64,000 nt of DNA. Origin: Candidatus Poribacteria bacterium. GTDB taxonomy: Bacteria; Poribacteria; WGA-4E; WGA-3G. Within the stretch, counting starts at the first letter, position 1. Each line of letters opens with the position of its first letter. The position numbers were made by a program, and so were the translations under genes. The DNA lies in assembly GCA_022820835.1 (NCBI GenBank), contig JAJEET010000039.1, positions 702 to 64,701 on the forward strand, read 5' to 3'. The notes under the pieces are model-generated. The model did not search any database and was not told the DNA's origin. It saw only the letters and a program-made list of their open reading frames with translations. Shown here piece by piece: positions 1 through 64,000 of the stretch.

Positions 1-539
1 TAGTTATTTTCGGCACCTTCATCAATCCAATCAATGAAAAGTTGAACAGCGTCAGCATCTAATGGGGGTTGCCCGATCGGCATTTGCGGTGGTTGAGTGC
101 CGTCAAGGCGTTTGACAACAAGGCTGCCTTTCCCATTACCCGCGGCGAATGCGGCACCGCCGTTTCCGCCCTTCTTGAAGGTATCGTATTTGGTAAGGTC
201 AAGCCCTGCGGCAGCGGGGGCGGCGTGACACCCTGCAAAAGTACATCGCTCCGCGAGGATCGGTTGAATATCGTCTTTAAAAGAGACCTTCGGTTCTTCA
301 ACAATAGGTTCTTCAATGACCACTGCATCTACTGGTTCTTCGCCAACAGCAGGTGGTTGGGTTTCAGGCGTTGTCGTCGGTTGAACAATATCCGTCATAC
401 CGGTGGTGTCTTCGGTCGTGTCGCCTTCGTCGCCACAACTTGCGATGAAGACCGCAGTTAGTAAGATACCGATTGCCAAGATAGGCAAAAATAGACCCCG
501 TTCACATCGGTTAGAGAAACACGTAAAAGATAGATTCAT
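1..539 (-). CDS. Lipoprotein with planctomycete-type cytochrome-c-like (PSCyt1-like) domain; the 3' end runs off the window
   Basis: Absent from the ORF track because there is no stop inside the window. My reverse translation from the ATG at 537-539 is stop-free down to position 3. It reads MNLSFTCFSNRCERGLFLPILAIGILLTAVFIASC (lipobox IASC) ... DDIQPILAERCTFAGCHAAP ... KGGNGGAAF ... MPIGQPPLDADAVQLFIDWIDEGA. Confidence 0.6.
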   Translation of the reverse strand, partial: MNLSFTCFSNRCERGLFLPILAIGILLTAVFIASCGDEGDTTEDTTGMTDIVQPTTTPETQPPAVGEEPVDAVVIEEPIVEEPKVSFKDDIQPILAERCTFAGCHAAPAAAGLDLTKYDTFKKGGNGGAAFAAGNGKGSLVVKRLDGTQPPQMPIGQPPLDADAVQLFIDWIDEGAENN

Positions 540-686
540 GAAAATAAAATTCTCCTTTTTTGAGAATGTGTTTTTTCGCAAGCCCTTCGCTATTTTGTAT
601 TTAGCCATGAGGGTAGCATGTAATTTCGCAATCCAATTTATGAACCACTCCCCTATAGGATACCACCATACCCAGGAGAAGTCAAC

Positions 687-1631
687 ATGAAAATTTTGAT
701 TAACACCGATATTACACCTGAACAACAGCAGCAAATTGAATCGGTTTCTGACGAACTTTCGCTTGTGAGACCGAAGAATTCGGAAGATGCCATGCGTGAA
801 ATAGTAGACACTGACATTGTGTTCGGTGGGTTCAACCGTTCGCTCTTTGAAAAAGCGGAGCAGTTGAAATGGGTACAAGTGCTTTCGGCAGGGGTTGACG
901 GATTGCTGTTCCCTGAATTCGTTAGCAGCGATATTATTCTGACGAGCGCGAAAGGGTTTGTTGGACCGCATCTTGCGGATCAGGCGTGGGCATTGATCCT
1001 CGGACTCCTGCGAGGTATCGGACGCTCGGTACGCGAGCGGACGTGGGATAACCGGATGTCTATCCGACACGCGACATGGGAATTGAGCGACCGGACGCTC
1101 GGTATCGTTGGACTCGGCGGCACTGGGATTGATGTAGCACGTCGGGCACAAGGGTTCGATATGCGTGTTATCGCTGTTGACCCTGAAACAGTCGATGCAC
1201 CTTCATTTGTTCACGCTGTCTGGAAGATGGACCGATTCCACGACCTGCTTTCAGAATCAGATGTTGTCGTCATCTGTGCGCCACTGACACCCGAGACGCA
1301 CGGTATGTTCGACGATGTTGCGTTTGAAAAGATGCGATCACACGCGTTGTTAATCAACGTCACGCGTGGCAAGATTGTAGACGGGCCGGCACTGCTCCGC
1401 GCACTCACTTCAGACAGCATCGGCGGCGCGGGGTTGGATGTCACGCCTGAAGAGCCGCTACCTACCGATAGCCCGTTATGGGACCTGCCGAATGTGATTA
1501 TTACACCGCATGTCGCGGGGGGTTCACCGATTCGATTGGATCGGTCGGTTGGACTTTTCTGTGATAATTTAGAACGCCTTCTCGTCGGCAAACCGCTCCT
1601 CAGCGTGATTGATAAACAGAAAGGGTATTAG
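687..1631 (+). CDS. D-isomer-specific 2-hydroxyacid dehydrogenase family protein (NAD-binding)
   Basis: 314-aa ORF with the Rossmann motif GIVGLGGTGIDVA and the family motifs LLINVTRG and ITPHVAG. Confidence 0.85.
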   Translation: MKILINTDITPEQQQQIESVSDELSLVRPKNSEDAMREIVDTDIVFGGFNRSLFEKAEQLKWVQVLSAGVDGLLFPEFVSSDIILTSAKGFVGPHLADQAWALILGLLRGIGRSVRERTWDNRMSIRHATWELSDRTLGIVGLGGTGIDVARRAQGFDMRVIAVDPETVDAPSFVHAVWKMDRFHDLLSESDVVVICAPLTPETHGMFDDVAFEKMRSHALLINVTRGKIVDGPALLRALTSDSIGGAGLDVTPEEPLPTDSPLWDLPNVIITPHVAGGSPIRLDRSVGLFCDNLERLLVGKPLLSVIDKQKGY

Positions 1632-1653
1632 TTCCAGCGAACCGTTAGAGACA

Positions 1654-1674
1654 GGCGAGACAAGCAGTCTCGCC
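1654..1674. terminator. Hairpin between convergent genes (possible bidirectional terminator)
   Basis: Perfect 8-bp stem GGCGAGAC/GTCTCGCC with a 5-nt loop, in the 58-nt gap between convergent CDSs. No clear U-tract on either strand. Confidence 0.3.
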
Positions 1675-1689
1675 ATCTCTGTATCATGC

Positions 1690-2703
1690 TTAAGCGTTTA
1701 ACGCCGCGATTTTGACGAGTTGTTTCCCGATATTTCCACCTTTTAACATACTAATGAATGCGGCGGGCGCGCTCTCAATCCCACCTTCTTCGATCGTTTC
1801 GTGATATTTCAGTTTACCCTGTCGCAGCCATTCTGCCATTTGTACGAGTGCTTTCGGGTGCTGGTCAACGAAATCGAAGACAAGGAAGCCCTCAATCCTT
1901 GCGCGTTTGGTAATCATGTGCCAGAGGAAACGCGGTCCCATTTCTGGTTTCTCTAAGTTATATTGTGAGATCTGTCCGCAGATAACGACCCGTCCATTGA
2001 TTCTTAAATTGGGGAAAACAGCATCCGTAATCTCTCCACCGACGTTATCAAAATAGACATCGATACCGTCTGGGATCAGTTTCTGGAGTTCTGTGTGATA
2101 ATCGGTAACGCGTTTATAATTAAAAGCGGCATCAAATCCGAGTTCATCAACAATATAATCGACCTTTTCATCGGTTCCAGCGGAACCGACGACTCGGCAT
2201 CCTTTAATTTTGGCGATTTGTCCGACGACAGAACCGACAGCACCTGCGGCACCAGAAACGAATACGGTCTCTCGCTCTTGGAGTTTCCCAATTTCGAGTA
2301 AACCGAAGTAAGCCGTCAATCCGGGCATACCGAGGATTCCTGCGCCTGTTGAGATGGGTGCGATTGTCGGATCAATTTTTCGCACTTCATTCCCGGCAGC
2401 GACACCGTATTCCTGCCACCCGATATTCGCATTAACGATATCACCGATCTTAAAGTTCGGATGTTTTGATTCGATAACTTCGGCAATAACACCGCCTACC
2501 ATTACTTCATCGATTTCGACGTTGGCGGCATAAGATTTTGCTGCATTAATCCGCCCTCGCATGTACGGATCAACGGAGAGATAAATAGTTTTCAACAAGA
2601 CTTGATCGTTTTCTGGTGTTGGAATCGGGACTTCGATTAAATTGAAATCCGATTCTTTTGGATACCCTACTGGACGGGATGCCAGCGTAATTTGATGATT
2701 CAT
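1690..2703 (-). CDS. NADP-dependent oxidoreductase, zinc-free medium-chain dehydrogenase/reductase (YncB/CurA/PTGR1-like)
   Basis: 337-aa ORF with the nucleotide-binding stretch VSGAAGAVGSVVGQIAKIKGCRVVGSAG. N-terminal MDR fold motifs include LLKTIYLSVDPYMRG. Confidence 0.85.
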   Translation of the reverse strand: MNHQITLASRPVGYPKESDFNLIEVPIPTPENDQVLLKTIYLSVDPYMRGRINAAKSYAANVEIDEVMVGGVIAEVIESKHPNFKIGDIVNANIGWQEYGVAAGNEVRKIDPTIAPISTGAGILGMPGLTAYFGLLEIGKLQERETVFVSGAAGAVGSVVGQIAKIKGCRVVGSAGTDEKVDYIVDELGFDAAFNYKRVTDYHTELQKLIPDGIDVYFDNVGGEITDAVFPNLRINGRVVICGQISQYNLEKPEMGPRFLWHMITKRARIEGFLVFDFVDQHPKALVQMAEWLRQGKLKYHETIEEGGIESAPAAFISMLKGGNIGKQLVKIAALNA

Positions 2704-2752
2704 AGAACGACTCCTTAATGATGATTGACCGTCACTTACAAACCGCTGTCAA

Positions 2753-3478
2753 CTAACTCCTTTTATTGAATTCGACAGGATCTTCGCCGTGAATGACAAT
2801 GAGTTCATGTCTCGGCGCATCCCAATCGAAAACTTTAACAATTGGAAGGATAACCCGGACTGCCAATCCGATCCGTCGCTTATCGGATCGATTCGCTTCC
2901 GAGTGATGCAAGGTGCGTTCATTAAAGAGTACAAATTCGCCGGGTTGCATCTCTAAGTTGACAGCACTACTGGTATCAACGAATCCGAGGTCCCCCATTT
3001 GTCCGAATGCCATATCCGAGGTCGCTTTCACGTGCGGTATCACTTTTCGGTGTGAACCGGGGACGATCTGGAGGCAGCTATTTTCCAATGTCGCTGAATC
3101 GATGGCAATCCACGCTGAAATGATGATCGGTGGTTCGAGGGGCCAGTAGTTGAAATCTTGGTGCCATGGGATCTCTTTTGCCCCCGGTTCCTTAACGAAA
3201 AAATTCGTTCGCCAGAGCAGGAGATCTGGACCGTAGATAGATGCCATCCTGTTGACGATAGCCGGATGCGTGGCGAGATCGTGAATTATAGGAGAATCGA
3301 GATGCCGATTATGTACCCTATTTTTGTGGTCTGGGGCATCGGTCTCGAGGACCTTCTCGATTTCCGGTTGCATGTTGAGCATGTCCTTGGGATTGCAAAG
3401 CCTATAAGGGCCTAAGTAGCCATGTTCCCAAAACTGCTCTCGCTCCTCAGTGGTCAATATATGGTTTCCGTTTTGCAT
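2753..3478 (-). CDS. Phytanoyl-CoA dioxygenase (PhyH) family Fe(II)/2-oxoglutarate dioxygenase
   Basis: 241-aa ORF with N-terminal EQFWEHGYL, the WHQDFNYW metal-site motif and a distal HHSEAN. Confidence 0.8.
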   Translation of the reverse strand: MQNGNHILTTEEREQFWEHGYLGPYRLCNPKDMLNMQPEIEKVLETDAPDHKNRVHNRHLDSPIIHDLATHPAIVNRMASIYGPDLLLWRTNFFVKEPGAKEIPWHQDFNYWPLEPPIIISAWIAIDSATLENSCLQIVPGSHRKVIPHVKATSDMAFGQMGDLGFVDTSSAVNLEMQPGEFVLFNERTLHHSEANRSDKRRIGLAVRVILPIVKVFDWDAPRHELIVIHGEDPVEFNKRS

Positions 3479-3579
3479 GGTACAAATCCTTTCATAACTA
3501 TAAACTCGGACGATTCTTTGAGGTATTGAAGTTTCACATAAAACGGTTGGCGTTCCGTCCTCATCAACGATAGTGGAAA

Positions 3580-4611
3580 CTATTCTTGACAGACATGAAC
3601 TTTAATTGCGCCGGAGGATTTATCGGCAGAGACACGGAAGGCTTCGCTGATCTCTTCAAGCGGATAGTAGTGCGTCACCAGTTTCGTGGCATCAACTTTT
3701 CCGGAGTCTATCAACTCAATCGCCGCCTCAAAATCTGTTTCCATCCCACTATAACCGTAGCAGTTAGAACCTGTAATGAACGCCTCTGACCAGACGATAG
3801 TAGATAGGTTCACCTCAAGCGGTTTGTAGTATCCTGCGACGAGTACGACCGCTCCCTGCTTCCGCACAATAGTTGTGGCGGTGTTGAAGTTATCCGCGCC
3901 GCCGACGGTTTCGATCACTGCGTCAAATCCGACCCCATTTGTTACATCTTTGGCGTATTCTCGGACATCGGTATCTCCGATATTGACGATGTGATCTGCG
4001 CCGAGTGATGCTGCTAACGCCGCCTGTTGTTCGTATTTGACGGTAATCAGGGTTTCCTTAACGCCGGTTGATACAGCATCCGCTAAACAGAGCTGCCCGA
4101 TAGTTCCGCCCCCGATAATGGCAACTGTGTCTCTGGCGTTTGCCCGCGAACGCGCGACAGCGCGGTGTGAAACCGCAAGCGGTTCAACGAGCGCGCCTTG
4201 TTCAAACGTCATCCGTTTCGGTAATTTAAAGAGACCCGACTGGTGCGTTGACGTGAATTCAGAAAATCCACCGTGCATTTTCGGGGAGATCCAGGCTCTG
4301 TTGACGCAGAGGTTGTACTGACCCGTTTCACAATACTTGCAAGAACTGCAGTGCGAGAAACATTCTACTGCGACCTTATCCCCGATTTCAAAGCCTGTTA
4401 CACCATCGCCGAGGGCTACGACGACACCACATGTTTCATGTCCGGCGGCATGTTCATGCGATTGACCCCAATGTCCGAAATAACTGTGCAGATCACTTCC
4501 ACAAATGCCGGTCTGTTTGGTATCAATGAGTACAAAACCGGGGGGCGGTTCGTTGCGTTCCACTTCACGAATCGAAATTTGTTCAATACCTGTATAGATA
4601 GCAGCTTTCAT
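3580..4611 (-). CDS. Zinc-dependent alcohol/polyol dehydrogenase (sorbitol/threonine dehydrogenase-like MDR)
   Basis: Motifs GICGSDLH, GHETCGVV, a structural-Zn Cys cluster CSSCKYCETGQYNLC, and GGGTIGQL. I place the start at MKAAIYTG (ATG 4609-4611). The 102-aa upstream extension of ORF 3580..4917 is low-complexity and crosses a structured intergenic region. Confidence 0.85.
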   Translation of the reverse strand: MKAAIYTGIEQISIREVERNEPPPGFVLIDTKQTGICGSDLHSYFGHWGQSHEHAAGHETCGVVVALGDGVTGFEIGDKVAVECFSHCSSCKYCETGQYNLCVNRAWISPKMHGGFSEFTSTHQSGLFKLPKRMTFEQGALVEPLAVSHRAVARSRANARDTVAIIGGGTIGQLCLADAVSTGVKETLITVKYEQQAALAASLGADHIVNIGDTDVREYAKDVTNGVGFDAVIETVGGADNFNTATTIVRKQGAVVLVAGYYKPLEVNLSTIVWSEAFITGSNCYGYSGMETDFEAAIELIDSGKVDATKLVTHYYPLEEISEAFRVSADKSSGAIKVHVCQE

Positions 4612-4677
4612 CAAATTCTTCGGTGTGGAAACCCCGTTCTTTAGGACGGGGAGGAACACCGCTCCTTCCTTTTTTCT

Positions 4678-4706
4678 TTGACAAAATATGTCAAAAATGT
4701 TAGAAT
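4678..4706 (+). promoter_or_regulatory. Near-consensus sigma70-type promoter (TTGACA-N17-TAGAAT) with no obvious downstream CDS
   Basis: TTGACA at 4678-4683, a 17-nt spacer and TAGAAT at 4701-4706. The -35 is part of the palindrome TTGACAaaataTGTCAA. Confidence 0.4.
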
Positions 4707-5033
4707 GTTTTGTAAAGTTAGACGCTAAACACGCTAACTTTGCGGGAGATGGCGATATTTTTCGCATACCACACATCTCCAAGTAACTCGAGGACGTTAG
4801 AACGTTCGTTCTACTTCCGAAGTCGGAAGTGTCTGAGGTTCTGCATCGTGGGCTGCTTGAGCCCCTCGGGGGTATGCAGGTAAAGTTACGAACCATAGCC
4901 CGAGAAGCAAGCCTCACGCTTTAGTGTGAGGTGGCACTTGACGGCATTTCCCTTTTTGACAATCGGTGCTTCGGTAAGATTCAAGAACATCGGTCATGAT
5001 AAAGTTCTTAGCAGGTACGATATTTTCTCACTC

Positions 5034-5123
5034 AGAACTTACGCATTTCTCCATGATAATTTACCTATTACACACTGCAGGCGTGGTTTGAAACCCCGCC
5101 TGCAAAGGGGCTGCGTAAGTCCT
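5034..5123. repeat. Short element bounded by inverted repeats AGAACTTACGCA / TGCGTAAGTCCT (MITE/REP-like)
   Basis: The terminal inverted repeats enclose the hairpin CAGGCGTGGTTTGAAACCCCGCCTG. The element starts right after the stop of the acyl-CoA synthetase gene. A second family member lies at 12961-13112. Confidence 0.6.
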
Positions 5124-5124
5124 A

Positions 5125-6834
5125 TCACGATTTCTTTCGCGTAGAATTGCGTATTCGACTTTTTTCGACTGGGGGCTGGCTCCCCGTGAGTTGCATCAAA
5201 ATTGTGCGTTTATCGGATTTCCCGACGCTCGTCTTCGGAATTTCATCAACACAGATGAATTTATCTGGTATCCAGAATTTAGGAAATTCAGATATGAGTT
5301 GTTGTCTAAGGATATCCGAGAAGTTTTCGTCTGTCTGTTTTGTGCAGACAACGACGGCGACGGGTCGTTCACCCCACTTCTCATCGGGTATACCGACAAC
5401 CGCTGCTTCCTGTACGTAGGGGTGCTTTAGGAGCGCGGTTTCGAGTGCGATACTTGAAATAGATTCTCCGCCGCTTCGGATGAGCGACTTCGCGCGGTCA
5501 ACTATTTGGACGTAGCCTTCAGCGTCAATAGTTGCTATATCGCCTGTACGTAACCACCCGTCATTTGTAAAATGTTCGGGTGTGGGTTCAATTTTATAGT
5601 AGCCGTTCGCTGTCCATGGACTCCGCGTTTGGAGTTCCCCGATTGTCTCACCGTCCCACGGGAGTTCTTTGAAACCGTCAGTCGTTTCAGTTGCAAGGCG
5701 GAGTTCAACACCCGGTATAGGTCGTCCCTGTTTCGCTTTGATTCGCCATTTCTCGGTATCCGGTAAATTCTGATGTTTGGAACGCAGTTTTGAGAAGGTC
5801 CCGGTAGGCGACATCTCTGTCATCCCCCAGGCATGGCAGATTTCAACACCGAGTTCCTTCTCATACACCTCAATAAGAGCGGGTGGCATCGCTTCTCCGC
5901 CGACAATGACGCGTCGTAGGCTGGAGATGTCCGTTTTCCGTTTTCGCAATTCCGGGTGAGCCGCTGCCCAGACCGTCGGCACGCCAGCAGCGACGGTGAC
6001 ACCCGTATCGGCAATTAGGTTAGCAATAGAGGTGTATTTGGCACCCGGTAGCACGATATCTGCACCTGCGAACATACTCGCGTAAGGCAGTCCCCACGCC
6101 ATTGCGTGGAACATCGGGACGATCGGCAAGACGACATCCGCCTCTGTCAATCCGAAGACATCGGTTTGATTCGCTGCGAGGGTATGAAGATACATAGATC
6201 GGTGTGTGTAGAGAACGCCGCGCGGTTCTCCGTGCGTTCCGCTGGTATAGCACAACCCCATCGCCGAGTTTTCGTCTCGAATATCCCATGTATACGCAGA
6301 CTTCGCATCCGAAAGCAGTTCCTCGTAGGAGGTATCGGTATCCGCGGATTTTGGACCGAAGTAGACGGGCTGTAGAAAATCAATCTTATCCTGTAATGGC
6401 TGAAATTGCGCTACATACTCACTATCAACAAAGACGAGTTTGTCCTCTGCCTGACGCATAATTTGCGCTAACTGCGTCGGTGAGAGACGTACATTGAGCG
6501 GGTGTAGCACGGCACCGAGGCACGGGATGGCATAGTAGAGTTCCAAATGCTGGTAGGTGTTGGCGGCATACGTCGCGATTCTATCGCCACGCTGGACACC
6601 CAATTCGGTGAGCGCGTTAGCCAATCGTTTCACACGCTGATATAAAGTCGCATAGTTATAACGATGCAGGGTTCCGTTGGGCAGCAGTGTGGTAACGTGC
6701 TTATCCGCGTGTATACGGTGTGCGTGTTCCAATATCTGTGCAAGTGTTAACGGATAGTCCATCATCAAGCCATACATTTTTTGACGATTTGGTTCCTTCA
6801 TCAAAAATGGGTTTTCGTCACCTATCAAAGGCAA
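5125..6834 (-). CDS. Long/medium-chain fatty-acid--CoA ligase (AMP-dependent synthetase)
   Basis: AMP-binding motif YTSGTHGEPRGV, GWLRTGD and a C-terminal PKTSVGKSDKR. The start is uncertain: TTG at 6834, or an ATG at 6801 (MKEPN) or further in (MYGLMMDYPL). Confidence 0.85.
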   Translation of the reverse strand: MPLIGDENPFLMKEPNRQKMYGLMMDYPLTLAQILEHAHRIHADKHVTTLLPNGTLHRYNYATLYQRVKRLANALTELGVQRGDRIATYAANTYQHLELYYAIPCLGAVLHPLNVRLSPTQLAQIMRQAEDKLVFVDSEYVAQFQPLQDKIDFLQPVYFGPKSADTDTSYEELLSDAKSAYTWDIRDENSAMGLCYTSGTHGEPRGVLYTHRSMYLHTLAANQTDVFGLTEADVVLPIVPMFHAMAWGLPYASMFAGADIVLPGAKYTSIANLIADTGVTVAAGVPTVWAAAHPELRKRKTDISSLRRVIVGGEAMPPALIEVYEKELGVEICHAWGMTEMSPTGTFSKLRSKHQNLPDTEKWRIKAKQGRPIPGVELRLATETTDGFKELPWDGETIGELQTRSPWTANGYYKIEPTPEHFTNDGWLRTGDIATIDAEGYVQIVDRAKSLIRSGGESISSIALETALLKHPYVQEAAVVGIPDEKWGERPVAVVVCTKQTDENFSDILRQQLISEFPKFWIPDKFICVDEIPKTSVGKSDKRTILMQLTGSQPPVEKSRIRNSTRKKS

Positions 6835-7088
6835 TTTGGTAAAAAATATGAAATATAGGACAAAGATTCTACTGATGAGCGCAAGAATTGTCCAATTTCC
6901 CTCTATTTTAGCACAAAATCAGCGTTTTTTGTACAAAAAGCGACACCGGACGCTACTCCTGAACTTTAATTTGCATTTTTAAAAAAAAATAATGCATAAT
7001 TAAACATAGGATGCGGATAAAGTATTGGATTCATGGAAAACTACGCTCAATTCGTCCAATTTTCACGGTAACAAAGGGGGAAAATTAA

Positions 7089-9881
7089 ATGTCAATATCA
7101 GATCATGGAAGGTATTTCTGGTGCGTTATGGCGATCCTATTCAGTTTCGCGTTATTAATTCCGATGTCCGCCAGTGCTGAAGCACTCAAGGTCATCGTTC
7201 AAGATCAAAACGGGAACGCTATCCCAGAAGCAAAATTGCAAATCGGAAACCAAGAACAGACAACAGACGCAGACGGTGCTGCCACATTCGACGACGTATC
7301 CGGAGCGCAGTCGCTGACGGTGTTAGCAATCGGTTTTGCGAGCAAGCGGATTAACATCGCTGCGGGACAAACAGAAACGACAATCGTGCTCGCGCCTGTC
7401 CAAACCGTTGACGCGGTTGTGGTCGTCGGTACGCGTAGTATCGGGCGGCGCGTTTTACAAGCACCCGTCCCGATTGAAGTGGTTGACAGAGAGCAGCTCA
7501 GCATTACCGGTCAATCCGAAACGGGTCGTGTTCTTCAGATGTTGGTTCCGTCCTTTAACTTTTCGAGTTCAACGATTAGCGACGGTACAGATGCCTTACG
7601 TCCCGCAACACTACGCGGCTTAGGTCCCGATCAAACGTTAGTGCTTGTTAACGGCAAACGTCGCCACAAAAGTGCGTTGTTACACGTCAACACATCGGTC
7701 GGTCGTGGTACGGCTGGCACGGACTTCAATGCGATTCCATCATCGGCGATTGAACGGATTGAAGTGCTACGCGACGGAGCAGCAGCACAATACGGTTCTG
7801 ATGCCATTGCCGGTGTGATCAACATTGTGCTGAAAGATGATGTGGACACAGGCGATGCCGACATCTATTGGGGACAAACCTACGAAGGTGACGGCGATAC
7901 ATGGAACGCTAACGCGAACTACGGTATGAGAGTCGGTGAATCGGGATTCCTCAACCTGACGGCTGAATGGCGTGACAGATACCGCACAAACCGCGCAGGA
8001 CTCACAGGTGTCCGTCAATATGACTGGGTGGAGGAAGACCCCGGTAGACCAGCAGATAACACCCTCGAAATCGAAAACGATGACGGCACAGTGACCGCCA
8101 AACCTGTCTGGTTCGATGCTCGCGAATATACCTTTGAGCGTCAGAATTTCCGAATCGGGGATGCCGACTCGACGCAAAAAGTCGGGTTCTATAATTTCGG
8201 ACTCCCGCTCGCGGCAGGTTTAGAACTCTACTCTTTCGGCGGACACTCCTCACGCCAGAATAACAGTGCCGGCTTCTATCGCAGAGCCAATCAAGCAGAC
8301 CGAACCGTCACAGAGATCTATCCAGACGGATTCCTACCAGAGATTAACACCGACATCGGTGATACCGCTCTCGCTTTAGGGGTGGCGTGGACACACGAGG
8401 CGACTGACCTGAACGTTGATGTCAGCGTCAACCATGGACTGAACACGTTTGACTTTTTGATTTCCAACTCTCTGAACGCCTCTTACGGTCCGAGCAGCCC
8501 GACTTCAGCAGATGCGGGTGGCTTTGAACTCTCGCAGACAGCGTTCAACTTGGATGTTACTTATCCGTTGGACTATCAATCCTCGCTTATTAACCTTGCC
8601 GGTGGTGTCGAATTCCGCAGAGAAGGCTACGGCATCCATGCAGGAGAACCGCTTTCATGGATTAACGCTGGCCTCGGTGCAGATGGTGCCGCGGGCGGTA
8701 TCCAAGTCTTCCCCGGTTTCCGTCCGGACAACGAAGTGGACGAAAACCGAACCAATATCGCGGGGTACGCAGACTTTGAATCCTATCTCAGTGGACAACC
8801 GGGAAGTGGACTCCTCGTCGGCGCAGCGGTGCGTGGTGAGCAGTACAGCGACTTCGGTGCAACGGTCACAGGAAAAGCGACGGCGCGTTACGACCTGACG
8901 AAACAGGTTGCAGTGCGTGCTGCGGGTAGCACCGGTTTCCGTGCGCCTTCCTTGCAGCAGCTCTACTTCAATAATATTAGCACCCAATTCAAAGTAGATG
9001 CCGACGATATTGATGGTGACGGAAATACAGAGGAACTGGTCGCACTTGAAGTCGGCACGTTCCGCAACGACAGCGAAGCCGCACGTGCGCTCGGTATCCC
9101 TGAACTCAAAGAGGAGACCGCATTTAACGTTTCCGGTGGTTTCGTGTTGAAACCGCTTGAGAAGGCGTGGCTCACCGTAGATGGATTCCTCATTCAAATT
9201 GATGATCGTATTGTGCTGAGCGGAAGCTTCAGTGCGGATAGCGTCGCAGGCTTAGCCGCAGCGGGTGCAAGCAGCGCGCAGGTGTTCACGAACGTCGCAC
9301 AAACACGCACACAAGGTGTTGATGTCGCAGCGGGCTACCTGCTTGCTTTTGACAACGAATCTTTGCTTAATTTGCGTGCAGCATTTACGTGGGCGGATAC
9401 GGAAGTTATCGGTGATGTGAATGCGCCAGAAATCCTCATCGGACTCGAAGATACCCTTTTCCCTTCACAGGAACGCTCTATGATTGAGGAGTGGCAGCCG
9501 AATACTCGGATTAATCTCAGCGCGGATTATATTATCGGTGATCTGACTATCGGCGGTGCCTTGCGTTACTTCGGCAGCTACACCGTTCAAGAGGGGAGCG
9601 GCGAGGATCCAGCACGTCAGACGTATGGCGGAAAATGGCTCACTGACATTCAGGGGAATTACCAATTAAACGAAGGACTTTCGTTGACTATTGGTGCGAA
9701 CAACCTGCTCGATCAGTTGCCTGATCCGAACGAGATTGGGCAGTCCCGCGGTGGAACTTTAGAGGATAGCGCAGGTGATGTCATTGTTGATTCACCGGGT
9801 GTGTTCACCTATTCGAGAAGGTCTGCACCTTTCGGTTTCAACGGCGGACTTTACTACGCGAAGGTGTCCTATCGCTTTTAG
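7089..9881 (+). CDS. TonB-dependent receptor with N-terminal carboxypeptidase-regulatory-like domain
   Basis: Signal peptide ending in SASA, a CarboxypepD_reg-like segment (LKVIVQDQNGNAIPEAKLQI) and plug motifs (DALRPATLRGLGPDQTLVLVNGKR, IERIEVLRDGAAAQYGSDAIAGVINIVLK). The C-terminal beta-barrel ends in YYAKVSYRF. GGGGGA RBS upstream. Confidence 0.9.
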   Translation: MSISDHGRYFWCVMAILFSFALLIPMSASAEALKVIVQDQNGNAIPEAKLQIGNQEQTTDADGAATFDDVSGAQSLTVLAIGFASKRINIAAGQTETTIVLAPVQTVDAVVVVGTRSIGRRVLQAPVPIEVVDREQLSITGQSETGRVLQMLVPSFNFSSSTISDGTDALRPATLRGLGPDQTLVLVNGKRRHKSALLHVNTSVGRGTAGTDFNAIPSSAIERIEVLRDGAAAQYGSDAIAGVINIVLKDDVDTGDADIYWGQTYEGDGDTWNANANYGMRVGESGFLNLTAEWRDRYRTNRAGLTGVRQYDWVEEDPGRPADNTLEIENDDGTVTAKPVWFDAREYTFERQNFRIGDADSTQKVGFYNFGLPLAAGLELYSFGGHSSRQNNSAGFYRRANQADRTVTEIYPDGFLPEINTDIGDTALALGVAWTHEATDLNVDVSVNHGLNTFDFLISNSLNASYGPSSPTSADAGGFELSQTAFNLDVTYPLDYQSSLINLAGGVEFRREGYGIHAGEPLSWINAGLGADGAAGGIQVFPGFRPDNEVDENRTNIAGYADFESYLSGQPGSGLLVGAAVRGEQYSDFGATVTGKATARYDLTKQVAVRAAGSTGFRAPSLQQLYFNNISTQFKVDADDIDGDGNTEELVALEVGTFRNDSEAARALGIPELKEETAFNVSGGFVLKPLEKAWLTVDGFLIQIDDRIVLSGSFSADSVAGLAAAGASSAQVFTNVAQTRTQGVDVAAGYLLAFDNESLLNLRAAFTWADTEVIGDVNAPEILIGLEDTLFPSQERSMIEEWQPNTRINLSADYIIGDLTIGGALRYFGSYTVQEGSGEDPARQTYGGKWLTDIQGNYQLNEGLSLTIGANNLLDQLPDPNEIGQSRGGTLEDSAGDVIVDSPGVFTYSRRSAPFGFNGGLYYAKVSYRF

Positions 9882-9921
9882 GATGCTTCTATAAAATCGA
9901 ATGTGGATTCAGTATTAACGC

Positions 9922-10061
9922 GTAGGTTGGGTTGAACGGGATCTTACTTAAAACCTGGATATAAAGATATCTTCAAGTTCATCAAGAAACCTAAAATTAC
10001 CAGAAGTACAAGTGAAACCCAACACATTTTCACGCGGACAGCGTTTGGATTGTTGGGTTTC
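9922..10061. repeat. GTAGGTTGGGTT / AACCCAAC inverted-repeat element cluster
   Basis: GTAGGTTGGGTTGAACGG at 9922, GAAACCCAACA at 10014-10024 and its perfect complement TGTTGGGTTTC at about 10051-10061. The same termini recur at 46929-47034, with degenerate copies near 18015 and 34695-34764. Confidence 0.65.
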
Positions 10062-10142
10062 GCTATATTTATCTACTGGAATGGTTTCTCAAAAATCGGA
10101 ATGCTCTGTATAAACTTGAAGACTCTTAGAGAGACTTCCAAA

Positions 10143-12944
10143 ATGTTAATTTCAGAAAACAGACGACATTTCTGGTGCGCTGTAGCGATTTTATTCGGCA
10201 TCATATCATTATTAATCCCGATGTCCACCAGTGCTGAAGCACTTAAAATAGTTGTTCAAGATCAAAACCGGAACGCTATCCCAGAAGCAAAATTACAAAT
10301 CGGGAACCAAAAACGGACAACGGACGCATCTGGAGCCGCCACGTTCGACGACATATCCGGAGCGCAGTCGCTGACGGTGTTAGCAATCGGTTTTGCGAGC
10401 AAGCGGATTAACATCGCTGCGGGACAAACAGAAATGACAATCGTGCTTGCACCTGTCCAAACGGTTGATGCGGTTGTCGTTGTCGGTACGCGTAGCATCG
10501 GGCGGCGCGCCTTACAAGCACCCGTCCCGATTGAAGTGGTTGATAGAGAACAACTCAGGCTTACCGGTCAATCCGAAACGGGTCGTTCTATCCAGATGCT
10601 GGTACCCTCCTTCAACTTCCCGAGTTCAACGATTAGCGACGGTACCGACGCGTTGAGACCGGCGACATTGCGTGGCTTGGGACCCGATCATGTCCTGGTG
10701 TTGGTCAATGGTAAACGCCGTCACAAAAGTGCCTTGCTTCATGTCAACAGTTCTGTCGGTCGCGGCACTGCTGGCACGGATTTCAATGCGATTCCGTCGT
10801 CAGCGATCGAACGGATTGAGGTGTTACGCGACGGTGCCGCTGCACAATACGGTTCCGATGCTATTGCGGGTGTCATCAACATCGTGCTGAAAGACGATGC
10901 TAACGCAGGCAATGCCGACATCTACTGGGGACAAACTTATGAAGGTGACGGCGATACATGGAACGCTAACGCGAACTACGGCATGAAAGTCGGTGAATCG
11001 GGATTCCTCAACCTGACTGCTGAATGGCGTGACAGATACCGCACAAACCGTGCTGGACTCACAGGTACGCGACAATACGATTGGGGAGAAGTAGACCCTG
11101 GCAGACCACCTGACACCACGATTGAGATAACAGACGCGAACGGAAATGTGACGGGTGAAAAACCGGTATGGTTCGACCCGCGTGAATACTATTTTAATCG
11201 AAAAAATTTCCGTGTCGGAGATTCTGACTCGACACAGAAAGTTGGGTTCTATAATTTCGGTTTGCCCTTGACGGAAAGCATCGCGTTATATTCATTTGGA
11301 AGTTATTCGGCACGCCAAAACAATAGTTCCGGTTTCTACCGTAATTCCAAGGATACCAGCCGCAACGTGAAGGCGATTTATCCAGACGGATTTCTTCCCG
11401 AAATTAACACAGACATTAAAGATGTATCCATAGCATTCGGTGTCACTTGGAAACACGAGCCAACCGATTTAGATGTTGACATCGGTTTCAACCACGGTCT
11501 GAATACATTTGATTTCTTCGTTTCTAACTCTCTGAACGCATCCTACGGAGTTGGGAGTCCAACGTCCGCTGATTCCGGCGGCTTTCGACTCGATCAAACC
11601 GCTTTTAATGTAGATGTCACCTATCCGCTTGTGTACCAATCCTCACTGGTGAACTTAGCGGGTGGTATCGAGTTGCGTCGGGAAAGTTACGGCATCCGAG
11701 CAGGTGAACCCGTCTCTTGGCTCAACGCGGGGCTCGGTGCAGACGGTGCCGCGGGGGGTATCCAAGTTTTCCCCGGATTCCGACCCGACAACGAATTGGA
11801 CGAAAGTCGAACCGACATCGCAGGGTATGCAGACTTTGAATCCTATCTCAGCGGAAAGGTAGGAACGGGGTTACTTGTTGGTGCAGCCGTGCGAGGTGAA
11901 CAGTATAGCGACTTCGGTGCTACGGTCACAGGGAAAGTGACGACGCGTTACGACTTGACGGAACAGATTGCCGTCCGCGCTGCGGGGAGTACCGGTTTTC
12001 GAGCGCCTTTACTCCAACAAATCTATTTCAACAACATCAGCACACAATTCAAGGCAGACAATAACGACGCTGACGGTGATGGGAACACAACGGAACTCCT
12101 ACCGTTTGAAGTGGGGACATTTCAAAATGATAGTGATGCGTCGCGGGCACTCAACATTCCAGAACTCAAAGAAGAGACCTCAGTCAATGTTTCTGGTGGA
12201 ATTGTCGTCAAACCGATTCAGAACCTATGGTTGACGGTTGATGCGTTCCAGATTAATATTGACGATCGGATTGTTCTCAGTGGAAGTTTCAGTGCGGATG
12301 CCGTACCTGCATTGGTAGCGGCTGGCGCGAATCAGGCACAGGTTTTTACAAATGTCGCCCAAACGCGCACCCGCGGCATTGACGTGGCAACAGGGTACCT
12401 ACACGCTTTCGACAATGAATCCATCTTGAATGTCAGAATCGCGGCGACTTGGGCGGATACGGAAGTTATCGGTGATGTAGAAGCTCCCGGTCCTATTCTG
12501 ATCGGTTTTGAGGAAATCCTTTTCCCGAAACGGGAACGCTCGATTATTGAGGAATGGCAACCGAACACTCGTGTGAATATCAATGTGGATTATCTCATCA
12601 GTGATCTGACTATCGGCGGTGCCTTGCGCTACTTCGGCAGCTACACCGTCCAAGCCGGAAGCGGAGAGAATGCACAGCGACAGACCTACAGTGGAAAATG
12701 GCTCGCTGATCTTCAAGGGATATATCAACTCAACAAATCTTTAACGCTGACACTGGGGATAAACAATTTTCTTAATCAGTTGACTGACCTGAACGAGGTC
12801 GGTCAAGCGCGTGGTGGCACCTTAATAGATAGTACTGGGACAGTCATTGTGGATTCGCCAGGGGTTTTCACGTATGACCGGGCAGCTGCACCGTTCGGTT
12901 TCAACGGCGGCTTTTACTACGCAAAGTTAGCCTATCGTTTTTAG
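10143..12944 (+). CDS. TonB-dependent receptor, tandem paralog of 7089..9881
   Basis: Collinear with the upstream receptor over its full length. I place the start at MLISENRRHFW (ATG 10143), which aligns with the paralog N-terminus. The 31-aa extension from 10050 lies inside the repeat element. Confidence 0.9.
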   Translation: MLISENRRHFWCAVAILFGIISLLIPMSTSAEALKIVVQDQNRNAIPEAKLQIGNQKRTTDASGAATFDDISGAQSLTVLAIGFASKRINIAAGQTEMTIVLAPVQTVDAVVVVGTRSIGRRALQAPVPIEVVDREQLRLTGQSETGRSIQMLVPSFNFPSSTISDGTDALRPATLRGLGPDHVLVLVNGKRRHKSALLHVNSSVGRGTAGTDFNAIPSSAIERIEVLRDGAAAQYGSDAIAGVINIVLKDDANAGNADIYWGQTYEGDGDTWNANANYGMKVGESGFLNLTAEWRDRYRTNRAGLTGTRQYDWGEVDPGRPPDTTIEITDANGNVTGEKPVWFDPREYYFNRKNFRVGDSDSTQKVGFYNFGLPLTESIALYSFGSYSARQNNSSGFYRNSKDTSRNVKAIYPDGFLPEINTDIKDVSIAFGVTWKHEPTDLDVDIGFNHGLNTFDFFVSNSLNASYGVGSPTSADSGGFRLDQTAFNVDVTYPLVYQSSLVNLAGGIELRRESYGIRAGEPVSWLNAGLGADGAAGGIQVFPGFRPDNELDESRTDIAGYADFESYLSGKVGTGLLVGAAVRGEQYSDFGATVTGKVTTRYDLTEQIAVRAAGSTGFRAPLLQQIYFNNISTQFKADNNDADGDGNTTELLPFEVGTFQNDSDASRALNIPELKEETSVNVSGGIVVKPIQNLWLTVDAFQINIDDRIVLSGSFSADAVPALVAAGANQAQVFTNVAQTRTRGIDVATGYLHAFDNESILNVRIAATWADTEVIGDVEAPGPILIGFEEILFPKRERSIIEEWQPNTRVNINVDYLISDLTIGGALRYFGSYTVQAGSGENAQRQTYSGKWLADLQGIYQLNKSLTLTLGINNFLNQLTDLNEVGQARGGTLIDSTGTVIVDSPGVFTYDRAAAPFGFNGGFYYAKLAYRF

Positions 12945-12960
12945 GATAACTGTTATCAGT

Positions 12961-13112
12961 AGGACTTACGCATGTTGCTCTTTTGTACCACGATGCACTT
13001 CGCATCTGGGCGAGTACGCCGCAAAACTTCCCAGTTTGTGCCACCAGAACACTATGTTTTACGAGAAACCTCATCTAACAGAACAGGCTGCAGCCAAAAT
13101 TGCGTAAGTCCT
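12961..13112. repeat. Element bounded by inverted repeats AGGACTTACGCA / TGCGTAAGTCCT
   Basis: Perfect 12-nt terminal inverted repeats, beginning 17 nt after the TBDR stop. Same family as 5034-5123. Confidence 0.6.
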
Positions 13113-13143
13113 GTGTTACCAACACGCAAAGAATAACAAAATC

Positions 13144-13170
13144 AGGCGCGGTTGAAACCGCGCCTTTTTC
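13144..13170 (+). terminator. Rho-independent terminator
   Basis: Stem AGGCGCGGTT/AACCGCGCCT with a short loop, followed by TTTTT. Confidence 0.6.
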
Positions 13171-13246
13171 GCGTAATTTCTATTGCATAGATTTGCAGAG
13201 TGTGCTAAATTGAGTCCGAGATTTGATTCTATAAGGAGTGTATCGA

Positions 13247-13813
13247 ATGCATCGAAACCTTTTAATTTTTTGTGTAGCGGTGCTGTTTGTCGGTGCCGTT
13301 ATTGCGCTGAGCATCCGTTCTGTTGAGAGCCAGAGTGATATGGTACAACGTGGTAAATACCTCGTGGACGCAGTCGCCGCGTGTGGATATTGTCACACGC
13401 CGCGTACGGGTGCCGAGTACAATATGGATATGTACCTTGCTGGTCACCTCGCCGGACAACGGTATCCGAGCTACAATCTTCGCAGCATGATGCCACTGGA
13501 CATTTTCATCTTAACATCAACGAAGATGACCGCCTTCTCCGGTCCATTCGGAACGAGTTTCGCCTCGAACCTGACTCCCGATAAAGAGACGGGGTTAGGC
13601 GAATGGACGGAAGAGATGTTCATCGGCGCAATACGTACAGGACTGCATCAAGGTGTTGAAGGTAATCGACCAATTTTACCACCGATGCCTGTGAAGCACT
13701 ACGCCCAGATGAACGATGAAGATTTGAAAGCGATTTGGGCGTACCTCAAGACGATAAAACCTGTCAAAAACGAGGTGAACCCACCACTAAATCAACGCGG
13801 TCGTCCATATTAA
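13247..13813 (+). CDS. Membrane-anchored mono-haem c-type cytochrome
   Basis: CGYCH haem-binding motif, a PPMP candidate Met ligand and an N-terminal TM/signal segment. AAGGAG RBS lies 8 nt upstream of ATG 13247, which I prefer over GTG 13238. Confidence 0.75.
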   Translation: MHRNLLIFCVAVLFVGAVIALSIRSVESQSDMVQRGKYLVDAVAACGYCHTPRTGAEYNMDMYLAGHLAGQRYPSYNLRSMMPLDIFILTSTKMTAFSGPFGTSFASNLTPDKETGLGEWTEEMFIGAIRTGLHQGVEGNRPILPPMPVKHYAQMNDEDLKAIWAYLKTIKPVKNEVNPPLNQRGRPY

Positions 13814-13950
13814 AATAGTTGTCAGTTGTCAGTACGCTGCGCTTTCAGTTATTGGTTAAAGAGGATTCTGATTTAGTCAATCCACCTCTTACCTGATAAC
13901 CGAACTCTCATTGTGAGGCAAACTGACAACCCTAAAACTGATAACCAAAC
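13814..13950 (+). repeat. Heptamer-array palindromic intergenic element (AATAGTTGTCAGTTGTCAGT ... ACTGATAAC)
   Basis: It starts directly after the TAA stop. The left arm is (GTTGTCA)n-like and the right arm holds CTGATAAC/CTGACAAC units. Its first 50 nt are near-identical to the reverse complement of 45588-45637. Confidence 0.7.
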
Positions 13951-13970
13951 ATTTGGAGATACTTTGTTAT

Positions 13971-15032
13971 ATGGCAGCAAAAGACTCTGTTCGTATCGCC
14001 GTCGTCGGCATGGGTATCGGTAGACCCAATGGAACGGCACTCGCCGGAAACCCACGCGGCAATGTCGTCGCACTCTGTGATCTACTCGAAGATCGGATGA
14101 AAGATTTCGCTAAGGACTTACCCGGCAAGGTCAAATTTTATACAGATTATAAAGAGATGTGCAAAGCCGATGATATCGACGCGGTATTCGTCGGCACGCC
14201 GAACCAGTGGCATGTTCCCATCGCGTTAGAAGCCGTGCGGAACGGTAAGCACGTCATGGTAACGAAACCGCTCGCCGATTCCGAGGAAGCAGCGCAAAAA
14301 CTGGTCACAGAAGCAGAGGCAGCCGGTGTCGTCAATATGATGTCGCTCTCGACGCGCTTTGGGAAAGAATGCCAATACCTCGGTAACCTCGCACGCGACG
14401 ACTATTTTGGCGAACTCTATTACGCGCGGGCACGGAGCGTGCGCAGGAGCGGTATCCCCGCATGGAATCTCGGTTTCATCCAGAAAGGTGGCGGCGCATT
14501 TCGCGATATGGGGGTCCATGTGCTTGACTCGGCATGGTGGATCCTCGGACTGCCGACACCGATCGCCGTACTCGGTGCTGCTGGCGCGAAGTTCGGACCC
14601 CGAGGACTCGGCTACTGGAACGGGACGAAAGCGCCTAAAGAGATCTACGAGAAATATGATTCCGATGACTACGCTGGCGGGTTCATCACTTTTGAAGGCG
14701 GTGTCGGTTTGCAGGTCGAAAGTTTTTGGGCATCACACCAACCCAACGAATTTCAGATTGAGTTGTTCGGCACAGAAGCGGGGGCAACGATGAGCCCTTT
14801 GCTACTGTACCGAACCAATAAAAAAGGTGAATTTGAGGATATAGAAGGGAAACCGCCAAAGAGTAAGTATGGAAGGTCGTGGGACGCTATCGCTGATCAT
14901 TTTATAGAATGCATCTTGGATGACGTAACCTGCAAAGCACCGCTCCGCCATGGATTGATCGTCCAACAGATGATGGAAGGGCTGCTCAAGAGTGCCGAGA
15001 CCGGACGTGAAGTTCAGATTAAAGAGGGATAA
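13971..15032 (+). CDS. Gfo/Idh/MocA family oxidoreductase
   Basis: N-terminal Rossmann segment VRIAVVGMGIGRPN and family motifs EKPLA-like (VTKPLADS). ATG 13971 is preferred over TTG 13953. Confidence 0.85.
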   Translation: MAAKDSVRIAVVGMGIGRPNGTALAGNPRGNVVALCDLLEDRMKDFAKDLPGKVKFYTDYKEMCKADDIDAVFVGTPNQWHVPIALEAVRNGKHVMVTKPLADSEEAAQKLVTEAEAAGVVNMMSLSTRFGKECQYLGNLARDDYFGELYYARARSVRRSGIPAWNLGFIQKGGGAFRDMGVHVLDSAWWILGLPTPIAVLGAAGAKFGPRGLGYWNGTKAPKEIYEKYDSDDYAGGFITFEGGVGLQVESFWASHQPNEFQIELFGTEAGATMSPLLLYRTNKKGEFEDIEGKPPKSKYGRSWDAIADHFIECILDDVTCKAPLRHGLIVQQMMEGLLKSAETGREVQIKEG

Positions 15033-15035
15033 AAA

Positions 15036-15761
15036 ATGACCCCTGACCTAACAACGATTCGCGACGATTTTGTGAGAAACGGTTTCGCTATTGCCCGGAA
15101 CCTGTTTACGCGAAGTGAAGTCCAACGGCTCAAGTCAGAATGCATCGACATTTTGGCAGCCGTTAAAGCGGAGACAGGTTCAGTCGCTGGACACGGCGTA
15201 CATGTCGGTTTAGCGACGCGGAGTCCCGTCTTCCAAAAAGTGATCGGTGACGAGCGGATACTCGATATCTTGGAAGGCATCCTCGCGCCGGACATTGAAT
15301 TTTTGAGCGATAAGGTGGTCTTCAAGAGTGAGGCGATGACTTTCGCGAGTCCTTGGCACCAAGACTGGCACTATTGGCACGGTGCACACAAAGTCTCAAT
15401 CTGGGTGGCACTCGACGATGCGACTGTTGAAAACGGGTGTCTCAAGTTATTCCCGGGTTCACATAAATCCGCGATTCTCCACGATGGCGAGGCAAGTGAT
15501 GGACACGGGTTCGGGAACCGGTTGCGTCCGGGTGCAGTTGATGAGAACCTCGCCGTCACAGCGGAAGTGGAAGCCGGTGGTGCCGTCTTTTTTCACGATT
15601 TGACGCTCCACTCCAGTCATCCGAACATTTCTGGTGAGGAACGCTGGGTCTGGATTCCGACGTATCGCGACGCAAACGCTGAGGACAACGACTATCCGTG
15701 GGCTGTCGCTGCGAAAGTTTTACGCGGTCAAAAATCGTCTGAATCAGGATTTACAAAATAG
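15036..15761 (+). CDS. Phytanoyl-CoA dioxygenase (PhyH) family dioxygenase
   Basis: Motifs WHQDWHYW and HSSHPN, with an FVRNGF N-terminal motif. The gene starts 3 nt after the upstream stop. Confidence 0.8.
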   Translation: MTPDLTTIRDDFVRNGFAIARNLFTRSEVQRLKSECIDILAAVKAETGSVAGHGVHVGLATRSPVFQKVIGDERILDILEGILAPDIEFLSDKVVFKSEAMTFASPWHQDWHYWHGAHKVSIWVALDDATVENGCLKLFPGSHKSAILHDGEASDGHGFGNRLRPGAVDENLAVTAEVEAGGAVFFHDLTLHSSHPNISGEERWVWIPTYRDANAEDNDYPWAVAAKVLRGQKSSESGFTK

Positions 15762-15878
15762 CCATAATTAGAAATAGTGGTTCCAAATGCCAAGCTTGAA
15801 ATGAAATGGAAAGCGACTCTTAATAAATACGCGTGAGGTCCCAGATCCACGTGTTTAACCGCAAGGAAAATTAGAAAT

Positions 15879-16733
15879 ATGTTTAAGAATCTGAGTACCG
15901 GTGCCGTTGGTATCCGGGCGGATATGAGAGAAGGTTTAGAACTCGCAAAAAATGCGGGGTTTGACGGGTTGGATCTGAATATCGGTGAAGCCGCACAACT
16001 CGCAGAAGAACATTCCGTGCAATACGTCAAAGACCTCTGGTCGGATGCGGGTATTGTCATGGGGGGCTGGGGTTTCGGTGTCAACTGGCGCGGTTCCGAT
16101 GCCGAATATTATGCCGGTTTGGCGCAGCTACCGGAACGTGCAGCACTCGCCGCAGAACTCGGTTGCTACCGGACGACAACCGTCGTTGGTCCCGCCTCAA
16201 ACGATATGACGTATCAGCAGAATTGGGATTTCTCCGTCAAACGGTTACGTGCTGTTGCCGAAATTCTCAGTGCACACGGACACGCAATCGGACTTGAGTT
16301 TATTGGACCCGCAACGAGCCGCAAAAGTGCCAAACATCTCTTCGCCTATTCTATGGATGCGATGTTAGGACTTGCCGCCGCTATCGGTACCGGAAACGTC
16401 GGACTGCTCTTCGATACATGGCACTGGTACACCTGTCGTTCCACAGTTGACGACGTACGGAAACTCTCTGTATCGGATGTCGTCTACGTCCACATCAACG
16501 ATGCACCCGCTGGCATTGATCCTGATGATCAGATTGACAACATCAGATGCCTACCTGCCGAAACGGGTGTGATTCCGCTCACGGAACTGATGCAAATCCT
16601 GACGGAGATCGGTTACGAGGGACCGGTAACGCCAGAACCTTTCAGCAAAGCGGTGAACGAGATGGAACCTGCAGATGCTGCGAAAGCGACTGCGGAATCG
16701 CTCGATAAAGTATGGAAAAACGCTGGTCTGTAG
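15879..16733 (+). CDS. Sugar phosphate isomerase/epimerase (xylose-isomerase-like TIM barrel)
   Basis: 284-aa ORF with motifs GLEFIGP, FDTWHW, HINDAP and EPF typical of the AP_endonuc_2/TIM family. Confidence 0.8.
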   Translation: MFKNLSTGAVGIRADMREGLELAKNAGFDGLDLNIGEAAQLAEEHSVQYVKDLWSDAGIVMGGWGFGVNWRGSDAEYYAGLAQLPERAALAAELGCYRTTTVVGPASNDMTYQQNWDFSVKRLRAVAEILSAHGHAIGLEFIGPATSRKSAKHLFAYSMDAMLGLAAAIGTGNVGLLFDTWHWYTCRSTVDDVRKLSVSDVVYVHINDAPAGIDPDDQIDNIRCLPAETGVIPLTELMQILTEIGYEGPVTPEPFSKAVNEMEPADAAKATAESLDKVWKNAGL

Positions 16734-16754
16734 GCGCACGCCAAAGAGGTTAAT

Positions 16755-17567
16755 ATGCAACTCATTGATAAAGAGAGTATCCTCGCAATGACGCATCTGT
16801 GGGAAGGCGATCGGTTCCCTGATGGACGACCGCGCGTTCCCGACGATATCATTCAGCGTATGAAGGCTATCAGTATTGAACAAGCGTGGGGTGTGCTCAA
16901 CGGAAACGGCTATAAATTTCAGTTCGCTGGCGATTGGATGAACCTCCACCCCGATCGGATTCTCGTCGGCAGAGCGGTGACGTGCGCTTTCGTTCCAATC
17001 CGCCCGGATTTCAACGACGCTGTCTCTGCACAAGGCGAAAAAGACGGATGCGTCGGCGGTCAAAACTCATGGGTGATTGATACGCTCGTTCAAGATGATG
17101 TTATCGTCGTGGACCTCTTCGGTAAAGTGAAAGATGGCACTTTCGCGGGTGACAACCTCGGCAACTCTATCTATGCGAAAACGGGAACCGGCATGGTCAT
17201 TGACGGTGGGATCCGAGATTTGGACGGTATCTACGAGTTGCCTGATTTCGCCACGTTCGTACGCGGGGTGGATCCGACAGGTATTGCGAACGTCACGTTG
17301 ACGGGCATCAACATCCCGATCCGTATTGCGGAGGCGACGGTTTTACCGGGGGATGTCGTTTTGGGCAGACGTGGCGGGATTATCTTTATTCCGCCGCATT
17401 TCGCACAACAGGTCGTCGAGCGCGGTGAAGAGGTCGCACTCCGCGACAGATTTGGACATCAACGGCTACGCGAAGGCGTGTACACACCCGGGGAAATAGA
17501 CCGCAAATGGTCGGAGGAGATTGAGGCAGACTTTGAGAAGTGGCGTGAGGATCAAGATTCCGAATAA
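16755..17567 (+). CDS. RraA/HMG-aldolase family protein
   Basis: Motif GDNLGNSIYAKTGTGMVIDGGIRDLDGI typical of the RraA-like family. Confidence 0.7.
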   Translation: MQLIDKESILAMTHLWEGDRFPDGRPRVPDDIIQRMKAISIEQAWGVLNGNGYKFQFAGDWMNLHPDRILVGRAVTCAFVPIRPDFNDAVSAQGEKDGCVGGQNSWVIDTLVQDDVIVVDLFGKVKDGTFAGDNLGNSIYAKTGTGMVIDGGIRDLDGIYELPDFATFVRGVDPTGIANVTLTGINIPIRIAEATVLPGDVVLGRRGGIIFIPPHFAQQVVERGEEVALRDRFGHQRLREGVYTPGEIDRKWSEEIEADFEKWREDQDSE

Positions 17568-17584
17568 CAAGGAGGTTCCCAAAT

Positions 17585-17803
17585 ATGAAACTCGAGCAAG
17601 TGATAAACCAGGACCCTGAGATTCACGGTGGAACTCCCGTATTTAAAGGAACACGGGTGCCTGTAGAGGCACTCATCGATCACCTGAAATCCGGAGAGAG
17701 TCTTGACTATTTTCTTGAAGGATTTCCGTCTGTTACTCGGGAGCAGGCGATCGCTTTTTTGGAACTCGCCTTGACCCACGCACTCCGATCACGCCCACAA
17801 TAG
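17585..17803 (+). CDS. DUF433-type antitoxin-like protein (solitary)
   Basis: 72-aa ORF containing IHGGTPVFKGTRVPVEALIDHLKSGESLDYFLEGFPSVTREQAIAFLE. No PIN/DUF5615-like partner ORF follows. Confidence 0.7.
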   Translation: MKLEQVINQDPEIHGGTPVFKGTRVPVEALIDHLKSGESLDYFLEGFPSVTREQAIAFLELALTHALRSRPQ

Positions 17804-18092
17804 GAACGCATCGGGTCGCGTTGTGATCTGGCAAGGGCGGATTTGTGAACTAATATCATTTTAAAATAAACGCCAACGAAAAATCGGTTCGTAGTAGCGC
17901 AATTTATTGCGCTCTTACAAGCGGATACCTCAGAACGTGAATTAGAACAGCTCCGCCGACAACTCGAAAACCGATAACGGAAACCGTGCTGCTGTTCTAA
18001 ACGGTGTCGCATAACCTGTTAGGTTGGGCATCGTCTTCTCGCAAAATGGTGTGGGAATCGGAAGTGAACATATCTGAATCAAGATTTTTTAT

Positions 18093-18120
18093 TTGACAAA
18101 TTTCCTTTTTCGGTTATAAT
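18093..18120 (+). promoter_or_regulatory. Consensus sigma70 promoter at the head of the AT-rich island
   Basis: TTGACA at 18093-18098, a 16-nt spacer and TATAAT at 18115-18120, about 80 nt upstream of the first island ORF. Confidence 0.55.
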
Positions 18121-18122
18121 TC

Positions 18123-18154
18123 ACGATAGTTATTTCTGAGATTAGGACTATCGT
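18123..18154. promoter_or_regulatory. Perfect 8-bp inverted repeat just downstream of the -10 (operator or 5'-UTR hairpin)
   Basis: ACGATAGT at 18123-18130 and ACTATCGT at 18147-18154, separated by 16 nt. Confidence 0.35.
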
Positions 18155-18198
18155 ATATTTTCAAATCATTAAAACGTTCAAATGGATCAATGCACATT

Positions 18199-18490
18199 AT
18201 GTATCGGTACAGAAAATGCGAGAAAAAAATAAAGTGGAAAACACGCCTTTTGCTGTTCCCTATCTGTCTATGCCTTTTTATTTTTTTTTATAGGTTGTGA
18301 CGGTGAAATGCCTATCCTAGACCCTCCAGAACCGCCACCGCCCTTACCGTCCATATCAGACAAACTTGTTGCGCACCTCTATTTTGACGCTACACTCTCC
18401 AGGCAAGGCTGTGTTGTTCTGGGTTTAACGCATTGCACCGAGATAGGTCCCTCTTTAGAGAGTGTGATTTTAAGGCGGTTGGAGAGATGA
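18199..18490 (+). pseudogene. Small lipoprotein gene split by a +1 frameshift in a T9 homopolymer
   Basis: ATG 18199 encodes MYRYRKCEKKIKWKTRLLLFPICLCLFIFF and then hits a stop at 18298. Removing one T from the T9 run (18281-18289) joins it to ...FFIGCDGEMPILDPPEPPPPLP..., the frame of ORF 18308..18490. That gives a textbook signal peptide plus lipobox (FIGC). Confidence 0.5.
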
Positions 18491-18567
18491 AAAGGCAGTT
18501 TTTTTCGGTTTTGTGAGCAAATTGAGCCTATTTTGGCGAAGGTATTGATAGTTGGAGTTTAATATAA

Positions 18568-20283
18568 TTGAACGAATTACTACAACAAATCTTTAATCTT
18601 GAAACCCCAATTGGTAGAACCATTGTCTACTGGATTCGTATATTCTTTTGGGTCGGTGTTGGAAACTACATTTGGCATTTAGGACGGTTAGGATATGAAT
18701 ATATCTGTCTTAAATTTGTTCAAATCAAAATCAAAAGGGGTCTTGATGTTATATCTCCTGATTTACTCAATCGGTTAGCTAAATCCGTAGTCATCCGTAC
18801 AGGTATTAGAGTAAGTATTATTTACCGGCGAATTCATGATCTGGGTAAAATTAAGCAGAACGGCGGTGAAATTGATCATAATGTCCTCGGTGACATCCAT
18901 GCAGGGGCAACCAGCAGAAAGGCAGGTTTATCGAACTATATCCTCGGTATTCTTATTATCCTCGGTTTAGTTGGGACATTGTGGGGATTAACGACGGCAG
19001 TTATTGAAGTCCAACCGCTTTTGCAAGACATTGATGACCTTGACCAATTGCCCCAAATTTCACGTGCCCTACAGGAAACATTAAAGGGCATGGGCACCGC
19101 ATTTAAAACGACGTTAGCAGGTTTGGTAACATCACTCGGTTTGGGGGCTTTGGGATGGCTTTTTAGTCTTTTAAACTCGGCTTTTCTCACCCAGTTTGAA
19201 ACAGTTGTAGCCACAGAAATAATTCCGCCTTTCAAACAAACCCCAGAGTCATTAATTGAATCCTCTGTAGATCAACTTCAGGTAAGTGTTGGCGAATTTA
19301 AGTTAGCAACGGAAGACAATGTTCGGAGAATGCAGGAATCAATTCAACAATTAACAGAGAAGTCATGGGATGCCTATCTGGAACAACAATACGTCATCGC
19401 AAATGAGTTGCGTGAGATTCCAGGAGAACTTCGTGAAAGTTTAGGCGGAATAAGTGAATATCAAGTCCTGATTAAATCCACGGTGGCATCTTTTGAGAAA
19501 ATGACTGAGAATTTCATGACCGAAATCTCAAAAAATCAATCTGCTGTGGATACTATGGTTGAAGAATTTAGGACATTAACAGAGAAATCCATGTCTCAAG
19601 TTTCGGAGTATCAAGCAGCACTACTTGAAGGTTTAGAAAATGTCGTATCAGAGTTTAAAGAAGAAAGTACGGAATTGAAAACGACAATTCGTGATGCTCA
19701 GAGTTCGCAAGCAAAATTTATTGACGAGCTTGCTAACAACCTTGCTGGCATTCTTGAGAAACAGTTTCAACCCATTGTAGAAAATCAGCAAGATATGATG
19801 GAAGGACTCCGTGTAACGGTTATTAATATACGCCAAATTGCTGACGAGTTACAGATACGGTCTGCTCTTGAGAAGCAGAACGAAGTTTTTGAGAGCATCA
19901 AATCAGAGTTGATACAAAATCAGCAGGAAATGCGTAATAGACTATCGGAATTAATAAGTAAACTTCAAATTATACCTGCTCTTGAGGCACAGAATAAAGT
20001 TTTTGGACGGATTGAAAGTCATCTGGCAGGGCAACGTGACTTGGTCGATAAGCAGATAGAAATAATGCAAACATTAGATAGCAGTGTGAACCGGCTCCAA
20101 CAAACTTTTTCAAAAACAGAATCGGATGAGCAGCAACGTACAGAGCAAATGTTACAGCAGCTCAGGCTGAATTTTGTCGCGCTCAGCGAGAAGATGGATA
20201 CATTGAACCATACAATGAGCAAGCCAGGTTTATATCGTTGGGGATCGGAAATTCGCCGTTGGTTTGGTGTTTTTCGCAGGTAG
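18568..20283 (+). CDS. MotA/ExbB/TolQ-family channel protein with a C-terminal coiled-coil tail of about 350 aa (ZorA-like architecture)
   Basis: Three TM segments. MotA_ExbB-like signature LGILIILGLVGTLWGLTTAV ... LKGMGTAFKTTLAGLVTSLGLGALGW. The remainder is heptad-rich and Q/E-rich with an internal repeat (ALEKQNEVFESIKSEL / ALEAQNKVFGRIESHL). TTG start with GGAG 10 nt upstream. Confidence 0.75.
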   Translation: MNELLQQIFNLETPIGRTIVYWIRIFFWVGVGNYIWHLGRLGYEYICLKFVQIKIKRGLDVISPDLLNRLAKSVVIRTGIRVSIIYRRIHDLGKIKQNGGEIDHNVLGDIHAGATSRKAGLSNYILGILIILGLVGTLWGLTTAVIEVQPLLQDIDDLDQLPQISRALQETLKGMGTAFKTTLAGLVTSLGLGALGWLFSLLNSAFLTQFETVVATEIIPPFKQTPESLIESSVDQLQVSVGEFKLATEDNVRRMQESIQQLTEKSWDAYLEQQYVIANELREIPGELRESLGGISEYQVLIKSTVASFEKMTENFMTEISKNQSAVDTMVEEFRTLTEKSMSQVSEYQAALLEGLENVVSEFKEESTELKTTIRDAQSSQAKFIDELANNLAGILEKQFQPIVENQQDMMEGLRVTVINIRQIADELQIRSALEKQNEVFESIKSELIQNQQEMRNRLSELISKLQIIPALEAQNKVFGRIESHLAGQRDLVDKQIEIMQTLDSSVNRLQQTFSKTESDEQQRTEQMLQQLRLNFVALSEKMDTLNHTMSKPGLYRWGSEIRRWFGVFRR

Positions 20284-20310
20284 TAGTAGAAGGCAGTAGG
20301 AGAGATATTA

Positions 20311-20973
20311 ATGGACCTTCGGATGCGTCAAAATTCTGCTTTGAACGTGTGGCCCGCTTTTACCGATGTTTCCATCGCGATGCTGCTCATCTTTATATTT
20401 TTTCTTTTCATTCAATTTGTTTCCAACAGCAAGTTGATTTTGAAAATCCGAATGGAGAAAAAGCAGGACACGATACAAGAAGCTTTTGAAAAAAGGTTTG
20501 CCAATGAAATAAAAAGAGGTATTATCTCTATTGAACGGGATGGCAACCTGCAGCGATTTATGTTTAGTGACCGAATCCTATTTAAAACTGATGAGGCTGT
20601 CCTCCAACCGCTTGGAAGGTCTACACTCACTGCTGTTGGTCGGTTATTACAGAATTACAAAACGGACGAGAAGGGGCAGCAGTTGTATCAAAGTATTCAA
20701 ATTGAGGGACATACGGACAATGTCCCTATTATGTCTCCAGACCGTTCAAACTGGGAGCTGTCATCAGATCGAGCGATTGCCGTTTTACGTCTTTTTGTCG
20801 ATCATATTGGCATTGATCCGCGAACGCTAAAGGCAACAGGTTATGCAGAATTTCGTCCTGCTGCAGGTGATAGTTCTAATATAGAAGGTGCTAACAGTAC
20901 CGAAACGAAACGCGCGAAAAATCGCAGAATTGAGATCGTTTTAGTCTATTCGGAAACGGAGGGGAACAGGTGA
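20311..20973 (+). CDS. MotB/ZorB-like protein: N-terminal TM with conserved Asp plus OmpA-like peptidoglycan-binding domain
   Basis: WPAFTDVSIAMLLIFIFFLF resembles the MotB TM (Asp codon at 20365-20367). OmpA-like motifs are IEGHTDNVPI, SNWELSSDRAIAVLRLF and NRRIEIVL. Confidence 0.85.
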   Translation: MDLRMRQNSALNVWPAFTDVSIAMLLIFIFFLFIQFVSNSKLILKIRMEKKQDTIQEAFEKRFANEIKRGIISIERDGNLQRFMFSDRILFKTDEAVLQPLGRSTLTAVGRLLQNYKTDEKGQQLYQSIQIEGHTDNVPIMSPDRSNWELSSDRAIAVLRLFVDHIGIDPRTLKATGYAEFRPAAGDSSNIEGANSTETKRAKNRRIEIVLVYSETEGNR

Positions 20974-22352
20974 GCGTTTGTCCTTATGCAAATACGAGTG
21001 AGGTATGTGGCCTGCCAGCAGTAAATACGGATCAGGGCAGTATAGTTGCTTATTGCCAAAAGTGTTCTGAGGTTATTTTTCGATGTGCTTCGGGGCATTG
21101 GAATCGTGCTTTTGCGCGTTATTGCACACAATGTCGTCAAGAACTTGAGAAACCTGCACAATGGGGTATGGCTTCGGCAAATCCGCAACGCACCGCAACA
21201 CTGCCCCACATATCTTCTGTTGATGCTCTGAATCGTGATTACGGTTTCAATACTGGGGTTGTAAATATCCCTAAGATGAACGTTGATGGAGATTTGCCCG
21301 GAATCCTTGTGATTGATGGATTGATCGTCGTCCCGAATCCTAATGAAAAAAAATTGGATGCCTACACAATAGCGAATCCATTCGATCAGAGGAATCTTAA
21401 ATTGAAGTGGAGTATCTCTTACGATGAGGCGTTAACTTATGGGGCAACGCCAGTTTATCATGGGTTCCATCTATACTATGTTAGTTCGGCTGGTATTCGG
21501 CGACAGCCAGTTGTTGGCGGAGAAGTAAAACCTGTGGAATTGAATGATGTAACTTCCGCACCTATTCAACCTACTCCGAAATGCGCCCCACTGAAATGTT
21601 ATATCAATAGAAGTCCAACAATGATTGTTGGCTTGGAGCAAGGTGTGCTACTCTTAGACCTTGTAAATAATGAAAGTAACTATATTGGGCACAAATTTTT
21701 CAGCGAAAACACGGTGATGTCGCCCGTTCAGTGCCGAGAATATATAGTTTTCACTACACTTCAGGGACAAATCTTTACGCTTAACATGAATATGATTGGT
21801 GATAAGATGGTACCGCCAAAGGTGTATCGGGATATATCTTTCTCTGCTCCCATTTCGTTAAGCGGGAGGGTTTATTTTGAGGCTTTAAGCGGGAGCGGCA
21901 ACCGGAGCCTTGCATGTTTCGATCCGAGTTCGGGCAAATTGTCTAAAGTAATAGAAATGGACAACGACCCAGAAAGCAATTTTGAAAATCGCCAAGTTCT
22001 TTTCACACACCCTCCACTTACTGATGGAAACCGATTGTTTGTGTCTGATAGGTATGGAAAGCAGGTTTATATCTATGATATCGAAGATGGTTATTCATCT
22101 AAAAGAAGTTTGCCGCAAAACGATGTTCGATATATGTTTGCTCCGCACCTATCTATCGTTGTGAATAACCGAATTTATTCTCCGACTTCATACGGTTTAA
22201 CTACTCTGGATCTTACACAGAATTATGCCGCCGGACATCGATCATTGGCAATGGGGATGCCACCGGTACCGAAACCGATTGCCCGCCCTGTTCGGTATGG
22301 TGATAAATTGTTTATTTTATGTGAAGATCGACTACTGTGTCTCGGTTGTTAG
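20970..22352 (+). CDS. Double zinc-ribbon protein with C-terminal PQQ/BamB-like beta-propeller
   Basis: The GTG start overlaps the upstream stop (GTGA). The N-terminus has Cys pairs CPYANTSEVCG...CQKCSEVIFRC...CTQCRQEL. It is followed by repeated strand motifs (LIVVPN, HLYYVSS, YIVFTTLQGQIFTLN, GRVYFEAL, NRLFVSDRYGKQVYIYD, DKLFILCEDRLLCL). Confidence 0.6.
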   Translation: MSVCPYANTSEVCGLPAVNTDQGSIVAYCQKCSEVIFRCASGHWNRAFARYCTQCRQELEKPAQWGMASANPQRTATLPHISSVDALNRDYGFNTGVVNIPKMNVDGDLPGILVIDGLIVVPNPNEKKLDAYTIANPFDQRNLKLKWSISYDEALTYGATPVYHGFHLYYVSSAGIRRQPVVGGEVKPVELNDVTSAPIQPTPKCAPLKCYINRSPTMIVGLEQGVLLLDLVNNESNYIGHKFFSENTVMSPVQCREYIVFTTLQGQIFTLNMNMIGDKMVPPKVYRDISFSAPISLSGRVYFEALSGSGNRSLACFDPSSGKLSKVIEMDNDPESNFENRQVLFTHPPLTDGNRLFVSDRYGKQVYIYDIEDGYSSKRSLPQNDVRYMFAPHLSIVVNNRIYSPTSYGLTTLDLTQNYAAGHRSLAMGMPPVPKPIARPVRYGDKLFILCEDRLLCLGC

Positions 22353-22366
22353 GAGGTCGATTTATA

Positions 22367-24286
22367 ATGGAATACTTAATAAGTGTTCAGAGACATATTT
22401 TTTTTGTAATAGTTTTCCTTGTTTTGATGCTATTCTTGCCAGCAGCACATGCCAAACATATTATAGTTGTTTACGATGTGTCTGGTAGTATGATTGGCCT
22501 TAAAATTGGTGGGAGAACAGAAGTCTATATGGAGTCCGATGATATACGTCGGGTTAACGATTATTTGGTAGGTCTGCTATTTACGGATACGTCGCAATCT
22601 TTGCGTGATAGCAATGACACACACATTGAGGAATGCAAAGCTACGTTCGTCGGTAAACCTCTCTACCAGAGCGGTGATGTACTCACTTATGTCGAATATG
22701 CAAAACAAGGGAAGATAAAAATAAACAGATCAAAGGTATCTCGTAACGAATTTCAACGGCAGCTGCCAAACCCGATAAACCTAAAATCATCCTTCCCTGG
22801 GTTGGTTTCTTACTTGCTGCGCGCAGAGGTTGAGGTGTATGACGAATTATACCGTAAGGATGACAATGAAACGTATTGGGTCTTTGTAACGGATGGTGAT
22901 ATTGATAATAGTGGAAAAAGCGATCCTGGCATAACTACAGTCTTACAACGACAGGCAGCAATTGAAAAGGAATTTTATTCGCCACTAATATTGAGTCTTT
23001 TTGTTAACAATCATGTTAAAATTGAAGTTAGACAACTTCAAAAACGGGACGACATCAAGTCAATTTTTATTGCGACTCCAATAAAACCAAAACAGCCAGT
23101 GCGAAAAATACAACTCTCGAGAAATATGGAAGGGCAGTTTTTCAGTGAAACCTTAACTATTGACACGGAGAATTCCGCAAAAACGAAATTTAAACTCAAC
23201 AGTGTCGGTGTAGAAGTTGTTGATAAACACAACAGACCTCTTCAAATTGTGACTGAAGATAATGGATTCGGTGTGCTTGAAGTTCCGCCTATTTTACTTA
23301 ACGAAAATTCACCACCGTATGAATTTCAAATACTGCTTTCCGCACATCCAGAACTTGCTGCTCCCGGCAATGCGTTAAAACTTGAGGTCATATATAACTA
23401 CAATGGTAAAGATGAAGTCTACTCAGCCCCGCTGATGAACTATACAGCAGTTATTGACAGTATCTATGTTGCCACGCTTGAAGAGCCTGATCATCCGACA
23501 AAAAAGTTAGATATCGTTTTTTCTGAAGGTAAATATAGCCAAGCGTTGACTATTCAGAGTGAGAGTCCAAACATAGACGCGTTCCAAATCGGTGAAATCC
23601 GTTGTCAAATTCAGTATAAGGATACCCGTAAACTTTGCGATGTGACTGTGCCTCAAACAATAAAGCGTTTGGGTGAATCTTTTAACTTAGAAGTACCAAA
23701 AGAAAACCGTTTGGATTGGTATGGCAACAAAGTTGTATTTGAAATTGATTATCAATATGAGGGCGATACCAAATCAACTACGATTCAGATGCCCTTTAAA
23801 GTCCGAGGTGGTGGAACAGGTTTCCCAATGTGGTTGCTTTGGGTTCTAATTGCTATTCCTTTAGTTGGCCTTGTTTTACTATTGGTTCGCCAGATAAAGC
23901 CTATCCTTGTTCCTCCTCTACCTGTCTATCATGTTGCGTTAACCGAAGTGGGCGAAGGGGGCACTGAATTAGGGGAAACAAAATATGTTATATTTAAGGA
24001 CAAGGCTACACTTGAATTTGGGGCGCGTGGTTCCAATGAATCCCGTTTTGATGTTGGAAGTGAAGCTTTCTTGTACTGCGACAAGAAAAATATCATACTT
24101 TTTACTGATGCTGACGACGACGAAGGACAAATATTAGATTTACCAGAAACAATAACGTTGATTCGAGATGAAGATGATGAAGTCTGCGTCCGTTGTGAGA
24201 TAGTAGACGATACCTCTGACGAATCAGAGGAGGAGCGATCTATTATTGACGCGAATCCTTCTAATGATGACCCGCTTGGTGTATGA
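22367..24286 (+). CDS. Secreted von Willebrand factor A (vWA) protein with a single TM and an acidic cytosolic C-terminal domain
   Basis: AGGAGG RBS lies 10 nt before ATG 22367. Signal peptide ...LFLPAAHA, then the MIDAS motif IIVVYDVSGSM (22475-22492). TM segment FPMWLLWVLIAIPLVGLVLLLV. The C-terminal domain of about 125 aa ends in a D/E-rich tail ...NDDPLGV. Confidence 0.8.
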   Translation: MEYLISVQRHIFFVIVFLVLMLFLPAAHAKHIIVVYDVSGSMIGLKIGGRTEVYMESDDIRRVNDYLVGLLFTDTSQSLRDSNDTHIEECKATFVGKPLYQSGDVLTYVEYAKQGKIKINRSKVSRNEFQRQLPNPINLKSSFPGLVSYLLRAEVEVYDELYRKDDNETYWVFVTDGDIDNSGKSDPGITTVLQRQAAIEKEFYSPLILSLFVNNHVKIEVRQLQKRDDIKSIFIATPIKPKQPVRKIQLSRNMEGQFFSETLTIDTENSAKTKFKLNSVGVEVVDKHNRPLQIVTEDNGFGVLEVPPILLNENSPPYEFQILLSAHPELAAPGNALKLEVIYNYNGKDEVYSAPLMNYTAVIDSIYVATLEEPDHPTKKLDIVFSEGKYSQALTIQSESPNIDAFQIGEIRCQIQYKDTRKLCDVTVPQTIKRLGESFNLEVPKENRLDWYGNKVVFEIDYQYEGDTKSTTIQMPFKVRGGGTGFPMWLLWVLIAIPLVGLVLLLVRQIKPILVPPLPVYHVALTEVGEGGTELGETKYVIFKDKATLEFGARGSNESRFDVGSEAFLYCDKKNIILFTDADDDEGQILDLPETITLIRDEDDEVCVRCEIVDDTSDESEEERSIIDANPSNDDPLGV

Positions 24287-24411
24287 AATTATTTCTTGTC
24301 ATTTTTTCCTATTCATGGTATCTTGCACGCGCATGAGTCAGAAATTTTATTAACTATGAGCGTGCTTTGGAGCATGCCGAGTGACAATAATTGGATATTC
24401 AAGGAGAATGT

Positions 24412-24807
24412 ATGACGGGCATTGCTGATTTTTTTGGAGACCCATTGGTATGGCCGGCTATTGTTTATTTACTTGCTTATACTTTTGTATGGTTGATCGC
24501 ACTTGTGCTCGGTCAATTCTTAAAGAATCGATTTAGCATTGAGCGTGCGGCAAAAATAGCATGGAGAATTGCGCTTTTTATACATATTATCGGCGGAACA
24601 TTTCTTATAATTTGGCTTTGGGACAGAGCGCATAACCGATTCGCAGATGGGTTATATTCACTCCTTTATCTGCTTCTCTACATAGTAATTATGATTGCTG
24701 ATGTTTACTTGATATTTTCAATACTATCCGAGAATCGTAAAAAAACAGAAACTGACTCGCAGACTCCAAAAACAACAGGTAGATCTCGTAACCCAAAAAA
24801 GAGTTGA
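24412..24807 (+). CDS. Small polytopic membrane protein with a basic C-terminus
   Basis: Three to four hydrophobic helices (VWPAIVYLLAYTFVWLIALVLG, IALFIHIIGGTFLIIWLW, LLYLLLYIVIMIADVYLIFSIL). AAGGAG RBS lies before ATG 24412. Confidence 0.5.
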   Translation: MTGIADFFGDPLVWPAIVYLLAYTFVWLIALVLGQFLKNRFSIERAAKIAWRIALFIHIIGGTFLIIWLWDRAHNRFADGLYSLLYLLLYIVIMIADVYLIFSILSENRKKTETDSQTPKTTGRSRNPKKS

Positions 24808-24852
24808 TGAAAACCGCTGTCTGCATAATTTCTAAATACGAGGGAAGACTCT

Positions 24853-27800
24853 ATGATTACACCTACATTATTTATTGGACTTGGAACAACTGGAACCAAT
24901 ATTTTAAAAGAGTTACGTAAACTTATGTCTGAGGAATACGGGCACTTGGGGTTGCCGCTTTTTCGATATATTGCTATTGAAACAAATGGTGAAGTAGAAG
25001 TTCAAAATACTAACCAGATGGAGGATTATGAACGAATTAACCTAATAAGCGCGACAATTCCGACTGTGATACCGATTCGTCATAAACTGACTCCAGGAGA
25101 TCCGTTGCACAATCCACAATTGGTAAATTGGTTGGATCCTGAACTCTTAAAAATTGAAGCAGGTAGCTTTATAGCGGGTGCTTCTAATATCCGTATGGCA
25201 GGTAGATTGTGTTTGTGGGAAAACTGGGCTAACGTACAAAATACATTCAGCAGAGCACTTGGTGCTATTATCGCTCCCGCTACGACACGACAAACAGAGG
25301 ATATATTGACACAACGCAAGAAAATCGCCGGGAATCCTCTTGATACGGAGGGTGCCATTAAAATCTATGTTGTTGGTTCGCTTTGTGGCGGTTCTTGTAG
25401 TGGAATGCTTATTGATGTCGCGTACTTTTTAAGACACCTCCTTAGTGGATACGGTGATCAATCAAAGGTATTTGGAATCTTTACAATATTTGATGAGAAT
25501 CACGCTGCAAAACCGGATGCTATGTGTAATATACGTGCCGCTAATTGTTATGCCAGCCTTTTAGAGTTGAATTATTATCATCATCAGGATACGACTTATG
25601 ATATAACCTTTCCAGATGGACGAAAGATTGAAAATATGCGGAAAAAGCCGTTTGATTATACATTATTTGTTTCACCGAGTGGCAAAATAGCCGGTAACCA
25701 ATTTGTAAAACCAAACGGTTCCTTTGATGAAGAAGGTTTGAACTTGATGGTTGCCCTGAATCTTTTTGCTGAATCTGCTGCGGACACAGGTGGAAGAAAA
25801 GATGAAATTCGCACAAATTTTACGTCTCATGGTAATTTTGGGACATTGAAACCGGTTCCACAAGGTGAAATCCGCACGATGATACGATATATGGCAAGTT
25901 TTGGCTTAACGGCTGTTTGGTACCCTAAATATCGCATCGCAACAGCTGCTGCCTGCTTAATCAGTAACAAATTATGTGACGATTGGCTTACATCACACAT
26001 TCCACAGGCCACGACTGTGAAAAATGCAGAAACGGAATGGAATCAGATACTGAAAGAGAATATTGATACACTCACCAATCCAGACGGGCAAGCACCAATA
26101 AAGAGTCGGATTGAAACACAACTTACATTGGCAAAACAACAATGGGGTAATAAAGATATCTCGTCTTATCAATTAAGCCAGAATATGGAGGGTTTCCCAA
26201 CTGGAGAATCATTCCGGGAGAAATTTGAGCAGGGTGGCGAGTACGTTGAATTAATGAAAATGCAGGGTGCTGAGTGCCAAAAGGCATTTCACAGTGCCAT
26301 CGAAAAAACTTTGAATAACCAATTAGGGCGCATCGATTTTTCCGGAGCACACGGATTACATGACGTGAGAATATTCTTTGAAACGCTTGATAAGGAGATT
26401 GAAAAAACGATTCAAAATTGTCCAGAGCGAATGCCGTCTTTAGATTTGAGAAAACTGAATTTTGAACCGATGGGTAGAGCAAATAATAGTTTTTGGTTGA
26501 AGAGTCTTTGGCTACGTGAGTATGCAGTTAAATCACATCAGAATAACTTAATTGACCAATATTGCAATTTGATTATCGGAGGTGGGACGAGTTTTTATGA
26601 GTCGGTACGAAATTATTATTTAAGGCCGGTTTTACAAGAAATCCGCACCAAACTTGGTTTTGGGGTAATTCCATCGGACGAAGTTGGACCTAACCGACCT
26701 CAAACAATTAAAGAGCGATTGGATAAAATAGAAGGGAACCTAAATGACTGTATCAAGGAATTCAAAAACGAATATAATAAAGCTATCAATCCACCAAGAT
26801 CTGAATGTGTGAAGATTGTTGCTAATAATTCAGAGAATCGAATTGATACGGATGCAGCGACATTGAGTCACCAGATTTCCCAGTCGGATGATGGTATTGA
26901 CTTGCTCCGTGGAGAATCTATAGCTACATTTTTAGCGAAAGAACGGGCAGATATAATCGCTTGGATGACTGAAACTTACCGGCAACTATCGTTAGATCAG
27001 GTACAGGTTGATGATGTTGTTACAAAAGCCCAAAATCTTTTAGACTCCGGAAGTTCAGACATCCAAAATCTCGCCAGTCGATCAAATCCGTACCAGATGT
27101 TCACGCCAACTTATATCCCGTTTACCGTCTCGGATTCACCAAATATAATCTTTGGACAAATTGGGGCGGTATTAACGAATTTAAACAACAATTTAAGTAG
27201 TCCCGAATTATCATTTGGTGTAGGCCCATCTTCTGTAGACCACCTCCTGTTTTTCTATCAAGAGGAAGCAGGTTTTGCCTTAGATGATTTGGTTGCACAA
27301 GGTATGCTTATTGATAAATTTCGGCGAACTCCAGGGGAATATGGACATTCAACCCATCAGAACCCAGATTTTTACAACCTCGAACTTTACGACAAAACAC
27401 AAAAAATCAAACGCTGGTGTCAGGTGTTAGCACGTCTTGTACCGGAAATATGCAACCGAATTGACAGAAAGGCCTTTGAGGGAGTGTTTCAACTTGATCA
27501 TGGGAAATATGTTTATGAATATATCGTAGATGGATCAACCAAATGGCTCGGTTTGCGGAATCACGAGAGTGGGATAAAGGAGCTTTCCATGAAGCAAAAC
27601 GAGAGTGCGTATCATGAATTTTTCAATGCCGTGCAGTCCCGTTTTAATCGACTGGATCGTGAAAAAATTAATGAAAGTATAATCAAACCGTTGTTATTAG
27701 AAGTTGAAAACCTTGAAACTCGTAATACAGTAAATAGTTACTACAATCGTTTCCTGAATGAAGTTTACTCTAACGATACTATCGTGAATGATACGGCTTC

Positions 27801-28344
27801 CAGTGTTGAAGTTGAATTGGACGCGTATTTTTCACAGGTTAGTTCCGGTGCACCTGAGGAAGCTCTACGCAACGAAGCGGAGCAGGAACCACCAGAGCAG
27901 ACCGAAAATATAAGGAGTGAAAGTGCCGCGGATCAAACTACAGACACAGATGACTACGAAGAGGAAACTTCTGAACCAGAGGAAGTGGGACATGATGTCG
28001 GCACCGTGAACCAGCCGAGATATACAAATAGCGACAACTATTACGAAGAAAGTGTAGATTCTGAGGAAACGGATTCATCGTCCGAAAATACGCTATCCAC
28101 AGAAGTCAACGAAGACGAGATTGTATGGAGTGAAGTTGAACCTGAAGCGGATCCCAGTTCCGCAGAAGAATTTACTGAAGAGGTTATGATCAAAGAATCT
28201 TCTTCAGAGCAACAGTCACAGCCAGAAGTTGTCCCTGGAAACGTTAATCAGGATAAACAAACACAACCCTCTAAAGAATTTTCTGTGGCTGATGTTGACT
28301 TAAAACCGATACAGCGTCGTGGGAGCACTCGTAAGAAGGAGTAA
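24853..28344 (+). CDS. Giant tubulin/FtsZ-superfamily GTPase-like protein (Tubulin_2/PF13809-type N-terminal domain) with an acidic disordered tail
   Basis: The N-terminal LFIGLGTTGTNILKEL resembles the T1 loop. VVGSLCGGSCSGMLIDVAYFL (25375-25404) resembles the T4 GGGTGSG signature. The last 160 aa or so are D/E/S-rich and end in a basic patch, RRGSTRKKE. Confidence 0.7.
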   Translation: MITPTLFIGLGTTGTNILKELRKLMSEEYGHLGLPLFRYIAIETNGEVEVQNTNQMEDYERINLISATIPTVIPIRHKLTPGDPLHNPQLVNWLDPELLKIEAGSFIAGASNIRMAGRLCLWENWANVQNTFSRALGAIIAPATTRQTEDILTQRKKIAGNPLDTEGAIKIYVVGSLCGGSCSGMLIDVAYFLRHLLSGYGDQSKVFGIFTIFDENHAAKPDAMCNIRAANCYASLLELNYYHHQDTTYDITFPDGRKIENMRKKPFDYTLFVSPSGKIAGNQFVKPNGSFDEEGLNLMVALNLFAESAADTGGRKDEIRTNFTSHGNFGTLKPVPQGEIRTMIRYMASFGLTAVWYPKYRIATAAACLISNKLCDDWLTSHIPQATTVKNAETEWNQILKENIDTLTNPDGQAPIKSRIETQLTLAKQQWGNKDISSYQLSQNMEGFPTGESFREKFEQGGEYVELMKMQGAECQKAFHSAIEKTLNNQLGRIDFSGAHGLHDVRIFFETLDKEIEKTIQNCPERMPSLDLRKLNFEPMGRANNSFWLKSLWLREYAVKSHQNNLIDQYCNLIIGGGTSFYESVRNYYLRPVLQEIRTKLGFGVIPSDEVGPNRPQTIKERLDKIEGNLNDCIKEFKNEYNKAINPPRSECVKIVANNSENRIDTDAATLSHQISQSDDGIDLLRGESIATFLAKERADIIAWMTETYRQLSLDQVQVDDVVTKAQNLLDSGSSDIQNLASRSNPYQMFTPTYIPFTVSDSPNIIFGQIGAVLTNLNNNLSSPELSFGVGPSSVDHLLFFYQEEAGFALDDLVAQGMLIDKFRRTPGEYGHSTHQNPDFYNLELYDKTQKIKRWCQVLARLVPEICNRIDRKAFEGVFQLDHGKYVYEYIVDGSTKWLGLRNHESGIKELSMKQNESAYHEFFNAVQSRFNRLDREKINESIIKPLLLEVENLETRNTVNSYYNRFLNEVYSNDTIVNDTASSVEVELDAYFSQVSSGAPEEALRNEAEQEPPEQTENIRSESAADQTTDTDDYEEETSEPEEVGHDVGTVNQPRYTNSDNYYEESVDSEETDSSSENTLSTEVNEDEIVWSEVEPEADPSSAEEFTEEVMIKESSSEQQSQPEVVPGNVNQDKQTQPSKEFSVADVDLKPIQRRGSTRKKE

Positions 28345-28350
28345 TCGAGT

Positions 28351-31080
28351 ATGGCAGACGTGTTTTGTTCAAAATGCGATGTCGGTTGGGTAATTTACTC
28401 ACATGATAAGCATTGCGGGTATTGCGGGTGTAAAATCTTTGATTTTGAAGTGAGATGGGAAGAAGAGCCGTTGCTTTACGTAGGTGATGGAGCGGATATC
28501 TATGACCGAACTATTTTCGTAGAAAACACTGGGGCCTATCCGATTACATTCCATCCAATTCAAACGATAAGAGATGATACAATTCTATTTCCACAGCCGA
28601 ATGACAGTCCTTTTGAAGTCAAGGCTGGTAAATTCCGCGCTGTTCCGATTCAGGTGAAATTGGCAAATTTAGAACGGGCTCACGAAGTTATCACTGTGCG
28701 AGTACAGGATGCACCATCGGATTTTGAAAACGAAAAATCATTGTGTCTTAAGACTTTGCCAGATCCTGAATTTAAACTGACTCCGGATCCTATAGAAGTT
28801 CGTTATCGAAGAGGAATAAAAAAGACAACGGTAGACCTCCACCTTGAGGTGCTGCAAGGTGAGTTTTATATCAGTGATATTAAAGTCAAACAGGGATCTG
28901 TTCTTCGTGTTGGTTATTCCAAAGACCTCCATAAAAAAAACAGCGTATCCAAAAAACTCCTGTTAGAGCTCGACTGCAACCAACTCAGTGATGAATTGAG
29001 TATGGTAAAACTAAATTTTGAAATTCGAGACTTACCTCAGCCTATTGAAAAGCGAATTGAGATCCGAAGAGAGGTAGTACCAGATCCACCAAAACTATTC
29101 GTTCCACAAATGAATCTGGACATCACACAGGATCGTACGAAAACACACATCTTAACGCTTCAGAACAGAGGCGAACGTCCGTTGACAATCCAAGATATTA
29201 TATTCAATAGTCCTTCCAATTTAGTCCAGCTGCCAGACCTTGAGTTCCCTATAAAAATTGAGAGCGGAAAACATCAGAATATTGAATTGCAGGTTTCTGC
29301 GGAAGGTATTGAACCCGAGACTTATCCCATTAACTTTAACATCAACTCCAATTGTGAAGATGCCTCAGAATATGAAGATGTCCTAAATGTAAAGGTTAAT
29401 AAGCTAGAAGAGTATCCACATTATCTCGCTATTGATTTTGGCACAACGAATTCGTGTTGCGCGTATATTGATTTGGATACATACAAACCGAAACTCATTC
29501 CGTTAGATACTAAAGCGAACCCGCCCGAAATTATGCCTTCAACAATTGTTTATCACAGTAAGCCGACGAATGGGAAAACACATCACGTCGGATATGATGC
29601 AGAGAACTTTCGAACAAGTGAAATTGACGGTCCTTATTATATCACTTCTGTCAAGCGTTGGTTAGGATATGAATGGGGACGACACTTTCCAGACAATCAA
29701 AATATACAACCCTGTGATGTGGTTGCGGATATCTTTACCCATATTATTCAACAGGCGGAAAAGTATTTGGATACTTTTACGACTCAATCAAAAGTTAACA
29801 AATGTATAGTTACCTATCCGACAATGTTTCCGCATGAGCAACGGGCGGACTTGAGACGCGCATTTGAGAAAATTGGCATTGACGATGTTATCCTCATTGA
29901 TGAGGGGTCGGCAGCTTCTATCGCAACAGTTTTTCAAAGACGTGTAAAAGACACCTCAAAGGATTATAGAATGCTTGTTTATGATTTTGGAGGTGGGACT
30001 ATTGACATTGTCCTATCGCAAGTCAGTAACAATGATGGAGAAATAAAATTTGAACCGCTTGCCAGTGGGGGAAACCCCAGATACGGTGGTGAGGATGTAA
30101 CACATGCAATTGTTAAAGATATTTTGGAAAGACTAAGTACCGAAATTCGGCGTGTAAATCCAAATCTCAGTTTTGAGATTCCTTATTTTGATTCAAGAAA
30201 AACATCTATACCTTTTGAAAAGACAAGTATTGATAGAGCAAGACTATTTAATTCAGTTATATTGTATAGTCAGGCGGAAAGGATAAAAAAAGAACTCGGC
30301 GAAAAATCAGAAACGACAGGATCTTTTCCTATAGAGGTTGTTGTTGGAAATGACACACGATCGCTTGAAAATCTAACTCAAGGCGATACTACCGTGCAGT
30401 TGTCAACGCAGCAGTTGCAGAAAATTATCAAACCTGGATTAAGTAAAACCTTTGATGATATTGACGCAATGATAGAAGCCAATGACGCCCGCTTGCCTGA
30501 CATTGTTATTCTTGCAGGTCAATCCTCAAAAATGCGTGCTGTTAAACAGATGATGCATACCCATTTCCAAAATAAGTACGGAAGAAGTGTTGACGTTCAG
30601 CTGGGGGATCCGCCTAAAGAATGCGTTGTGCTGGGTGCTGCGGAATATGGTCGGCACCATATAGTACCGGATGATGATGGGGACTGGATAAATTATGCCG
30701 ATTTGTCAAATATAACACACTCACGGTTGGGTATCGTTAAAATTAGAGGACGGCAACCGATTTTTAGCGAGATTATTCCCAAAGGGAAACGAATACCTAA
30801 TAATAGTCGGAATACGGTAGACTTTCCGCTTCGCTCACAGGAAACTTATATTGATGTCCACGAGCATTTCGGCACGGATGATGATTTGGCAAACAGTTCG
30901 CAAGTTGCCAGTTACACACTCACGTTACCAGAAAATGTAACGAAGGAAGAATTACAGAAGGCGCGTTTAGAGATGTCCATCAAAGCTGACGGTGAGATTG
31001 AATTGATTGCACTTGTAGGTGGTAAAAAATATGATTCAACTGTGAAAAAGAAGAAACCGCCATTTGTAGACAAAATTTAA
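28351..31080 (+). CDS. Zinc-ribbon + tandem beta-sandwich (PapD/ASH-like) + Hsp70 (DnaK-like NBD and SBD-beta) fusion protein
   Basis: Zn ribbon CSKCDV...HCGYCGC. Hsp70 motifs are LAIDFGTTNSCCAY (phosphate 1, from about 29419), VYDFGGGTIDIVLS (phosphate 2), VILAGQSSKMRAVKQMM and ECVVLGAAEYG. The C-terminal SBD-beta-like part reads RLGIVKIRGRQPIFSEIIPKGKRIP...ARLEMSIKADGEIELIA. No helical lid is evident. Confidence 0.85.
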   Translation: MADVFCSKCDVGWVIYSHDKHCGYCGCKIFDFEVRWEEEPLLYVGDGADIYDRTIFVENTGAYPITFHPIQTIRDDTILFPQPNDSPFEVKAGKFRAVPIQVKLANLERAHEVITVRVQDAPSDFENEKSLCLKTLPDPEFKLTPDPIEVRYRRGIKKTTVDLHLEVLQGEFYISDIKVKQGSVLRVGYSKDLHKKNSVSKKLLLELDCNQLSDELSMVKLNFEIRDLPQPIEKRIEIRREVVPDPPKLFVPQMNLDITQDRTKTHILTLQNRGERPLTIQDIIFNSPSNLVQLPDLEFPIKIESGKHQNIELQVSAEGIEPETYPINFNINSNCEDASEYEDVLNVKVNKLEEYPHYLAIDFGTTNSCCAYIDLDTYKPKLIPLDTKANPPEIMPSTIVYHSKPTNGKTHHVGYDAENFRTSEIDGPYYITSVKRWLGYEWGRHFPDNQNIQPCDVVADIFTHIIQQAEKYLDTFTTQSKVNKCIVTYPTMFPHEQRADLRRAFEKIGIDDVILIDEGSAASIATVFQRRVKDTSKDYRMLVYDFGGGTIDIVLSQVSNNDGEIKFEPLASGGNPRYGGEDVTHAIVKDILERLSTEIRRVNPNLSFEIPYFDSRKTSIPFEKTSIDRARLFNSVILYSQAERIKKELGEKSETTGSFPIEVVVGNDTRSLENLTQGDTTVQLSTQQLQKIIKPGLSKTFDDIDAMIEANDARLPDIVILAGQSSKMRAVKQMMHTHFQNKYGRSVDVQLGDPPKECVVLGAAEYGRHHIVPDDDGDWINYADLSNITHSRLGIVKIRGRQPIFSEIIPKGKRIPNNSRNTVDFPLRSQETYIDVHEHFGTDDDLANSSQVASYTLTLPENVTKEELQKARLEMSIKADGEIELIALVGGKKYDSTVKKKKPPFVDKI

Positions 31081-31136
31081 GTGGAAGTTGACATTAATCC
31101 AGTATTGATTGTTATATTCCTGACAACGGATTTCCT

Positions 31137-32387
31137 ATGCAGAAAATCGTATGTATCATTGATCTCTCCGCTATCGAAATTCAGATTGGTGTTTTCACTG
31201 AAAAGAAATTTAAAATCATCCGTCCGGCACTCCCATGGAAGGTTGGATTTCGGCAAGTAACCGATGGTACATTAGTTTCTTGTTTTGGGGAAATGTTGGA
31301 TCGACTTGATCCAGACAATCCCGCGGAAGTTCGGTTCACAGACTTGGATGTGAAATTCAAGGAAATTACAGATGAAAAAACCTTAGAATGCTTATTTAAC
31401 GCATTTTTTCAGGAGATTTTTCATCGGAGGTTATCTGAACACGAATATTCTATGGATGCTATATCGGTATATGTTATTACACCGTTCGAGTGGAAACCCG
31501 TACACCGTCAACAGTTCAGGAAAGCATTCAAGCGTTTAAATAGCAAAATGCCGGTTTCATTTCTCAAGACATCAAATGTGACACTCCGGGGTGTACTCAG
31601 CCAGATTCTATGCCTTTCTGCCTATTATCAGAAGACGTGGATTAATATACTCACAGACCCAAACAAATGCCATCTGTTTCTGGTAGATTTTGCACGGAAC
31701 GATTTTGTAGTCTATCATACGATTTGTAATCAACTGGAAGACAGTATTATAGTTGAATTAACCGATATACTGCGGTTTATTGACTTCTTTATGGATATAG
31801 ATAAAAAGGTTTCAGATGTGCAAAAGATGTTTCAACAGGTTGAGGAGGGGCAGCACGTTGCAATTGGTTTTTCTGGCAGAATTGACGATACTGCTCTAAA
31901 GTTCATTGAATTGTTGCGAGCGCGACACAGCGCAACATTTCTTGAACCGCAGGAGACCGCAACACTTTTGGGTGGGGCAGAATTGGTTAGGTACTTTGAA
32001 GAAGAAAACCTTGAAAAACCACTTCACTTTATCTATAATTATTGCTTCGGTGTGCAGTTACCTGATGGAAAAAATGTTGATTTTGTCCCAAATACATGGA
32101 CACCCCCCTATCATCGTAAAAAAGCCTTTCGTGTCACGGGGGACGTTAAAGAATTCAATGTCCATCTTTACTGCGGCTTATCCATGACGACTAACAGCGA
32201 TGTCCATCATCTCGCGACACTTAAGATTGTCCCGCGGGAGAATAAAAAATATACATTGAACAGCCCGATGGAATTTATACTTTCTGTTACCTTGAATGAT
32301 GCTACGCATGGTACATTTGCTTTACATCTTCCAAATTCACAAGGGGCGCAATCGGTTGGATTTACTATACCAGTTTTGATGGACTAA
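31137..32387 (+). CDS. Degenerate Hsp70-like paralog (predicted pseudo-ATPase)
   Basis: Collinear with Hsp70 but with eroded motifs: IIDLSAIEIQIGVF (vs DLGTTNS), LFLVDFARNDFVVY (vs DLGGGTFD), VAIGFSGRIDDTAL (vs LVGGSTRIP) and ATLLGGAELV. The SBD-beta-like C-terminus reads YCFGVQLPDGKNVDF...EFILSVTLNDATHGTFALHL. Confidence 0.5.
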   Translation: MQKIVCIIDLSAIEIQIGVFTEKKFKIIRPALPWKVGFRQVTDGTLVSCFGEMLDRLDPDNPAEVRFTDLDVKFKEITDEKTLECLFNAFFQEIFHRRLSEHEYSMDAISVYVITPFEWKPVHRQQFRKAFKRLNSKMPVSFLKTSNVTLRGVLSQILCLSAYYQKTWINILTDPNKCHLFLVDFARNDFVVYHTICNQLEDSIIVELTDILRFIDFFMDIDKKVSDVQKMFQQVEEGQHVAIGFSGRIDDTALKFIELLRARHSATFLEPQETATLLGGAELVRYFEEENLEKPLHFIYNYCFGVQLPDGKNVDFVPNTWTPPYHRKKAFRVTGDVKEFNVHLYCGLSMTTNSDVHHLATLKIVPRENKKYTLNSPMEFILSVTLNDATHGTFALHLPNSQGAQSVGFTIPVLMD

Positions 32388-32423
32388 AACCATGTTCACC
32401 ACAGGTTATACAAGGGAAACGCA

Positions 32424-33629
32424 ATGTCTTATTTCAGATTTATATTATTCTTCACATTAATACTATTGGGTTTTGTTTCAATTGGGTTTTCACAAGGAGA
32501 CGGAGACCAACTAGACATTGAACCAGTTTTATCGGAATCTCTGCTTTGGACTGTGTTAATCGTTCTCGTGATACTTGCAATCCTTGCTTTGGTCGTTTTT
32601 TTCGTTGTTAAAATGGTTAGGCGATGGAAAGCAATGTGGCAAAAAACACAGGTATTATCTACAGACATAAATCATCTTACTCATGAATTAAATGGAAAGT
32701 TGGATACTATTCAGAAAATTAGCACCGGAAACGCCAACAAATTTAAAGAAATAGAATCAATACAAGCATCAGTTCAAAAAGACCAGGAAAGTATACAATT
32801 TGATATTGGGCAAATAAGAAACTATATCAGCCAAGTTAGCACGTATTTGGAAGAATTACATTCTAATAGAAGCGTTGATGTAGATGATACAAGGGTCTCA
32901 ATTGATTATCCTCTTGAAGTGCAAAAAGCAGTCCAATCGGCAAAAAATCGGGTATTGAAAATAGCAAAGGCTTACGAAAATGGCGAACCGATGGAATTAG
33001 TTGGTGTTGATAGCCCAACACCAAGTCAGAATGTGTTGATAATTTTAAATTCAATGGCGTATGATTTAGGTGAATGGAAAGCAGAAATAGAACAATCCGC
33101 GACAGCTAATTCCGAATTTGTAGATATTTTAACAAACGCAGAAAGTGACATCAGAGATAGGCTTAAACGCATTCGCAGTAAATCTCCAATTTCGCCTATA
33201 CCTCTTGATGTAAAAACTGATGTCAACACAGAAATTGAACTGAATCATATCCGCAATCAGTGTATTGCTTATGCTGCCTATTTTGAGGGAGTGCTTACCG
33301 GATATGAACTGACATATAAGGTTGATGAGGAGGAATATAACCAATTTATTCCACAATTTATCAGGTATCGCCTGTTTAATGAGGTTGCAGATTTTGTGCC
33401 CTTTGAAGATTTGCCTGAAAAAATGGAAAGATTTTTAAGGTTTTTAGATTATGAAGTGGTTCCTATTGAAATAGAGATAACGAAAGCTGATTCACATGTA
33501 CATGATATACGGGAATCAAGGCAATCTAACGGCGAACCTGGAACTGTCATTGAGATCGTTTCCCCAGGTCTTAGGCGTATAGCAGACGGTGAAATTGTTC
33601 AAAAACCGGTGGTCATCCGCGGAGAATAA
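32424..33629 (+). CDS. Membrane-anchored coiled-coil protein with a GrpE-like C-terminal domain
   Basis: Two N-terminal hydrophobic segments followed by RRWK, then a long coiled-coil region. The C-terminus ADSHVHDIRESRQSNGEPGTVIEIVSPGLRRIADGEIVQKPVVIRG mirrors the GrpE beta-domain pattern (FDPxxHeA...gtVvev.q.GY.l.gr.lRpA.V.V). Confidence 0.6.
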   Translation: MSYFRFILFFTLILLGFVSIGFSQGDGDQLDIEPVLSESLLWTVLIVLVILAILALVVFFVVKMVRRWKAMWQKTQVLSTDINHLTHELNGKLDTIQKISTGNANKFKEIESIQASVQKDQESIQFDIGQIRNYISQVSTYLEELHSNRSVDVDDTRVSIDYPLEVQKAVQSAKNRVLKIAKAYENGEPMELVGVDSPTPSQNVLIILNSMAYDLGEWKAEIEQSATANSEFVDILTNAESDIRDRLKRIRSKSPISPIPLDVKTDVNTEIELNHIRNQCIAYAAYFEGVLTGYELTYKVDEEEYNQFIPQFIRYRLFNEVADFVPFEDLPEKMERFLRFLDYEVVPIEIEITKADSHVHDIRESRQSNGEPGTVIEIVSPGLRRIADGEIVQKPVVIRGE

Positions 33630-33635
33630 CGCACA

Positions 33636-34688
33636 ATGTACACCAGACTCCTGATTGTCCTTCTAATCAGTGGATTTCTTATCAGTGCGGATGCTTTTGC
33701 AGAAGATGCCTTGAGTTTTGTACAGATTGTAGAGGGCATGACTCAGCAACGCCCGTCCAATACTCGCCAAACAATCGGACGGCGGTATGTGTGGAATTTT
33801 AAGAGAAGACCCTACACCGTCCTAATGACAATTGATCTGGAAAAATATAATTCATACTCCGGCAAAGAACGCTACGATATTCCCAAATTGGTTGAAGAGG
33901 GTAGAACAACTATTGGCAATCTAACGCGTGAGTTCCAACGTATCTTCAAACAAAATCGCAACTGGAATCGGCAGGACCGTGTTGATTTTGTCTTAAGCTT
34001 TGTCCAATCTTTGCCTTACACGTTTGATGACGTGACGACAGGTTATGATGAATTTAGAAGGTATGCCGTTGAAACACTGATTGAAGGCGGTGGCGACTGT
34101 GAAGATACGACGATCTTGGTGGCGGCTATTCTGCGTGGGTTAGGCGAAAAGGCCGCCCTGATTTTTACGCCCGGACACATTGCGATCGGTGTCAGTGGAG
34201 ATTTCACAGGATCATCGCTGACTTACAACGGTATCAAATACTTCTATTGCGAAACGACTGGAACGGGTTGGACCGTTGGTAAACTCCCGGCATCTGTCGG
34301 TAAAACTGTAGAGGCAATTGTCCCTTTAAGTCCTTCTAAGGTAGGTCCTGCACCGAAACCTGACAAGGTAACGACACCGACACCAGAAACGGATCCGACA
34401 CCCGTTATACCAGAACCTACACCAGAACAGCCACCTATCCAACCGGAGCCAGAACCGATAAAACCAAAACCTGAACCAGAACCCGAAAAGTCTAAACCTC
34501 CCAAAAAAGACACCTCAGAAACAGGTAGCACTGTGGGCATGGTGCTTGCAACGCTCTTTATACTTGTCGGTTTGGGAATACCCATTGCGTATATAGTCTA
34601 CCGTTTTGTCTTTGCAGATAACGATGATGACGATGATGACATATACTATGACGATACGCCAGAGTCAACAAATCCGTTAGACTGGTAA
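33636..34688 (+). CDS. Secreted transglutaminase-like/papain-fold cysteine protease-like protein with a Pro-rich linker, C-terminal TM and acidic tail
   Basis: Signal peptide ...SADAFA. Core GGGDCEDTTILVAAILRGLG (Cys codon 34098-34100) ... TPGHIAIGV ... YCETTG. The PxP linker spans about 60 aa. TM segment VGMVLATLFILVGLGIPIAYIVY. Tail ADNDDDDDDIYYDDTPESTNPLDW. Confidence 0.6.
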   Translation: MYTRLLIVLLISGFLISADAFAEDALSFVQIVEGMTQQRPSNTRQTIGRRYVWNFKRRPYTVLMTIDLEKYNSYSGKERYDIPKLVEEGRTTIGNLTREFQRIFKQNRNWNRQDRVDFVLSFVQSLPYTFDDVTTGYDEFRRYAVETLIEGGGDCEDTTILVAAILRGLGEKAALIFTPGHIAIGVSGDFTGSSLTYNGIKYFYCETTGTGWTVGKLPASVGKTVEAIVPLSPSKVGPAPKPDKVTTPTPETDPTPVIPEPTPEQPPIQPEPEPIKPKPEPEPEKSKPPKKDTSETGSTVGMVLATLFILVGLGIPIAYIVYRFVFADNDDDDDDIYYDDTPESTNPLDW

Positions 34689-34778
34689 TTATTTGTAGGT
34701 TGTAGAGAACGGTGGAAAATTCGCTGTATGGCAAAAAAACAATAGGTTAGGAAACCATACCTACGTAGTTGAACGAGA

Positions 34779-35273
34779 ATGACCGCTCAGGAAAAAATAA
34801 GACTTACATGGCTCGTGAATATCGCTGTGGTATGTTTAGGTTTAGGTATTATGCTGCCGGTTATGCGAATTGATGCGAACGATGGCACTATCCGCGGATT
34901 TATCATGGCGTTTATCACACCTGGACCTTCAAGTTATTCGATTTTGAGTAGCGTCTGGGCATTGATAAAGAAAGGTATTGTCATGGACGTTATACTTGGG
35001 AGCATTATCTTTCTTTTTTCGGTTGTTTTTCCAATCTTGAAGTTAGGCGTGTTCTATCATACACTCAGTGGTGGTACACCGAACAGAGGTATTTCAGCAT
35101 TCGTTCACAAATGGGGTCGGTTTTCGATGCTTGATGTCTATATCGTCGCTATATTGATACTGACAATCAGGAGCCTCCCCGGTGGTGCACAGATTGAGCC
35201 GAGTTGGGGACTATTGCTCTTTACAATCTCGGTCGTTCTCAGCCTTTACATTTCATCACGCCTTGAGGCATAG
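34779..35273 (+). CDS. PqiA-like integral membrane protein (single-repeat)
   Basis: PqiA-family patterns: SILSSVWALIKKG, IIFLFSVVFPILKL, WGRFSMLDVYIVAILIL and EPSWGLLLFTISVVLSL. Confidence 0.6.
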   Translation: MTAQEKIRLTWLVNIAVVCLGLGIMLPVMRIDANDGTIRGFIMAFITPGPSSYSILSSVWALIKKGIVMDVILGSIIFLFSVVFPILKLGVFYHTLSGGTPNRGISAFVHKWGRFSMLDVYIVAILILTIRSLPGGAQIEPSWGLLLFTISVVLSLYISSRLEA

Positions 35274-35277
35274 ATTT

Positions 35278-37857
35278 ATGATTGATCACCTAAAAGATAT
35301 TCATCGTGTGCTATACCTACCGGCAGCACCAGAATCAGAGGAACCTCCATTCAAGGTTACCCCGATTAATGATCCCTATCTCTATACCGATGCGAACATC
35401 TATGTAGATACATTTGATAATCCGAACCAGTCTGTAAAGGTGATGGTATCAAATGTTGGTGACGGGAAGTTGCATGTTGAACGAATTCGTGTTCCTCGCG
35501 GATTTGAAAAGTGGATAAAACGGGCAGAAGGATCAAAACCTGCGACTTTGACATCAACATCAGATCCATTGGAACTTGAACTGAAACTCAACCTTAGAAC
35601 CCTACCAAATCCTTCATCGGAAAATATAGTAAAACTGAGCATCCTTTCCAATTCAAAACGCAAAACGTTTAGTGAGATATTGTTACGTGTGCAACCCCCA
35701 TGCACTCAATCTACCAATTTGACGCTCCCAGAATATATCAACTTTGGTGAGATAACTACTTATAAAGTCTCTATTGCTGATAACCGTGAAGATGCTACGG
35801 TACCGACAGCCGACTTTCTGCTCATTGGGGATTTTACGCCTTACCCTCCAACCCGTCTTGAAGTGATACAAAAAGACGAATCCTCTTTTGGTGCGAAGAT
35901 AACCACATCAAAAGGCGAATTGTCTTATGAATTGGACTTGCAGAAATCGGGAGTCGTAATGCCTCGAGAAAAAAAGACTGGAATTACACTAAAATATTTC
36001 CAACAAACTATTCCAATTCCAAATGTTACCCCACACAGATCATCAACGCAGATTTCAACATCGGATTCGGATTGGTTAGTTGTCCCACCTCAAATCCAAA
36101 CTGATGGATATGATACAACCGATTTACCTGTTTCTATAAATGTTGAAAAACTGGAAGCGGGGCGTAATGTTGCGGAGCTCGGTGTAGCAGATCAAAAAAT
36201 ATCGGTGTGGGCGTGGTATAAAGTTGTCAAAGAAACGGCATTGACGTTAGACAAGGAACAGGCAGATATCCACCATGTTGAAGTTTTCGGTGAGCAAGAA
36301 ACACCTTTACCAATTAATGTCGTATCAACAGAGGGACCGTCCCAATCCGTGATGATTTTTGAGGATTTAGATTTTCGATTTCCATTGGCAGGCAAAGAAC
36401 GGAGTAGTTATCTGATAGGCGATTTTAATCAATGGACGCCGCGCACGCTTTTTCTGAAAAAAAGAGATGACGGTTTTGGTCTTACACTGAGTGTTTCTGA
36501 AGGAACCTACCTTTATCGTGCCGAAATTGATGGCGAAATTCGACTTGACCCTACGCGGTTGGACGAGATAATCTGCTGTCCGCACGGAGTGGCATCCAAA
36601 ATACAGGTCAATCGTATTGAACAAAAGGTAACACTGCAAAACAGGTCTAAACAGAAGATAGGGTTTAAACTTCAATCTCTGACAGAATGGTTGCGTATTA
36701 AGCCTGAGACGCTTGTGCTTCCCGCAAGAAAAAAACGAGAGGTAACTGCAATAATCCGACCCGAACGCCTCTTACCAGGGCTCAATTTAGGATGGATACG
36801 GCTGGAATCGGAAAGAGAACCGATAAAGTCGTTTCTCGCTCCTGTTTATGTTATGGGTGTGACAAATGGAGCTGTCCCTATCCTCCGAAATGAAGAATTG
36901 ATTTTTCCGCAAATTGAACAAGGCAAAGTAGAGGGCGTTCCGCTGGCACTTGACATCGTTGGTGAAGGTGAATTGAAGGGTGAAGTGCAGCCGTCTACTG
37001 TCTTGCGTTTTGTAGAAGCGGATTGGCATGTTCAAAACGAGACGGCATTTGAACCAATGACAGCTGCACCACTTGTTCAAGTGTTGAGTGAAAGACCTTC
37101 TAACGCCTATCGTAAACAGGTTCGTGCGTCTCTGGTTACAGATTGTTATCTTGCGAACCGTCGTGTGCATCGTTTTGATGCCAAATATGATATGGTTCAC
37201 CTTGTCACAGAACCGCCCGCTTTATATTTTCCCAAAGTGCATCTATTTGATGATCCACAGCATGCTGATATTACGGTAAAACGCAGTGATGGTAAAGGCG
37301 ACATTGTATGTAATGTTGAAATACCTGATGCGTTAAAACAGACCGGATTATTAAGGGTTGAGAATGACGCTGAGACAAATATATCTGATCGTTGTGGATT
37401 TGTGCTTAATCCGCAGGCTGTAACGGATGCTGGACGTGTTTCTGAGAGTTTACACCTTCAGGACAAAAGGTCCGGTATGGTGCTCCCAATTCAATTCGCG
37501 GTGGATTTTGTCGGAGGTCAAGCGAAGATTGATGTTAACGCTCAGGTGAAACGCACAAATCTATCATCTGGTGGCATACCGTTAGTGATTACCAATATCG
37601 GTGAAACTGAGTTACGGATATTTGAGGTGCGATTTAAAAATATGCGGTTTTACCTCTCATCGCATCTGACTTCGCAGCAACGTACCCTTCTCCCTGGGAA
37701 ATCTATTGAGAGACTTATAAAAGTAAAAAAAACATTGAGTTTATTAGGGAAAACAACAGTTCGGGACGCGCTTATTATTAGACTCAATGATCCACAGTTT
37801 CCTAACGGAGTCTTTGAAAAGGAAATCCAAGGACATATTCCTGGTTTTAGACGTTAA
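35278..37857 (+). CDS. Large cytosolic multi-beta-sandwich protein with an AMPK-beta/CBM48-like (E-set) domain
   Basis: I place the start at ATG 35278 (MIDHLKD), 4 nt after the upstream stop. The longer ORF from 35182 overlaps the PqiA-like gene. PapD/ASH-like strand motifs are VMVSNVGDGKLHVERIRVP, VTLQNRSKQKIGFKLQS and LVITNIGETELRIFEVRF. The CBM48-like motif is YLIGDFNQWTPRTLFLKKRDDGFGLTLSVSEGTYLYRAEIDGEIRLDP. Confidence 0.55.
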   Translation: MIDHLKDIHRVLYLPAAPESEEPPFKVTPINDPYLYTDANIYVDTFDNPNQSVKVMVSNVGDGKLHVERIRVPRGFEKWIKRAEGSKPATLTSTSDPLELELKLNLRTLPNPSSENIVKLSILSNSKRKTFSEILLRVQPPCTQSTNLTLPEYINFGEITTYKVSIADNREDATVPTADFLLIGDFTPYPPTRLEVIQKDESSFGAKITTSKGELSYELDLQKSGVVMPREKKTGITLKYFQQTIPIPNVTPHRSSTQISTSDSDWLVVPPQIQTDGYDTTDLPVSINVEKLEAGRNVAELGVADQKISVWAWYKVVKETALTLDKEQADIHHVEVFGEQETPLPINVVSTEGPSQSVMIFEDLDFRFPLAGKERSSYLIGDFNQWTPRTLFLKKRDDGFGLTLSVSEGTYLYRAEIDGEIRLDPTRLDEIICCPHGVASKIQVNRIEQKVTLQNRSKQKIGFKLQSLTEWLRIKPETLVLPARKKREVTAIIRPERLLPGLNLGWIRLESEREPIKSFLAPVYVMGVTNGAVPILRNEELIFPQIEQGKVEGVPLALDIVGEGELKGEVQPSTVLRFVEADWHVQNETAFEPMTAAPLVQVLSERPSNAYRKQVRASLVTDCYLANRRVHRFDAKYDMVHLVTEPPALYFPKVHLFDDPQHADITVKRSDGKGDIVCNVEIPDALKQTGLLRVENDAETNISDRCGFVLNPQAVTDAGRVSESLHLQDKRSGMVLPIQFAVDFVGGQAKIDVNAQVKRTNLSSGGIPLVITNIGETELRIFEVRFKNMRFYLSSHLTSQQRTLLPGKSIERLIKVKKTLSLLGKTTVRDALIIRLNDPQFPNGVFEKEIQGHIPGFRR

Positions 37858-37952
37858 TGTAACATTGTTAAACCCATTTCAGCAGTAATAAACAATTCTC
37901 ATAGTGCTGTATCAAGTTTGATTTTGCAATAGGGGCCCCTCATCCGATAAAT

Positions 37953-37981
37953 TTGACTTTTCGCAGTGGGTATGGTATACT
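37953..37981 (+). promoter_or_regulatory. Sigma70-type promoter with extended -10 upstream of the cysteine synthase gene
   Basis: TTGACT at 37953-37958, a 17-nt spacer ending in TGG, and TATACT at 37976-37981, 40 nt before ATG 38022. Confidence 0.45.
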
Positions 37982-38021
37982 TTAACGTGGTAATTGTCTA
38001 AAGTACACAGGCAGAATAGAA

Positions 38022-38972
38022 ATGAAAATCGCTAAAAATCTGACAGACCTCATCGGGAATACACCGACGATTCGCTTGAACGCCTTGCCCGGTAAGGACG
38101 ATGCGACAATCTTCGCAAAATTGGAGGCGTACAACCCCGGCGGCAGTATCAAGGACCGAATCAGCTACGCCATGATCGTCGATGCTGAAGAACGTGGTAT
38201 CCTCAGAAAAGGGGATACCATCGTTGAACCGACTGCTGGTAATACGGGGTTAGGACTCTCCATCGTCGGCATAGCGAGAGGCTATCCTGTTACTTTGACG
38301 ATGCCAGAAAATGTGAGCCGCGAGAAATATGAACTCCTCTCTGCCTTCGGGGCAAAAATTGTGCTGACCCCGGAGCACGGCGGTATGGCGAGTGCCATCT
38401 GGGAGGCGGAGACAATCGTCCGGCAGAACCCGCGGCACTATATGCCGAACCAATTTACAAACCCCGCAAACCCCGAAATCCATCGTCGTACGACAGCCGT
38501 CGAAATTCTTAAGGCGATCGGCACCGACATCGATTTTTGTGTTATAGGAGTCGGCACAGGCGGGACCTTGACAGGTGTCGGAGAGGTACTGAAAGCAGAA
38601 TGCCCGAATGTGAAAATCGTTGCTGTGGAACCGCGTGTTTCAGCGGTGCTTTCCGGCGGTAAACCCGGTCCAACCCGAATTGATGGACTCGGCGCAGGGA
38701 TGGTGCCTGAGGTGCTGAATGTAGATGTTATCGACGAGGTCATCACTGTCTCCGAAAAAGAGGCGTATGAAATGATGAAGACCATTTCGAGAACCGAAGG
38801 GTTGTTGGTCGGGATGTCGTCTGGCGCGAACGTCTATGCCGCGTTAGAGGTTGCGAAGGCACAAGGACCTGATAAAACCGTTGTTACGATTCTCCCTGAT
38901 ACCGGAGAACGCTATTTCAGTTTGAGTCGCTACTTTGAAATCGAATCGGACATTATGGATACACTTCCGTAG
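38022..38972 (+). CDS. cysK: Cysteine synthase (PLP-dependent O-acetylserine/O-phosphoserine sulfhydrylase, CysK/CysM family)
   Basis: Motifs LIGNTPTIRLN, LEAYNPGGSIKDR (PLP Lys), TAGNTGLGL and GVGTGGTLTG. Genomic context suggests CysM-like use of a thiocarboxylated carrier, but the K/M assignment cannot be made by eye. Confidence 0.9.
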   Translation: MKIAKNLTDLIGNTPTIRLNALPGKDDATIFAKLEAYNPGGSIKDRISYAMIVDAEERGILRKGDTIVEPTAGNTGLGLSIVGIARGYPVTLTMPENVSREKYELLSAFGAKIVLTPEHGGMASAIWEAETIVRQNPRHYMPNQFTNPANPEIHRRTTAVEILKAIGTDIDFCVIGVGTGGTLTGVGEVLKAECPNVKIVAVEPRVSAVLSGGKPGPTRIDGLGAGMVPEVLNVDVIDEVITVSEKEAYEMMKTISRTEGLLVGMSSGANVYAALEVAKAQGPDKTVVTILPDTGERYFSLSRYFEIESDIMDTLP

Positions 38973-39002
38973 GTTTTTCAACTAAGGGAATACCATTAAA
39001 AA

Positions 39003-39767
39003 TTGAAGTACTCAGTCGATCAAGCGCTCTGCCAGGAAATTTTGTTGACGGAGGAACCCCAAGAGATCCTCTTCTCCCTCTTTAAGCGGTTCAAAGAACG
39101 CGCCGCTATTGTCACCAGTGGACAACTTTCGGGTATGGTTTTGATCCACTTGGCGGCTGAAAACGGGTTGCCGTTCCGGGTCTGTACGCTTGACACACTT
39201 CGCCTCTTCCCAGAGACATACACCTTTCTTGAGCAGGTGGAATCGCGCTACGGTATTAAGATTGAACAGGTTCAACCGGATCCCGAAGAGGTTCAAGAGA
39301 TGGTCGCACAACACGGCGAATACCTGTTTTTCGACAGCAAATCGAAACAGGAACACTGTTGTAATATCCGGAAAGTGCGTCCGATGCAACGACTCCTCGA
39401 AACATTAGATGTCTGGATCACCGGTCTACGTCGCGATCAATCCGAGGCAAGGAAGCAGCTCCGAAAAGCAGAGATTATTTCATCCGCGACACATCCGGTA
39501 CTGAAGACGAACCCGCTTATCCAATGGACCACCGATGATGTTTGGGAATTTGTCCGAAAAAACGAAATTCCTGTGAACCCACTGCTTGAAGCGGATTCCC
39601 AAGGTCACTATTATGAATCTATTGGATGCATCATCTGTACAACACCGATAAAGCCCGGCGAACCGAAACGCGCGGGACGGTGGCGTTGGCAGAACGGCGC
39701 ATCCGCGTCAGAAAACGCAGATACCGAAGAAAATAACAAAGAGTGTGGGTTACACTATTCGATTTAA
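39003..39767 (+). CDS. cysH: Adenylyl-sulfate (APS)/PAPS reductase, thioredoxin-dependent, Fe-S type
   Basis: Motifs ECGLH at the C-terminus, the CC pair (EHCCNIRKVRPM) and CIIC, which are characteristic of [4Fe-4S] APS reductases. TTG start. Confidence 0.85.
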   Translation: MKYSVDQALCQEILLTEEPQEILFSLFKRFKERAAIVTSGQLSGMVLIHLAAENGLPFRVCTLDTLRLFPETYTFLEQVESRYGIKIEQVQPDPEEVQEMVAQHGEYLFFDSKSKQEHCCNIRKVRPMQRLLETLDVWITGLRRDQSEARKQLRKAEIISSATHPVLKTNPLIQWTTDDVWEFVRKNEIPVNPLLEADSQGHYYESIGCIICTTPIKPGEPKRAGRWRWQNGASASENADTEENNKECGLHYSI

Positions 39768-39768
39768 T

Positions 39769-39866
39769 GGCTGTCAGCAATCAGCCGTCAGCAGTCAGCA
39801 AAGAAAGTTTTCTGTTAATCGGAAACCTCTTGTGGCTGAAAGCCGATAGCCGATAGCCGACGGCTA
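39769..39866 (+). repeat. Heptamer-array palindromic intergenic element (GTCAGC-type arms)
   Basis: The left arm CTGTCAG CAATCAG CCGTCAG CAGTCAG and right arm CTGAAAG CCGATAG CCGATAG CCGACGG have 7-nt periodicity. They flank the core GGAAACCTCTT. Confidence 0.6.
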
Positions 39867-39890
39867 CACAAAAAGGAGAAAAATTATATT

Positions 39891-40172
39891 ATGGCTGTAA
39901 CAGTTCGTATTCCGACACCGCTGAGACGTTTGACGCAGAACTTGGCGGAAGTTGAAACAGAAGGTGCCAACATTGAAGGCATTATTGAGAATCTTGAAGC
40001 GAATTATCCGGGGATGAAAGAGCGTCTCTGTGATGAAGGCGGAAATATCCGTCGGTTTGTAAACATCTATCTTGACGATGAAGATATCCGTTTCCTTGAC
40101 GGTAAAGAGACCGCTGTCGCAGATGGTGCTGAAATCTCAATTATCCCAGCGATCGCTGGTGGACTTTTTTAA
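39891..40172 (+). CDS. MoaD/ThiS/CysO-type ubiquitin-like sulfur-carrier protein with a C-terminal GG-LF extension
   Basis: 93-aa beta-grasp pattern (MAVTVRIPTPLR...FVNIYLDDEDIRFLDG...ISIIPAIAGGLF). The di-glycine is followed by two extra residues. GGAG RBS. Confidence 0.75.
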   Translation: MAVTVRIPTPLRRLTQNLAEVETEGANIEGIIENLEANYPGMKERLCDEGGNIRRFVNIYLDDEDIRFLDGKETAVADGAEISIIPAIAGGLF

Positions 40173-40187
40173 CGAGTAGTAAAAAAT

Positions 40188-40327
40188 AGTAACCAGTGGC
40201 CAGTAAAGAAGTCCGTAAAGTGTTGTAGAGTTAGGGAAGTCCGTAAAGTTGTCAACTTTGAAACTTTAGCACACTTTGCAACTTTGGAACTTTCTTGCTG
40301 GTAACTGTTAACTGGTAACTGGTAACT
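40188..40327 (+). repeat. 140-nt intergenic repeat, copy 1 (near-identical to 57477-57616)
   Basis: AGTAACCAGTGGCCAGTAAAGAAGTCCGTAAAGTGTT...GTTGTCAACTTTGAAACTTTAGCACACTTTGCAACTTTGGAACTTTCTTGCTGGTAACTGTTAACTGGTAACT. Only a handful of mismatches to copy 2 by eye. Confidence 0.85.
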
Positions 40328-40337
40328 TGAAAAACTG

Positions 40338-40790
40338 ATGACGATAAAACCAGAAACCCTCAACGAGATTTGTGAGCATGCGAAATCGGAATTTCCCGAT
40401 GAATGCTGTGGTGCCATCTTGGGTGATGGGGTTCAAGAATCTGTCTGGAAATGCCGGAACATACAGAACAAACTGCATCAGGACGACCCAGACACGTATC
40501 CGCGCGATGCTCGCACAGCTTACGTGATACACCCAGATGATCTATTCAAGATTACCAAGGCATCTGAGACGCAGCAGATTAAGGCGTTTTATCATTCACA
40601 CCCGAACCACGAAGCCTATTTCTCAGAAAAAGACAAAGCAGATGCGATGATGTGGGATGAACCGACCTATCCGGGTACGACCTATCTGGTTATCTCTGTC
40701 TATGGGACTGAGATCCGAGCTGTGAAGGCTTTTGCGTGGGATGAAACGTCAAAGGATTTTGTTGAGGTTGAGACAATGGACACAAACTGA
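40338..40790 (+). CDS. JAMM/MPN+ (Mov34) metalloprotease, Mec/QbsD-like
   Basis: JAMM motif HSHPNHEAYFSEKD plus an upstream E (EFPDECCG). Confidence 0.85.
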   Translation: MTIKPETLNEICEHAKSEFPDECCGAILGDGVQESVWKCRNIQNKLHQDDPDTYPRDARTAYVIHPDDLFKITKASETQQIKAFYHSHPNHEAYFSEKDKADAMMWDEPTYPGTTYLVISVYGTEIRAVKAFAWDETSKDFVEVETMDTN

Positions 40791-40791
40791 T

Positions 40792-40888
40792 TGAAGTTTA
40801 AGAATTTAATTCGGTAATGCATCAGAAACCTCTTGGTAGAAGCACGCTGTGCTCGCGATCTTTAACGATTACCGAAATATTTATTTAA
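40792..40888 (+). repeat. 95-nt MITE/REP-like repeat, copy 1 (reverse-complement copy at 47058-47152)
   Basis: TGAAGTTTAAGAATTTAATTCGGTAAT...GCTGTGCTCGCGATC..TAACGATTACCGAAATATTTATTTA. It contains the internal inverted repeat TTCGGTAAT/ATTACCGAA and starts 1 nt after the stop codon. Confidence 0.8.
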
Positions 40889-41006
40889 TTTTCATACAGT
40901 TTGTGCTACGATTGGAAATGGTATAACACGGTAGCGCGATTTTTTATCTTCAAATTGTGCTATCAAAGCACACAATGGTTTTGTGTGCTATATTGAGGCA
41001 AGAACC

Positions 41007-43265
41007 ATGCAACGCTGGCGAGTCTACCTTGCGCAATTGATGCCGGACATCCGCGTTGTCAAGGCACCCGCACTCAGACCCTACGTTGGACTTCTCTCCT
41101 TCTCCGCTGCATCCCTTGCGATCGCTATAGGGATGACCCTCCAAAAATACGTCGCTTTTGAACACCACTCAAGTTCCGGTGTTGTCGGTTGGCTCAGTGT
41201 TAACGCGTACCCGAAACAACAGGAATATTTCTATTATCTGCTGGCACTCCTTGGGGTCCCGATGACGATAGGGTTATATTGGTTAGGATGGTGGACTTAT
41301 TCGCGCTGGTGTGCTAAGCGAACGGGACAACCGATCGTACGGGTGCTTAAAGCGAATGCGTTGGCATCTGTCCCGTTATGGGTCTGTTGGCTACAGGTCT
41401 ACGCTATCGGTCAGAACATGCTGATAGGCTTAGTCTTGCCGCTCGTTTTGTCGGCGTTGCTGAAGTTGGTGCTATTGAATAGGCAATACTTTCCCAGACT
41501 ATGGACTTCAAAAAGCGCGGTTGAAAACCTCGACAGCGAAGAACGTGAAGAAACTACGTCTGGTCGCTATAGGTCTCCGAAGTTCTGGCGTATCGGTCTC
41601 GAATACATCGTCCTCCCTATTTTTATCTATCTCCTAACCTATTCTGGGAATATCCACGGCGGTATAGACCTATTCCATGAAGGTGAACGGCTTGCCCCGC
41701 TGAATGAAATGCTGCACGGTGGTATCCCGTTTCGGGATGTCTATGTGCAACACGGACTCTTCCAAAACGCGTACTTGGCGTGGGTCGGTGGTCAAATATT
41801 TGAGCCGACGCTGTTCGGTTTGCGTACAATGGAGCGTATCCTAAATCCGCTCGGTTATGTCGCGCTCTATCTGCTCGGTTTACAAGTTTTTCGGGGCAGA
41901 TTCCTGACCGCCTTTTTGTGTATGCTTATCGCTTCTGGAACAGAGTTCTCCGTATCCGCACGGCATAGTCTCGGCTTAATCAGTTTCGCCTTCGCTGCCA
42001 ATTTTCTGACGCTTTCACAAGGTAGGTCAAAGCGGAGCGTCCTTTCGTGGAAACTCCTCTTCAGTGGGATTTTCACGAGTTTAGCTTTCTGGTACAGCAC
42101 CGAAATTGGGTTGTATTCGTTAGGTGCAATCGGACTGTTTCTGGTCATATATTCGCTTCGTAGGGGCGAGGTGACCTCGCCCCTACGTCAATCAGAAAAC
42201 GAACAGGTGCAAGCAAAGGGTGTGAAGGAACGACTATTTCCGGTTATCAGTTATAGTTGCGGTGTGCTGTTAGGTTTCCTGCCGGTGGCGTTATATTTCC
42301 TATCTCACGGTGCCTTGGATGATGCGATCTGGAATTCCTATATCCAGTGTCGGTATCAACTGGCGACGTGGGGACTCGCTTTTCCGTCTCTGTCGGGCAC
42401 CCTGACGCTATTGTCATCGGAGGGATGGTCTGCCTTTATCTTCAGCAAAGGATTTCGGTGGTATCTACCGATCTGTATCTTCCTGATTGTCGCGAGTTAT
42501 TTAACCTACCGCGGCTTATCCGGCACGCATTCCGCCAACACGATGAAACTTCTTCTTTTACTCCTCGGTGGCGTTGCCTTTTTCCGTACCGCCTTGGGAC
42601 GTTCGGACGGCGGACACCTGAACTTCGGTGCAACTTTCTTATGGCTGCTCTGTCTATTTCCGTTGGAGGGTGGTATCCTCAGCATGTTCCGTGCGATTTT
42701 ATCCTCATTCAGAGGTAGAACCGCTTGGCACAACGCGCTTAAGGCAGCGTGGGTACTGATTCCGACGGTTATATTCTGCTGGTACGTTGGAGAGGTACAC
42801 AACCCACTCTCAGGATTCAATGGGAAGTGGAATCGGTTGCGTCAGAACCCGTTCAAGCAACAGGTCGTATCGGAGGAATTAGCGCGCGCAGGTGCGGTAG
42901 ACATCCCAGACGATCAAGTTCAGCAAATCCAAAAAGTGGTCGCCTATATCCAAGAAAATACCGAACCGAATGAAAATATCTTTGACTTCACGAGTCAGGG
43001 TGCGTACTATTTCTTTGCGAACCGACTGGGTGTCACACGATTCCATCAGGTCTCGTACGCATCGACACCCGCAATGCAGGAAGAGGTGATTGCGGCTCTT
43101 GAACGGGACAAAACGCGCTTGGTGATCTTTAAGACGGGAGGGTGGTTCGATAATGTTGACGGTATTCGGGTTGAGGAGCGACACGCATTGATTGCGGCAT
43201 ACCTACAAGAAAACTACGAACCCGCGATTAACATCAACAACACGGAGATTTTGCTGCGAAAATAG
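41007..43265 (+). CDS. Large polytopic membrane protein with a C-terminal soluble domain (function unknown)
   Basis: More than 10 hydrophobic helices over about 560 aa, then a soluble tail of about 190 aa. ATG 41007 is preferred over GTG 40983. No diagnostic motif recognised. Confidence 0.55.
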   Translation: MQRWRVYLAQLMPDIRVVKAPALRPYVGLLSFSAASLAIAIGMTLQKYVAFEHHSSSGVVGWLSVNAYPKQQEYFYYLLALLGVPMTIGLYWLGWWTYSRWCAKRTGQPIVRVLKANALASVPLWVCWLQVYAIGQNMLIGLVLPLVLSALLKLVLLNRQYFPRLWTSKSAVENLDSEEREETTSGRYRSPKFWRIGLEYIVLPIFIYLLTYSGNIHGGIDLFHEGERLAPLNEMLHGGIPFRDVYVQHGLFQNAYLAWVGGQIFEPTLFGLRTMERILNPLGYVALYLLGLQVFRGRFLTAFLCMLIASGTEFSVSARHSLGLISFAFAANFLTLSQGRSKRSVLSWKLLFSGIFTSLAFWYSTEIGLYSLGAIGLFLVIYSLRRGEVTSPLRQSENEQVQAKGVKERLFPVISYSCGVLLGFLPVALYFLSHGALDDAIWNSYIQCRYQLATWGLAFPSLSGTLTLLSSEGWSAFIFSKGFRWYLPICIFLIVASYLTYRGLSGTHSANTMKLLLLLLGGVAFFRTALGRSDGGHLNFGATFLWLLCLFPLEGGILSMFRAILSSFRGRTAWHNALKAAWVLIPTVIFCWYVGEVHNPLSGFNGKWNRLRQNPFKQQVVSEELARAGAVDIPDDQVQQIQKVVAYIQENTEPNENIFDFTSQGAYYFFANRLGVTRFHQVSYASTPAMQEEVIAALERDKTRLVIFKTGGWFDNVDGIRVEERHALIAAYLQENYEPAININNTEILLRK

Positions 43266-43377
43266 TTGTCGGTTGTCAGTTATCGGTTGTCAGTAAGAGG
43301 CGATTGGCAACCGATAACCGTTATCGTTTAACCGAAACCTCTTTAACTGATAACTGAGTACTGATAACTGATAACTA
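43261..43377 (+). repeat. Heptamer-array long palindrome that exactly fills a convergent intergenic gap
   Basis: The left arm AATAGTTGTCGGTTGTCAGTTATCGGTTGTCAGTAAGAGG and right arm CCTCTTTAACTGATAACTGAGTACTGATAACTGATAACTA incorporate both flanking stop codons (TAG 43263-43265 and CTA 43375-43377). Confidence 0.8.
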
Positions 43378-44439
43378 CTTCTGCTGTTCAATGAAGATCC
43401 GGTAGATGTCCTCAAAGAGCCTGACATCTGTGAGCGTATCTTCGGCTGAAGATCGGAACGGTTCAGCGTTGCGGACGTTCGCGACGAAGTATTCTGCTTC
43501 TCTGTGATATGCCCACGTCCAACTCGGTCTCGGAATCGGGCGCGTGATTTCCTGTTCGTCGCCAGCCCGGTAGATTTCGACCTCTGCGGGTGTGTTCTTC
43601 AGGAGCAACGGCGGTGCCCACGTGTGAACCCATCCGTTTTGAAAATAGATTTGGCTATGTTCATCCCAACGATAGTGTGAAACGTGTCCGGTTTCGAGTG
43701 TCACACGGATGCCGTCCATATCGAAGATGACGACCCCGGTATATCCGTTTGCATCTAAATCGACGGCTTTAACAGCAACTTTGTCGCCAGCATCAAGGAA
43801 CCAGCGCATCAGATTAATATTGTGTGTATACTGCTGAAGGTATCCGAGATAGGAGCCTCGGTATTGCTCTGGTATCCATTCTGGGGTTTTGACAGGCGCG
43901 CTCGGTCTCGGTTCATCCGTGCCGTCCATGTGCGTATCGAGATTGCAGACCCAATCGCCACCGAACCCGTGATTTCTGGCGTACGTCAAGCGACCGAGTT
44001 CGTCGGTTTCTCGGAATTGTGCGACGCTCTCCTTGACGATCTCGTTCCCGGCATCGTAGCGTTTCATGTAACCCACCATCAATTTCTTACCGGACTTCTG
44101 CGATGCTGCCACGATTGCCTCAGCCTGTTCAGTGGAGACAGCCATCGGTTTCTCCATGAAGACATGCTTACCCGCTGAAAGCAGATCCTTGGCGATTTCA
44201 CCTTGTAAGGCGAAGTCGGCGGAGACTGCGACGGCTTCGATATCGGCGTTCTGTGCGAGTTCCGCGTGGTCACGGTAAAGTTGCGGGATACCGAAACGGG
44301 TTTGGACTGTTTTACCGAGTTCCGAGCGGACCTCTGCGAGTCCGATGAGTTCACAGTCCGGGATGCTCATAAAATTCGGGATATGGACTTTCTGCGCCAT
44401 GAACCCGCAGCCGATATAACCGAGTCGAACTTTTTCCAT
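43375..44439 (-). CDS. Gfo/Idh/MocA family oxidoreductase
   Basis: I place the start at MEKVRLGYIGCGFMAQKVH (ATG 44437-44439). Motifs EKPMA and VGYMKRYD. The upstream 37-aa extension is rejected. Confidence 0.85.
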   Translation of the reverse strand: MEKVRLGYIGCGFMAQKVHIPNFMSIPDCELIGLAEVRSELGKTVQTRFGIPQLYRDHAELAQNADIEAVAVSADFALQGEIAKDLLSAGKHVFMEKPMAVSTEQAEAIVAASQKSGKKLMVGYMKRYDAGNEIVKESVAQFRETDELGRLTYARNHGFGGDWVCNLDTHMDGTDEPRPSAPVKTPEWIPEQYRGSYLGYLQQYTHNINLMRWFLDAGDKVAVKAVDLDANGYTGVVIFDMDGIRVTLETGHVSHYRWDEHSQIYFQNGWVHTWAPPLLLKNTPAEVEIYRAGDEQEITRPIPRPSWTWAYHREAEYFVANVRNAEPFRSSAEDTLTDVRLFEDIYRIFIEQQK

Positions 44440-44574
44440 ATTTTTAATTTTCCTTGCGGTTCGGTTAGGTGGGTTGTACCAAAAACGTTCCACCGCGTAT
44501 ATCCAGCGCGCCCGTTGGTTGCGCTTACCGATTCTGACCCAGGACTGCAACTGACTGCTGAGAACCGATAGCCT

Positions 44575-45009
44575 CTAAGATAATTTCCGCGATTCTATCT
44601 GTTCAACAGCCGTCTTAGCACCTTCTCGGACGAGGGCAGAAGCATCGTTTCTGGCAAGCTGCTTGAGTTTACCGAGGCTGAGGCTCGCTTCGAGTTTACC
44701 GAGTGCGACTGCGACGAAGTAGCGTACATCAGCATCTTCATCATCCAACGCTTCTAAGAGTGCTGTCATATCTGTCAAGGTGGCGAGGTGCCGGTCAGCA
44801 TCCCCGATATTAATGAGTGCTTGTGCGGCGATCCGTCGGGCATGGATGTCTCCGTGCCGTAGGGATGCCAGGATTTCGTCATTACCTGTCGGTATAACTG
44901 TAAGGTTGTCCCAATCGCAATCCAAGCAGAACCATGAATTTCCATCCAACCGTCGGAGATTCTCGCTCCCACACGACGGGCATTCTCCAAATTCCTGTTG
45001 TCGCGCCAT
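44575..45009 (-). CDS. Zinc-ribbon + HEAT/PBS-lyase-repeat protein
   Basis: CPSCGS...CLDCDW Zn ribbon, then HEAT-like repeats (RRIAAQALINIGD, VRYFVAVALGKL, ALVREGAKTAVEQI). Confidence 0.65.
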   Translation of the reverse strand: MARQQEFGECPSCGSENLRRLDGNSWFCLDCDWDNLTVIPTGNDEILASLRHGDIHARRIAAQALINIGDADRHLATLTDMTALLEALDDEDADVRYFVAVALGKLEASLSLGKLKQLARNDASALVREGAKTAVEQIESRKLS

Positions 45010-45052
45010 TTTTATTGTCCTCGGTTACGGCACACGGAGCGTGCCTACGCCT

Positions 45053-45442
45053 TTAAGTTTCAGTTTCCTCGATCGTAGGATTGGTTTCCATTTCCGGGAG
45101 TTCACGCCAGATTTCAGGACCCTCTGGCTTGAAGTTGATCGTTGCGATGAACTGCATACCGTGATAGAAATTAATTTTGAACTTGCCGCCTCCGAAATTT
45201 TGTTTCAGATATTCCATTGGCGTTTCAATCAATGGCCCCATTTCGTCGGCATGATAGAATGCGAGCGGTTTGAACCGCACTGTATTGCCTACAGGCTCCT
45301 GCACGAGGAGTTGTGCTGAGGTCGCAGGAAAAAGGAGCTGAAAGGCTTGCCAAAGGTCGGCAACCGTCGGGTTCGGATTCCCAACCCGTTTTTTGAAGTC
45401 GTTCTCCAGATATTCTGAAAAGGTATTGAAAACCCAGTCCAT
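45053..45442 (-). CDS. Hypothetical protein
   Basis: 129-aa ORF with composition and codon usage like its neighbours. No recognisable motif. Confidence 0.45.
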   Translation of the reverse strand: MDWVFNTFSEYLENDFKKRVGNPNPTVADLWQAFQLLFPATSAQLLVQEPVGNTVRFKPLAFYHADEMGPLIETPMEYLKQNFGGGKFKINFYHGMQFIATINFKPEGPEIWRELPEMETNPTIEETET

Positions 45443-45446
45443 GGTG

Positions 45447-45536
45447 AATAGTTACCAGTTTTCAGTGCGGTTGCTACGCAACCTTTCAGTTAATAGTTAC
45501 CAATTTTCAGTGCGGTTGCTACGCAACCTTTCAGTC
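45447..45536 (+). repeat. Tandem direct repeat, 45 nt x 2
   Basis: AATAGTTACCA(G/A)TTTTCAGTGCGGTTGCTACGCAACCTTTCAGT(T/C) occurs twice head-to-tail. Each unit contains the hairpin GGTTGC-tac-GCAACC. Confidence 0.85.
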
Positions 45537-45587
45537 CTCAGCTAGCACATTGTGTCGGGAACATTTTCTCTAACTGCCACAATATAT

Positions 45588-45637
45588 CTCTTTAACTGAT
45601 AACTGAAAGCGTAGCGTACTGATAACTGACAACTATT
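45588..45637 (-). repeat. AATAGTTGTCAGTT...TTTCAGTTA element (reverse orientation copy of 13814-13865)
   Basis: The reverse complement reads AATAGTTGTCAGTTATCAGTACGCTACGCTTTCAGTTATCAGTTAAAGAG. It differs from the 13814 copy at about 4 positions. Confidence 0.8.
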
Positions 45638-45707
45638 ACAGCGGTGCCTTCAAGAAGTCCTTCCAGTCAAAATTCGGCAGAGGGAACTCCTCTGTGGCTT
45701 TACATTG

Positions 45708-46121
45708 TCAAAATGTGGCGGCTTTCTCGAAAAATTCGATATCGACACGTTCAACCCCAGCCTCTCGTGCATTTTCGGCGACACGTTGTACGACCATCTC
45801 ACGGACAAACGGAATCGGTATCCGTTTAACTCTGTGTTCGACTTCCTCTGTGCAAGGGACTGTGGTATTGTCGAGGTAGGGACCGTCTTGGAGTACGGCT
45901 GCATCTGGGTGGTCACATGTCTCCGGGACGAGTTGTTGCAACCGCATTGAGACGTAATTGGTCACCCACTGTTTGAATTCTTCCGTTTCCGCGGTATCCA
46001 CTTCACCGATATTGGAACGCTGATCCAATTTCTCGTTGATACTGACGAGTAAATTCTCAACACGCGTCAAGCGTTCTTCTACATCGGTAATCCGTTCGTT
46101 GGCACTGTTTTGCTCGTTCAT
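45708..46121 (-). CDS. Coiled-coil protein with a C-terminal PCP_red-like (protochlorophyllide-reductase-B C-terminal-like) domain
   Basis: Real start at MNEQNSANER (ATG 46119-46121) with a GGAG RBS. C-terminal VKRIPIPFVREMVVQRVAENAREAGVERVDIEFFEKA. The upstream part of the 305-aa ORF overlaps the PhyH gene and is rejected. Confidence 0.6.
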   Translation of the reverse strand: MNEQNSANERITDVEERLTRVENLLVSINEKLDQRSNIGEVDTAETEEFKQWVTNYVSMRLQQLVPETCDHPDAAVLQDGPYLDNTTVPCTEEVEHRVKRIPIPFVREMVVQRVAENAREAGVERVDIEFFEKAATF

Positions 46122-46134
46122 ATCATCTCCTTTT

Positions 46135-46854
46135 TTATATCGCCCAATATTTCCACAAGTCTTCTGGGATTTCGTATTTAATTTCTTCTCGCTTTTTATG
46201 CGAATAACGTGCAAAGATACCAAAGCGCGGGACCTCTCGGATATTTGCGGAGCCGGTATGGCAGAGAAACGCGTGCCAGAGGACAACGTCACCAGCGGCA
46301 CCGGTAAACTCACGAGGACCCTCTGGCGATAAATCCGAGAGTACGTGCCATCCCCAATCTTCGATGTCGTAGAAACTTCCATCAATCTGCTCTGGATATT
46401 GAAGGAAGTATTTATGTGTCGAGTGGTGGCTACCGGGCCAAAACACGAAGGCACCCCCACCGGGTTCGACATCGTAGAGATAGGTTGTCGCGCCGAGCAT
46501 AAAGGGACTCCAGCCGCCGGGACCATAAGCATCAATGTGTCCGCTACCGGGGATTGCCCATTCTTCTTCAGGGTTGGGCCATTTAACGAGCGGAGAACCG
46601 CCGCCACCGGCGAACTGTCCATCACCGAGTTGCGCGATCATCTCTTGCATCGCAGGGAGCTGCCCGAACAACGGCGAGAAACTGAAATTTTGGACCACGT
46701 AGTCGTTGGGCCATGTCTCCGGCGTATTCAGGCTGGAATTAAAATGTTTCCAGATCTGCTCGCGCCACGCCTCTATTATCTCCGAATCGACAAAATTTTC
46801 AAGGATAAGATACCCGTGTTCCTGAAAAAATGTTATCTGTTCTGTTGTTAGCAT
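46135..46854 (-). CDS. Phytanoyl-CoA dioxygenase (PhyH) family dioxygenase
   Basis: N-terminal TTEQITFFQEHGYLILENFVD, an HID metal motif (GSGHIDAYG) and a distal H (LCHTGSAN). Confidence 0.8.
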   Translation of the reverse strand: MLTTEQITFFQEHGYLILENFVDSEIIEAWREQIWKHFNSSLNTPETWPNDYVVQNFSFSPLFGQLPAMQEMIAQLGDGQFAGGGGSPLVKWPNPEEEWAIPGSGHIDAYGPGGWSPFMLGATTYLYDVEPGGGAFVFWPGSHHSTHKYFLQYPEQIDGSFYDIEDWGWHVLSDLSPEGPREFTGAAGDVVLWHAFLCHTGSANIREVPRFGIFARYSHKKREEIKYEIPEDLWKYWAI

Positions 46855-46928
46855 CTCGGTTTCCTCTGTTGGTTAGGACTGCGGTGCGGTTAATGAAGAG
46901 TAAATAACGTGAACTTGAAAATAAATCT

Positions 46929-47034
46929 GTAGGTTGGGTTGAGCGGTAAATACACACTAAAAACCGTATAATTTAGACAAATATGCCGCTTTTCAAGGCA
47001 CTTTCTGCATAAATAGCGGTAGCGAAACCCAACA
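46929..47034. repeat. GTAGGTTGGGTT ... GAAACCCAACA element
   Basis: Same termini as 9922-10024 (GTAGGTTGGGTTGAGCGG / GCGAAACCCAACA), with an unrelated interior. Confidence 0.65.
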
Positions 47035-47057
47035 TCCCACTTTTATCAAACTCACGG

Positions 47058-47152
47058 TAAATAAATATTTCGGTAATCGTTAGGGATCGCGAGCACAGCT
47101 CGCTCCTACAGTAAGAGGTTATTGTATCATCGAATTAAATTCTTAAACTTCA
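47058..47152 (-). repeat. 95-nt MITE/REP-like repeat, copy 2
   Basis: The reverse complement aligns end-to-end with 40792-40888. The termini are identical and the centre has diverged. It lies about 23 nt downstream of the radical-SAM stop, in the same orientation relative to the gene as copy 1. Confidence 0.8.
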
Positions 47153-47175
47153 TCAAACCGCACCTACCGCGTTTA

Positions 47176-48543
47176 TTAACGACGGGGGCGGAAAGATGGG
47201 ATACCGGTTTCATCGAATCGTTTCTTGACGGCTTGCATGAGTTCGGGGGTAACCTCCCGATAGCCGTGTTCACGTGCGTATTTCTCTACGCTTTTGACGA
47301 CCATACCGCGTGCGAATGACGGTACCCGCTTCAATCGCTGTTCCGCTGCTTCAGTCCATTGCAAATCGTAATCGGTTTCCGTTGCGAAAGCGATCCTTTT
47401 CTCAATCTGGACAGGGGGTGCACCGCGCTGTGCTCCGTCTCCATTAACAGGTACGGACCCGGGTTTATATTCACACGAAGCATCTTCAGCGAGATAGTTC
47501 CCAGTCGTGGCATAAGCACGCGCCCGACAACCGCCACATACCTCTTTGAATTCGCAGGCACCACATTTCCCTTCAAGCAGGTTCCGGTTCCGCAAGTCTT
47601 GAAAAGTCTTTGATTCATTCCAGAGGTTAACGAAACTTTCGTCTTTGAGGTTTCCGACACTAACAGGGAGATACGGACACGGTGTCAGTTCACCCTCCGG
47701 TGTGATACGACAGTAGTAGATACCACACGGACAGGTGCCGCTCGGATACCCTTGAAGGAAGGCGGAATCGGACTGTTGTCCATAAATAACGCGCTTGTAG
47801 TGCGGTGCACATTTCGCAGCGATGAGCATCTTGCCGGTGTAGGCTGCCTGCAACTCGAACATCGTCTCAAGCATCTTCTCATATTGCGCAGGTGTGAGGT
47901 CCATCACAGTCTTACCTCTACCGGTTCGGACGAGAAAATAGAGGTTCAGCACCTTGGCACCGAGTTGGTATGCGAAATCGACGATTTTCGGGATTTCATC
48001 GTAATTCCACTGCGTTACGGAGGTCTGAACGAGGAAGTCCATCTGTGCCCGTTTGAGTGCCTCAACACCGTTCATCGTCGCTTTCCACGCGCCCGCCATA
48101 CCGCGAAACTTATCGTGGTCTGTGGGTTGGATGGAGTCCAGACTTACGCCTGCGCCAGTGACACCGTGCTGTTGCATCTTCTCGACCACTGCGTCGTTGA
48201 GTAGGACACCGTTGGTTCCCATGACAACAAGAAACCCGGTATCGGAGGCATACTTCGATATCTCCAAGATATCCGGGCGTAATAACGGTTCTCCACCGGT
48301 GAGGATGAGGAGGATGTGTGGGTTGATTTCGGCAATCTCATCAATGACACGAAAACATTGTGATTGACTGAGCTCTGCATCTCTCGAAAGTTTATGTGTA
48401 CCTTGAATATCGGAGAGATGGAGGTTCCCATCCAGTAATTCACTTGTGTCTACGAACCCTGCCGGTAGGTAGCAGTGCGTACATTTCAGGTTACACAATC
48501 GTGTGATATTCCATGAGACTGCCTGAACTTTGGTATCTTGCAT
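47176..48543 (-). CDS. Radical SAM/SPASM-domain enzyme with a C-terminal PCP_red-like domain
   Basis: CNLKCTHCY (CxxxCxxC), GGEPLLRPD and SPASM Cys clusters (CPCGIYYC...CPY...GKCGACEFKEVCGGCRARA). C-terminal LKRVPSFARGMVVKSVEKYAREHGYREVT. I place the start at MQDTKV (ATG 48541-48543). Confidence 0.85.
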   Translation of the reverse strand: MQDTKVQAVSWNITRLCNLKCTHCYLPAGFVDTSELLDGNLHLSDIQGTHKLSRDAELSQSQCFRVIDEIAEINPHILLILTGGEPLLRPDILEISKYASDTGFLVVMGTNGVLLNDAVVEKMQQHGVTGAGVSLDSIQPTDHDKFRGMAGAWKATMNGVEALKRAQMDFLVQTSVTQWNYDEIPKIVDFAYQLGAKVLNLYFLVRTGRGKTVMDLTPAQYEKMLETMFELQAAYTGKMLIAAKCAPHYKRVIYGQQSDSAFLQGYPSGTCPCGIYYCRITPEGELTPCPYLPVSVGNLKDESFVNLWNESKTFQDLRNRNLLEGKCGACEFKEVCGGCRARAYATTGNYLAEDASCEYKPGSVPVNGDGAQRGAPPVQIEKRIAFATETDYDLQWTEAAEQRLKRVPSFARGMVVKSVEKYAREHGYREVTPELMQAVKKRFDETGIPSFRPRR

Positions 48544-48589
48544 TTTTTTGAGCGTATTTTCGTCCTGTGCTTGTTTATATCTGAAAGGT

Positions 48590-49381
48590 CTATAGCCGAA
48601 CAGATGGCGCGATCCCCGTCTCAAGTGCTTTAGCGGCTGTCAAATCGGCGTTGGCTTTTTCCTGTTCTTTAAGGTGTTGCCAGGCTTCGCCGCGGCTGCG
48701 ATAGGCTTCGGCATGCTCCGGATCGCGTTGGATAACTTCATTATAGTCAGCAATAGCCTTGGCATACTCGGCATTTTTGGCGTAAGCGACACCGCGTCGG
48801 TAATAAGCCTTAGGGTACTCAGGCTTGAGTTCTATTGCCGTATTGTAGTCAGCAATAGCTTTCGCATGTTCGCCGATGTAACTATAGGCGTTACCGCGTC
48901 TGATATAGTCCTCAATCATTTTCGGATTGAGTCTCAGGGTTGCCGTGTAGAGCTTAATATTTTCCTCAGCTTCTTCTCGGTTCTCGATACGGTCAAGGGG
49001 ATAACCGCCGTTTAGCTCTTGGCACTGCCGTAGAAAGTTCATTGAGCCGGCAACCCCGAGTGTTTGGGTAAGGACTCGGCTGCCAATTTCACAGATTTCG
49101 AGATCCGTCATTTTTTGTATTTCACTCTGACTCGCTGCGAACCGACGAGCTCGGGCGCGTTCTTCATCTTTTCTGGTGGCCTCGCGCGCTTGAATACGCT
49201 TAACGATAGTATCAATATCCTGTTGATCCCCTAACAATTGGTGCCGATCAATAGAATAATCGCCTGTGCCAGGTTGCCACTGCCGGACAAACCACTGTGT
49301 TTTGGCAGCACCCAGCTTAGTTGTTAGGGCTTTGCACCCAAGTTCATAAATTTCACTATCGGTCATTTCCAATATATTCAT
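48590..49381 (-). CDS. TPR-repeat protein with a duplicated N-terminal module
   Basis: Three TPRs (AIADYNTAIELKPEYPKAYYRRGVAY..., AIADYNEVIQRDPEHAEAYRSRG). The N-terminus has two copies of the module MTD(S/L)EI(Y/C)E(L/I)G...L(T/G)..........(F)(V/L)RQ. I place the start at MNILEMTD (ATG 49379-49381). Confidence 0.7.
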   Translation of the reverse strand: MNILEMTDSEIYELGCKALTTKLGAAKTQWFVRQWQPGTGDYSIDRHQLLGDQQDIDTIVKRIQAREATRKDEERARARRFAASQSEIQKMTDLEICEIGSRVLTQTLGVAGSMNFLRQCQELNGGYPLDRIENREEAEENIKLYTATLRLNPKMIEDYIRRGNAYSYIGEHAKAIADYNTAIELKPEYPKAYYRRGVAYAKNAEYAKAIADYNEVIQRDPEHAEAYRSRGEAWQHLKEQEKANADLTAAKALETGIAPSVRL

Positions 49382-49730
49382 TTCCCTCGATCTCCTGTAA
49401 CCACACATAAGGGTTTTCAACTTGGACGTAAAGGTTTGAACTATTGCGCTTCGCCCTTCTAAGAAGCCCATCATCTGTTGTTAGGAAAATATCTACATTG
49501 CCGCTTTCTGCACAGGCGATATGCAGCGCATCCATTTCTGTAAAACCTAATACTTCTAACTGCTTACCTCTTGAGATTTCCCGTGCTCCAACGGAAACAG
49601 TTTTGTTGACATCAGTTAGCCGATCCTTAATTTGCAAGCGGTGCCCCAGATTTGGGTTTCGTTCAACCTCTTCCTCTAAAGTATTGCTGGAGATCCAGGA
49701 CCAGGAACCCGCGCGAATTTGACCAAGGAT
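49356..49730 (-). pseudogene. 5'-truncated PIN-like nuclease gene remnant
   Basis: The open frame after an in-frame TGA (49731-49733) reads ILGQIRAGSWSWISSNTLEEEVERNPNLGHR-LQIKDRL...TEMDALHIACAESGNVDIFLTTDDGLLRRA. The N-terminal 35 aa or so, with the first catalytic Asp, are missing. Only a TTG at 49637 is available as a start. Confidence 0.45.
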
Positions 49731-49926
49731 TCACCTGATAACTAGGGCTTCCCTACGAACCCGAGGTTACGTTTGTATATCAAAAAGCCGGCTCAAACAA
49801 CAAGTATCTAAATAAATTACCCAGGCTGGCAAATCAGTTGGCACGTGGGTCCGCCTACTCTGTTTTTTAATTCTGTGTGTTGTTTCGCAATGGGTGCTCT
49901 TAAAAACATCGTCAATAAAAATAGGG

Positions 49927-50409
49927 TTACAGTAACAGTGCAAGTGCGAAAACGATTAAACCTGAAACCAATGTTAACCCTCTCCACAGATTGATATACG
50001 GACTCTGATTGTGATGTGTTTCGCTGTCCGGTGGTGCAACCTCAAGGTGTCGTCGATAGAGGGAACTATACAGTTCCCAAAAGAGGGTCATCAACCCAAA
50101 CGCCACGAGTTTTGCGACGAAGATGAGCATATAGGTTTTGAAATTGAAATCGCTACCGTCCTGCTTCGCAAAAAACCCGTTATCCCATGCAACGATAAAG
50201 AACACCATCGCGCCTGTCGTCAGAAGGATATGGATCATCAAGCGTATCCATGTCCGAAAACGGTTATGAATCGCTAATAGGTCTTGCGATGTTAGGTTCT
50301 GTTGCAGTATCGGTATTGCAACGAAGGTAGAAAAGAGGATACCTCCGAACCAGATGATCGTTGCGATCAGGTGGACACTCCGGATAAGAAGTTCTATGCT
50401 CTCCCGCAT
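49927..50409 (-). CDS. Four-TM membrane protein (CopD/DUF-type, unknown function)
   Basis: 160-aa ORF with four hydrophobic helices (HLIATIIWFGGILFSTFVAIPIL and others). Confidence 0.55.
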   Translation of the reverse strand: MRESIELLIRSVHLIATIIWFGGILFSTFVAIPILQQNLTSQDLLAIHNRFRTWIRLMIHILLTTGAMVFFIVAWDNGFFAKQDGSDFNFKTYMLIFVAKLVAFGLMTLFWELYSSLYRRHLEVAPPDSETHHNQSPYINLWRGLTLVSGLIVFALALLL

Positions 50410-50647
50410 TTATCTAACAAATCCCACTTTTTCATAAATGATACCATATTTTACGGCTAAAGTCAAATTTGTCTTTGCCAGTTTTCACAACTATTTCACA
50501 GACGCTGTCTTGTGGGAACGATCTTCTGTAGGAACGATCTCCTTTTTCGACATTTTTCGTGACAAATTGGGTGCGGGTTGGTATAATAGGAACGATAGGC
50601 TTAAAATAGGAGACAACTTTAACATTATCCGAATAGGAAAGGGAATT

Positions 50648-52672
<2,025 letters not shown>

Positions 52673-52783
52673 CCGAACCGCGATGAAATAACAAAATGTA
52701 GCCCAAACAACGTGCGGGGCGGACATAACAAGGAGCACATTGTGTCATCAAACCAACTTGATAAACCGCAAGGTAAGCTTAAA

Positions 52784-53668
52784 ATGCCTTTTTTGCATCA
52801 GGACGTAGAAGTTCGCACGGAATTACGGGAAAGCAACGACATCCTTGACGATCCGGATGCCTTGAAAGAACGGATCGCAGCCGACGGATATCTCCTGATT
52901 CGTGGACTGCACGACAAAGAGACTGTGCTCACAGCGCGTCGGCGGATTTTAGAGAAACTCGCGGCGAAACGGATGGTCGCACCAGAGACACCCTTGATGG
53001 AGGGTATCTTCAACCCTGATTATCCCGAACCTACATCGACCGGTTCTATGGGGAATAAGGCGTTGACGCAGCTACCGGAATTTAAAGCCGTCGTTGAAGG
53101 CGCACCGGTGATGGACTTCTTCAAACGGTTTCTCGGGGGTGAGGCAAGGACGTTCGATTTCAAATGGCTACGCACAGCGGGTCCAGGATCAGGTTCCCCA
53201 ATACATTACGATATCGTCTTTATGGGGAGAGGCACGCAAGATCTTTACTCCTGCTGGACTCCGTTTGGCGATGTGTCGCTTGACATGGGCCCCATCGTTT
53301 TCTGTCTCGGTTCTAACCGATTTGAGAAAGTCCGTGCTACTTATGGACAAGCAGATGTGGATCGAGATATGATTGAGGGACATTTCAGCGACAATCCGAT
53401 CGAAATCGTTGAGAAGTTTGGTGGGCATTGGGCGACAACGACGTTTTCTGCTGGCGATGTGATCATTTTCAGTATGTTCCTCATGCATGCTTCACTTGTT
53501 AACACGTCAAATAAGATTCGGATAACCGCGGATACGCGCTATCAGCTTGCATCGGAACCGATTGATGAGAGGTGGATCGGTGAAAAGCCGAAGGGACATT
53601 ACGCGTGGAAACAGGAGAACGCAGAGATTGAGTCTTTAGAGACCTCGCGGCAGAGATGGGGAGTCTAA
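52784..53668 (+). CDS. Phytanoyl-CoA dioxygenase (PhyH) family dioxygenase
   Basis: Motifs DGYLLIRGL, an HYD metal motif (SPIHYDIVF) and a distal HASLVN. ATG 52784 is preferred. Confidence 0.75.
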   Translation: MPFLHQDVEVRTELRESNDILDDPDALKERIAADGYLLIRGLHDKETVLTARRRILEKLAAKRMVAPETPLMEGIFNPDYPEPTSTGSMGNKALTQLPEFKAVVEGAPVMDFFKRFLGGEARTFDFKWLRTAGPGSGSPIHYDIVFMGRGTQDLYSCWTPFGDVSLDMGPIVFCLGSNRFEKVRATYGQADVDRDMIEGHFSDNPIEIVEKFGGHWATTTFSAGDVIIFSMFLMHASLVNTSNKIRITADTRYQLASEPIDERWIGEKPKGHYAWKQENAEIESLETSRQRWGV

Positions 53669-53702
53669 CGTTTTGTAATGCTATTATGGATAGGACTAAG
53701 GA

Positions 53703-53794
53703 GTAGCCAGTAAACAGTGGACAGTAGCCAGTTAAGAGGGGTGCGGATAACACAATATCTCTGTTCTGGTAACTGGTAACTGGTAACTGGTAAC
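53703..53794 (+). repeat. Heptamer-array element with (CTGGTAA)x4 right arm
   Basis: Left arm GTAGCCAGTAAACAGTGGACAGTAGCCAGT. The right arm is CTGGTAACTGGTAACTGGTAACTGGTAAC, followed by TTGAAAAATATG, the same junction as at 40321-40340. Confidence 0.75.
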
Positions 53795-53803
53795 TTGAAA
53801 AAT

Positions 53804-54889
53804 ATGAGAAGTGATCCAAGCACACACGATACCGCAGCAACATCACAGGTTCATAAACCGAAATTATTGTTGCCTTTCATTCTCATCTTGCTATGTGCTA
53901 TTGCAGTCGGATTCGGGATAAGGTATTACAAGAATAGACCGGAACCGACGACTGAGGTGGCGTGGAAGGTATATTTCAGCGAAGCCGATGGGATTGAAAG
54001 TCCGTATTCTCTGGAAAAGCGGCTTGTCCATAGGCTCGGTGCTGCTGAGGCGCGAGTTGATGCGGCACTCTACGATTTAGATGCTGCTCCAGTAGCCGAT
54101 GCTTTGATTGAGGCATATAACCGCGGTGTGCAGGTACGAATCGTCACAGAAGCGGACAATATTGACGAATCCGAAATTGGACGATTGCGAGAAGTTGGGA
54201 TTCCTGTCGTTGACGACGGTGATAATCAAGGGTTGATGCATCACAAGTTCATTGTGATTGATGAGCAGTATGTCTGGACGGGTTCTTATAACACCACGTA
54301 TAACGGTGCGTATAAGAACAGTAATAACGTGATACTCATTGATTCCGCACAACTGGCGTACAACTTTACTCAGGAGTTCCGGGAATTGTTTCTTTCGGCA
54401 CAGGTTGGAAAGCCTTCTGGTGCGTTTGTGGCATATCCGAAGGTGTCGCTAAACGATGGGACGGAGGTCTTCACCTATTTCTCGCCGGAAGCGGACACGA
54501 TCTCGCCACTGGTTAAGGAGATCCAGGCTGCGGAGCAGTCAATCCATTTTATGACATTTGCGTTTACACACGATATACTTGGCAGTGCCATGCGGGACCG
54601 CTTTAAATCAGGTATTGATGTCCGGGGTGTGTTTGAGGAGAAGCAAGTCAATAACGAATACTCTGAATATAAGGCGATGAAAGCGGCGGGGTTGTCAGTT
54701 ATTGTAGATAGAAGTAGCGGGACTATGCACCACAAGGTGATCGTTATTGATGCAGAGACGGTGATTACGGGATCGTATAACTTTTCCAAGAACGCGGAAA
54801 AACGGAATAACGAAAACCTGTTGATTATCAAGGGGAATCGTGAGATTGCGTCTGCGTACCTCGCGGAGTTTGCGAAGATAGTGCGTTAG
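53804..54889 (+). CDS. Phospholipase D-family (two HKD motifs) protein with an N-terminal TM anchor
   Basis: HHKFIVIDEQYVWTGSYNTT and HHKVIVIDAETVITGSYNFS. TM segment LLLPFILILLCAIAVGFGI. Confidence 0.85.
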   Translation: MRSDPSTHDTAATSQVHKPKLLLPFILILLCAIAVGFGIRYYKNRPEPTTEVAWKVYFSEADGIESPYSLEKRLVHRLGAAEARVDAALYDLDAAPVADALIEAYNRGVQVRIVTEADNIDESEIGRLREVGIPVVDDGDNQGLMHHKFIVIDEQYVWTGSYNTTYNGAYKNSNNVILIDSAQLAYNFTQEFRELFLSAQVGKPSGAFVAYPKVSLNDGTEVFTYFSPEADTISPLVKEIQAAEQSIHFMTFAFTHDILGSAMRDRFKSGIDVRGVFEEKQVNNEYSEYKAMKAAGLSVIVDRSSGTMHHKVIVIDAETVITGSYNFSKNAEKRNNENLLIIKGNREIASAYLAEFAKIVR

Positions 54890-54894
54890 GTGTG

Positions 54895-56088
54895 CTACGG
54901 TGTCTCGCCTAATATGACCGTCCGGTGTTGCTCGGTTCCGTTTCTGTAGATTTTGAGTTGAACCTTCGTTTTGGGGCGTTCACTTGCAACACATCTTAAG
55001 AGTTCATGATAGGAGCGTACAGGCACTTCGTTGAATTCGAGGATAAAGTCTCTCGGTAAAATTTCACTTTTGTCTGCCGGGCTGTCTTTGATGACGCCGG
55101 TAACGAAAACGCCAGACTCGTTTACATCTACCTCGACACCGAGCCAACCGCGCGCCACCTTCCCGTGTTCAATGATTTCTTCAGCAACTGCGCGAACTGT
55201 CTCTATCGGCATGGCAAAAGTAATTTCCTGCGTCCGACTTTCCTGCGAGAACTCTTGAACAAGAAGTTTTACAATATCGGGATTGATATTTTCCTCGAGA
55301 AGCGCGTCAACGGCAACGTTGGTGGTATCAGGGGGTTCTGTCAGCACAGCAAGTATCATTCCAACAATCTCGCCGGAGGTGTTTATGACGGCACCGCCGC
55401 TGTTCCCGGGGGTAACCGCAGCGTTGAGTTTAATCAATTCGCCACACAATTGATCTGGTAAGGTGTCCCAACCCCCGACAATACCGAAAGAGACAATGGG
55501 GCTATGTCCATAGGAGCTTCCCATCGTTACAACCCAAGAGCCGGTATCAATTTTTGAGGAGTCTCCCCACTTTACAGGTACCACGGTTTTAAATTCCCGC
55601 GTCGTGAGTGTCTGAAGCCGGACCGGAGCGGAGCGCTTCTTAGCTGCTGCGGTTCTATTAGCCGCCGTCGAACGTGTGGCTGATAGGGGTATTCGTGCGT
55701 CCTCCGCGACTCGGAGTACCGCGATGTCGGTGAATGTATCGGTGCCAATGAGTTCAGCTGTCGAAGCGGCTCCGTTGTTAAAGATAATCTCAATCTTATT
55801 GGGTGTTTCCATCTCAAATGTCGTTGTTACGACGTGTCCAGTGGTGTTGATAACAATACCGGAACCGATCTCTTGGCGGATAAATACCGACTTTTCAGCG
55901 TTCGGTGGGATCATCTGTGTCGCGACAACTTTCACAACAGCAGAACGAGCCTCGGTGACGACCCTCTGGAATTCCTTTTCAAGCATCTGCAAAACATTTT
56001 CGTTTGCGATACTCGGGGTGACCGCATAGAAAAGTAGACTGAGCATTCCAATTATCAATTGTTGGCGTTTTGATTCTATAGCGTACAT
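54895..56088 (-). CDS. HtrA/DegP-family trypsin-like serine protease with a C-terminal PDZ domain
   Basis: Signal peptide, catalytic-Ser motif TPGNSGGAVIN, and PDZ-like GVFVTGVIKDSPADKSEILPRDFILEFN. Confidence 0.85.
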   Translation of the reverse strand: MYAIESKRQQLIIGMLSLLFYAVTPSIANENVLQMLEKEFQRVVTEARSAVVKVVATQMIPPNAEKSVFIRQEIGSGIVINTTGHVVTTTFEMETPNKIEIIFNNGAASTAELIGTDTFTDIAVLRVAEDARIPLSATRSTAANRTAAAKKRSAPVRLQTLTTREFKTVVPVKWGDSSKIDTGSWVVTMGSSYGHSPIVSFGIVGGWDTLPDQLCGELIKLNAAVTPGNSGGAVINTSGEIVGMILAVLTEPPDTTNVAVDALLEENINPDIVKLLVQEFSQESRTQEITFAMPIETVRAVAEEIIEHGKVARGWLGVEVDVNESGVFVTGVIKDSPADKSEILPRDFILEFNEVPVRSYHELLRCVASERPKTKVQLKIYRNGTEQHRTVILGETP

Positions 56089-56144
56089 GCTTTATTTTCC
56101 TTAAATGGCATATTGGCAGAAAGGCGTGCTTATGCACGTCTCAA

Positions 56145-56717
56145 TTAAAGCCCACCGCTGGTGGAGGTAGTAGTATAACTTACCTGCTTTAACATATAAC
56201 GTTGTTGCATCGGTTGTGTCGGTGTTGAGATAACACTTCCTCGCAGGAGTTGGTTCCTATCCGCGGCGACACGTCTCGATTGCTGTACCGGGAACACCTC
56301 CGGCGATGTCGCGACCTGTTTTGTTAGCGGTGTAGTTGCTACGGGTCCTGGACGTAGGTCTTGATAGAAATAGGTGCCAGCTGCGGCGAGTATCAGGGCG
56401 AAGACACCACTGAATGCCCACTTAGGACGGCGGAACACGTCAAGCAGCTGCTGCCATTGTGTTGTCAGAACGTCTTTAATGCTACGGGTCTCGCGTTCTT
56501 CTGTAGTGAGTCGTTGTTGCAATGCGGGTATAAAGTACGGTGACGGTTCTATCTGTGGCAATTGCTGTACCGCCTTAACGGACTCCTGAAAACGGGTATA
56601 TTCGGCTTGACACGTTTCACATTCTGCGAAGTGTCCTTCAAACGTCTGCAATGTCTGATAATCGAGTGTGTCTTCAAAATAGGCAGAGAAGTGTTTCTCA
56701 ACCTGTAGGCAATTCAT
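56145..56717 (-). CDS. Anti-sigma factor (zf-HC2 type) with a single TM
   Basis: The N-terminal H-x3-C-x2-C motif (HFAECETCQAEY) follows C3. TM segment WAFSGVFALILAAAGTYFY. It lies directly downstream of the ECF sigma gene. Confidence 0.7.
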   Translation of the reverse strand: MNCLQVEKHFSAYFEDTLDYQTLQTFEGHFAECETCQAEYTRFQESVKAVQQLPQIEPSPYFIPALQQRLTTEERETRSIKDVLTTQWQQLLDVFRRPKWAFSGVFALILAAAGTYFYQDLRPGPVATTPLTKQVATSPEVFPVQQSRRVAADRNQLLRGSVISTPTQPMQQRYMLKQVSYTTTSTSGGL

Positions 56718-56734
56718 AATTTGCTCCTAATACA

Positions 56735-57334
56735 TCAAATAAACGGTTTTAACTTTTCTTTGAGCATAAGTCGGGCGCGGTTGATGCGAGATTTCGTTGT
56801 ACCGTCCCGAAGTTCGAGTACCTCACTAATTTCATCGTAACTCAGACCTTGTAGGTCGCGAAGCACAAGTGGGAGTCTATACTGTTCTGGTAGTTCTGAG
56901 ATCGCTTTCTGGATAGCGTTTTGAAGTTCCTTGCGTTCGAGAGCGACTTCGGGTTGATAAGCTGGATTTGCAGGGGCGTTCCCGATGAGATCGATCTGCT
57001 CCGCGTCTCCGTCACTATCGTTTCCGCTGTTCACGACGTTATCGACTCTGTATCGGTCCCGTCGGCCTCGATTTCGCAGTTCATTTTTGCAGAGATTCGA
57101 GGCGATATGATACATCCACGTTTTAAAATGTGCACCCTCCGATTTGTAGCGATGTGCAGCTTTAAAAATCCGGATAAAGGTTTCCTGTGCTAGATCCTCA
57201 GCACTATCCCTGTCATTTATGAACCGAGCGATAAAATTCACGAGCGGCTGCTGATGTCGGCGCACGAGCAGCGTAAACGCGTTTTCATCGCCTTTTTGGT
57301 AGCGTTCCATTAATTCATCGTCTAAGTCAGGCAT
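56735..57334 (-). CDS. ECF (sigma-24/RpoE-like) RNA polymerase sigma factor
   Basis: Region 2 (AEDLAQETFIRIF, FKTWMYHIASN) and region 4 (LRDLQGLSYDEISEVLELRDGTTKSRINRAR). Confidence 0.9.
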   Translation of the reverse strand: MPDLDDELMERYQKGDENAFTLLVRRHQQPLVNFIARFINDRDSAEDLAQETFIRIFKAAHRYKSEGAHFKTWMYHIASNLCKNELRNRGRRDRYRVDNVVNSGNDSDGDAEQIDLIGNAPANPAYQPEVALERKELQNAIQKAISELPEQYRLPLVLRDLQGLSYDEISEVLELRDGTTKSRINRARLMLKEKLKPFI

Positions 57335-57476
57335 CAGATACCTCCGGGGTGCTTATGTTAATATACACCAAACCCCGAATTTGGTTGCAAGTTTTTTTCG
57401 ATAGGTAAGGAAATCAGGTAATTTAGATGTGTGTCTTGACCTGAAAACGGGTTTTCGGGTATGATTGTTTTGTATC

Positions 57477-57616
57477 AGTAACCAGTGGCCAGTAAAGAAG
57501 TCCGTAAAGTGTTCTAAAGTTAGGGAAGTTCGTAAAGTTGTCAACTTTGAAACTTTAGCACACTTTGCAACTTTGGAACTTTCTTGCTGTTAACTGTTAA
57601 CTGGAAACTGTTAACT
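57477..57616 (+). repeat. 140-nt intergenic repeat, copy 2
   Basis: Aligns with 40188-40327 over its whole length. It lies in the divergent promoter region between the ECF sigma gene and the O-methyltransferase gene. Confidence 0.85.
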
Positions 57617-57630
57617 ATAGGGAGGTAATT

Positions 57631-58200
57631 ATGTTTGATCAGGTTTTACAAGAGGTCGAGGCACAGTGTCGGGCAGAACGGATCCCGATGTTAGGTCCAG
57701 AAAAAGCGAAATTTCTCGCTGGCTGTGTTGAAGAAGCGAAGCCGTCTCTCATCGTCGAATGTGGTACGGCTATCGGTTATTCTGGACTCTGGATGTTACG
57801 CGTCTTGAAAGCTGCGGGTACTGGACGCTTGATAACAGTCGAAATAGATGCTGACCGCGCAGCACAGGCGCGCACCAATTTTGAGCGTGCCGGAATGGCG
57901 GACCTCGTTGACTCACGGATCGGCGACGCACAGGAAGTACTCAATAGCATCAAGGACCCCGTCGATTTTCTGCTCCTTGATAACAATTTTAGTAACTATT
58001 TCCCGTGCTTTCAGGCGATTGAATCGCGGTTAACGAATCCTGCCACGGTGCTTGCGGATAACGTCGGCATCGGTGCCGATTCGATGGCGGATTATCTCGG
58101 ACACGTCCGCGAACGTTATGAATCTGAGACACACTGGTTTGACATCAACTTGCCGTGGGTGAAACAAGATGCGATTGAAGTGAGTATCTATCGCCATTAG
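57631..58200 (+). CDS. Class I SAM-dependent O-methyltransferase (family 3, caffeoyl-CoA OMT-like)
   Basis: Motifs IVECGTAIGYSGLWM, ITVEIDADRAAQAR and DFLLLDN. GGGAGG RBS. Confidence 0.8.
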   Translation: MFDQVLQEVEAQCRAERIPMLGPEKAKFLAGCVEEAKPSLIVECGTAIGYSGLWMLRVLKAAGTGRLITVEIDADRAAQARTNFERAGMADLVDSRIGDAQEVLNSIKDPVDFLLLDNNFSNYFPCFQAIESRLTNPATVLADNVGIGADSMADYLGHVRERYESETHWFDINLPWVKQDAIEVSIYRH

Positions 58201-58258
58201 TTTTTTCGCGTTCCACGCACGCCTTCTATACTGGGACAATTTCTAACTTCACCAACGA

Positions 58259-60982
58259 ATGCCGATATTACCAAAGGAACACGTTTGTATGGATTATAAT
58301 TTTTGGGCTGTCGCACGCTTACCCGCGCCAGACGACAACGTCGCTATCGCGACGCAGACATTGGAAAGTGGCACGCGTATTCGCTATGACGAACAACAAT
58401 TTCAGTTATCACACACGATTTTAGAGGGGCATCGCTTTGCGATCCAGCCGATTTCGGAAGCGGCACCGTTGCTGTCGTGGGGATTGCCGTTTGGGTTTGC
58501 GACACGCGCCATTGCCCCGGGTGCCTACGTCTGCAATCAGAAGATGATCGATTCGTTGTCGATTAGGAATCTACCGTTTACATTGCCGGAAACGCCGAAC
58601 TTCAGCGACCAGATCGCACCTTATGTGCTGAACGAAGCAGAATTCTGTCCCGGTAAGCCGTTGGCACGCTATACGGATGATCGTTGCTTCCTCGGTTATC
58701 ACCGTCCGGGCGGACGTGGTGTCGGCACACGGAACTATATTGTTGTTATGGGGACGACGGCACGTACTTCGGGGTTCGCGAGAAGGCTTGCAGATATGTG
58801 TTCGCGGCATGCTGAAGCCTATCCTAATATAGACGGCATCGTCGCTGTAACGCACACAGAGGGTGGTGAAGGTAGGACTCCGAATAACATTGATATGCTC
58901 CTCCGAACGCTCGCCGGTTTCACTGTCCATCCGAACATCGGTGCGATGCTGCTCGTTGACTACGGCACCGAGGCAGTTACAAACGAAATGCTCCAGTCAT
59001 ACATGCAACGCGAAGGTTATGCCTTAGATGATGTCGTCCACCGTTTCTATCGGTTGCAAGGAAGTTTCGACACGGATTTGGCAAGTGGTGCGGAAATTAT
59101 TAACAGATGGTTGGATAGTGTGAATGGTGTACCGCGCACCGAGCAGTCTCTGGAATACCTGAAAATCGCTTTGCAGTGCGGGGGTTCCGATGCGTTCTCT
59201 GGTGTGTCTGGTAATCCACTCGCTGCTTACGTCGCCAAAGAAGTTATCCGTTACGGTGGATGCGCTAACCTCGCAGAGACCGACGAACTGATCGGTTCGG
59301 AGGCATATATACTGCAGAACGTCCGCGACCTGACGACTGCGCGTACGTTTCTTGGAACGATTGAACGTTTCAAAGAACGCGTTTCATGGCATGGACACTC
59401 AGCGGAAGGCAATCCGTCTGGCGGCAACAATTTCCGTGGGCTTTACAACATCGCCATTAAATCGATCGGTGCGGCGATGAAACGACACCCCGATGTCTGC
59501 CTCGATTACGTCATCAATTACAGTGACTTGATGGAAGAACCGGGTTACTATTTCATGGATAGTCCCGGCAACGATTTAGAGAGCATCGCTGGACAAGTGG
59601 CATCCGGTTCTAACATGATTTTCTTCGTGACAGGCAACGGATCCATCACAAATTTCCCCTTCGTGCCGACGATTAAGATCGTCACGACAACAGGACGTTA
59701 CGAGATGCTTTCCAAGGATATGGACGTGAATGCTGGCGCGTATCTCGACGGCACACCGATGGAAAAACTGGGCGAATCTATGTTGGGCCTGACGGTGGAT
59801 GTTGCTTCCGGTGAACGGTCGGTTGGTGAGAAAGCTGGACACTCGCAAGTCTCGTTGTGGCGTGATTGGAAACAGACGGGGCCCGTGGATTTGGACCCTT
59901 TATTGTCAGCGTCCGAATTGAAGTCCGGTGAACCGATTCCGATTGAAACTTCGGTAGGAGCGATCTCCGAATCGCGACTTCCGATCTCCGAATCGCGATT
60001 TCCTCAAGAGTTGCAATTCCGTGCGCTTCAAACGGAAGCAGGATGCCGGACGGATCAGGTCGGTTTAATCTTGCCGACGAGCCTCTGTTCCGGGCAGATT
60101 GCGCAGATGATCGCGCATCGTTGTAATGAACAGAAGATCGGCGAGAAACAAGGTATCTCAAGGTTTGTCGCACTCCCGCATACGGAGGGGTGTGGTGTCT
60201 CCAGCGGTCGTTCCGAGGAGATTTATACCCGCACGATGATCGGACACCTCACGCATCCGACGGTCGCGCTCGGTCTGTTGCTTGAACACGGTTGCGAGAA
60301 AACCCATAATGACCACGTCCGACACGAGATTCAGAATCTCGGTATCTCACCAGAACGCTACGGTTGGGCAAGCGTACAGTTGGATGGCGGGATTGATGCT
60401 GTTATTGAAAAGGTACAAAACTGGTTCTCGGAAACGCTTGCGGATAAACCGTTTGTCCGAGTTATCGATGCTGGGTTAGAACACCTCTGCATAGCCGTAA
60501 CATCAACCGGTGCAGCGACGGAAGAAGCCTCTCGATCCCTAACGCAATTAATCTACAAAGTTGTCGCTGCGGGGGGAACGGTTGTCGTGCCAGCGAACGC
60601 AGCGTTTATGACATCAGAGTTGTCCCCGACATTGGCTTACGGGCAGCGGGTGGAAAAAAACGGTTTTCACGTCATGGAGACACCGACGGATCAACCGACG
60701 GAAACATTGACAGGCTTGGGCGCGACGGGTGTGGATTTGGCACTTGCACATATCGTCGGTGCGCCGTTGCAATCGCATGTGATGGTGCCGTTGATTCAAG
60801 TCTCTACGGATGCTGCGACGCAAGCCACCTACGGGACGGATTTGGATTTGACAACTGCTAATGTTGATGATTTGTTGGCGTTGATTGTAGAGGTGGCTTC
60901 GCGGCGATATACACCGAAACTACACGGTAAAGGGAACACCGATTTCCAGTTGACGCGCGGGTTATTAGGAATTTCGATGTAA
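58259..60982 (+). CDS. UxaA/GarD-family (altronate/galactarate) dehydratase with an extra C-terminal UxaA-N-like module
   Basis: SAF-like N-terminus (DNVAIATQTLESGTRI...EGHRFAI). Motifs GYHRPGGRGVGTRNYIVVMGT, VAVTHTEGGEG and LQCGGSDAFSGVSGNPLAAYVAKEVIRYGGCANLAETDELIGSE. After about aa 585 there is a second FVALPHTEGCG...LLLEHGCEKTHND module. Confidence 0.75.
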   Translation: MPILPKEHVCMDYNFWAVARLPAPDDNVAIATQTLESGTRIRYDEQQFQLSHTILEGHRFAIQPISEAAPLLSWGLPFGFATRAIAPGAYVCNQKMIDSLSIRNLPFTLPETPNFSDQIAPYVLNEAEFCPGKPLARYTDDRCFLGYHRPGGRGVGTRNYIVVMGTTARTSGFARRLADMCSRHAEAYPNIDGIVAVTHTEGGEGRTPNNIDMLLRTLAGFTVHPNIGAMLLVDYGTEAVTNEMLQSYMQREGYALDDVVHRFYRLQGSFDTDLASGAEIINRWLDSVNGVPRTEQSLEYLKIALQCGGSDAFSGVSGNPLAAYVAKEVIRYGGCANLAETDELIGSEAYILQNVRDLTTARTFLGTIERFKERVSWHGHSAEGNPSGGNNFRGLYNIAIKSIGAAMKRHPDVCLDYVINYSDLMEEPGYYFMDSPGNDLESIAGQVASGSNMIFFVTGNGSITNFPFVPTIKIVTTTGRYEMLSKDMDVNAGAYLDGTPMEKLGESMLGLTVDVASGERSVGEKAGHSQVSLWRDWKQTGPVDLDPLLSASELKSGEPIPIETSVGAISESRLPISESRFPQELQFRALQTEAGCRTDQVGLILPTSLCSGQIAQMIAHRCNEQKIGEKQGISRFVALPHTEGCGVSSGRSEEIYTRTMIGHLTHPTVALGLLLEHGCEKTHNDHVRHEIQNLGISPERYGWASVQLDGGIDAVIEKVQNWFSETLADKPFVRVIDAGLEHLCIAVTSTGAATEEASRSLTQLIYKVVAAGGTVVVPANAAFMTSELSPTLAYGQRVEKNGFHVMETPTDQPTETLTGLGATGVDLALAHIVGAPLQSHVMVPLIQVSTDAATQATYGTDLDLTTANVDDLLALIVEVASRRYTPKLHGKGNTDFQLTRGLLGISM
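59961..60002 (+). repeat. In-frame 21-nt tandem duplication inside the dehydratase linker
   Basis: CGATCTCCGAATCGCGACTTC followed by CGATCTCCGAATCGCGATTTC (one mismatch). It encodes ISESRLP-ISESRFP. Confidence 0.9.
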
Positions 60983-61013
60983 ACTTGAAGCATGGGAAAT
61001 ACGAAGGAGCTAT

Positions 61014-61802
61014 ATGCCCAACTATGAAACCCTGGATTGGCGTTTAAGCAATGGAGTGGCTACAATCACACTCAACCGACCCCGAGCTGGGAACGCGCTG
61101 ACAATGCAGATGGGACGAGAACTGATGGATGCCTCAATTTGCTGCGATACCAATCCCGAAGTGCGAGCAGTGGTGCTGACAGGCGCAGGAAAAATGTTCT
61201 GTGTCGGGGCAGATCTGAAGCAATTGCCACCACCAGGTCCGAAGATGGCAACCGAGATTAAGTTACTCACAACGTGGTTACATGCGGCTATCTCACGCTT
61301 CGTACGGATGGAGGCACCACTAATTTGTGCCATTAACGGGACAGCCGCTGGGGCAGGAATGAGTCTGGTATTGATCGGAGATATGGCATTAGTTGCGGAA
61401 TCGGCGCGGTTTAAGATGGCTTATTCACGGCTCGCCCTCACCCCAGATTGCTCTGCTACCTATTACCTACCGCGACTCGTCGGATTCCGCCGAGCATTTG
61501 AGTTGTATGCAACGAACCGAATACTCTCAGCAACGGAAGCGGAAGCCTGGGGGTTGGTCAACCGAGTGGTGGCGGATGACACACTTGTATCGGAAGCGCA
61601 AGCACTCGCTGCACAACTCGCAGCGGGACCAACGCAGGCAATCGGAGCGACCAAACGACTATTTCATGGTGCGTGGACGGAGTCACTGGAATCGCAGATG
61701 GCGCAGGAGACACGGGCGATCACGAACGCTGCACGGTGTTCCGATGCAGCAGAAGGTTTTGAGGCATTCTTTGAGAAACGCGAACCTAACTTCAAGGGAT
61801 AA
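61014..61802 (+). CDS. Enoyl-CoA hydratase/isomerase (crotonase) family protein
   Basis: Motifs ITLNRPRAGNAL, VLTGAGKMFCVGADLK, AINGTAAGAGMSLVL and AFFEKREPNF. Confidence 0.9.
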   Translation: MPNYETLDWRLSNGVATITLNRPRAGNALTMQMGRELMDASICCDTNPEVRAVVLTGAGKMFCVGADLKQLPPPGPKMATEIKLLTTWLHAAISRFVRMEAPLICAINGTAAGAGMSLVLIGDMALVAESARFKMAYSRLALTPDCSATYYLPRLVGFRRAFELYATNRILSATEAEAWGLVNRVVADDTLVSEAQALAAQLAAGPTQAIGATKRLFHGAWTESLESQMAQETRAITNAARCSDAAEGFEAFFEKREPNFKG

Positions 61803-61937
61803 GTAGTGTTCCTAGAATATAACACCTCCAAAAAATCAAAACATTAACCAACTGCCAGGAGCATAAGTACCCAAACCACCATTGGATTCTGAATCATGAG
61901 AAAGGATAATAGATTTCTGAAACGTTGGTCTTCACCA

Positions 61938-62822
61938 TCAATCGGATACCGCTATTAACATCATCATTCCTAACAAGTAAGATGAACAACAAGCAGCGCT
62001 GCCTACCCAGGCATTTCCAATCTGAAGGCTTCTGGCTTTTGCATAGTAAGCAGAGGCGTAAGTGGCAACATACTCTGGTGGCTTGCCAAGGAGTTGTCCA
62101 GCAGGTAAAGAAGGTATGTGTCTTCCGGCAGCACTGACTCCACTTCCACCACAACATGCCAAAAAACTTACCTCAAAGCAGCTGGATTTAATTCCACCAT
62201 AAGAAGGTCCCAAAAAACCTACCAGAAACCAACGCCTTGTGTCAACATAGGTATTAGCATCTTGCTCAGCAGCATCCACTGCCTCTGCCTGTGCTGAATT
62301 CTGTTGGACGAGGGAGCCAAGAGATTTACTTTGGTCTTTCTGAAGAGATTCCAGTACCTCCGCTGGAACCAATATCTTCATCTTCGTTCCCTTTGGCTTC
62401 AGGAATTGCATGTCAATCGTTTTGGACAGCCCCTGAGGAAAGCGCGCATAAGCACGAAACGCATCTAACGGTTTGGCAGGATATATCATCTGGCGATGTA
62501 AATCTACTTCGCTATCACCAGAGAGTTGAATTATCGTTAAGGTTACACGGGAAATACTATCGGATGAAATGGAAGTTAATCCCTGCGCGGTTAGAACACA
62601 AACTTGACTCAAGTTTATAGCAATTAGCTCTCCGCGTACTTCCGATTCTGAAGTACCGGTCTGGTATCTAACGGAGACCCATCCACCATAACTTTCGTGT
62701 TGAGCGGTAGAAAGGGAGGGAAGCCATCCCTTTGGCGCGGTTGTTGTTGCTCTACTACAACCGATGACATAAATCAGTGCCATAAATATGGGTAGGCCTA
62801 TGTACCTATTGAGGTTTTTCAT
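61938..62822 (-). CDS. Hypothetical lipoprotein
   Basis: I place the start at MKNLNRYIGLPIFMALIYVIGC (lipobox VIGC, ATG 62820-62822). The C-terminus is Gly/Ala/Cys-rich and hydrophobic. Confidence 0.5.
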   Translation of the reverse strand: MKNLNRYIGLPIFMALIYVIGCSRATTTAPKGWLPSLSTAQHESYGGWVSVRYQTGTSESEVRGELIAINLSQVCVLTAQGLTSISSDSISRVTLTIIQLSGDSEVDLHRQMIYPAKPLDAFRAYARFPQGLSKTIDMQFLKPKGTKMKILVPAEVLESLQKDQSKSLGSLVQQNSAQAEAVDAAEQDANTYVDTRRWFLVGFLGPSYGGIKSSCFEVSFLACCGGSGVSAAGRHIPSLPAGQLLGKPPEYVATYASAYYAKARSLQIGNAWVGSAACCSSYLLGMMMLIAVSD

Positions 62823-64000
62823 AGCGACTCCTCCAGAATTTTTCCTCCATATCGGTTTCAATCTTCTTAAACTCAGGTGCTAAAACACGTAATGCACGTT
62901 CAGGATTAAATAGCATCATCGCAGCGAGTGCGGGATTTTCATCTACGAGCCACTCTTCACGAATCCACTCCAGATAGTAACCACGGCTTTCAAGAAAAAG
63001 TTCATAATTCTCAAAATCCTTTGGCAATTGATAAACGAGGGTGTATACGTCGCCCGGCAATGTTGTTAAAGCTTTGGTTGGATCTGTCAACAACTGATGT
63101 GCTTCATCAGCACTCACGCCATCCTGATTGACTGTGATAGGAGAGAGTCGAATAGGTCTGAGTTGTTCACCTAACTTAACTAATTTAACGGCATCAAGCC
63201 GCCAGTGGCCTTTTGTTAGACGCAGACGGATGTTCACGCGTTCGTGCTTGATAGCGGGTAATTTTACAAGGTGGACATCAACGGCTAATGGCCCTGTTTC
63301 ATTGACTTCACCAACGGAAACCCACTGGCCTGTATCGTCCTGCAAAAGCACTTCGATGCCACCCAGTGTCTGACCGATACCCGTGACCGCTTTTTCAAGG
63401 TTTGTATCTCCTCTTTCAAGTACTGCAATCCATTGCCCTGCCGAGCGGCCCATATAAGAGAGCCCTTGATAAAATAGGAACGTGCTCAGCAGGGACTGGC
63501 GGGCTGCGATTACCAATCCATCACTCCCAACTGGCACGTTCTCAAATTCAAGGTCGAGTATTTCGCGCGTCGCAAGATATTCGGGATCAGCTTCACTAAA
63601 TCGCTCCTGTCCATCAACGGCACGAAGTAGGGACAGGCAATCTCCTTCCGACCCAGAGGCAGCACTGGGTTCAACAATTGTGTCGGTTTCCCAAAAAGTC
63701 TTGTCCGCAGTTTGGAAAACCCGTCCGCCTGGCTGCCGTTGGACAGCGAGCAGATCCGCATGGCGTACGACGTGGGTTTCAAGAGCTTCATTTTTCATCT
63801 GAATTTCAAAAAGACTATCAGTTGGTTGCGCGCGATACAAAGCATCGACATCTGACGCTTCAAGGACAGGTGCTACACTCGCTGAAAAACCCTCAGCTTG
63901 AAGAGTGAGTTGGTTCCCGTCTGAAACATAAAAGGTCGGACACGAACCAAAGCACGCTTTTGGATTCATAGCGCAAAATATCGCAATGCCTCCAACTAAG
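62806..64000 (-). CDS. Hypothetical protein, N-terminus probably beyond the window edge
   Basis: The frame stays open upstream of Met 63969 to the window end (..LVGGIAIFCAMNPKACFGSCPTFYV). It overlaps the downstream lipoprotein gene start by 17 nt. No motif recognised. Confidence 0.5.
   Translation of the reverse strand, partial: LVGGIAIFCAMNPKACFGSCPTFYVSDGNQLTLQAEGFSASVAPVLEASDVDALYRAQPTDSLFEIQMKNEALETHVVRHADLLAVQRQPGGRVFQTADKTFWETDTIVEPSAASGSEGDCLSLLRAVDGQERFSEADPEYLATREILDLEFENVPVGSDGLVIAARQSLLSTFLFYQGLSYMGRSAGQWIAVLERGDTNLEKAVTGIGQTLGGIEVLLQDDTGQWVSVGEVNETGPLAVDVHLVKLPAIKHERVNIRLRLTKGHWRLDAVKLVKLGEQLRPIRLSPITVNQDGVSADEAHQLLTDPTKALTTLPGDVYTLVYQLPKDFENYELFLESRGYYLEWIREEWLVDENPALAAMMLFNPERALRVLAPEFKKIETDMEEKFWRSRYEKPQ

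Follow-up and report, generated by a model that had tools for sequence, protein, structure and literature searches.

A conserved poribacterial gene cluster encoding a ZorAB-like stator pair, an FtsZl1-family tubulin-like GTPase and an Hsp70 module

In a computational study, Makarova and Koonin (2010, PMC2875224) described FtsZl1 (Tubulin_2) operons in which genes for vWA and OmpA-family proteins, GTPases and kinases also occur, and inferred a role in membrane remodelling and vesicle biogenesis for them. Tubulin plus vWA and HSP70 plus GrpE plus second-HSP70 themes were later placed among the parts of GTPase-centred conflict systems by Kaur, Burroughs, Iyer and Aravind (2020, PMC7159879), where the tubulin and HSP70 themes do not overlap as described. 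Experiments on Zorya revealed that its long-tailed stator motor detects invading phage and transmits the signal along the tail (Hu et al. 2024, PMC11946911).

The window analysed here is a 64,000-nucleotide stretch of DNA from a Candidatus Poribacteria bacterium, and positions are counted from its first letter. I found a cluster of 12 intact plus-strand ORFs (18568-37857). A sigma-70-type promoter, TTGACA-16-TATAAT (18093..18120, +), matches the consensus at 12 of 12 positions and lies ahead of all 12 ORFs. The closest relative, L009, has the identical promoter sequence, while near-consensus promoters lie 70-80 nt 5′ of the ZorA-like gene in L012, L013, L015 and L020. The start codon GTG at 20970 overlaps the stop codon of the preceding gene, the gaps at 28344/28351, 33629/33636 and 35273/35278 are 6, 6 and 4 nt, and the largest intergenic distance in the cluster is 104 nt. 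Promoter-like and terminator-like sites inside the cluster do not exceed shuffle expectation. Thus, the operon-like packing and the single consensus promoter claimed in a preliminary description of this DNA hold, and the 12 genes are best explained as one putative co-transcribed unit. That description had counted 13 genes. The additional one, a small ORF with a signal peptide and a lipobox FIGC (18199..18490, +), is a remnant or phase-shifted; a +1 shift within a T9 run (18281-18289) interrupts its reading frame. L009 has a counterpart of 49 aa whose frame is intact; none was found in 16 other distinct Poribacteria loci with enough upstream sequence. The lipoprotein was therefore rejected as a conserved cluster member.

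The GC content of the cluster is 41%, against about 50% in the flanks. It is lower than that of the upstream flank in every Poribacteria locus measured, with a difference of less than 1.5 points in four of them. Within the window, the cluster is flanked by ordinary metabolic genes and not by a defence island, and no tRNA, att-like repeat or mobility gene was found at the locus. As had been claimed, no nuclease, helicase or mobility family was found among the island proteins in the Pfam, NCBIfam and PADLOC scans (Pfam only for two small membrane proteins). A Walker A P-loop is absent from all 12 proteins.

Is this gene set a chance juxtaposition? The 12 genes are collinear in about 20 species representatives of Poribacteria, a sponge-associated phylum, with one locus per chromosome or MAG and a tubulin-like protein that is 42-93% identical. 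All poribacterial lineages sampled carry the cluster in strict synteny; the stator, core and Hsp70 modules are never apart in these species, and the genomic location is kept only in the closest relative. Beyond Poribacteria, Lentisphaerae, Hydrogenedentota and unclassified MAGs share a core made up of the Zn-ribbon propeller, the vWA-like receptor, the small TM protein, Tubulin_2 and Hsp70. The order propeller-vWA-smTM-Tub(-Hsp70) was found in Lentisphaerae (L031), Hydrogenedentota (L037), UBA9089 (L022) and L038; Tub-ZorA-like-OmpA in two Chthonomonadales (Armatimonadota) MAGs (L029 and L030) and one unclassified MAG (L032); and Tub-Hsp70...GrpE-like...MotA_ExbB in L028. A TIR-NB-ARC-TPR gene adjoins the Lentisphaerae locus. 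Outside Poribacteria the system is rare and patchy, with 60 vWA-like representatives among 1.84e9 proteins. Since the genes are collinear in Poribacteria and their parts recur jointly in other phyla, the set is a co-inherited unit, as the preliminary description had supposed.

The first gene (18568..20283, +) encodes a 571-aa MotA/ExbB-family channel subunit whose C-terminal tail, a coiled coil of about 350 aa, contains a 38-aa internal repeat. The window protein fails the Pfam MotA_ExbB model, but the proposed channel assignment is supported by a PADLOC ZorA3 match (1.6e-11) and by PDB 8vvn_C (0.0046; the alignment begins in the TM region and extends into the tail), a solved chain deposited as a MotA/TolQ/ExbB proton channel domain protein. 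It is also supported by the counterparts in L028 and L030, which in other phyla adjoin Tubulin_2 genes, are matched by the poribacterial ZorA-like HMM and score above the Pfam cut-off for MotA_ExbB. These matches support a putative ZorA-like stator subunit. The next gene (20311..20973, +) encodes a 220-aa ZorB/MotB-like subunit with an N-terminal TM segment, an invariant Asp19 and an OmpA-type peptidoglycan-binding domain. Its Pfam OmpA match (1.5e-13, above the cut-off) confirms the MotB/OmpA-like peptidoglycan anchor; PADLOC ZorB1 (1.7e-23) and NCBIfam MotB/MotD/PG-binding families also match, and the NxxLSxxRA motif is as invariant as D19. The pair may be read as a stator because the ZorA and ZorB models match, the TM-helix Asp is invariant and the peptidoglycan-binding motif is intact.

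Like ZorAB of Zorya (PMC11946911), the pair combines a MotA/ExbB-family subunit bearing a very long C-terminal coiled-coil tail with an adjoining MotB-like subunit having a TM Asp and an OmpA-type domain, and the tail length, given as 547-735 aa among the ZorA-like orthologs, is polymorphic. In contrast to Zorya, the tail in the cluster is shorter, at about 350 aa, NCBIfam ZorB1 scores far below its cut-off and no NCBIfam ZorA model matches. PADLOC recognised only the ZorA and ZorB models and no ZorC-G effectors in the cluster. Where the ZorAB pair of Zorya neighbours DNA-targeting effectors (ZorC/D, ZorE or ZorF/G), the pair in the cluster neighbours a tubulin-like GTPase and Hsp70-like proteins.

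The cross-phylum core begins with a 460-aa cytoplasmic protein (20970..22352, +) comprising a Zn-ribbon and a probable PQQ-like beta-propeller. The suggested Zn-ribbon beta-propeller is supported by invariant ribbon Cys residues and by Beta-prop_ACSF4 and Zn_Ribbon_1 matches, each in 5 of 16 orthologs, and in L022, L031 and L038 a homolog precedes the vWA-like gene. The second core protein (22337..24286, +; 649 aa) is bitopic and receptor-like. Its hydrophobic segments and motifs suggest an N-terminal signal/TM, a periplasmic vWA-like domain, a beta-rich region, a TM segment (499-517) and a cytoplasmic tail of about 130 aa. The proposed vWA domain is a motif-only assignment: a MIDAS-like motif, DxSxS...(S/T)...D, is present, and all of 23 diverse members retain D-x-S-x-S-M, GD and VSDExxD. 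Weak in-register matches were found to anthrax toxin receptor 1 and to 8s05_A, in which DTSGSM and LLTDGQ fall within the aligned stretch, but no vWA HMM matched in 16 orthologs (Pfam) or in PDB. A small 3-TM protein (24391..24807, +; 138 aa) is always encoded between the vWA-like and tubulin-like genes, in other phyla too. The 1163-aa tubulin/FtsZ-like GTPase (24853..28344, +) belongs to the FtsZl1 family, as its Pfam PF13809 Tubulin_2 match (9.7e-44) passes the cut-off. It consists of an N-terminal Tubulin_2 domain, a conserved middle and C-terminal region, an acidic low-complexity linker and a conserved basic C-terminal peptide; the GLGTTG and GGxCSG loops are invariant, and the best 120 of 281 homologs are near full length.

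The cluster thus resembles the FtsZl1 operons in its central FtsZl1/Tubulin_2 protein, the adjacent MIDAS-like membrane protein, the OmpA-family gene, the many TM proteins, the uncharacterised status and the patchy distribution. It differs in having neither a diverged P-loop GTPase nor a protein kinase, and its OmpA protein would be subunit B of a ZorAB-like stator. The cluster also has Hsp70 genes and a MotA-family partner, of which the sections of PMC2875224 consulted make no mention.

The 909-aa product of the next gene (28351..31080, +) is a fusion of a Zn-ribbon, Ig-like domains and Hsp70. Its Hsp70 part, as had been proposed, passes the Pfam cut-off (HSP70 1.3e-28; MreB_Mbl 2.2e-10), with NCBIfam HscA/DnaK matches and ATPase motifs intact in invariant columns (DFGTTNS, KR, DE..AA, DFGGGTID and GQSS). 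The following 416-aa protein (31137..32387, +) has no Pfam match and was called a degenerate Hsp70 paralog. In an AF2 model (pLDDT 73) it shows an actin-fold ATPase-like domain, with the phosphate-binding motifs lost, and a C-terminal beta-sandwich. Foldseek with this model returned 48 Hsp70-family chaperone entries among the top 50 (E 1e-11 to 1e-7, with TM-scores of only 0.2-0.3); the titles of the other two, 7sqc_Z0 and 9a5j_A, name no protein. An hhalign comparison with the Hsp70 fusion was weak (E 0.084) but in the right register. The structure search thus supports a predicted degenerate Hsp70. The two proteins may be read as an Hsp70 pair because the catalytic motifs are intact in the larger and lost in the smaller, whose model keeps an Hsp70-like fold. 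As a predicted degenerate Hsp70-fold protein encoded beside an active Hsp70 and co-evolving with it, the smaller one resembles atypical Hsp70 partners such as the nucleotide-exchange factor Hsp110 and Ssz1 in RAC, and the Foldseek matches include 3c7n (an Hsp110:Hsc70 complex; the entry title does not identify the matched chain 3c7n_B) and 6sr6 (an Ssz1-containing RAC core). Unlike these, the poribacterial mini-Hsp70 is much smaller, bacterial and without detectable sequence similarity. By analogy, it might form a heterodimer with the active Hsp70.

The next gene (32424..33629, +) encodes a 401-aa membrane-anchored coiled-coil/helical-bundle protein, with TM segments and, in an AF2 model, a small conserved beta domain at its C terminus. 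No other gene of the cluster evolves as fast, and most relatives carry it as a tandem duplicate. The GrpE-like call made for it was not confirmed by Foldseek, Pfam or PDB profiles, although alignment with E. coli GrpE gave a weak register hint. The Hsp70 ATPase part, the mini-Hsp70 and this gene form a block (29240..33640, +) with 58-79% nucleotide identity to L009, versus 82-98%, mostly about 95%, in the remaining cluster. The block was exchanged between strains that share about 88-96% protein identity in the flanking genes and in the rest of the cluster. These identities indicate that it is swapped as one block by recombination between near-identical relatives, and the three parts would be a co-adapted cassette.

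Compared with the DO-GTPase/GAP1-N2 systems (PMC7159879), the cluster shares a tubulin homolog accompanied by an extracellular vWA/beta-rich protein that is bound through a TM segment, an HSP70 with a second, reduced HSP70, Zn-ribbons on cytoplasmic components, membrane proximity and a constant core with a variable part. On the other hand, it lacks the DO-GTPase and GAP1 that define those systems (no protein has a Walker A motif, and Pfam gave no match), combines the tubulin and HSP70 themes, has a ZorAB-like stator and a LapG-like protease in addition, and has no confirmed GrpE.

Three envelope-accessory and beta-sandwich genes complete the cluster. A 350-aa exported protein with a C-terminal TM tether (33636..34688, +) had been called transglutaminase-like. 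Pfam Transglut_core is sub-threshold (0.004), but LapG structures match (4fgo/4fgp/4fgq, 8.2e-5, over GGGDCED), as does NCBIfam LapG (1.1e-4), supporting a putative LapG-like protease. Like LapG of the LapD-LapG-LapA adhesion switch, it is exported, matches over the catalytic GGGDCED region and has an invariant candidate Cys, His and acidic triad (C155, H181 and E206). The likeness spans only about 47 residues; unlike LapG, the protein is anchored through a Pro-rich linker and a C-terminal TM, and the cluster has no LapD-like or LapA-like partner. It and the OmpA-type subunit are the two most conserved proteins of the cluster. The 164-aa 4-TM protein (34779..35273, +) is PqiA-like, as had been stated (Pfam PqiA 5.9e-12, above the cut-off), and its gene is present in only part of the poribacterial loci. 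The last protein (35278..37857, +; 859 aa, orthologs 841-862 aa) is rich in beta-sandwiches, and its proposed CBM48-like match was seen but is below the Pfam cut-off (AMPK1_CBM 7.2e-5). It has no hydrophobic segment able to act as a signal peptide or TM.

A literature search found no published description of the full combination with a ZorAB-like stator. The system would thus be undescribed as a whole, while its pieces were described in silico in 2010 and 2020; the architecture is new relative to those descriptions because a ZorAB-like motor is added and the P-loop GTPase is absent.

My tentative reading, of somewhat below even confidence, is that the cluster encodes a trans-envelope machine on an FtsZl1 core serving a protective response. 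Against such a machine, the vWA and GrpE assignments lack statistical support. Against protection, there is no recognisable toxic or nucleic-acid-targeting effector, and the metabolic-gene flanks carry no mobility signatures. These last two points, with the envelope-related accessories (PqiA-like, LapG-like and OmpA) and the membrane-remodelling/vesicle inference of PMC2875224, agree with a possible but somewhat less likely reading as a constitutively made housekeeping cytoskeleton. It would remodel membranes or organise the envelope (vesicles, invaginations, envelope tethering), the stator giving PMF energy while the tubulin-like polymer and the Hsp70 pair shape or maintain membrane structures. 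Strictly syntenic occurrence throughout the sampled poribacterial lineages, the perfect constitutive-type promoter and the highly conserved protease and OmpA subunit also give the cluster a lineage-wide cell-biological look rather than that of sporadic defence. However, recent cassette replacement within the operon between close relatives, a GC content systematically below that of the genome, a genomic location shared only with the closest relative, extreme rarity beyond the phylum and a stator of defence-type ZorA architecture with a polymorphic tail speak against housekeeping.

It is improbable that the cluster consists of two or three independent systems lying side by side, namely a pair like that of Zorya, an FtsZl1-vWA system and a set of specialised chaperones. 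Tub accompanies only ZorA-like/OmpA in L029, L030 and L032, and the core has no visible stator on the short contigs of L022, L037 and L038. Nevertheless, the modules re-associate in differing orders in unrelated phyla, stay together in about 20 poribacterial species and share one promoter and overlapping or 4-6 nt junctions, and an effector-less ZorAB-like pair would lack output. The substrate of LapG is the adhesin LapA, and CglB, an adhesin of gliding, contains a vWA domain. An adhesion or gliding machine analogous to Myxococcus Agl-Glt, in which a PMF motor and a cytoplasmic filament drive a vWA adhesin released by the LapG-like protease, would unite the stator, cytoskeletal-type NTPases, vWA-like domain and protease of the cluster, but is very improbable, as the vWA-like protein is inner-membrane-anchored by a C-terminal TM without outer-membrane or surface-export features, Pfam found no outer-membrane barrel, secretin or Glt-like gene in the cluster, and no LapD/GGDEF/EAL partner was found.

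A conflict role is favoured because a constant core is joined to a variable cassette, the GC is low relative to the upstream flank in the Poribacteria loci measured, occurrence beyond the phylum is rare and patchy, a TIR-NB-ARC-TPR gene is the Lentisphaerae neighbour, and Kaur et al. (PMC7159879) place both themes in conflict systems. In the proposed protective machine, the Zn-ribbon propeller, the vWA-like bitopic receptor, the small TM protein and the tubulin-like GTPase would form the FtsZl1 core. To this, Poribacteria would add a ZorAB-like 5:2-type proton-driven stator, peptidoglycan-anchored and with a long cytoplasmic coiled-coil tail; an Hsp70 module of an active Hsp70 (Zn-ribbon, Ig-like), a catalytically dead mini-Hsp70 and one or two membrane-anchored coiled-coil cofactors; and an envelope set of the tethered LapG-like protease, the PqiA-like protein and the beta-sandwich protein. 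The periplasmic vWA-like/MIDAS domain and the peptidoglycan-bound stator may register an envelope event such as invader entry or envelope damage, and a tethered partner in the periplasm may be a substrate of the LapG-like protease. The signal would pass through the cytoplasmic tail of the receptor and the ZorA-like tail to membrane-proximal Zn-ribbon proteins and make the tubulin-like protein assemble there in a GTP-dependent manner. The coiled-coil protein or proteins would keep the Hsp70 pair at the membrane, where the pair might load, remodel or disassemble this assembly. The cluster would thus most likely serve a regulated protective response to conflict or envelope insult rather than cell division.

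The cluster consists of twelve intact ORFs on the + strand (18568-37857), packed as the preliminary description had it. The GTG at 20970 overlaps the preceding stop codon, the gaps at 28344/28351, 33629/33636 and 35273/35278 are 6, 6 and 4 nt, and the widest intergenic gap within the cluster is 104 nt. The single consensus promoter claimed for these genes is a perfect TTGACA-16-TATAAT (18093-18120), while within the cluster, sites resembling promoters or terminators are no more frequent than the shuffle expectation. The genes are thus organised behind one promoter, and they are inherited together. The GC content is 41% in the cluster and about 50% on either side of it in the window. Directly 3′ of the -10 hexamer, ACGATAGT ... 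ACTATCGT form an 8-bp inverted repeat (18123-18156, 18-nt spacer), which is kept in L009, the nearest poribacterial relative of the window. It is possible that this repeat is an operator or a 5′ stem-loop of the transcript.

A thirteenth gene, encoding a lipoprotein from position 18199, had also been counted. It was found that this ORF (18199-18490), which follows the promoter and precedes the first conserved gene, has a good signal peptide and a lipobox but is then broken by a +1 frameshift in a T9 run (18281-18289). Deleting one T would restore a lipoprotein of about 97 aa. L009 has an intact 49-aa lipoprotein ORF at the same place, and no counterpart was found in the other checkable poribacterial loci. 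The broken ORF is therefore outside the conserved set, and it may reflect either an assembly error at the homopolymer, a phase-variable gene or a decaying gene.

Is this gene order common in Poribacteria? Searches with the window's proteins (tblastn and HMM) revealed a single order in about 20 poribacterial species representatives: ZorA-like, OmpA/MotB-like, Zn-ribbon propeller, vWA-like, small TM, Tubulin_2, Hsp70 fusion, mini-Hsp70, TM/coiled-coil, LapG-like protease, PqiA-like (in some) and the 859-aa protein. The tubulin-like proteins of these representatives are 42-93% identical. A scan of one genome per species gave 33 loci, 21 of which are titled Poribacteria. In a large protein collection there are 281 homologs of the tubulin-like protein; nearly all of the best 120 are full length or nearly so, and only a few of these 120 have a named source, in each case Candidatus Poribacteria. 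Most loci have two tandem paralogs of the TM/coiled-coil gene; the window has one, and L009 has a second tandem copy. A few poribacterial loci depart from the common layout. A DDE transposase gene (20981-22021) sits between the protease gene and the last gene in L001, L014 has a split vWA-like gene and additional tubulin-like fragments, and L017 is a rearranged, reduced variant in which the propeller, vWA-like and Hsp70 genes were not found within the fetched locus.

Using HMMs made from the poribacterial orthologs, I found partial gene strings in other lineages. L022, a UBA9089 MAG, has the propeller, vWA-like, small TM and Tubulin_2 genes; L031, a Lentisphaerae MAG, has the same four genes with genes for Hsp70 and a coiled-coil protein. 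L031 also has a TIR-NB-ARC-TPR (STAND-type) gene (2099-5011) directly upstream of this string. L028, an unclassified MAG, has genes for Tubulin_2, for Hsp70, for a protein that Pfam GrpE matches below threshold and for a MotA_ExbB protein. In two Chthonomonadales (Armatimonadota) MAGs (L029 and L030) and another unclassified MAG (L032), the Tubulin_2, ZorA-like and OmpA genes are directly adjacent, and no vWA-like or Hsp70 gene was detectable beside them. The vWA-like family is rare, with 60 representatives at 50% identity among 1.84 billion proteins. An exhaustive search for it yielded two distant homologs in a like context, in a Hydrogenedentota MAG (L037) and in another assembly (L038); the order in L038 is propeller, vWA-like, small TM, Tubulin_2, Hsp70, a 403-aa protein and then three TM/coiled-coil proteins. 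Since the stator-tubulin and the Hsp70-tubulin associations recur in several phyla and in differing orders, there is good evidence for a functional linkage. Together with the conserved poribacterial order, this recurrence supports the original proposal that the genes belong together as a coherent trans-envelope system.

The first two genes encode a putative stator. The 571-aa protein matches the PADLOC ZorA3 model (1.6e-11 and 5.4e-11, the second match covering residues 121-547). It also matches PDB 8vvn_C (0.0046 over 115-502), in an alignment that runs from the TM region on into the tail; this entry is a solved protein of 696 aa, deposited as a MotA/TolQ/ExbB proton channel domain protein. 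Pfam MotA_ExbB does not match the window protein itself, but the counterparts adjoining Tubulin_2 genes in other phyla pass the cut-off of this model. The proposed MotA/ExbB-like channel is thus supported as a MotA/ExbB-family subunit of ZorA architecture with a long C-terminal coiled-coil tail, short of a Pfam match in the window. The tail ranges from about 320 to 510 residues among orthologs, differing by up to about 190 aa, and all indels fall in the coiled coil. In the window, the tail carries a 114-nt (38-aa) direct repeat (19862-19891 and 19976-20005). Thus, the tail length evolves by gain and loss of units. The 220-aa partner is firmly a MotB/OmpA-like peptidoglycan anchor (PADLOC ZorB1 1.7e-23, Pfam OmpA 1.5e-13) with an invariant TM Asp (D19) and an invariant peptidoglycan-binding motif NxxLSxxRA. 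Since it scores only 32.6 bits with the NCBIfam ZorB1 equivalog, against a cut-off of 400, it is no more than a candidate ortholog of ZorB.

The 1163-aa protein is firmly a tubulin/FtsZ-like GTPase as first called, with a PF13809 (Tubulin_2) match of 9.7e-44 over residues 6-369. An N-terminal FtsZ-like GTP-binding domain, whose loops GLGTTG and GGxCSG are invariant, is followed by a long non-FtsZ C-terminal part. A PDB profile search with this protein gave no FtsZ or tubulin sequence match, as expected for the divergent Tubulin_2 family. The C-terminus (27800-28344) has an acidic low-complexity linker of about 150 aa and then a conserved basic peptide, KEFSVADVDxK..RR..KKE, a layout resembling the C-terminal linker and peptide of FtsZ. 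Many poribacterial orthologs share it, though some do not, and it does not occur beyond the phylum. The tubulin-like proteins of L029, L030 and L032 have a C-terminal Cys-rich motif, ..YC....C..IG..E.EA...GWRCF..

In the 909-aa fusion, a Zn-ribbon and Ig-like domains precede a firmly identified Hsp70 (Pfam HSP70 1.3e-28). Its catalytic motifs are intact and all invariant (DFGTTNS, K435, E518 and DFGGGTID), and the GTP-binding loops of the tubulin-like protein are likewise intact. The next protein, of 416 aa, had been described as a degenerate Hsp70 paralog. It has no detectable sequence relatives beyond Poribacteria, and Pfam, a PDB profile search and BLASTP against the neighbouring Hsp70 all gave nothing. 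In a Foldseek search with its AlphaFold model (pLDDT 73), however, 48 of the top 50 hits are Hsp70-family entries, and the titles of the other two name no protein. E-values go down to 1e-11. Since the TM-scores are low (0.2-0.3), the domain arrangement is uncertain. A profile alignment with the neighbouring Hsp70 is weak but in the correct register, and it indicates that the phosphate-binding motifs are lost. Thus, the modelled structure, rather than sequence methods, supports a second protein of predicted Hsp70 fold.

The third member of this module, a 401-aa TM/coiled-coil protein, had been called GrpE-like, and this identity was not borne out. Pfam GrpE matches none of its 18 orthologs, GrpE is not among the PDB profile matches of the whole protein or its C-terminal 120 aa, and Foldseek with the AF2 model (pLDDT 73) returned no GrpE (best E 0.2). 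An hhalign comparison with E. coli GrpE gave E 0.025 over the bundle region, a motif-level hint. In the L028 gene string, the sub-threshold Pfam GrpE match (4.5e-4) belongs to a 495-aa ORF located two genes upstream of MotA_ExbB. Compared with a DnaK-DnaJ-GrpE system, the cluster has the Hsp70 nucleotide-binding domain with its catalytic residues and lacks a J-domain, for which no cluster protein has a Pfam match.

These three parts move together. The window and L009 are mostly about 95% identical in nucleotide sequence at 20.4-29.2 kb and 33.64-37 kb, but identity falls to 58-79% between about 29,240 and 33,640 (about 14400-20040 in L009). One breakpoint falls within the Hsp70 gene, immediately ahead of the ATPase domain, and the other coincides with the end of the TM/coiled-coil gene. 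One exchanged, co-transferred cassette thus carries the ATPase part of the Hsp70 together with the mini-Hsp70 and the coiled-coil protein, and the cassette of L024, another relative, is much closer to that of the window. Because they travel as one unit, the three are predicted to contact each other.

The vWA domain that had been assigned to the 649-aa protein is a weak call. In its favour, D-x-S-x-S-M, G-D and VSDExxD are invariant in 23 diverse family members as MIDAS-like motifs. The domain also gives weak in-register matches to PDB 8s05_A (E 0.05), whose aligned stretch carries vWA-type DTSGSM and LLTDGQ, and to anthrax toxin receptor 1 (E 0.65-1.6). On the other hand, HMM support was found nowhere: Pfam VWA matches neither the window protein nor 16 orthologs scanned singly nor the distant homologs, and PDB profile searches with the whole protein, the N-terminal domain or the broadened 23-member domain gave best E-values of 0.05-1.6. 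Ten distant homologs are all annotated as hypothetical or lack annotation.

The 460-aa protein is supported as the Zn-ribbon beta-propeller originally described, with invariant ribbon cysteines and matches to a PQQ-like propeller family in 5 of 16 orthologs. The 350-aa exported protein matches structures 4fgo-4fgq at 8e-5 over a catalytic GGGDCED motif and has invariant Cys, His and Glu, supporting a LapG-like protease. I take these entries, titled "periplasmic protein" in the database, to be Legionella LapG. The PqiA-like protein is firm (Pfam PqiA 5.9e-12). The 859-aa protein was described as CBM48-like; a CBM48 match is present but sub-threshold, and the assignment is weak. Similarity between the Ig-like N-terminus of the Hsp70 fusion and the 859-aa protein is not significant. 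Taken together, the topology places the vWA-like domain and the protease in the periplasm, anchors the stator to peptidoglycan, and leaves the Zn-ribbon proteins, the tubulin-like protein and the Hsp70s in the cytoplasm.

Three kinds of known systems share parts with the cluster. In Zorya, a ZorA5B2 motor senses phage invasion and signals via its tail to nuclease effectors (PMC11946911). The cluster has the ZorA and ZorB architecture, but the type-defining soluble effectors are absent: PADLOC, run on 10 proteins, matched none of ZorC and ZorD, ZorE, or ZorF and ZorG. In line with the preliminary description, Pfam gave neither a nuclease nor a helicase domain in the cluster proteins. The second kind comprises the FtsZl1-vWA operons. 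In Makarova and Koonin (2010; PMC2875224), FtsZl1 was defined, its operons with vWA, OmpA-family, GTPase and kinase genes were pointed out, and membrane remodelling was proposed. The adjoining vWA protein usually has an intact MIDAS motif, and the OmpA-family protein, diverged P-loop GTPase and kinases are frequent rather than obligatory partners. The cluster likewise has an FtsZl1/Tubulin_2 protein and an OmpA-family gene, but it has no Walker A or Pfam kinase match for the GTPase and kinases frequent in those operons.

The third kind is the GTPase-centred conflict systems of Kaur et al. (2020; PMC7159879). Their variable part is either a tubulin with a TM-bound vWA protein or an HSP70 with GrpE and a second, reduced HSP70, and these tubulin and HSP70 themes were described as non-overlapping. 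The defining DO-GTPase and GAP1 are absent from the cluster. None of the 12 proteins has the [AG]xxxxGK[ST] Walker A P-loop of a TRAFAC-clade DO-GTPase or matches a Pfam or NCBIfam GTPase family. No Pfam match to GAP1 (GAP1-N2, -M or -C) was found at E<=0.01 in the cluster proteins or in per-member propeller scans; the Pfam copy searched presumably contains the GAP1 models. Of the two themes, the cluster has the tubulin and HSP70 by Pfam, a second HSP70 fold by Foldseek and a candidate vWA domain by motifs only, while GrpE is unsupported. Thus, the cluster has parts in common with all three kinds of systems and fits none; it unites the tubulin theme with that of Hsp70 and adds a stator and a LapG-like protease. 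I found no paper naming the stator, tubulin and Hsp70 combination; much subscription literature is outside this search, and the absence is not proof. Nor did the search return an experimental study of any FtsZl1 (Tubulin_2) protein or predicted tubulin/vWA/Hsp70 conflict system. The system called undescribed is so for its full combination in the literature searched, although related kinds had already been predicted in silico. Overall, the preliminary description was largely correct, with its lipoprotein, GrpE and vWA calls needing correction or caution.

In the window, the cluster is flanked by ordinary metabolic genes, for oxidoreductases, an aldolase and sulfur assimilation. Upstream lies a TonB-dependent receptor with a CarboxypepD_reg domain (10050-12944). 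The downstream genes (38022-40790) look like sulfur assimilation and encode a PALP (CysK-like) enzyme, a PAPS reductase and a JAB-domain protein. A 72-aa DUF433 ORF of an antitoxin-like family (17585-17803) is just upstream of the cluster, and between an RraA-like gene and this ORF the DNA of L009 (1252-2439) is longer than that of the window by about 1.2 kb. Only the closest relative has the same upstream neighbours. In every poribacterial locus measured, the GC content of the cluster is lower than that of its upstream flank, by 0.1 to about 11 points. No Rfam families were found.

How might such a system work? An event at the envelope would be sensed by the stator and the vWA-like receptor and passed on to the cytoplasm, where the tubulin-like protein may then assemble at the membrane. 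Control of this assembly might fall to the active Hsp70, which would pair with the dead mini-Hsp70 and be tethered to the membrane through the coiled-coil protein. I tentatively favour a protective role, as a response to conflict or envelope insult. The ZorA-type architecture points that way, as do the variability of the cassette, the lowered GC content, a distribution that is rare and patchy beyond the phylum and, in one locus, the TIR-NB-ARC-TPR neighbour. A constitutive role in membrane remodelling is only slightly less probable; in its favour are the synteny throughout the phylum, the strength of the promoter, the metabolic genes on either side and the lack of an effector. A prophage or integrative element was rejected for want of an integrase, att site or tRNA (the cluster borders have no tRNA, att-like or flanking direct repeat or mobility gene, and no relatives were found on viral contigs), and so was a flagellar stator, as no flagellar genes are nearby.

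Apart from the favoured protective role, a bolder and rather unlikely conjecture is that the long tail of a ZorAB-type proton-driven rotary motor physically couples it to a polymer of the tubulin superfamily and to an Hsp70 heterodimer. It would serve phylum-fixed normal cell biology, such as membrane invagination or compartment formation, rather than being a sporadic defence island. If true, this would be a prokaryotic device turning proton-motive force or envelope signals into cytoskeletal assembly. As a compact 12-gene, single-promoter unit, the cluster is open to synthesis and testing. In the literature searched, long-tailed ZorAB motors are set within nuclease-based phage defence. Here, throughout one phylum and again in other phyla, a ZorAB-like stator stands in stable partnership with a tubulin-like GTPase and an Hsp70-fold pair. 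This points to long-tailed stators as general transducers of signals or energy, able to feed non-nuclease outputs.

What the first reader, a model, noticed from the sequence alone, without database searches (positions are those of the whole stretch)
18568..20973. Zorya-like stator pair (ZorA/ZorB architecture) without any known Zorya effector
The 571-aa protein has three TM helices and the MotA/ExbB signature (GLVGTLWGL ... GMGTAFKTTLAGLVTSL). A continuous heptad-rich tail of about 355 aa follows. If it is a straight coiled coil at 0.15 nm per residue, that is roughly 50 nm (my arithmetic, not a measurement). The partner has a MotB-like TM with the conserved Asp (PAFTDV, codon 20365-20367) and an OmpA-like peptidoglycan-binding domain. 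This is the defining ZorA/ZorB architecture, in which a proton-driven motor with a long intracellular tail is thought to signal to effectors. Here the downstream genes are not ZorC/D/E/F/G-like. They are vWA, tubulin-like and Hsp70 proteins, which suggests a different output module on a Zorya-type sensor/motor, or a non-defence use of it.
Basis: partly seen in the sequence, partly recalled or inferred. Interest (0 to 1): 0.8.

Follow-up and report, generated by a model that had tools for sequence, protein, structure and literature searches.

The report
Zorya-like motor in a tubulin/Hsp70 operon
Two adjacent genes encode a membrane motor pair built like the ZorA/ZorB motor of the Zorya anti-phage system, but here it heads a conserved 12-gene operon of tubulin-like, Hsp70-like and other envelope proteins, which suggests the Zorya motor is a reusable module for more kinds of system than currently listed.

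Summary
Window 18568-20283 encodes a 571-aa protein with the ZorA layout: TM1, an ~80-aa cytoplasmic domain, TM2 and TM3 with the GLxGTxxGL and TAFxTTLxGL motifs, then a ~350-aa all-helical tail. Window 20311-20973 encodes a 220-aa ZorB-like partner. Its TM Asp19 (20365-20367) aligns with E. coli ZorB Asp26, and its OmpA-type peptidoglycan-binding domain follows the TM with no plug or linker.

Family profiles hit solved ZorA and ZorB first. The scores are too weak to place the pair in Zorya types I-III, so it is a sister lineage. The tail repeats every 3.6 residues, not in heptads. No ZorC/D/E/F/G is present.

The pair heads a low-GC operon running to 37857. The first seven genes keep their order in 17 Candidatus Poribacteria genomes and one metagenome contig. 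Subsets of the genes recur in a different order in four other contigs, one from an Omnitrophota MAG. The tubulin-like gene is FtsZl1, whose operons were described in 2010. A supplement to that paper already lists a MotA/TolQ/ExbB gene beside FtsZl1 in Deinococcus, without comment.

More distant relatives of the motor sit beside CHAT/ClpB-like/Hsp70, TIR, STAND or helicase-nuclease genes, and one has a TIR domain at its tail tip. I conclude this is a Zorya-type motor with a new output module, probably a defence system. That function is untested.

The parts
18093..18120 (+). Promoter-like site, TTGACA-16-TATAAT with 12 of 12 matches; probable operon promoter
   Evidence: consensus match only, function not shown
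18190..18490 (+). Small lipoprotein-like gene split over two frames (18190-18300 and 18308-18490). It is intact (81 aa, lipobox SIGC) in relative L028:1614-1856, directly upstream of that locus's ZorA-like gene
18568..20283 (+). ZorA-like motor subunit, 571 aa: TM1, cytoplasmic domain, TM2, TM3, long helical tail
18619..18681 (+). TM1 (residues ~18-38)
   Evidence: helix 14-56 in the model; aligned with ZorA TM1
18682..18927 (+). Membrane-proximal cytoplasmic domain (residues ~39-120), 15 K/R against 7 D/E
   Evidence: counterpart of ZorA residues 48-127 (PMC11946911)
18928..19005 (+). TM2 (residues ~121-146) with invariant G133, L134, G136, T137, G140. T137 (18976-18978) aligns with E. coli ZorA Thr147
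19093..19176 (+). TM3 (residues ~176-203) with invariant A178, F179, G185 and the T181/T182 pair
19234..20280 (+). Cytoplasmic alpha-helical tail (residues 223-571), 3.6-residue amphipathic periodicity, conserved C-terminal tip (PGLYRWGSEIRRWF)
20311..20973 (+). ZorB-like stator subunit, 220 aa; GGAG-type ribosome-binding site 7-12 nt upstream
20365..20367 (+). Asp19 codon (GAT), the predicted proton-binding Asp; aligns with ZorB Asp26
20449..20955 (+). OmpA/MotB-type peptidoglycan-binding domain (residues ~47-215), starting ~8 residues after the TM. NWELSSDR at 147-154 fits the ZorB N152/L155/R159 spacing
   Evidence: ZorB residues from PMC11946911
20970..22352 (+). 460-aa protein: N-terminal Cys-rich (zinc-ribbon-like) region, then a possible beta-propeller. 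Its start overlaps the ZorB-like stop
   Evidence: PQQ_2 0.077 only; conserved after ZorB in the 17 Poribacteria genome loci with readable downstream sequence
22337..24286 (+). 649-aa membrane protein: signal-like N-terminus, vWA-like MIDAS motifs (D47xS49xS51, T185-D186-G187), TM near residue 500, cytoplasmic C-terminus
   Evidence: Pfam and PDB searches negative
24391..24807 (+). 138-aa small polytopic membrane protein
24853..28344 (+). FtsZl1-type tubulin-like protein, 1163 aa (Tubulin_2 at residues 6-369, 9.7e-44), acidic C-terminus
   Evidence: family defined in PMC2875224
28351..31080 (+). Hsp70-like protein, 909 aa: N-terminal Cys cluster, Ig-like domain(s), Hsp70/actin-fold ATPase
31137..32387 (+). 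416-aa protein with no family assignment; co-conserved
   Evidence: L020
32424..33629 (+). 401-aa membrane protein with a coiled-coil-like segment
33636..34688 (+). 350-aa protein: signal peptide, transglutaminase-like core (weak), Pro-rich linker, C-terminal TM
   Evidence: 0.0044; LapG-like 1e-4
34779..35273 (+). PqiA-like membrane protein, 164 aa
   Evidence: 5.9e-12
35182..37857 (+). 891-aa ORF (real start probably the ATG at 35278) with a CBM48/AMPK1_CBM-like stretch; last gene of the low-GC block

Best explanation
The two genes encode a Zorya-type ion-driven motor.

Inferred by homology, the assembly would be a ring of five ZorA-like subunits around two ZorB-like subunits. ZorB would be anchored to peptidoglycan, with proton flow passing through Asp19 of ZorB and Thr137 of ZorA. 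The five ZorA C-termini would bundle into a cytoplasmic tail about 50 nm long.

The pair is a sister lineage of Zorya I-III, not a member. It is the membrane sensor and transducer module of a conserved 12-gene operon (about 18.1-37.9 kb). That operon also encodes a vWA-like envelope protein, an FtsZl1 tubulin-like GTPase, a large Hsp70-like ATPase, a transglutaminase-like periplasmic protein, a PqiA-like protein and several unassigned proteins.

Proposed mechanism (inferred): a disturbance of the envelope releases the motor, and rotation or a conformational change is passed down the tail. The conserved tail tip then recruits or activates the cytoplasmic NTP-driven assemblers (FtsZl1, Hsp70-like), in place of the nucleases that canonical Zorya recruits.

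The most likely biological role is defence against phages or other invaders.

What is shown: homology, architecture, conservation of key residues, and gene linkage. What is inferred: stoichiometry, rotation, tail bundling, the trigger and the defence role. The confidence given (0.6) is for the whole statement. For 'ZorAB-type motor pair that belongs to the FtsZl1 operon' alone I would say about 0.9, and for the defence role alone about 0.5.
For: Architecture and homology to ZorA:
- PADLOC ZorA3 1.6e-11 and 5.4e-11, the second alignment running into the tail.
- The family profile hits Shewanella ZorA at 8.7e-8 over TM1, the cytoplasmic domain, TM2, TM3 and the post-TM3 segment. hhalign gives 94.7%.
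- T137 aligns with ZorA T147.
- Of the 150 best representatives listed, most are about 400-790 aa, that is, a motor plus a long tail. In the 90 examined, tails are 140-464 aa.

ZorB-like partner:
- PADLOC ZorB1 1.7e-23, full length.
- PDB ZorB chains 8vvn_B (1.7e-11) and 8qyd_F align over the full length, whereas MotB/PomB align only over the peptidoglycan-binding domain.
- Asp19 aligns with Asp26 and is invariant in 26 of 26 partners.
- The peptidoglycan-binding homology starts at residue 47, right after the TM, as described for ZorB.

Tail: helical, with a coherent 3.6 periodicity (z about 12 in close homologues). This fits a near-straight helical bundle such as the long-pitch, right-handed ZorA bundle.

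Linkage:
- The order ZorA-ZorB-g460-vWA-g138-FtsZl1 is the same in the 17 Poribacteria genome loci with enough downstream sequence, and the Hsp70-like gene follows in 15 of them. It is also the same in metagenome contig L025.
- The genes are re-ordered but still linked in L018, L020, L022 and L023 (the last from Omnitrophota) and in L029 and L030.

Support for a defence reading:
- More distant members of the same motor clade sit beside a CHAT-ClpN protein, TPR and ClpB-like AAA proteins and an Hsp70 in four independent loci (L024, L032, L108, L111); some of these also carry a kinase, a caspase-like peptidase or a TIR domain.
- Others sit beside TIR + nSTAND3 (L109) or an SF1 helicase-REase + PLD (L066).
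- P0194 has a TIR domain at residues 637-740, at the tail tip.
- Tubulin + Hsp70 + vWA clusters were independently predicted to be conflict systems (PMC7159879).
- The operon has lower GC than its flank in the window and in 14 of 14 relatives. Its upstream flank is shared only with the closest relatives.
Against: No experiment bears on this operon or on any FtsZl1 system.

- Foldseek ranks ExbB and TolQ slightly ahead of ZorA for the motor domain, all with modest scores (E 5e-4 to 3e-2, target TM-score 0.4-0.6).
- HMM scores against ZorA and ZorB models are far below family level. NCBIfam ZorB1 gives 32.6 bits against a cut-off of 400, and there is no NCBIfam ZorA hit.
- The tail part of the model has low confidence, and the monomer model cannot show a pentameric bundle.
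- The island lies among metabolic genes, not in a defence island.
- No operon protein matches any PADLOC defence model apart from the motor pair.
- Wide conservation within one phylum, and the many envelope-facing components (periplasmic vWA-like and transglutaminase-like proteins, PqiA-like protein), would fit a housekeeping envelope function equally well.
Confidence: 0.6

Rival explanations
1. The motor is the same, but the use is not defence. On this view the operon is a housekeeping envelope or membrane-remodelling machine, as first proposed for FtsZl1 operons. The proton-driven motor would power or position a tubulin-like and Hsp70-like cytoplasmic scaffold. It might also pull on the periplasmic vWA-like protein, as proposed for TM-tethered vWA 'force transducers' of TolQR-like motors.
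For: - The membrane-remodelling hypothesis comes from Makarova and Koonin (PMC2875224).
- vWA proteins have been proposed as partners of 5:2 motors (PMC12204202).
- Several operon products face the envelope: the vWA-like protein with a signal peptide, the transglutaminase-like protein with a signal peptide, and the PqiA-like protein.
- The operon is present in at least 19 Poribacteria species-level genomes.
- The flanking genes are metabolic.
Against: - Relatives of the motor sit repeatedly beside TIR, CHAT, STAND and nuclease genes, and one carries TIR on its tail.
- The genomic position varies and the GC is lower than the flank.
- One MAG carries two copies, L018 and L020.
- ZorB-type anchoring to peptidoglycan and a 50-nm cytoplasmic tail point to signalling inward rather than pulling on the outer membrane.
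Confidence: 0.28
2. The pair is an ExbB/TolQ-type energiser or a flagellar or gliding stator, and its resemblance to ZorAB is superficial.
For: - The best Foldseek hits are ExbB and TolQ.
- Some sources name relatives 'biopolymer transport protein ExbB/TolQ'.
- A TonB-dependent receptor gene lies 6 kb upstream.
Against: - The partner is not ExbD/TolR-like. It has a MotB/ZorB TM-Asp followed by an OmpA-type domain.
- The A subunit has 3 TM helices and a 350-aa tail, which ExbB, TolQ and MotA lack.
- The sequence profile prefers ZorA, and MotA/PomA are not hit at all.
- No TonB, TolA, flagellar or gliding genes are in the operon.
- No MotB-type plug or linker is present.
Confidence: 0.04
3. The ORFs are chance reading frames or decayed pseudogenes without function.
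For: - The start codon is TTG.
- The small gene just upstream is frameshifted.
Against: - There are 188 close full-length homologues.
- Catalytic residues are invariant.
- Gene order is conserved across 45-95% protein identity.
- Gene spacing is tight and a ribosome-binding site is present.
Confidence: 0.01

Closest known systems
Zorya anti-phage systems, ZorA/ZorB motor (types I-III; E. coli 8QYD, Shewanella 8VVN)
   Same: - A subunit with 3 TM helices, a cytoplasmic domain between TM1 and TM2, the conserved TM2 Thr, and a long helical cytoplasmic tail.
- B subunit with a TM Asp and a peptidoglycan-binding domain fused without plug or linker.
- A-then-B gene order at the head of an operon.
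- The best sequence-profile matches in the PDB are ZorA and ZorB.
   Different: - Sequence scores are far below family thresholds, so this is a sister clade.
- The tail is shorter (~350 aa against ~507 aa in E. coli ZorA).
- No ZorC/D, ZorE or ZorF/G is present.
- Ten other genes follow instead, including FtsZl1 and an Hsp70-like protein.
- The host phylum is Poribacteria.
FtsZl1 operons (Makarova and Koonin 2010, PMC2875224)
   Same: - An FtsZl1 (Tubulin_2) protein of ~1,000-1,200 aa is linked to vWA and OmpA-family genes.
[quoted passage not shown] It also lists an Hsp70 next to vWA genes in Magnetospirillum.
   Different: - That paper treated the OmpA-family gene as a membrane or porin-type protein and did not discuss a stator pair. 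Zorya was unknown at the time.
- The novel GTPase and the protein kinase common in those operons are absent here.
- Whether DR_0537 belongs to the same ZorA-like clade was not tested here.
GTPase-centric tubulin/Hsp70/vWA conflict systems (Kaur et al. 2020, PMC7159879)
   Same: Tubulin-family, Hsp70-family and TM-anchored extracellular vWA proteins occur together in one cluster, which was predicted to be an NTP-dependent conflict system.
   Different: - The defining GAP1/DO-type GTPase and FNIII-repeat components were not found here.
- Those systems are mainly in Firmicutes and Actinobacteria.
- The word MotA does not occur in the paper's main text, and OmpA occurs once, in a different context.
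ExbB-ExbD and TolQ-TolR 5:2 motors
   Same: - The A subunit has a 3-TM fold with a cytoplasmic helical domain.
- These are the top Foldseek hits.
- The GT motif in TM2 and the TM3 motif are conserved.
   Different: - The partner is of MotB/ZorB type, not ExbD/TolR.
- No TonB or TolA is present.
- The A subunit has a 350-aa tail.

Membership tests
Zorya ZorAB motor | A subunit with three TM helices, a membrane-proximal cytoplasmic domain between TM1 and TM2, and MotA/ExbB-type TM2/TM3 motifs including the Thr that contacts the B-subunit Asp | tested here: met
   Model and topology. T137 aligns with ZorA T147. G133, L134, G136, T137, G140, A178, F179 and G185 are invariant.
Zorya ZorAB motor | Long alpha-helical cytoplasmic tail on the A subunit | tested here: met
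   Residues 223-571 are helical. Coherent 3.6-residue periodicity, z about 12 in close homologues. Tails of 140-464 aa across 90 relatives. Pentameric bundling was not tested.
Zorya ZorAB motor | B subunit with the essential TM aspartate (E. coli ZorB Asp26) | tested here: met
   Asp19 aligns with Asp26 of 8qyd_F (E 0.04 for the short TM profile). It is invariant in 26 of 26 partners.
Zorya ZorAB motor | Peptidoglycan-binding domain fused to the TM without a MotB-type plug or linker; peptidoglycan-binding residues kept | tested here: met
   Homology to the PomB/MotB peptidoglycan-binding domain starts at residue 47, with the TM ending near 38. Full-length alignment is obtained only with ZorB chains. 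NWELSSDR at 147-154 is present. Judged from sequence alone.
Zorya ZorAB motor | Family-level sequence match to ZorA1/2/3 and ZorB1/2/3 models | tested here: not met
   The best ZorA model gives 41 bits and a partial match. NCBIfam has no ZorA hit, and ZorB1 gives 32.6 bits against a cut-off of 400. Among 90 relatives the best ZorA match is 1e-27.
Zorya ZorAB motor | Cognate soluble partners: ZorC+ZorD, ZorE, or ZorF+ZorG | tested here: not met
   No PADLOC match in any of the 12 operon proteins.
Zorya ZorAB motor | A5B2 stoichiometry, proton-driven rotation, anti-phage activity | not testable with these tools
   No multimer prediction or experiment is available here.
FtsZl1 system (Makarova and Koonin 2010) | FtsZl1 (Tubulin_2) protein | tested here: met
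   PF13809 9.7e-44, residues 6-369.
FtsZl1 system (Makarova and Koonin 2010) | Linked vWA-domain protein with intact MIDAS | tested here: inconclusive
   DxSxS and TDG motifs are invariant in 11 orthologues, but there is no Pfam or PDB profile hit.
FtsZl1 system (Makarova and Koonin 2010) | Linked OmpA-family peptidoglycan-binding protein | tested here: met
   PF00691 1.5e-13 in the ZorB-like protein.
GTPase-centric tubulin/Hsp70 conflict systems (Kaur et al. 2020) | Core TRAFAC-clade (GAP1/DO) GTPase | tested here: not met
   No GTPase family hit in any operon protein other than the tubulin-like one.
Flagellar MotAB/PomAB stator | Four-TM A subunit with a torque-generating cytoplasmic domain; B subunit with plug and long linker; flagellar genes | tested here: not met
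   Three TM helices plus a tail. The family profile does not hit MotA/PomA. No plug or linker. No flagellar genes nearby.
ExbBD / TolQR | ExbD/TolR-type B subunit and a TonB/TolA partner | tested here: not met
   The partner is OmpA/MotB-type. No TonB or TolA is in the operon.

The most novel reading that the evidence does not exclude
A proton-driven rotary motor of the Zorya type is mechanically or allosterically coupled, through its 50-nm tail, to a tubulin-like polymer (FtsZl1) and an Hsp70-like ATPase. This would be a bacterial membrane-motor-to-cytoskeleton machine. It could act as a new kind of immune effector that works by NTP-driven assembly rather than by nucleases. Or it could be a non-immune membrane-remodelling device, which would show that Zorya descends from, or has been recruited into, general cell-biological machinery.
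Probability: 0.22. Interest if true: 0.9.

Novelty: new variant of a known kind. Interest (0 to 1): 0.66.

Why it matters
Zorya is currently defined by three effector sets, all acting on DNA. Here the same type of motor with a tail heads a different, conserved module. Relatives of that motor sit with CHAT/ClpB-like/Hsp70, TIR, STAND and helicase-nuclease modules, and one carries TIR on the tail tip.

If this holds, the ZorAB-type motor is a general envelope-to-cytoplasm transducer, used by far more systems than PADLOC types I-III cover. About 300 representative clusters match at E<=1e-10 and about 2,200 at E<=1e-3.

It also gives the FtsZl1 operons, uncharacterised since 2010, a concrete and testable entry point. 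Mutating the motor Asp, truncating the tail and looking for proteins that bind the tail tip are all direct experiments.

Tried and rejected
- The single sequence and a narrow-family profile of the A subunit against the PDB gave only coiled-coil noise or nothing. A broader 22-sequence motor-domain profile was needed.
- The first AlphaFold2 run, on 28 close homologues, was unusable (pLDDT 51). It was repeated with 120 diverse sequences.
- Foldseek could not discriminate ZorA from ExbB/TolQ, so I relied on sequence profiles.
- The ZorB N-terminus as a single sequence found nothing relevant in the PDB. A 10-sequence profile did.
A narrower alignment worked, but the single pattern it searched with mostly retrieved shorter (~330 aa) MotA-like proteins of other families, which I set aside.
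- A profile of the vWA-like protein against the PDB gave no hit.
- Rfam found nothing in the window.
- Cluster look-up gave almost no organism names.
- Literature searches for 'Zorya-like', 'ZorAB-like', Zorya with tubulin/Hsp70/vWA, and PF13809 with defence found no prior description of this link.
- I considered a canonical heptad coiled coil and rejected it, because the periodicity is 3.6.
- I could not obtain a full-length bona fide ZorA sequence to compare tail periodicity directly.


Full report
**What is there**

The window has a low-GC block (about 0.40 against about 0.50) from roughly 18 to 38 kb. It is filled with twelve tightly spaced or overlapping genes on the + strand. The finding concerns the first two: 18568-20283 (571 aa) and 20311-20973 (220 aa).

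GLVGTLWGL is at residues 133-141 and GMGTAFKTTLAGLVTSL at 174-190. GAT at 20365-20367 encodes Asp19 in WPAFTDV. A GGAG-type ribosome-binding site precedes the second gene. The stop codon of the second gene overlaps the start of the third.

**The A subunit**

Pfam sees only a sub-threshold MotA_ExbB match (0.012), and NCBIfam sees nothing. The PADLOC library returns only ZorA models. ZorA3 scores 1.6e-11 and 5.4e-11, and the second alignment runs from TM2 far into the tail.

A profile of the first 235 residues, searched against 1.84 billion representatives, found 2,173 proteins at E<=1e-3 and 299 at E<=1e-10. Most of the 150 best are about 400-790 aa, that is, a motor domain plus a long C-terminal extension. 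In the 90 I examined, tails are 140-464 aa.

Among those 90 members, 62 match a ZorA1 model and 53 a ZorA3 model at <=1e-5, but the best score is only 1e-27. Only 23 match Pfam MotA_ExbB. The lineage is therefore nearer to ZorA than to generic MotA/ExbB/TolQ, but it is not canonical ZorA1-3.

A 22-sequence motor-domain profile against all PDB sequences gave this ranking:
- Shewanella type I ZorA first (8vvn_C, 8.7e-8). The alignment covers TM1, the cytoplasmic domain, TM2, TM3 and the conserved LExF...P segment after TM3.
- E. coli ZorA at 8e-3.
- TolQ at 9e-3.
- ExbB at 1.7.
- MotA and PomA absent.

hhalign against the Shewanella fragment gives 94.7% probability. In the E. coli alignment, the invariant Thr137 falls on ZorA Thr147. 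That residue contacts ZorB Asp26 and forms part of the selectivity filter (PMC11946911).

The AlphaFold2 model built on 120 sequences has block-mean pLDDT of about 87-97 over residues 1-220, apart from one dip to 77 at 71-80. In Foldseek it matches ExbB, TolQ and ZorA about equally (E 5e-4 to 3e-2, target TM-score 0.4-0.62). The fold confirms the superfamily but does not choose among its 3-TM branches.

Charge distribution fits the ZorA topology, with the TM1-TM2 domain and the tail both cytoplasmic.

**The tail**

Residues 226-570 are predicted almost entirely helical, with short breaks and low confidence.

The hydrophobic power spectrum has one sharp peak at 3.60 residues. Its power is 149, against 43 +/- 15 and a maximum of 113 in 300 shuffles. 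There is essentially no power at 3.5. All 28 close homologues peak at about 3.58-3.64 with z about 12.6. In the wider family the median is 3.59, and 93% of members have z>3.

So 'heptad-rich' is wrong in detail. The tail is one phase-coherent amphipathic helix of the kind that forms near-straight bundles. This is compatible with the long-pitch, right-handed five-helix bundle described for ZorA.

At 0.138-0.15 nm per residue, 349-366 residues give about 48-55 nm.

Tail length varies among close homologues (total protein length 547-776 aa), and the consensus shows a duplicated segment. The C-terminal tip is conserved.

**The B subunit**

OmpA domain, 1.5e-13. PADLOC ZorB1 1.7e-23 and ZorB3 1.1e-20, both nearly full length.

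In the PDB, MotB and PomB align only from residue 47 or 65 onward. The two ZorB chains (8vvn_B at 1.7e-11, 8qyd_F at 2.6e-3) align from residue 11-13 to the end.

A profile of the N-terminal 70 residues of ten partners has E. coli ZorB and a second ZorB-type chain (8vvi_A) as its two best PDB hits. It places Asp19 on Asp26, aligning WPaFtD with FWISYAD. The E-value is marginal (0.04) because the segment is short. The Asp is invariant in all 26 partner proteins recovered, including the distant ones.

Homology to the peptidoglycan-binding domain begins about 8 residues after the TM, so there is no room for a MotB-type plug and linker. This is the feature that distinguishes ZorB from MotB. The N-x-x-L-x-x-x-R peptidoglycan-binding pattern is present at 147-154.

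**The surroundings**

None of the twelve products matches ZorC, D, E, F or G.

The downstream genes encode:
- a Cys-rich, possibly beta-propeller protein;
- a signal-peptide and TM protein with invariant DxSxS and TDG motifs (vWA-like by motif only);
- a small membrane protein;
- an FtsZl1 tubulin-like protein (PF13809, 9.7e-44);
- a 909-aa Hsp70-like ATPase with a Cys cluster and Ig-like domain(s);
- two unassigned proteins;
- a transglutaminase-like periplasmic protein;
- a PqiA-like protein;
- an 891-aa protein with a CBM48-like stretch.

A perfect consensus promoter lies at 18093-18120. The flanking genes are metabolic.

**Conservation of the linkage**

A genome scan found 23 loci, of which 19 are from Poribacteria MAGs. 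In the 17 Poribacteria loci with enough downstream sequence, the order ZorA-ZorB-g460-vWA-g138-FtsZl1 is the same at 36-95% identity, and the Hsp70-like gene follows in 15 of them. Metagenome contig L025 has the same order.

Other contigs carry subsets of the genes in a different order:
- L022 has FtsZl1 and the Hsp70-like gene upstream of the pair.
- L023, from Omnitrophota, has the Hsp70-like gene upstream of the pair.
- L018, L020, L029 and L030 have different subsets of g416, g401, the transglutaminase-like gene and g891 directly upstream of the ZorA-like gene.

The upstream flank is shared only with the closest relatives. The operon has lower GC than its flank in 14 of 14 relatives. This points to an accessory, mobile block.

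**More distant relatives of the motor**

Neighbourhood look-ups give a consistent picture.
- Four independent loci (L024, L032, L108, L111) carry the pair together with a CHAT-ClpN protein, TPR and ClpB-like AAA proteins and a large Hsp70. Some also carry a Ser/Thr kinase, a GrpE-like protein, a caspase-like peptidase, or a TIR domain fused to the CHAT protein.
- L026 has two GrpE-domain proteins and a vWA protein.
- L109 has a TIR protein immediately upstream and an nSTAND3 protein downstream, flanked by CHAT proteins.
- L066 has a 1,566-aa SF1 helicase-REase and a PLD-like protein.
- P0194 carries a TIR domain at residues 637-740, at the end of a ~400-aa tail. It lies beside a ThsB-type TIR gene and phage genes.

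These are typical immune effector domains. The TIR fusion argues directly that the tail tip is where the output is presented.

**What is already known**

Makarova and Koonin (2010) defined FtsZl1 and its association with vWA and OmpA-family genes, and proposed membrane remodelling. Their supplementary table lists, without comment, a 'MotA/TolQ/ExbB membrane protein' (411 aa) and an OmpA-family protein (201 aa) next to FtsZl1 in two Deinococcus species. It also lists an Hsp70 next to vWA genes in Magnetospirillum.

Kaur et al. (2020) predicted that tubulin/Hsp70/vWA clusters centred on GTPases are conflict systems. MotA does not occur in the paper's main text.

The Zorya structure papers and a MotAB evolution paper consider only types I-III, or exclude ZorAB altogether. 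A 2023 study of FtsZ/tubulin evolution still treats Tubulin_2 proteins as uncharacterised.

I found no paper in the searchable library that links Zorya-type motors to FtsZl1 or Hsp70 operons. Absence from that library is not proof of absence.

**Verdict**

I favour a defence role, at roughly even odds. Against it stands a housekeeping envelope or membrane-remodelling role. Stoichiometry, rotation, tail bundling, the trigger and the biological role are all inferred, not shown.

Noticed in passing
window 18190-18300 and 18308-18490 (+): A small lipoprotein-like gene is split over two frames at a T-run near 18279-18292. In relative L028 (1614-1856) it is an intact 81-aa ORF with a lipobox, directly upstream of the ZorA-like gene. 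The cause could be a real frameshift, a homopolymer assembly error or slippage. A perfect consensus promoter (18093-18120) lies just upstream.
   Followed up: partly
window 17585-17803 (+); L001 8691-9307: A 72-aa DUF433-type antitoxin-like ORF lies between the RraA-like gene and the operon (named by eye from the sequence; Pfam was not run, and PADLOC found nothing). In L001 the same gene (95% nt identity) is followed by a PIN/DUF5615-like toxin ORF that is missing here. L001 and L028 also carry a ~300-aa Uma2-like ORF at this junction. The junction appears to be a variable spot.
   Followed up: partly
P0194 / L027 10001-12319: A ZorA-like protein with a TIR domain at residues 637-740, at the tip of its tail. 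It is paired with a ZorB-like gene and sits beside a ThsB-type TIR gene, a transposase, and phage terminase and portal genes.
   Followed up: partly
L024, L032, L108, L111: A recurrent cluster seen in four unrelated metagenome contigs: a CHAT-ClpN protein (fused to a AAA domain or a TIR domain in some), ZorA-like, ZorB-like, a ~1,000-aa TPR protein, a ClpB-like AAA protein and a large Hsp70, with a Ser/Thr kinase, a GrpE-like protein or a caspase-like peptidase in some. It looks like another undescribed output module for the same motor clade.
   Followed up: partly
L066 828-11407: ZorA-like (516 aa) and ZorB-like (214 aa) genes followed by a 1,566-aa SF1 helicase with a REase_MTES_1575 domain and a PLD-like protein. 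This is a nuclease-type Zorya-like system that does not match the ZorC/D/E layout.
   Followed up: no
window 34779-35273 and 35182-37857: The operon ends with a PqiA-like membrane protein and an 891-aa protein with a CBM48/AMPK glycogen-binding-like stretch. The 891-aa ORF overlaps the previous gene by 92 nt, and its real start is probably the ATG at 35278.
   Followed up: no
L018 and L020 (same MAG, different contigs): One uncultured bacterium carries two diverged copies of the g401/g891/ZorA-like cluster, so the system is paralogous within a genome.
   Followed up: no
window 18568-20283 compared with homologues P0003-P0120: Close homologues differ by up to ~200 aa in tail length (total 547-776 aa). 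The family consensus contains a duplicated ~40-residue segment (SQVSEYQ..LLEGLEN..S.FK.ES..LKTTI). Tail length therefore appears to change by gain and loss of repeats.
   Followed up: no

Follow-up and report, generated by a model that had tools for sequence, protein, structure and literature searches.

The window analysed, a 64-kb stretch (64,000 nucleotides) of DNA from Candidatus Poribacteria (sponge symbionts), contains a cluster of 12 co-directional genes, tightly spaced or overlapping; these genes and all features given below lie on the + strand. A promoter-like site, TTGACA-16-TATAAT (18093..18120; 12/12 consensus match only), sits where the GC content drops, upstream of the first cluster gene. 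This gene (18568..20283) encodes a 571-aa MotA/ExbB/ZorA-like stator subunit (PADLOC ZorA3, E = 1.6e-11) with transmembrane (TM) helices, a GLVGTLWGL motif and a coiled-coil-like C-terminal tail of ~370 aa. It is syntenic in eight of nine Poribacteria loci, L002 being cut off at the contig end. The MotB/ZorB-like subunit (220 aa, 20311..20973; Pfam OmpA 1.5e-13, PADLOC ZorB1 1.7e-23) has one TM helix with Asp-19 just ahead of it (PAFTD), followed by an OmpA-type peptidoglycan-binding domain; its NCBIfam MotD/MotB matches are all under their cutoffs and NCBIfam ZorB1 scores 32.6 against a cutoff of 400. The third product, 460 aa (20970..22352), belongs to no known family, Pfam, NCBIfam and PDB searches having given no match; its N-terminal Cys-rich motifs are zinc-ribbon-like and its body is beta-rich. 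Its cysteines are conserved and a homolog occupies the same position in the distant locus L016. A vWA-like membrane protein of 649 aa (22337..24286) was assigned from its motifs and TM segments. It is predicted to have a signal/TM segment, a second TM segment at residues 499-517 and a cytoplasmic acidic tail, with the MIDAS motif DVSGS predicted to be periplasmic and a TDG motif further along; D47/S49/S51 and T185-D186-G187 are invariant. The true start is probably Met-11, the conserved start. Homologs are present in L014 and L016, Pfam VWA is weakly matched by the same-position genes of L010 and L015, and hhalign with an integrin I-domain was collinear but not significant. A small 3-TM membrane protein (138 aa, 24391..24807), identified by TM segments and positional conservation, precedes the Tubulin_2 gene (24853..28344, ATG start, 1163 aa). 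Of the eight other neighbourhoods sampled, five encode a protein of 120-142 aa directly ahead of Tubulin_2.

Six nucleotides past the Tubulin_2 stop codon starts the gene for a 909-aa Hsp70/actin-fold ATPase-like protein (28351..31080; Pfam HSP70 1.3e-28, MreB_Mbl 2.2e-10, Ig-like domain 3e-5) with an N-terminal zinc ribbon and Ig-like domains. Its NCBIfam HscA/DnaK matches are far under their cutoffs; homologs adjoin Tubulin_2 genes in L010, L014, L015, L016, L017 and L019. The syntenic gene that follows (31137..32387) encodes a 416-aa protein of no known family, with no match in Pfam, NCBIfam or a further search. On motif order only it may be a degenerate actin/Hsp70-fold protein, hhalign with the Hsp70-like profile being collinear at the connect-1 and phosphate-2 motifs (probability 0.2%). 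The most variable gene of the cluster (32424..33629) encodes, judging by sequence and synteny, a 401-aa membrane protein with two hydrophobic segments, a coiled coil and a C-terminal cytoplasmic domain, which in L007 is fused to the Hsp70-like protein. The exported transglutaminase/cysteine-protease-like protein (350 aa, 33636..34688) is weakly matched (Pfam Transglut_core 0.0044, NCBIfam LapG 1.1e-4); it has a Pro-rich linker, a C-terminal TM helix and an acidic tail, and is 70-96% identical across loci. A PqiA-like small integral membrane protein (164 aa, 34779..35273; Pfam PqiA 5.9e-12), with a PqiA-like gene also adjoining a Tubulin_2 gene in L018, and a multi-Ig/CBM-like protein of ~860 aa (35275..37857; Pfam AMPK1_CBM 7.5e-5) complete the cluster. 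The start of the latter was moved from the listed GTG at 35182 to ATG 35275, because ortholog nucleotide alignments begin at 35275-35278; an AMPK1_CBM protein is found at the same relative position in L019 and a homolog in L016.

Apart from ZorA/ZorB, no PADLOC model matched any cluster protein, and no nuclease or toxin effector is recognisable in the cluster. Division and cell-wall (dcw) genes are absent in and beside it, the flanks encoding RraA-like and PALP enzymes, and no canonical FtsZ is encoded within the window. The stator and chaperone module that the original prediction had taken to be co-encoded with the GTPase-like protein are both present, as the MotA/MotB-type pair and the Hsp70-like protein.

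The nucleotide-binding domain

The N-terminal region (residues 1-369, 24853..25959), a highly diverged domain of tubulin/FtsZ type, matches Pfam PF13809, Tubulin_2, with 150.5 bits against a cutoff of 27; residues 6-369 align with profile positions 1-349 of 356. The similarity is beyond chance because the E-value is 9.7e-44, and the ORF, as predicted, almost certainly belongs to the FtsZl1/Tubulin_2 branch of the tubulin/FtsZ superfamily. This family is already known: PF13809 is the FtsZl1 of Makarova & Koonin (2010, PMC2875224), who linked it to vWA and OmpA-like genes. It is large (2304 representatives at E<=1e-3), and no experimental work on any member was found in the literature. The protein has no match to Pfam PF00091 (FtsZ/tubulin), and no solved FtsZ or tubulin structure was linked to the family by sequence-only methods; hhalign of the family with one FtsZ sequence aligned the T4 region alone, with a probability of 3.9%.

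The T1 motif FIGLGTTGTN (residues 7-16, nt 24871-24900), a T3-like GAxNIRMAGR (nt 25177-25206) and the T4 motif GSLCGGSCSG (residues 175-184, nt 25375-25404) follow one another in the domain. Conservation was assessed in 101 full-length homologs, in which T1 and T4 are invariant, and in 156 distant relatives, in which their glycines are ~97-100% conserved. Near-invariant across the distant relatives are G9/G11/G14 in T1, G109-A110...R114...G117-R118 in T3 and G179-G180-[TS]181...G184 in T4. The T3 counterpart in FtsZ is GAGANPEVGR, with the same G-to-R spacing. The T4 loop of the family is altered to CGG[ST]CSG, Cys replacing two canonical Gly. In the AlphaFold model T1 (residues 9-16) forms the strand1-helix1 loop, between E5-10 and H11-29, and T4 (residues 177-184) the strand4-helix4 loop, between E170-176 and H183-200. 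As modelled, the motifs thus stand where T1 and T4 lie in the FtsZ/tubulin fold, in the order that the original prediction had read from the letters; the 1163-aa ORF, both motifs and the acidic tail are all where it had put them.

The best 50 PDB matches listed by Foldseek for this model all belong to the tubulin/FtsZ superfamily (CetZ, tubulin, gamma-tubulin, FtsZ or BtubAB), each with a probability of at least 0.80 and most with 1.00. The top match is CetZ2 (4b45_A, E = 6.3e-5), and phage tubulins are the best viral structural matches. Likeness to CetZ, tubulin, gamma-tubulin and BtubAB lies in the N-terminal fold (probability 1.0, target-normalised TM-score up to 0.46), whereas sequence identity is 9-16% and superposition is partial, with an rmsd of 6-15 Å; unlike tubulins, the protein has no intermediate or C-terminal tubulin domain.

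No T7 NxDxxD-type catalytic loop is conserved among the 156 distant relatives; position 311 is Asp in the Poribacteria clade only, and 51% of distant members have Gly there. Neither Pfam nor a PDB search with the model revealed an FtsZ_C or Tubulin_C-like domain. Canonical head-to-tail GTPase-activating polymerisation is thus unsupported, and the description of the protein as a polymerising GTPase overstates this evidence; Makarova & Koonin voiced the same doubt about FtsZl1 in 2010 (PMC2875224). Nucleotide binding is nevertheless likely to be retained, since T1, T3 and T4 are near-invariant across a very large, old family. For self-assembly we judge the chances to be evenly balanced.

Stalk, linker and terminal peptide

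Beyond the nucleotide-binding domain the AlphaFold model shows a helical stalk, a small alpha/beta domain and terminal helices (residues 370-996, 25960..27840), a region conserved in all full-length homologs. Residues 360-1000 are modelled at a pLDDT of 86.4 and have no PDB relative (best match E = 0.15, probability 0.15). The variable linker that follows (residues 997-1142, 27841..28278) is acidic, has a pLDDT <35 and shows low conservation with gaps; its nucleotide identity to L002 is 67%, against 85-95% in the adjoining regions. The final 163 residues contain 28% D+E and 7% K+R, and the whole tail is predicted to be disordered because pLDDT is <50 over residues 997-1163. A basic patch, KPIQRRGSTRKKE, closes the protein, as first described.

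The resemblance to tubulin E-hooks that had been suggested for this tail is weak. At ~165 aa it is ten times longer, it is limited to the Poribacteria clade, distant family members being without it, and it combines the variable linker with a conserved C-terminal peptide, FSVADVDLKPIQRRGSTRKKE (residues 1143-1163, 28279..28344 with the stop codon). The FSVADVD...RKKE motif of this peptide is retained in most Poribacteria-clade homologs although the linker varies, and Phe-1143 is nearly invariant, making the peptide a candidate docking motif. By analogy, the tail more closely resembles the linker and C-terminal peptide of FtsZ. The likeness to FtsZ/FtsA extends to the Rossmann-like nucleotide-binding fold with its T1, T3 and T4 loops and to the adjoining gene for an actin/Hsp70-superfamily ATPase. 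Unlike FtsZ, the protein has no PF00091 match, T7 synergy loop or FtsZ_C, and has a 630-aa stalk instead; that the peptide docks on the Hsp70-like protein is, as distinct from FtsZ/FtsA, something that we only infer.

Conservation of the cluster

The 12-gene order is kept in nine Poribacteria genomes diverged from one another, and in every Poribacteria locus checked the GC content of the cluster is 8-10 points under that of its flanks. The cluster is a recombination mosaic, with nucleotide identities of 95-97% vs 62-65% to one and the same relative. Sampling covered these nine syntenic loci and only eight neighbourhoods outside them. Across phyla a five-gene core recurs (zinc-ribbon/beta-rich protein, TM-anchored periplasmic vWA-like protein, small 3-TM protein, FtsZl1 and Hsp70-like ATPase), found in Ca. 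Thiodiazotropha and metagenome contigs; in the Verrucomicrobia locus L012 vWA genes only stand beside Tubulin_2. Outside Poribacteria, most neighbourhoods with the FtsZl1, vWA and Hsp70-like core are without the stator pair, which is therefore an add-on, not the heart of the system. In Poribacteria the core is extended by several envelope proteins and by the MotAB/ZorAB-like ion-driven stator, whose coiled-coil tail is long. Tubulin_2 genes in tandem or in pairs, which suggest hetero-oligomerisation, occur in L007 and L018 and also in Firmicutes (PMC7159879). Relatives adjoin a Type ISP restriction enzyme, an RHS/YD toxin, IS elements, ImmA/IrrE-DUF4411 and DUF3800. We note that such restriction, toxin and IS neighbours, with the low GC and mosaicism, lean towards biological conflict, and that completeness in many Poribacteria, unusual for a defence system, leans away from it.

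Proposed role

The explanation that we favour, at a probability of roughly 55%, is that FtsZl1 is a GTP-regulated membrane scaffold or switch of an envelope-linked cluster. FtsZl1 would be the central cytoplasmic component of the membrane-associated 12-gene cluster, binding GTP and acting at the inner membrane as a nucleotide-regulated, self-associating scaffold or switch. Its C-terminal peptide would anchor it to another protein of the cluster, for which the adjacent actin/Hsp70-fold ATPase is the most plausible candidate, much as FtsZ is tethered to FtsA. Envelope events sensed by the vWA-like protein and the stator could then lead to assembly of a cytoplasmic complex linked by FtsZl1.

On the unlikely side, yet possible, is the housekeeping membrane-remodelling cytoskeleton that Makarova & Koonin proposed from vWA, OmpA and TM-protein contexts (PMC2875224). 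Here FtsZl1 filaments would arise in a non-canonical way, perhaps via the stalk; together with membrane proteins such as the vWA and OmpA/MotB-like ones, FtsZl1 would give the inner membrane its shape, form vesicles or organise the Poribacteria envelope. TM or exported segments are predicted in seven of the 12 cluster proteins, a complete, syntenic cluster in nine diverged genomes is as expected of a core function, and characterised superfamily members all form filaments, which was the argument made in 2010. A low-GC, mosaic, recombining cluster is atypical of housekeeping cytoskeleton genes, however, as are the mobile or defence-type genes that adjoin relatives in other taxa; neither the T7 loop nor the C-terminal domain, both required for known filament contacts, was detected, and membrane binding of FtsZl1 is putative.

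That FtsZl1 is a non-assembling GTP switch or a pseudo-GTPase is unlikely. Such a protein would bind nucleotide only, or nothing, and would have neither a polymer nor cytomotive activity; it would be a regulatory module, monomeric or dimeric, or a rigid scaffold for the stalk. The altered T4 and the want of a conserved T7 loop and C-terminal domain fit this, and "do not form filaments" is among the three possibilities of Makarova & Koonin (PMC2875224). The near-invariant T1, T3 and T4 loops argue against it, as do the tandem and paired Tubulin_2 genes.

We think it improbable that the cluster encodes a motor-driven machine for envelope force transduction, adhesion or motility, in which the MotAB-like stator would move the vWA-like and other envelope proteins or put them under tension, with FtsZl1 and the Hsp70/actin-fold protein as the cytoplasmic track or platform. 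Analogues would be Myxococcus gliding (stator, vWA adhesin, MreB and GTPase) and the TolQR-coupled vWA proteins proposed as force transducers on 5:2 motors, in the PVC group among others (PMC12204202). The conserved TM Asp and peptidoglycan-binding domain of the stator are consistent with this, as are the Ig/CBM-like and transglutaminase-like envelope proteins and a vWA-like domain predicted to be periplasmic and TM-anchored beside a 5:2-type motor pair. The motor here is nonetheless MotAB/ZorAB-like, its long cytoplasmic coiled-coil tail resembling Zorya and not TolQ or ExbB, and it is absent from most non-Poribacteria core neighbourhoods. A second TM helix and a cytoplasmic domain set the vWA-like protein apart, and on inspection its sequence shows no SHLS or TolA-like motif; the conserved core is cytoplasmic (tubulin-like and Hsp70-like).

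FtsZ is missing from some PVC-group phyla. Even so, and with a linker, C-terminal peptide and adjacent actin-fold ATPase that mimic the FtsZ-FtsA layout, a replacement division protein is highly improbable, given the low-GC, mosaic cluster without dcw genes in or beside it and the usual coexistence of FtsZl1 with canonical FtsZ (PMC2875224).

The original prediction called the element unusual. It is less so than supposed, since the family and its vWA/OmpA-like link were already published, with T1 and T4 conserved, T6-H7/T7 not identifiable and an operon containing vWA-like and OmpA-domain genes and many TM proteins (PMC2875224). New relative to that paper are the association with the Hsp70-like ATPase and the MotA/ZorA-like stator, which it does not mention, and the ~165-aa acidic disordered tail with its conserved end peptide in the Poribacteria clade; the P-loop GTPase and protein kinases noted in 2010 are absent from the Poribacteria cluster.

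The stator pair resembles Zorya ZorAB, with a long C-terminal coiled-coil tail on the MotA-like protein and a TM Asp and peptidoglycan-binding domain in the MotB-like one; the best defence-library matches are ZorA3 (1.6e-11) and ZorB1 (1.7e-23), an observation that leans towards conflict. The cluster differs in having no ZorC, D, E, F or G effector genes, in the ~370-aa length of the tail and in its tubulin-like, Hsp70-like and vWA-like partners.

For the scaffold/switch that we favour, the leading role, put forward tentatively, is envelope-based sensing and response in biological conflict with phage or other invaders, with membrane remodelling a close second. Pfam includes DO-GTPase/GAP1 models; no cluster protein matches them or has a Walker A motif, a difference from the DO-GTPase/GAP1-N2 "GTPase-centric" systems. 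Those systems (Kaur et al. 2020, PMC7159879) are alike in having a tubulin-domain protein extended at its C-terminus by a helical region, an extracellular vWA domain on a TM protein, an HSP70-family ATPase, zinc ribbons and Ig/FNIII-like repeat proteins, and in their closeness to the membrane. Their tubulin+vWA and HSP70 themes are described as non-overlapping and as confined to Firmicutes and Actinobacteria, whereas the two are joined here in Poribacteria and Proteobacteria. Kaur et al. predicted these related neighbourhoods to be conflict systems, with regulated assembly of cytoskeleton-like complexes (PMC7159879).

Fold and family of the tubulin-like protein

The gene at 24853-28344 (+ strand, ATG start) encodes a protein of 1163 amino acids that matches Pfam PF13809 (Tubulin_2) with E=9.7e-44 and 150.5 bits, the gathering cutoff being 27 bits. 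The alignment runs over residues 6-369 and covers positions 1-349 of the 356 in the profile. Re-reading of the sequence confirmed the reading frame and the two glycine motifs of the original prediction, FIGLGTTGTN (residues 7-16) and GSLCGGSCSG (residues 175-184, nucleotides 25375-25404), and the match over nearly the whole Pfam model bears out its assignment to PF13809. The family was described before this analysis: it is the 'FtsZ-like 1' (FtsZl1) of Makarova and Koonin 2010 (PMC2875224), a correspondence confirmed in PMC9871819. FtsZl1 proteins were noted there to have a long coiled-coil and alpha-helical C-terminal region, with neither an identifiable T6-H7 region nor the C-terminal FtsZ domain (PMC2875224). 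No experimental work on any FtsZl1 protein was found in the literature searched.

The full-length AlphaFold model, with 102 homologs as input, has a mean pLDDT of 73.4 and is confident for residues 1-975. In a Foldseek search of the PDB with this model, all 50 top matches belong to the tubulin/FtsZ superfamily. The best is CetZ2 (4b45_A; E=6.3e-5, probability 1.0, target-normalised TM-score 0.46), followed by tubulins, gamma-tubulin, FtsZ and BtubAB; in a viral structure library, phage tubulins match best. In the model, the first glycine motif lies in the loop between strand 1 and helix 1, at the T1 position, and the second in that between strand 4 and helix 4, at the T4 position. The model thereby gives the N-terminal part the Rossmann-like nucleotide-binding fold of tubulin and FtsZ that had been proposed, with both motifs in place.

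PF13809 is the sole Pfam report at E<=1, the PF00091 Tubulin/FtsZ GTPase model giving no match, and no PADLOC or NCBIfam model matches the protein. A phmmer search of PDB sequences also gave no match, and a HMMER profile of 34 diverse relatives retrieved helical-bundle noise from the PDB and no FtsZ or tubulin chain. When this profile was aligned by hhalign to a single E. coli FtsZ sequence, the T4 region alone aligned, with a probability of 3.9%. Since sequence-only searches reach no solved FtsZ or tubulin, it is the Pfam model and the predicted fold that carry the superfamily link; the failure to bridge fits a high divergence of FtsZl1. The family is among the most diverged branches of the superfamily and is also very widespread: an exhaustive HMMER search with residues 1-420 gave 2304 representatives, each standing for a cluster at 50% identity, at E<=1e-3; 743 of them reach E<=1e-10. 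Most relatives are 950-1050 amino acids long.

Nucleotide-binding loops

Column conservation was evaluated in alignments of 139 close and 156 distant relatives. The T1 loop (G9-x-G11-[TS]-[TS]-G14), a T3-like loop (G109-A110-x3-R114-x2-G117-R118) and the T4 loop (G179-G180-[TS]181-x2-G184) are near-invariant across the family, as are D188, N231 and E238. The glycine-to-arginine spacing of the T3-like loop equals that of GAGANPEVGR in FtsZ. The near-invariance of the three loops argues strongly that nucleotide (phosphate) binding is retained. In canonical FtsZ and tubulin the T7 synergy loop of one subunit supplies the missing part of the next subunit's active site, whereas FtsZl1 has no conserved equivalent: inspection of the T7 region in the same 139 close and 156 distant homologs revealed no conserved T7-type acidic motif (NxDxxD/E) after the H7-like helix. 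Asp-311 is conserved in the Poribacteria clade only; 51% of the distant relatives have Gly there. At position 322, Asp or Asn occurs in 91% of the distant relatives. With the T7 motif not conserved and no FtsZ_C or Tubulin_C domain found, the original prediction of a polymerising GTPase is not established.

Two cysteines flank the glycine pair of the T4 loop (C-G-G-[ST]-C, residues 178-182, 25384-25398), in place of the glycines of canonical FtsZ and tubulin. Conservation of these cysteines is 99% in the Poribacteria clade and 75-80% in distant members; they might conceivably make the nucleotide loop sensitive to redox state or metal.

Stalk and tail

Modelled alone, residues 360-1000 give a high-confidence fold with a pLDDT of 86.4. 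DSSP on the AlphaFold models describes a long helical stalk, a small alpha/beta domain and terminal helices. Pfam matches neither FtsZ_C nor Tubulin_C in the protein, and nothing resembles either C-terminal domain. A PDB fold search with residues 360-1000 gave no significant match (best E=0.15, probability 0.15), which leaves the C-terminal two-thirds of the protein without structural characterisation; a stalk of ~630 residues without any structural relative appears to be new.

Asp and Glu make up 28% of the last 163 residues, and the chain ends in a basic patch, KPIQRRGSTRKKE. AlphaFold gives residues 997-1163 a pLDDT below 50, which predicts disorder, so the acidic, disordered tail and basic patch described earlier hold up on composition and model confidence alike. 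The accompanying analogy with tubulin E-hooks does not: these are 10-20 residues long, unlike the Poribacteria tail, and the tail is specific to the clade, distant members stopping at about residue 1000. Within the Poribacteria clade the acidic stretch (residues 997-1142) varies in sequence and length, whereas the final ~21 residues (FSVADVD...RKKE) are conserved. This is the layout of FtsZ, a C-terminal linker followed by a conserved C-terminal peptide, and its occurrence on FtsZl1 appears to be new. The FtsZ peptide docks FtsZ onto FtsA and other tethers. The FtsZl1 end peptide is likewise a candidate docking peptide; the Hsp70-like gene begins 6 nt after the FtsZl1 gene and its product is an actin/Hsp70-fold ATPase, to which tethering is plausible by analogy.

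The 12-gene cluster

The 12 genes of the cluster have the same direction throughout and overlap or are closely packed. A candidate sigma-70 promoter, a perfect consensus match, lies at 18093-18120. A MotA/ZorA-like protein with a long coiled-coil tail (18568-20283; PADLOC ZorA3, 1.6e-11) and a MotB/ZorB-like protein with a transmembrane Asp-19 and an OmpA domain (20311-20973; PADLOC ZorB1, 1.7e-23) make up the stator pair. They are followed by a 460-aa zinc-ribbon/beta-rich protein of no known family (20970-22352), a vWA-like membrane protein with an exported MIDAS motif (22337-24286) and a 3-TM protein (24391-24807). Behind FtsZl1 come an Hsp70-like ATPase with zinc ribbon and Ig-like parts (28351-31080; Pfam HSP70, 1.3e-28), a 416-aa protein of no known family (31137-32387), a TM/coiled-coil protein (32424-33629), an exported transglutaminase/protease-like protein with weak matches only (33636-34688), a PqiA-like membrane protein (34779-35273; Pfam PqiA, 5.9e-12) and an Ig/CBM-like protein (35275-37857; Pfam AMPK1_CBM, 7.5e-5), all on the + strand. 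The listed GTG start of the last (35182; 891 aa) overlaps the PqiA-like gene by ~90 nt. Because ortholog similarity starts at the ATG at 35275, 2 nt past the PqiA-like stop, the protein is probably ~860 aa rather than 891.

The 649-aa vWA-like protein gives no Pfam VWA match. Its DxSGS and TDG motifs are invariant and correctly ordered, and hhalign places them in order on the integrin alphaM I-domain with a probability of 0.8%; genes in the same position of two loci outside Poribacteria (L010 and L015) have weak Pfam VWA matches. The 416-aa protein is tentatively a second Hsp70/actin-fold protein, its motif order being collinear with the Hsp70-like profile (hhalign, probability 0.2%). Profile searches of PDB sequences with the 460-aa, 416-aa and vWA-like proteins gave no matches. 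The window contains no tRNA gene, the flanks of the cluster gave no match to E. coli, and the canonical FtsZ signatures GGGTG[ST]G and GxGGxGxN are absent from every frame of its 64 kb, which does not settle the presence of FtsZ genome-wide.

Conservation and mosaicism in Poribacteria

All nine recovered genomic loci come from Candidatus Poribacteria, which are sponge symbionts, and the whole cluster is syntenic in them, with FtsZl1 protein identities of 47-93%. The window locus is a well-defined and strongly conserved FtsZl1 example with a confident structural model. Its block at ~18.0-37.9 kb (~20 kb) has a GC content of ~40% against ~50% in the flanks. In the genomes with a clear step (L001, L003, L005 and L009) the cluster lies 8-10 GC points under the upstream flank, the GC fraction dropping from 0.53 to 0.42 in L001, for instance, and from 0.52 to 0.43 in L009. 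These four loci have diverged to 49-63% protein identity; the shared low GC could be due to repeated transfer or to compositional constraint.

The closest locus is L003 (OZ244821.1). Nucleotide identity to it is mostly 94-98% over 20.5-26.5 kb, and 95-97% over most of the stretch from MotB to FtsZl1. Between 29.5 and 31.5 kb, where the Hsp70-like gene is in its second half and the 416-aa gene begins, it falls to 62-65%. In the TM/coiled-coil gene the alignment is lost or at ~66%, and beyond 33.5 kb identity is back at 90-95%. The comparison with L002 gives a different pattern, with ~64% nucleotide identity in the Ig/CBM gene and mostly 85-98% in the upstream regions. Read from these alignments, the cluster is a recombination mosaic whose sub-modules seem to have been swapped between Poribacteria lineages. 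Its low-GC, mosaic nature appears not to have been noted previously.

One Poribacteria locus, L007, carries a second Tubulin_2 paralog in tandem right behind the first (L007:13205-15850). Two ORFs (287 and 561 aa) make up this second copy, which has probably suffered a frameshift or is decaying; the conserved end peptide is missing from the first copy. In the same locus (L007:16000-19494) an Hsp70-like protein of 1164 aa is fused to the C-terminal cytoplasmic domain of the TM/coiled-coil protein, and the fused protein and the TM/coiled-coil protein share the terminus ...VQKPVVIRGE. By Rosetta-stone logic this fusion is a hint that the Hsp70-like (28351-31080) and TM/coiled-coil (32424-33629) proteins interact physically.

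The core module beyond Poribacteria

Eight neighbourhoods were sampled beyond the nine Poribacteria loci. A core module, in the order ~450-500-aa protein, vWA-like protein, ~120-140-aa TM protein, Tubulin_2 and Hsp70-like protein (800-935 aa), recurs in Ca. Thiodiazotropha (L010), L014, L015 and L016, with the Hsp70-like gene placed first in L010 and L015. The assignment is backed by direct similarity to the Hsp70-like, vWA-like and 460-aa proteins of the window. The stator pair is missing from all four of these loci. Verrucomicrobia locus L012 has Tubulin_2 adjoined by vWA genes only; L017 has a window-like architecture, stator included; L018 and L019 have OmpA-, PqiA- and AMPK1_CBM-type genes in differing combinations, and L018 two Tubulin_2 genes. 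Since the core recurs in L010 and L014-L016 without the stator, this gene-order evidence identifies the tubulin-like/vWA-like/Hsp70-like core as old and the MotAB/ZorAB-like stator as gained in one lineage.

No description of this gene cluster was found in the literature searched. The FtsZl1 operons of 2010 held vWA proteins, OmpA-domain proteins, a P-loop GTPase, kinases and many membrane proteins; neither Hsp70 nor MotA is mentioned for them (PMC2875224). The Poribacteria-type architecture, FtsZl1 with a ZorAB-like stator and an Hsp70-like ATPase and without a DO-GTPase, appears to be new.

Possible functions

Two known classes of system invite comparison. Zorya has type-specific effector genes beside zorAB, whereas the Poribacteria cluster lacks them: none of its ten largest proteins has a PADLOC match to ZorC/ZorD, ZorE or ZorF/ZorG. 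The MotB/ZorB-like protein scores 32.6 bits against the NCBIfam ZorB1 equivalog, whose cutoff is 400, and generic MotB/MotD models score higher. Among the DO-GTPase/GAP1 'conflict systems' (Kaur et al. 2020, PMC7159879), one theme is tubulin+vWA and another, separate one is HSP70. These systems include one or two TRAFAC-clade DO-GTPases, whereas in the cluster the Walker A motif [AG]xxxxGK[ST] is absent from all 12 proteins and no GTPase family match was found in Pfam or NCBIfam. GAP1 (N1 or N2, M and C domains) has no significant Pfam match in the 460-, 416- and 401-aa proteins or the listed 891-aa ORF; Pfam presumably contains the GAP1 models. The cluster, with no Walker A, DO-GTPase or GAP1 match, is akin in theme to these systems but outside their class.

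There are hints of a conflict (defence-type) role. In PADLOC the Zorya ZorA and ZorB models are the best matches of the stator, the cluster lies 8-10 GC points under its flanks in each of the Poribacteria genomes checked and is mosaic by recombination, and relatives adjoin a Type ISP restriction enzyme, an RHS toxin, IS elements, ImmA/IrrE-DUF4411 and DUF3800. However, no effector is recognisable, no defence-library model apart from ZorA/ZorB matches the cluster, and it is complete across many Poribacteria.

We put at roughly one in five the probability that the cluster encodes an unrecognised envelope-spanning machine. In it, the cytoplasmic coiled-coil tail of a proton-driven, ZorAB-like 5:2 stator would provide the coupling to a tubulin-superfamily GTPase and the Hsp70/actin-fold ATPase, both assembling on the membrane, with FtsZl1 polymerising through its stalk without a T7 loop; the whole would act as a motor-triggered cytoskeletal immune device or as a stator-driven cytomotive apparatus. 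If true, stator-tubulin coupling would join two separate fields, that of 5:2 rotary motors (Zorya) and that of bacterial cytoskeletal GTPases. A close rival of the conflict role is membrane remodelling, proposed for FtsZl1 in 2010 with filament formation left open (PMC2875224). After these two roles, a motor-driven adhesion or force-transduction machine comes third, by analogy with vWA force transducers (PMC12204202).

The upstream boundary of the cluster

A short lipoprotein-like frame (...FFFIGC/DGEMPILDPPEPPPP...) occupies 18183-18490, downstream of the promoter and ahead of the first cluster gene. The frame lacks a start codon; upstream of it lies an ATG frame, and at a poly-T tract the two fall out of register. 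We rejected this ORF as a cluster member: a similar stretch occurs in L003 only, and has an in-frame stop. The probable explanation is either a decayed gene or a sequencing error in a homopolymer. A further short ORF (17586-17805; MKLEQVINQDPEIHGGTPVFKGTRVPVEALIDHLKSGESLDYFLEGFPSVTREQAIAFLE...) sits between an upstream RraA-like gene and the cluster and resembles, by eye, a small DUF433-type antitoxin-like protein. The RraA-like gene is common to the window and L003, and at its junction with the cluster L003 carries ~1.1 kb of extra DNA.
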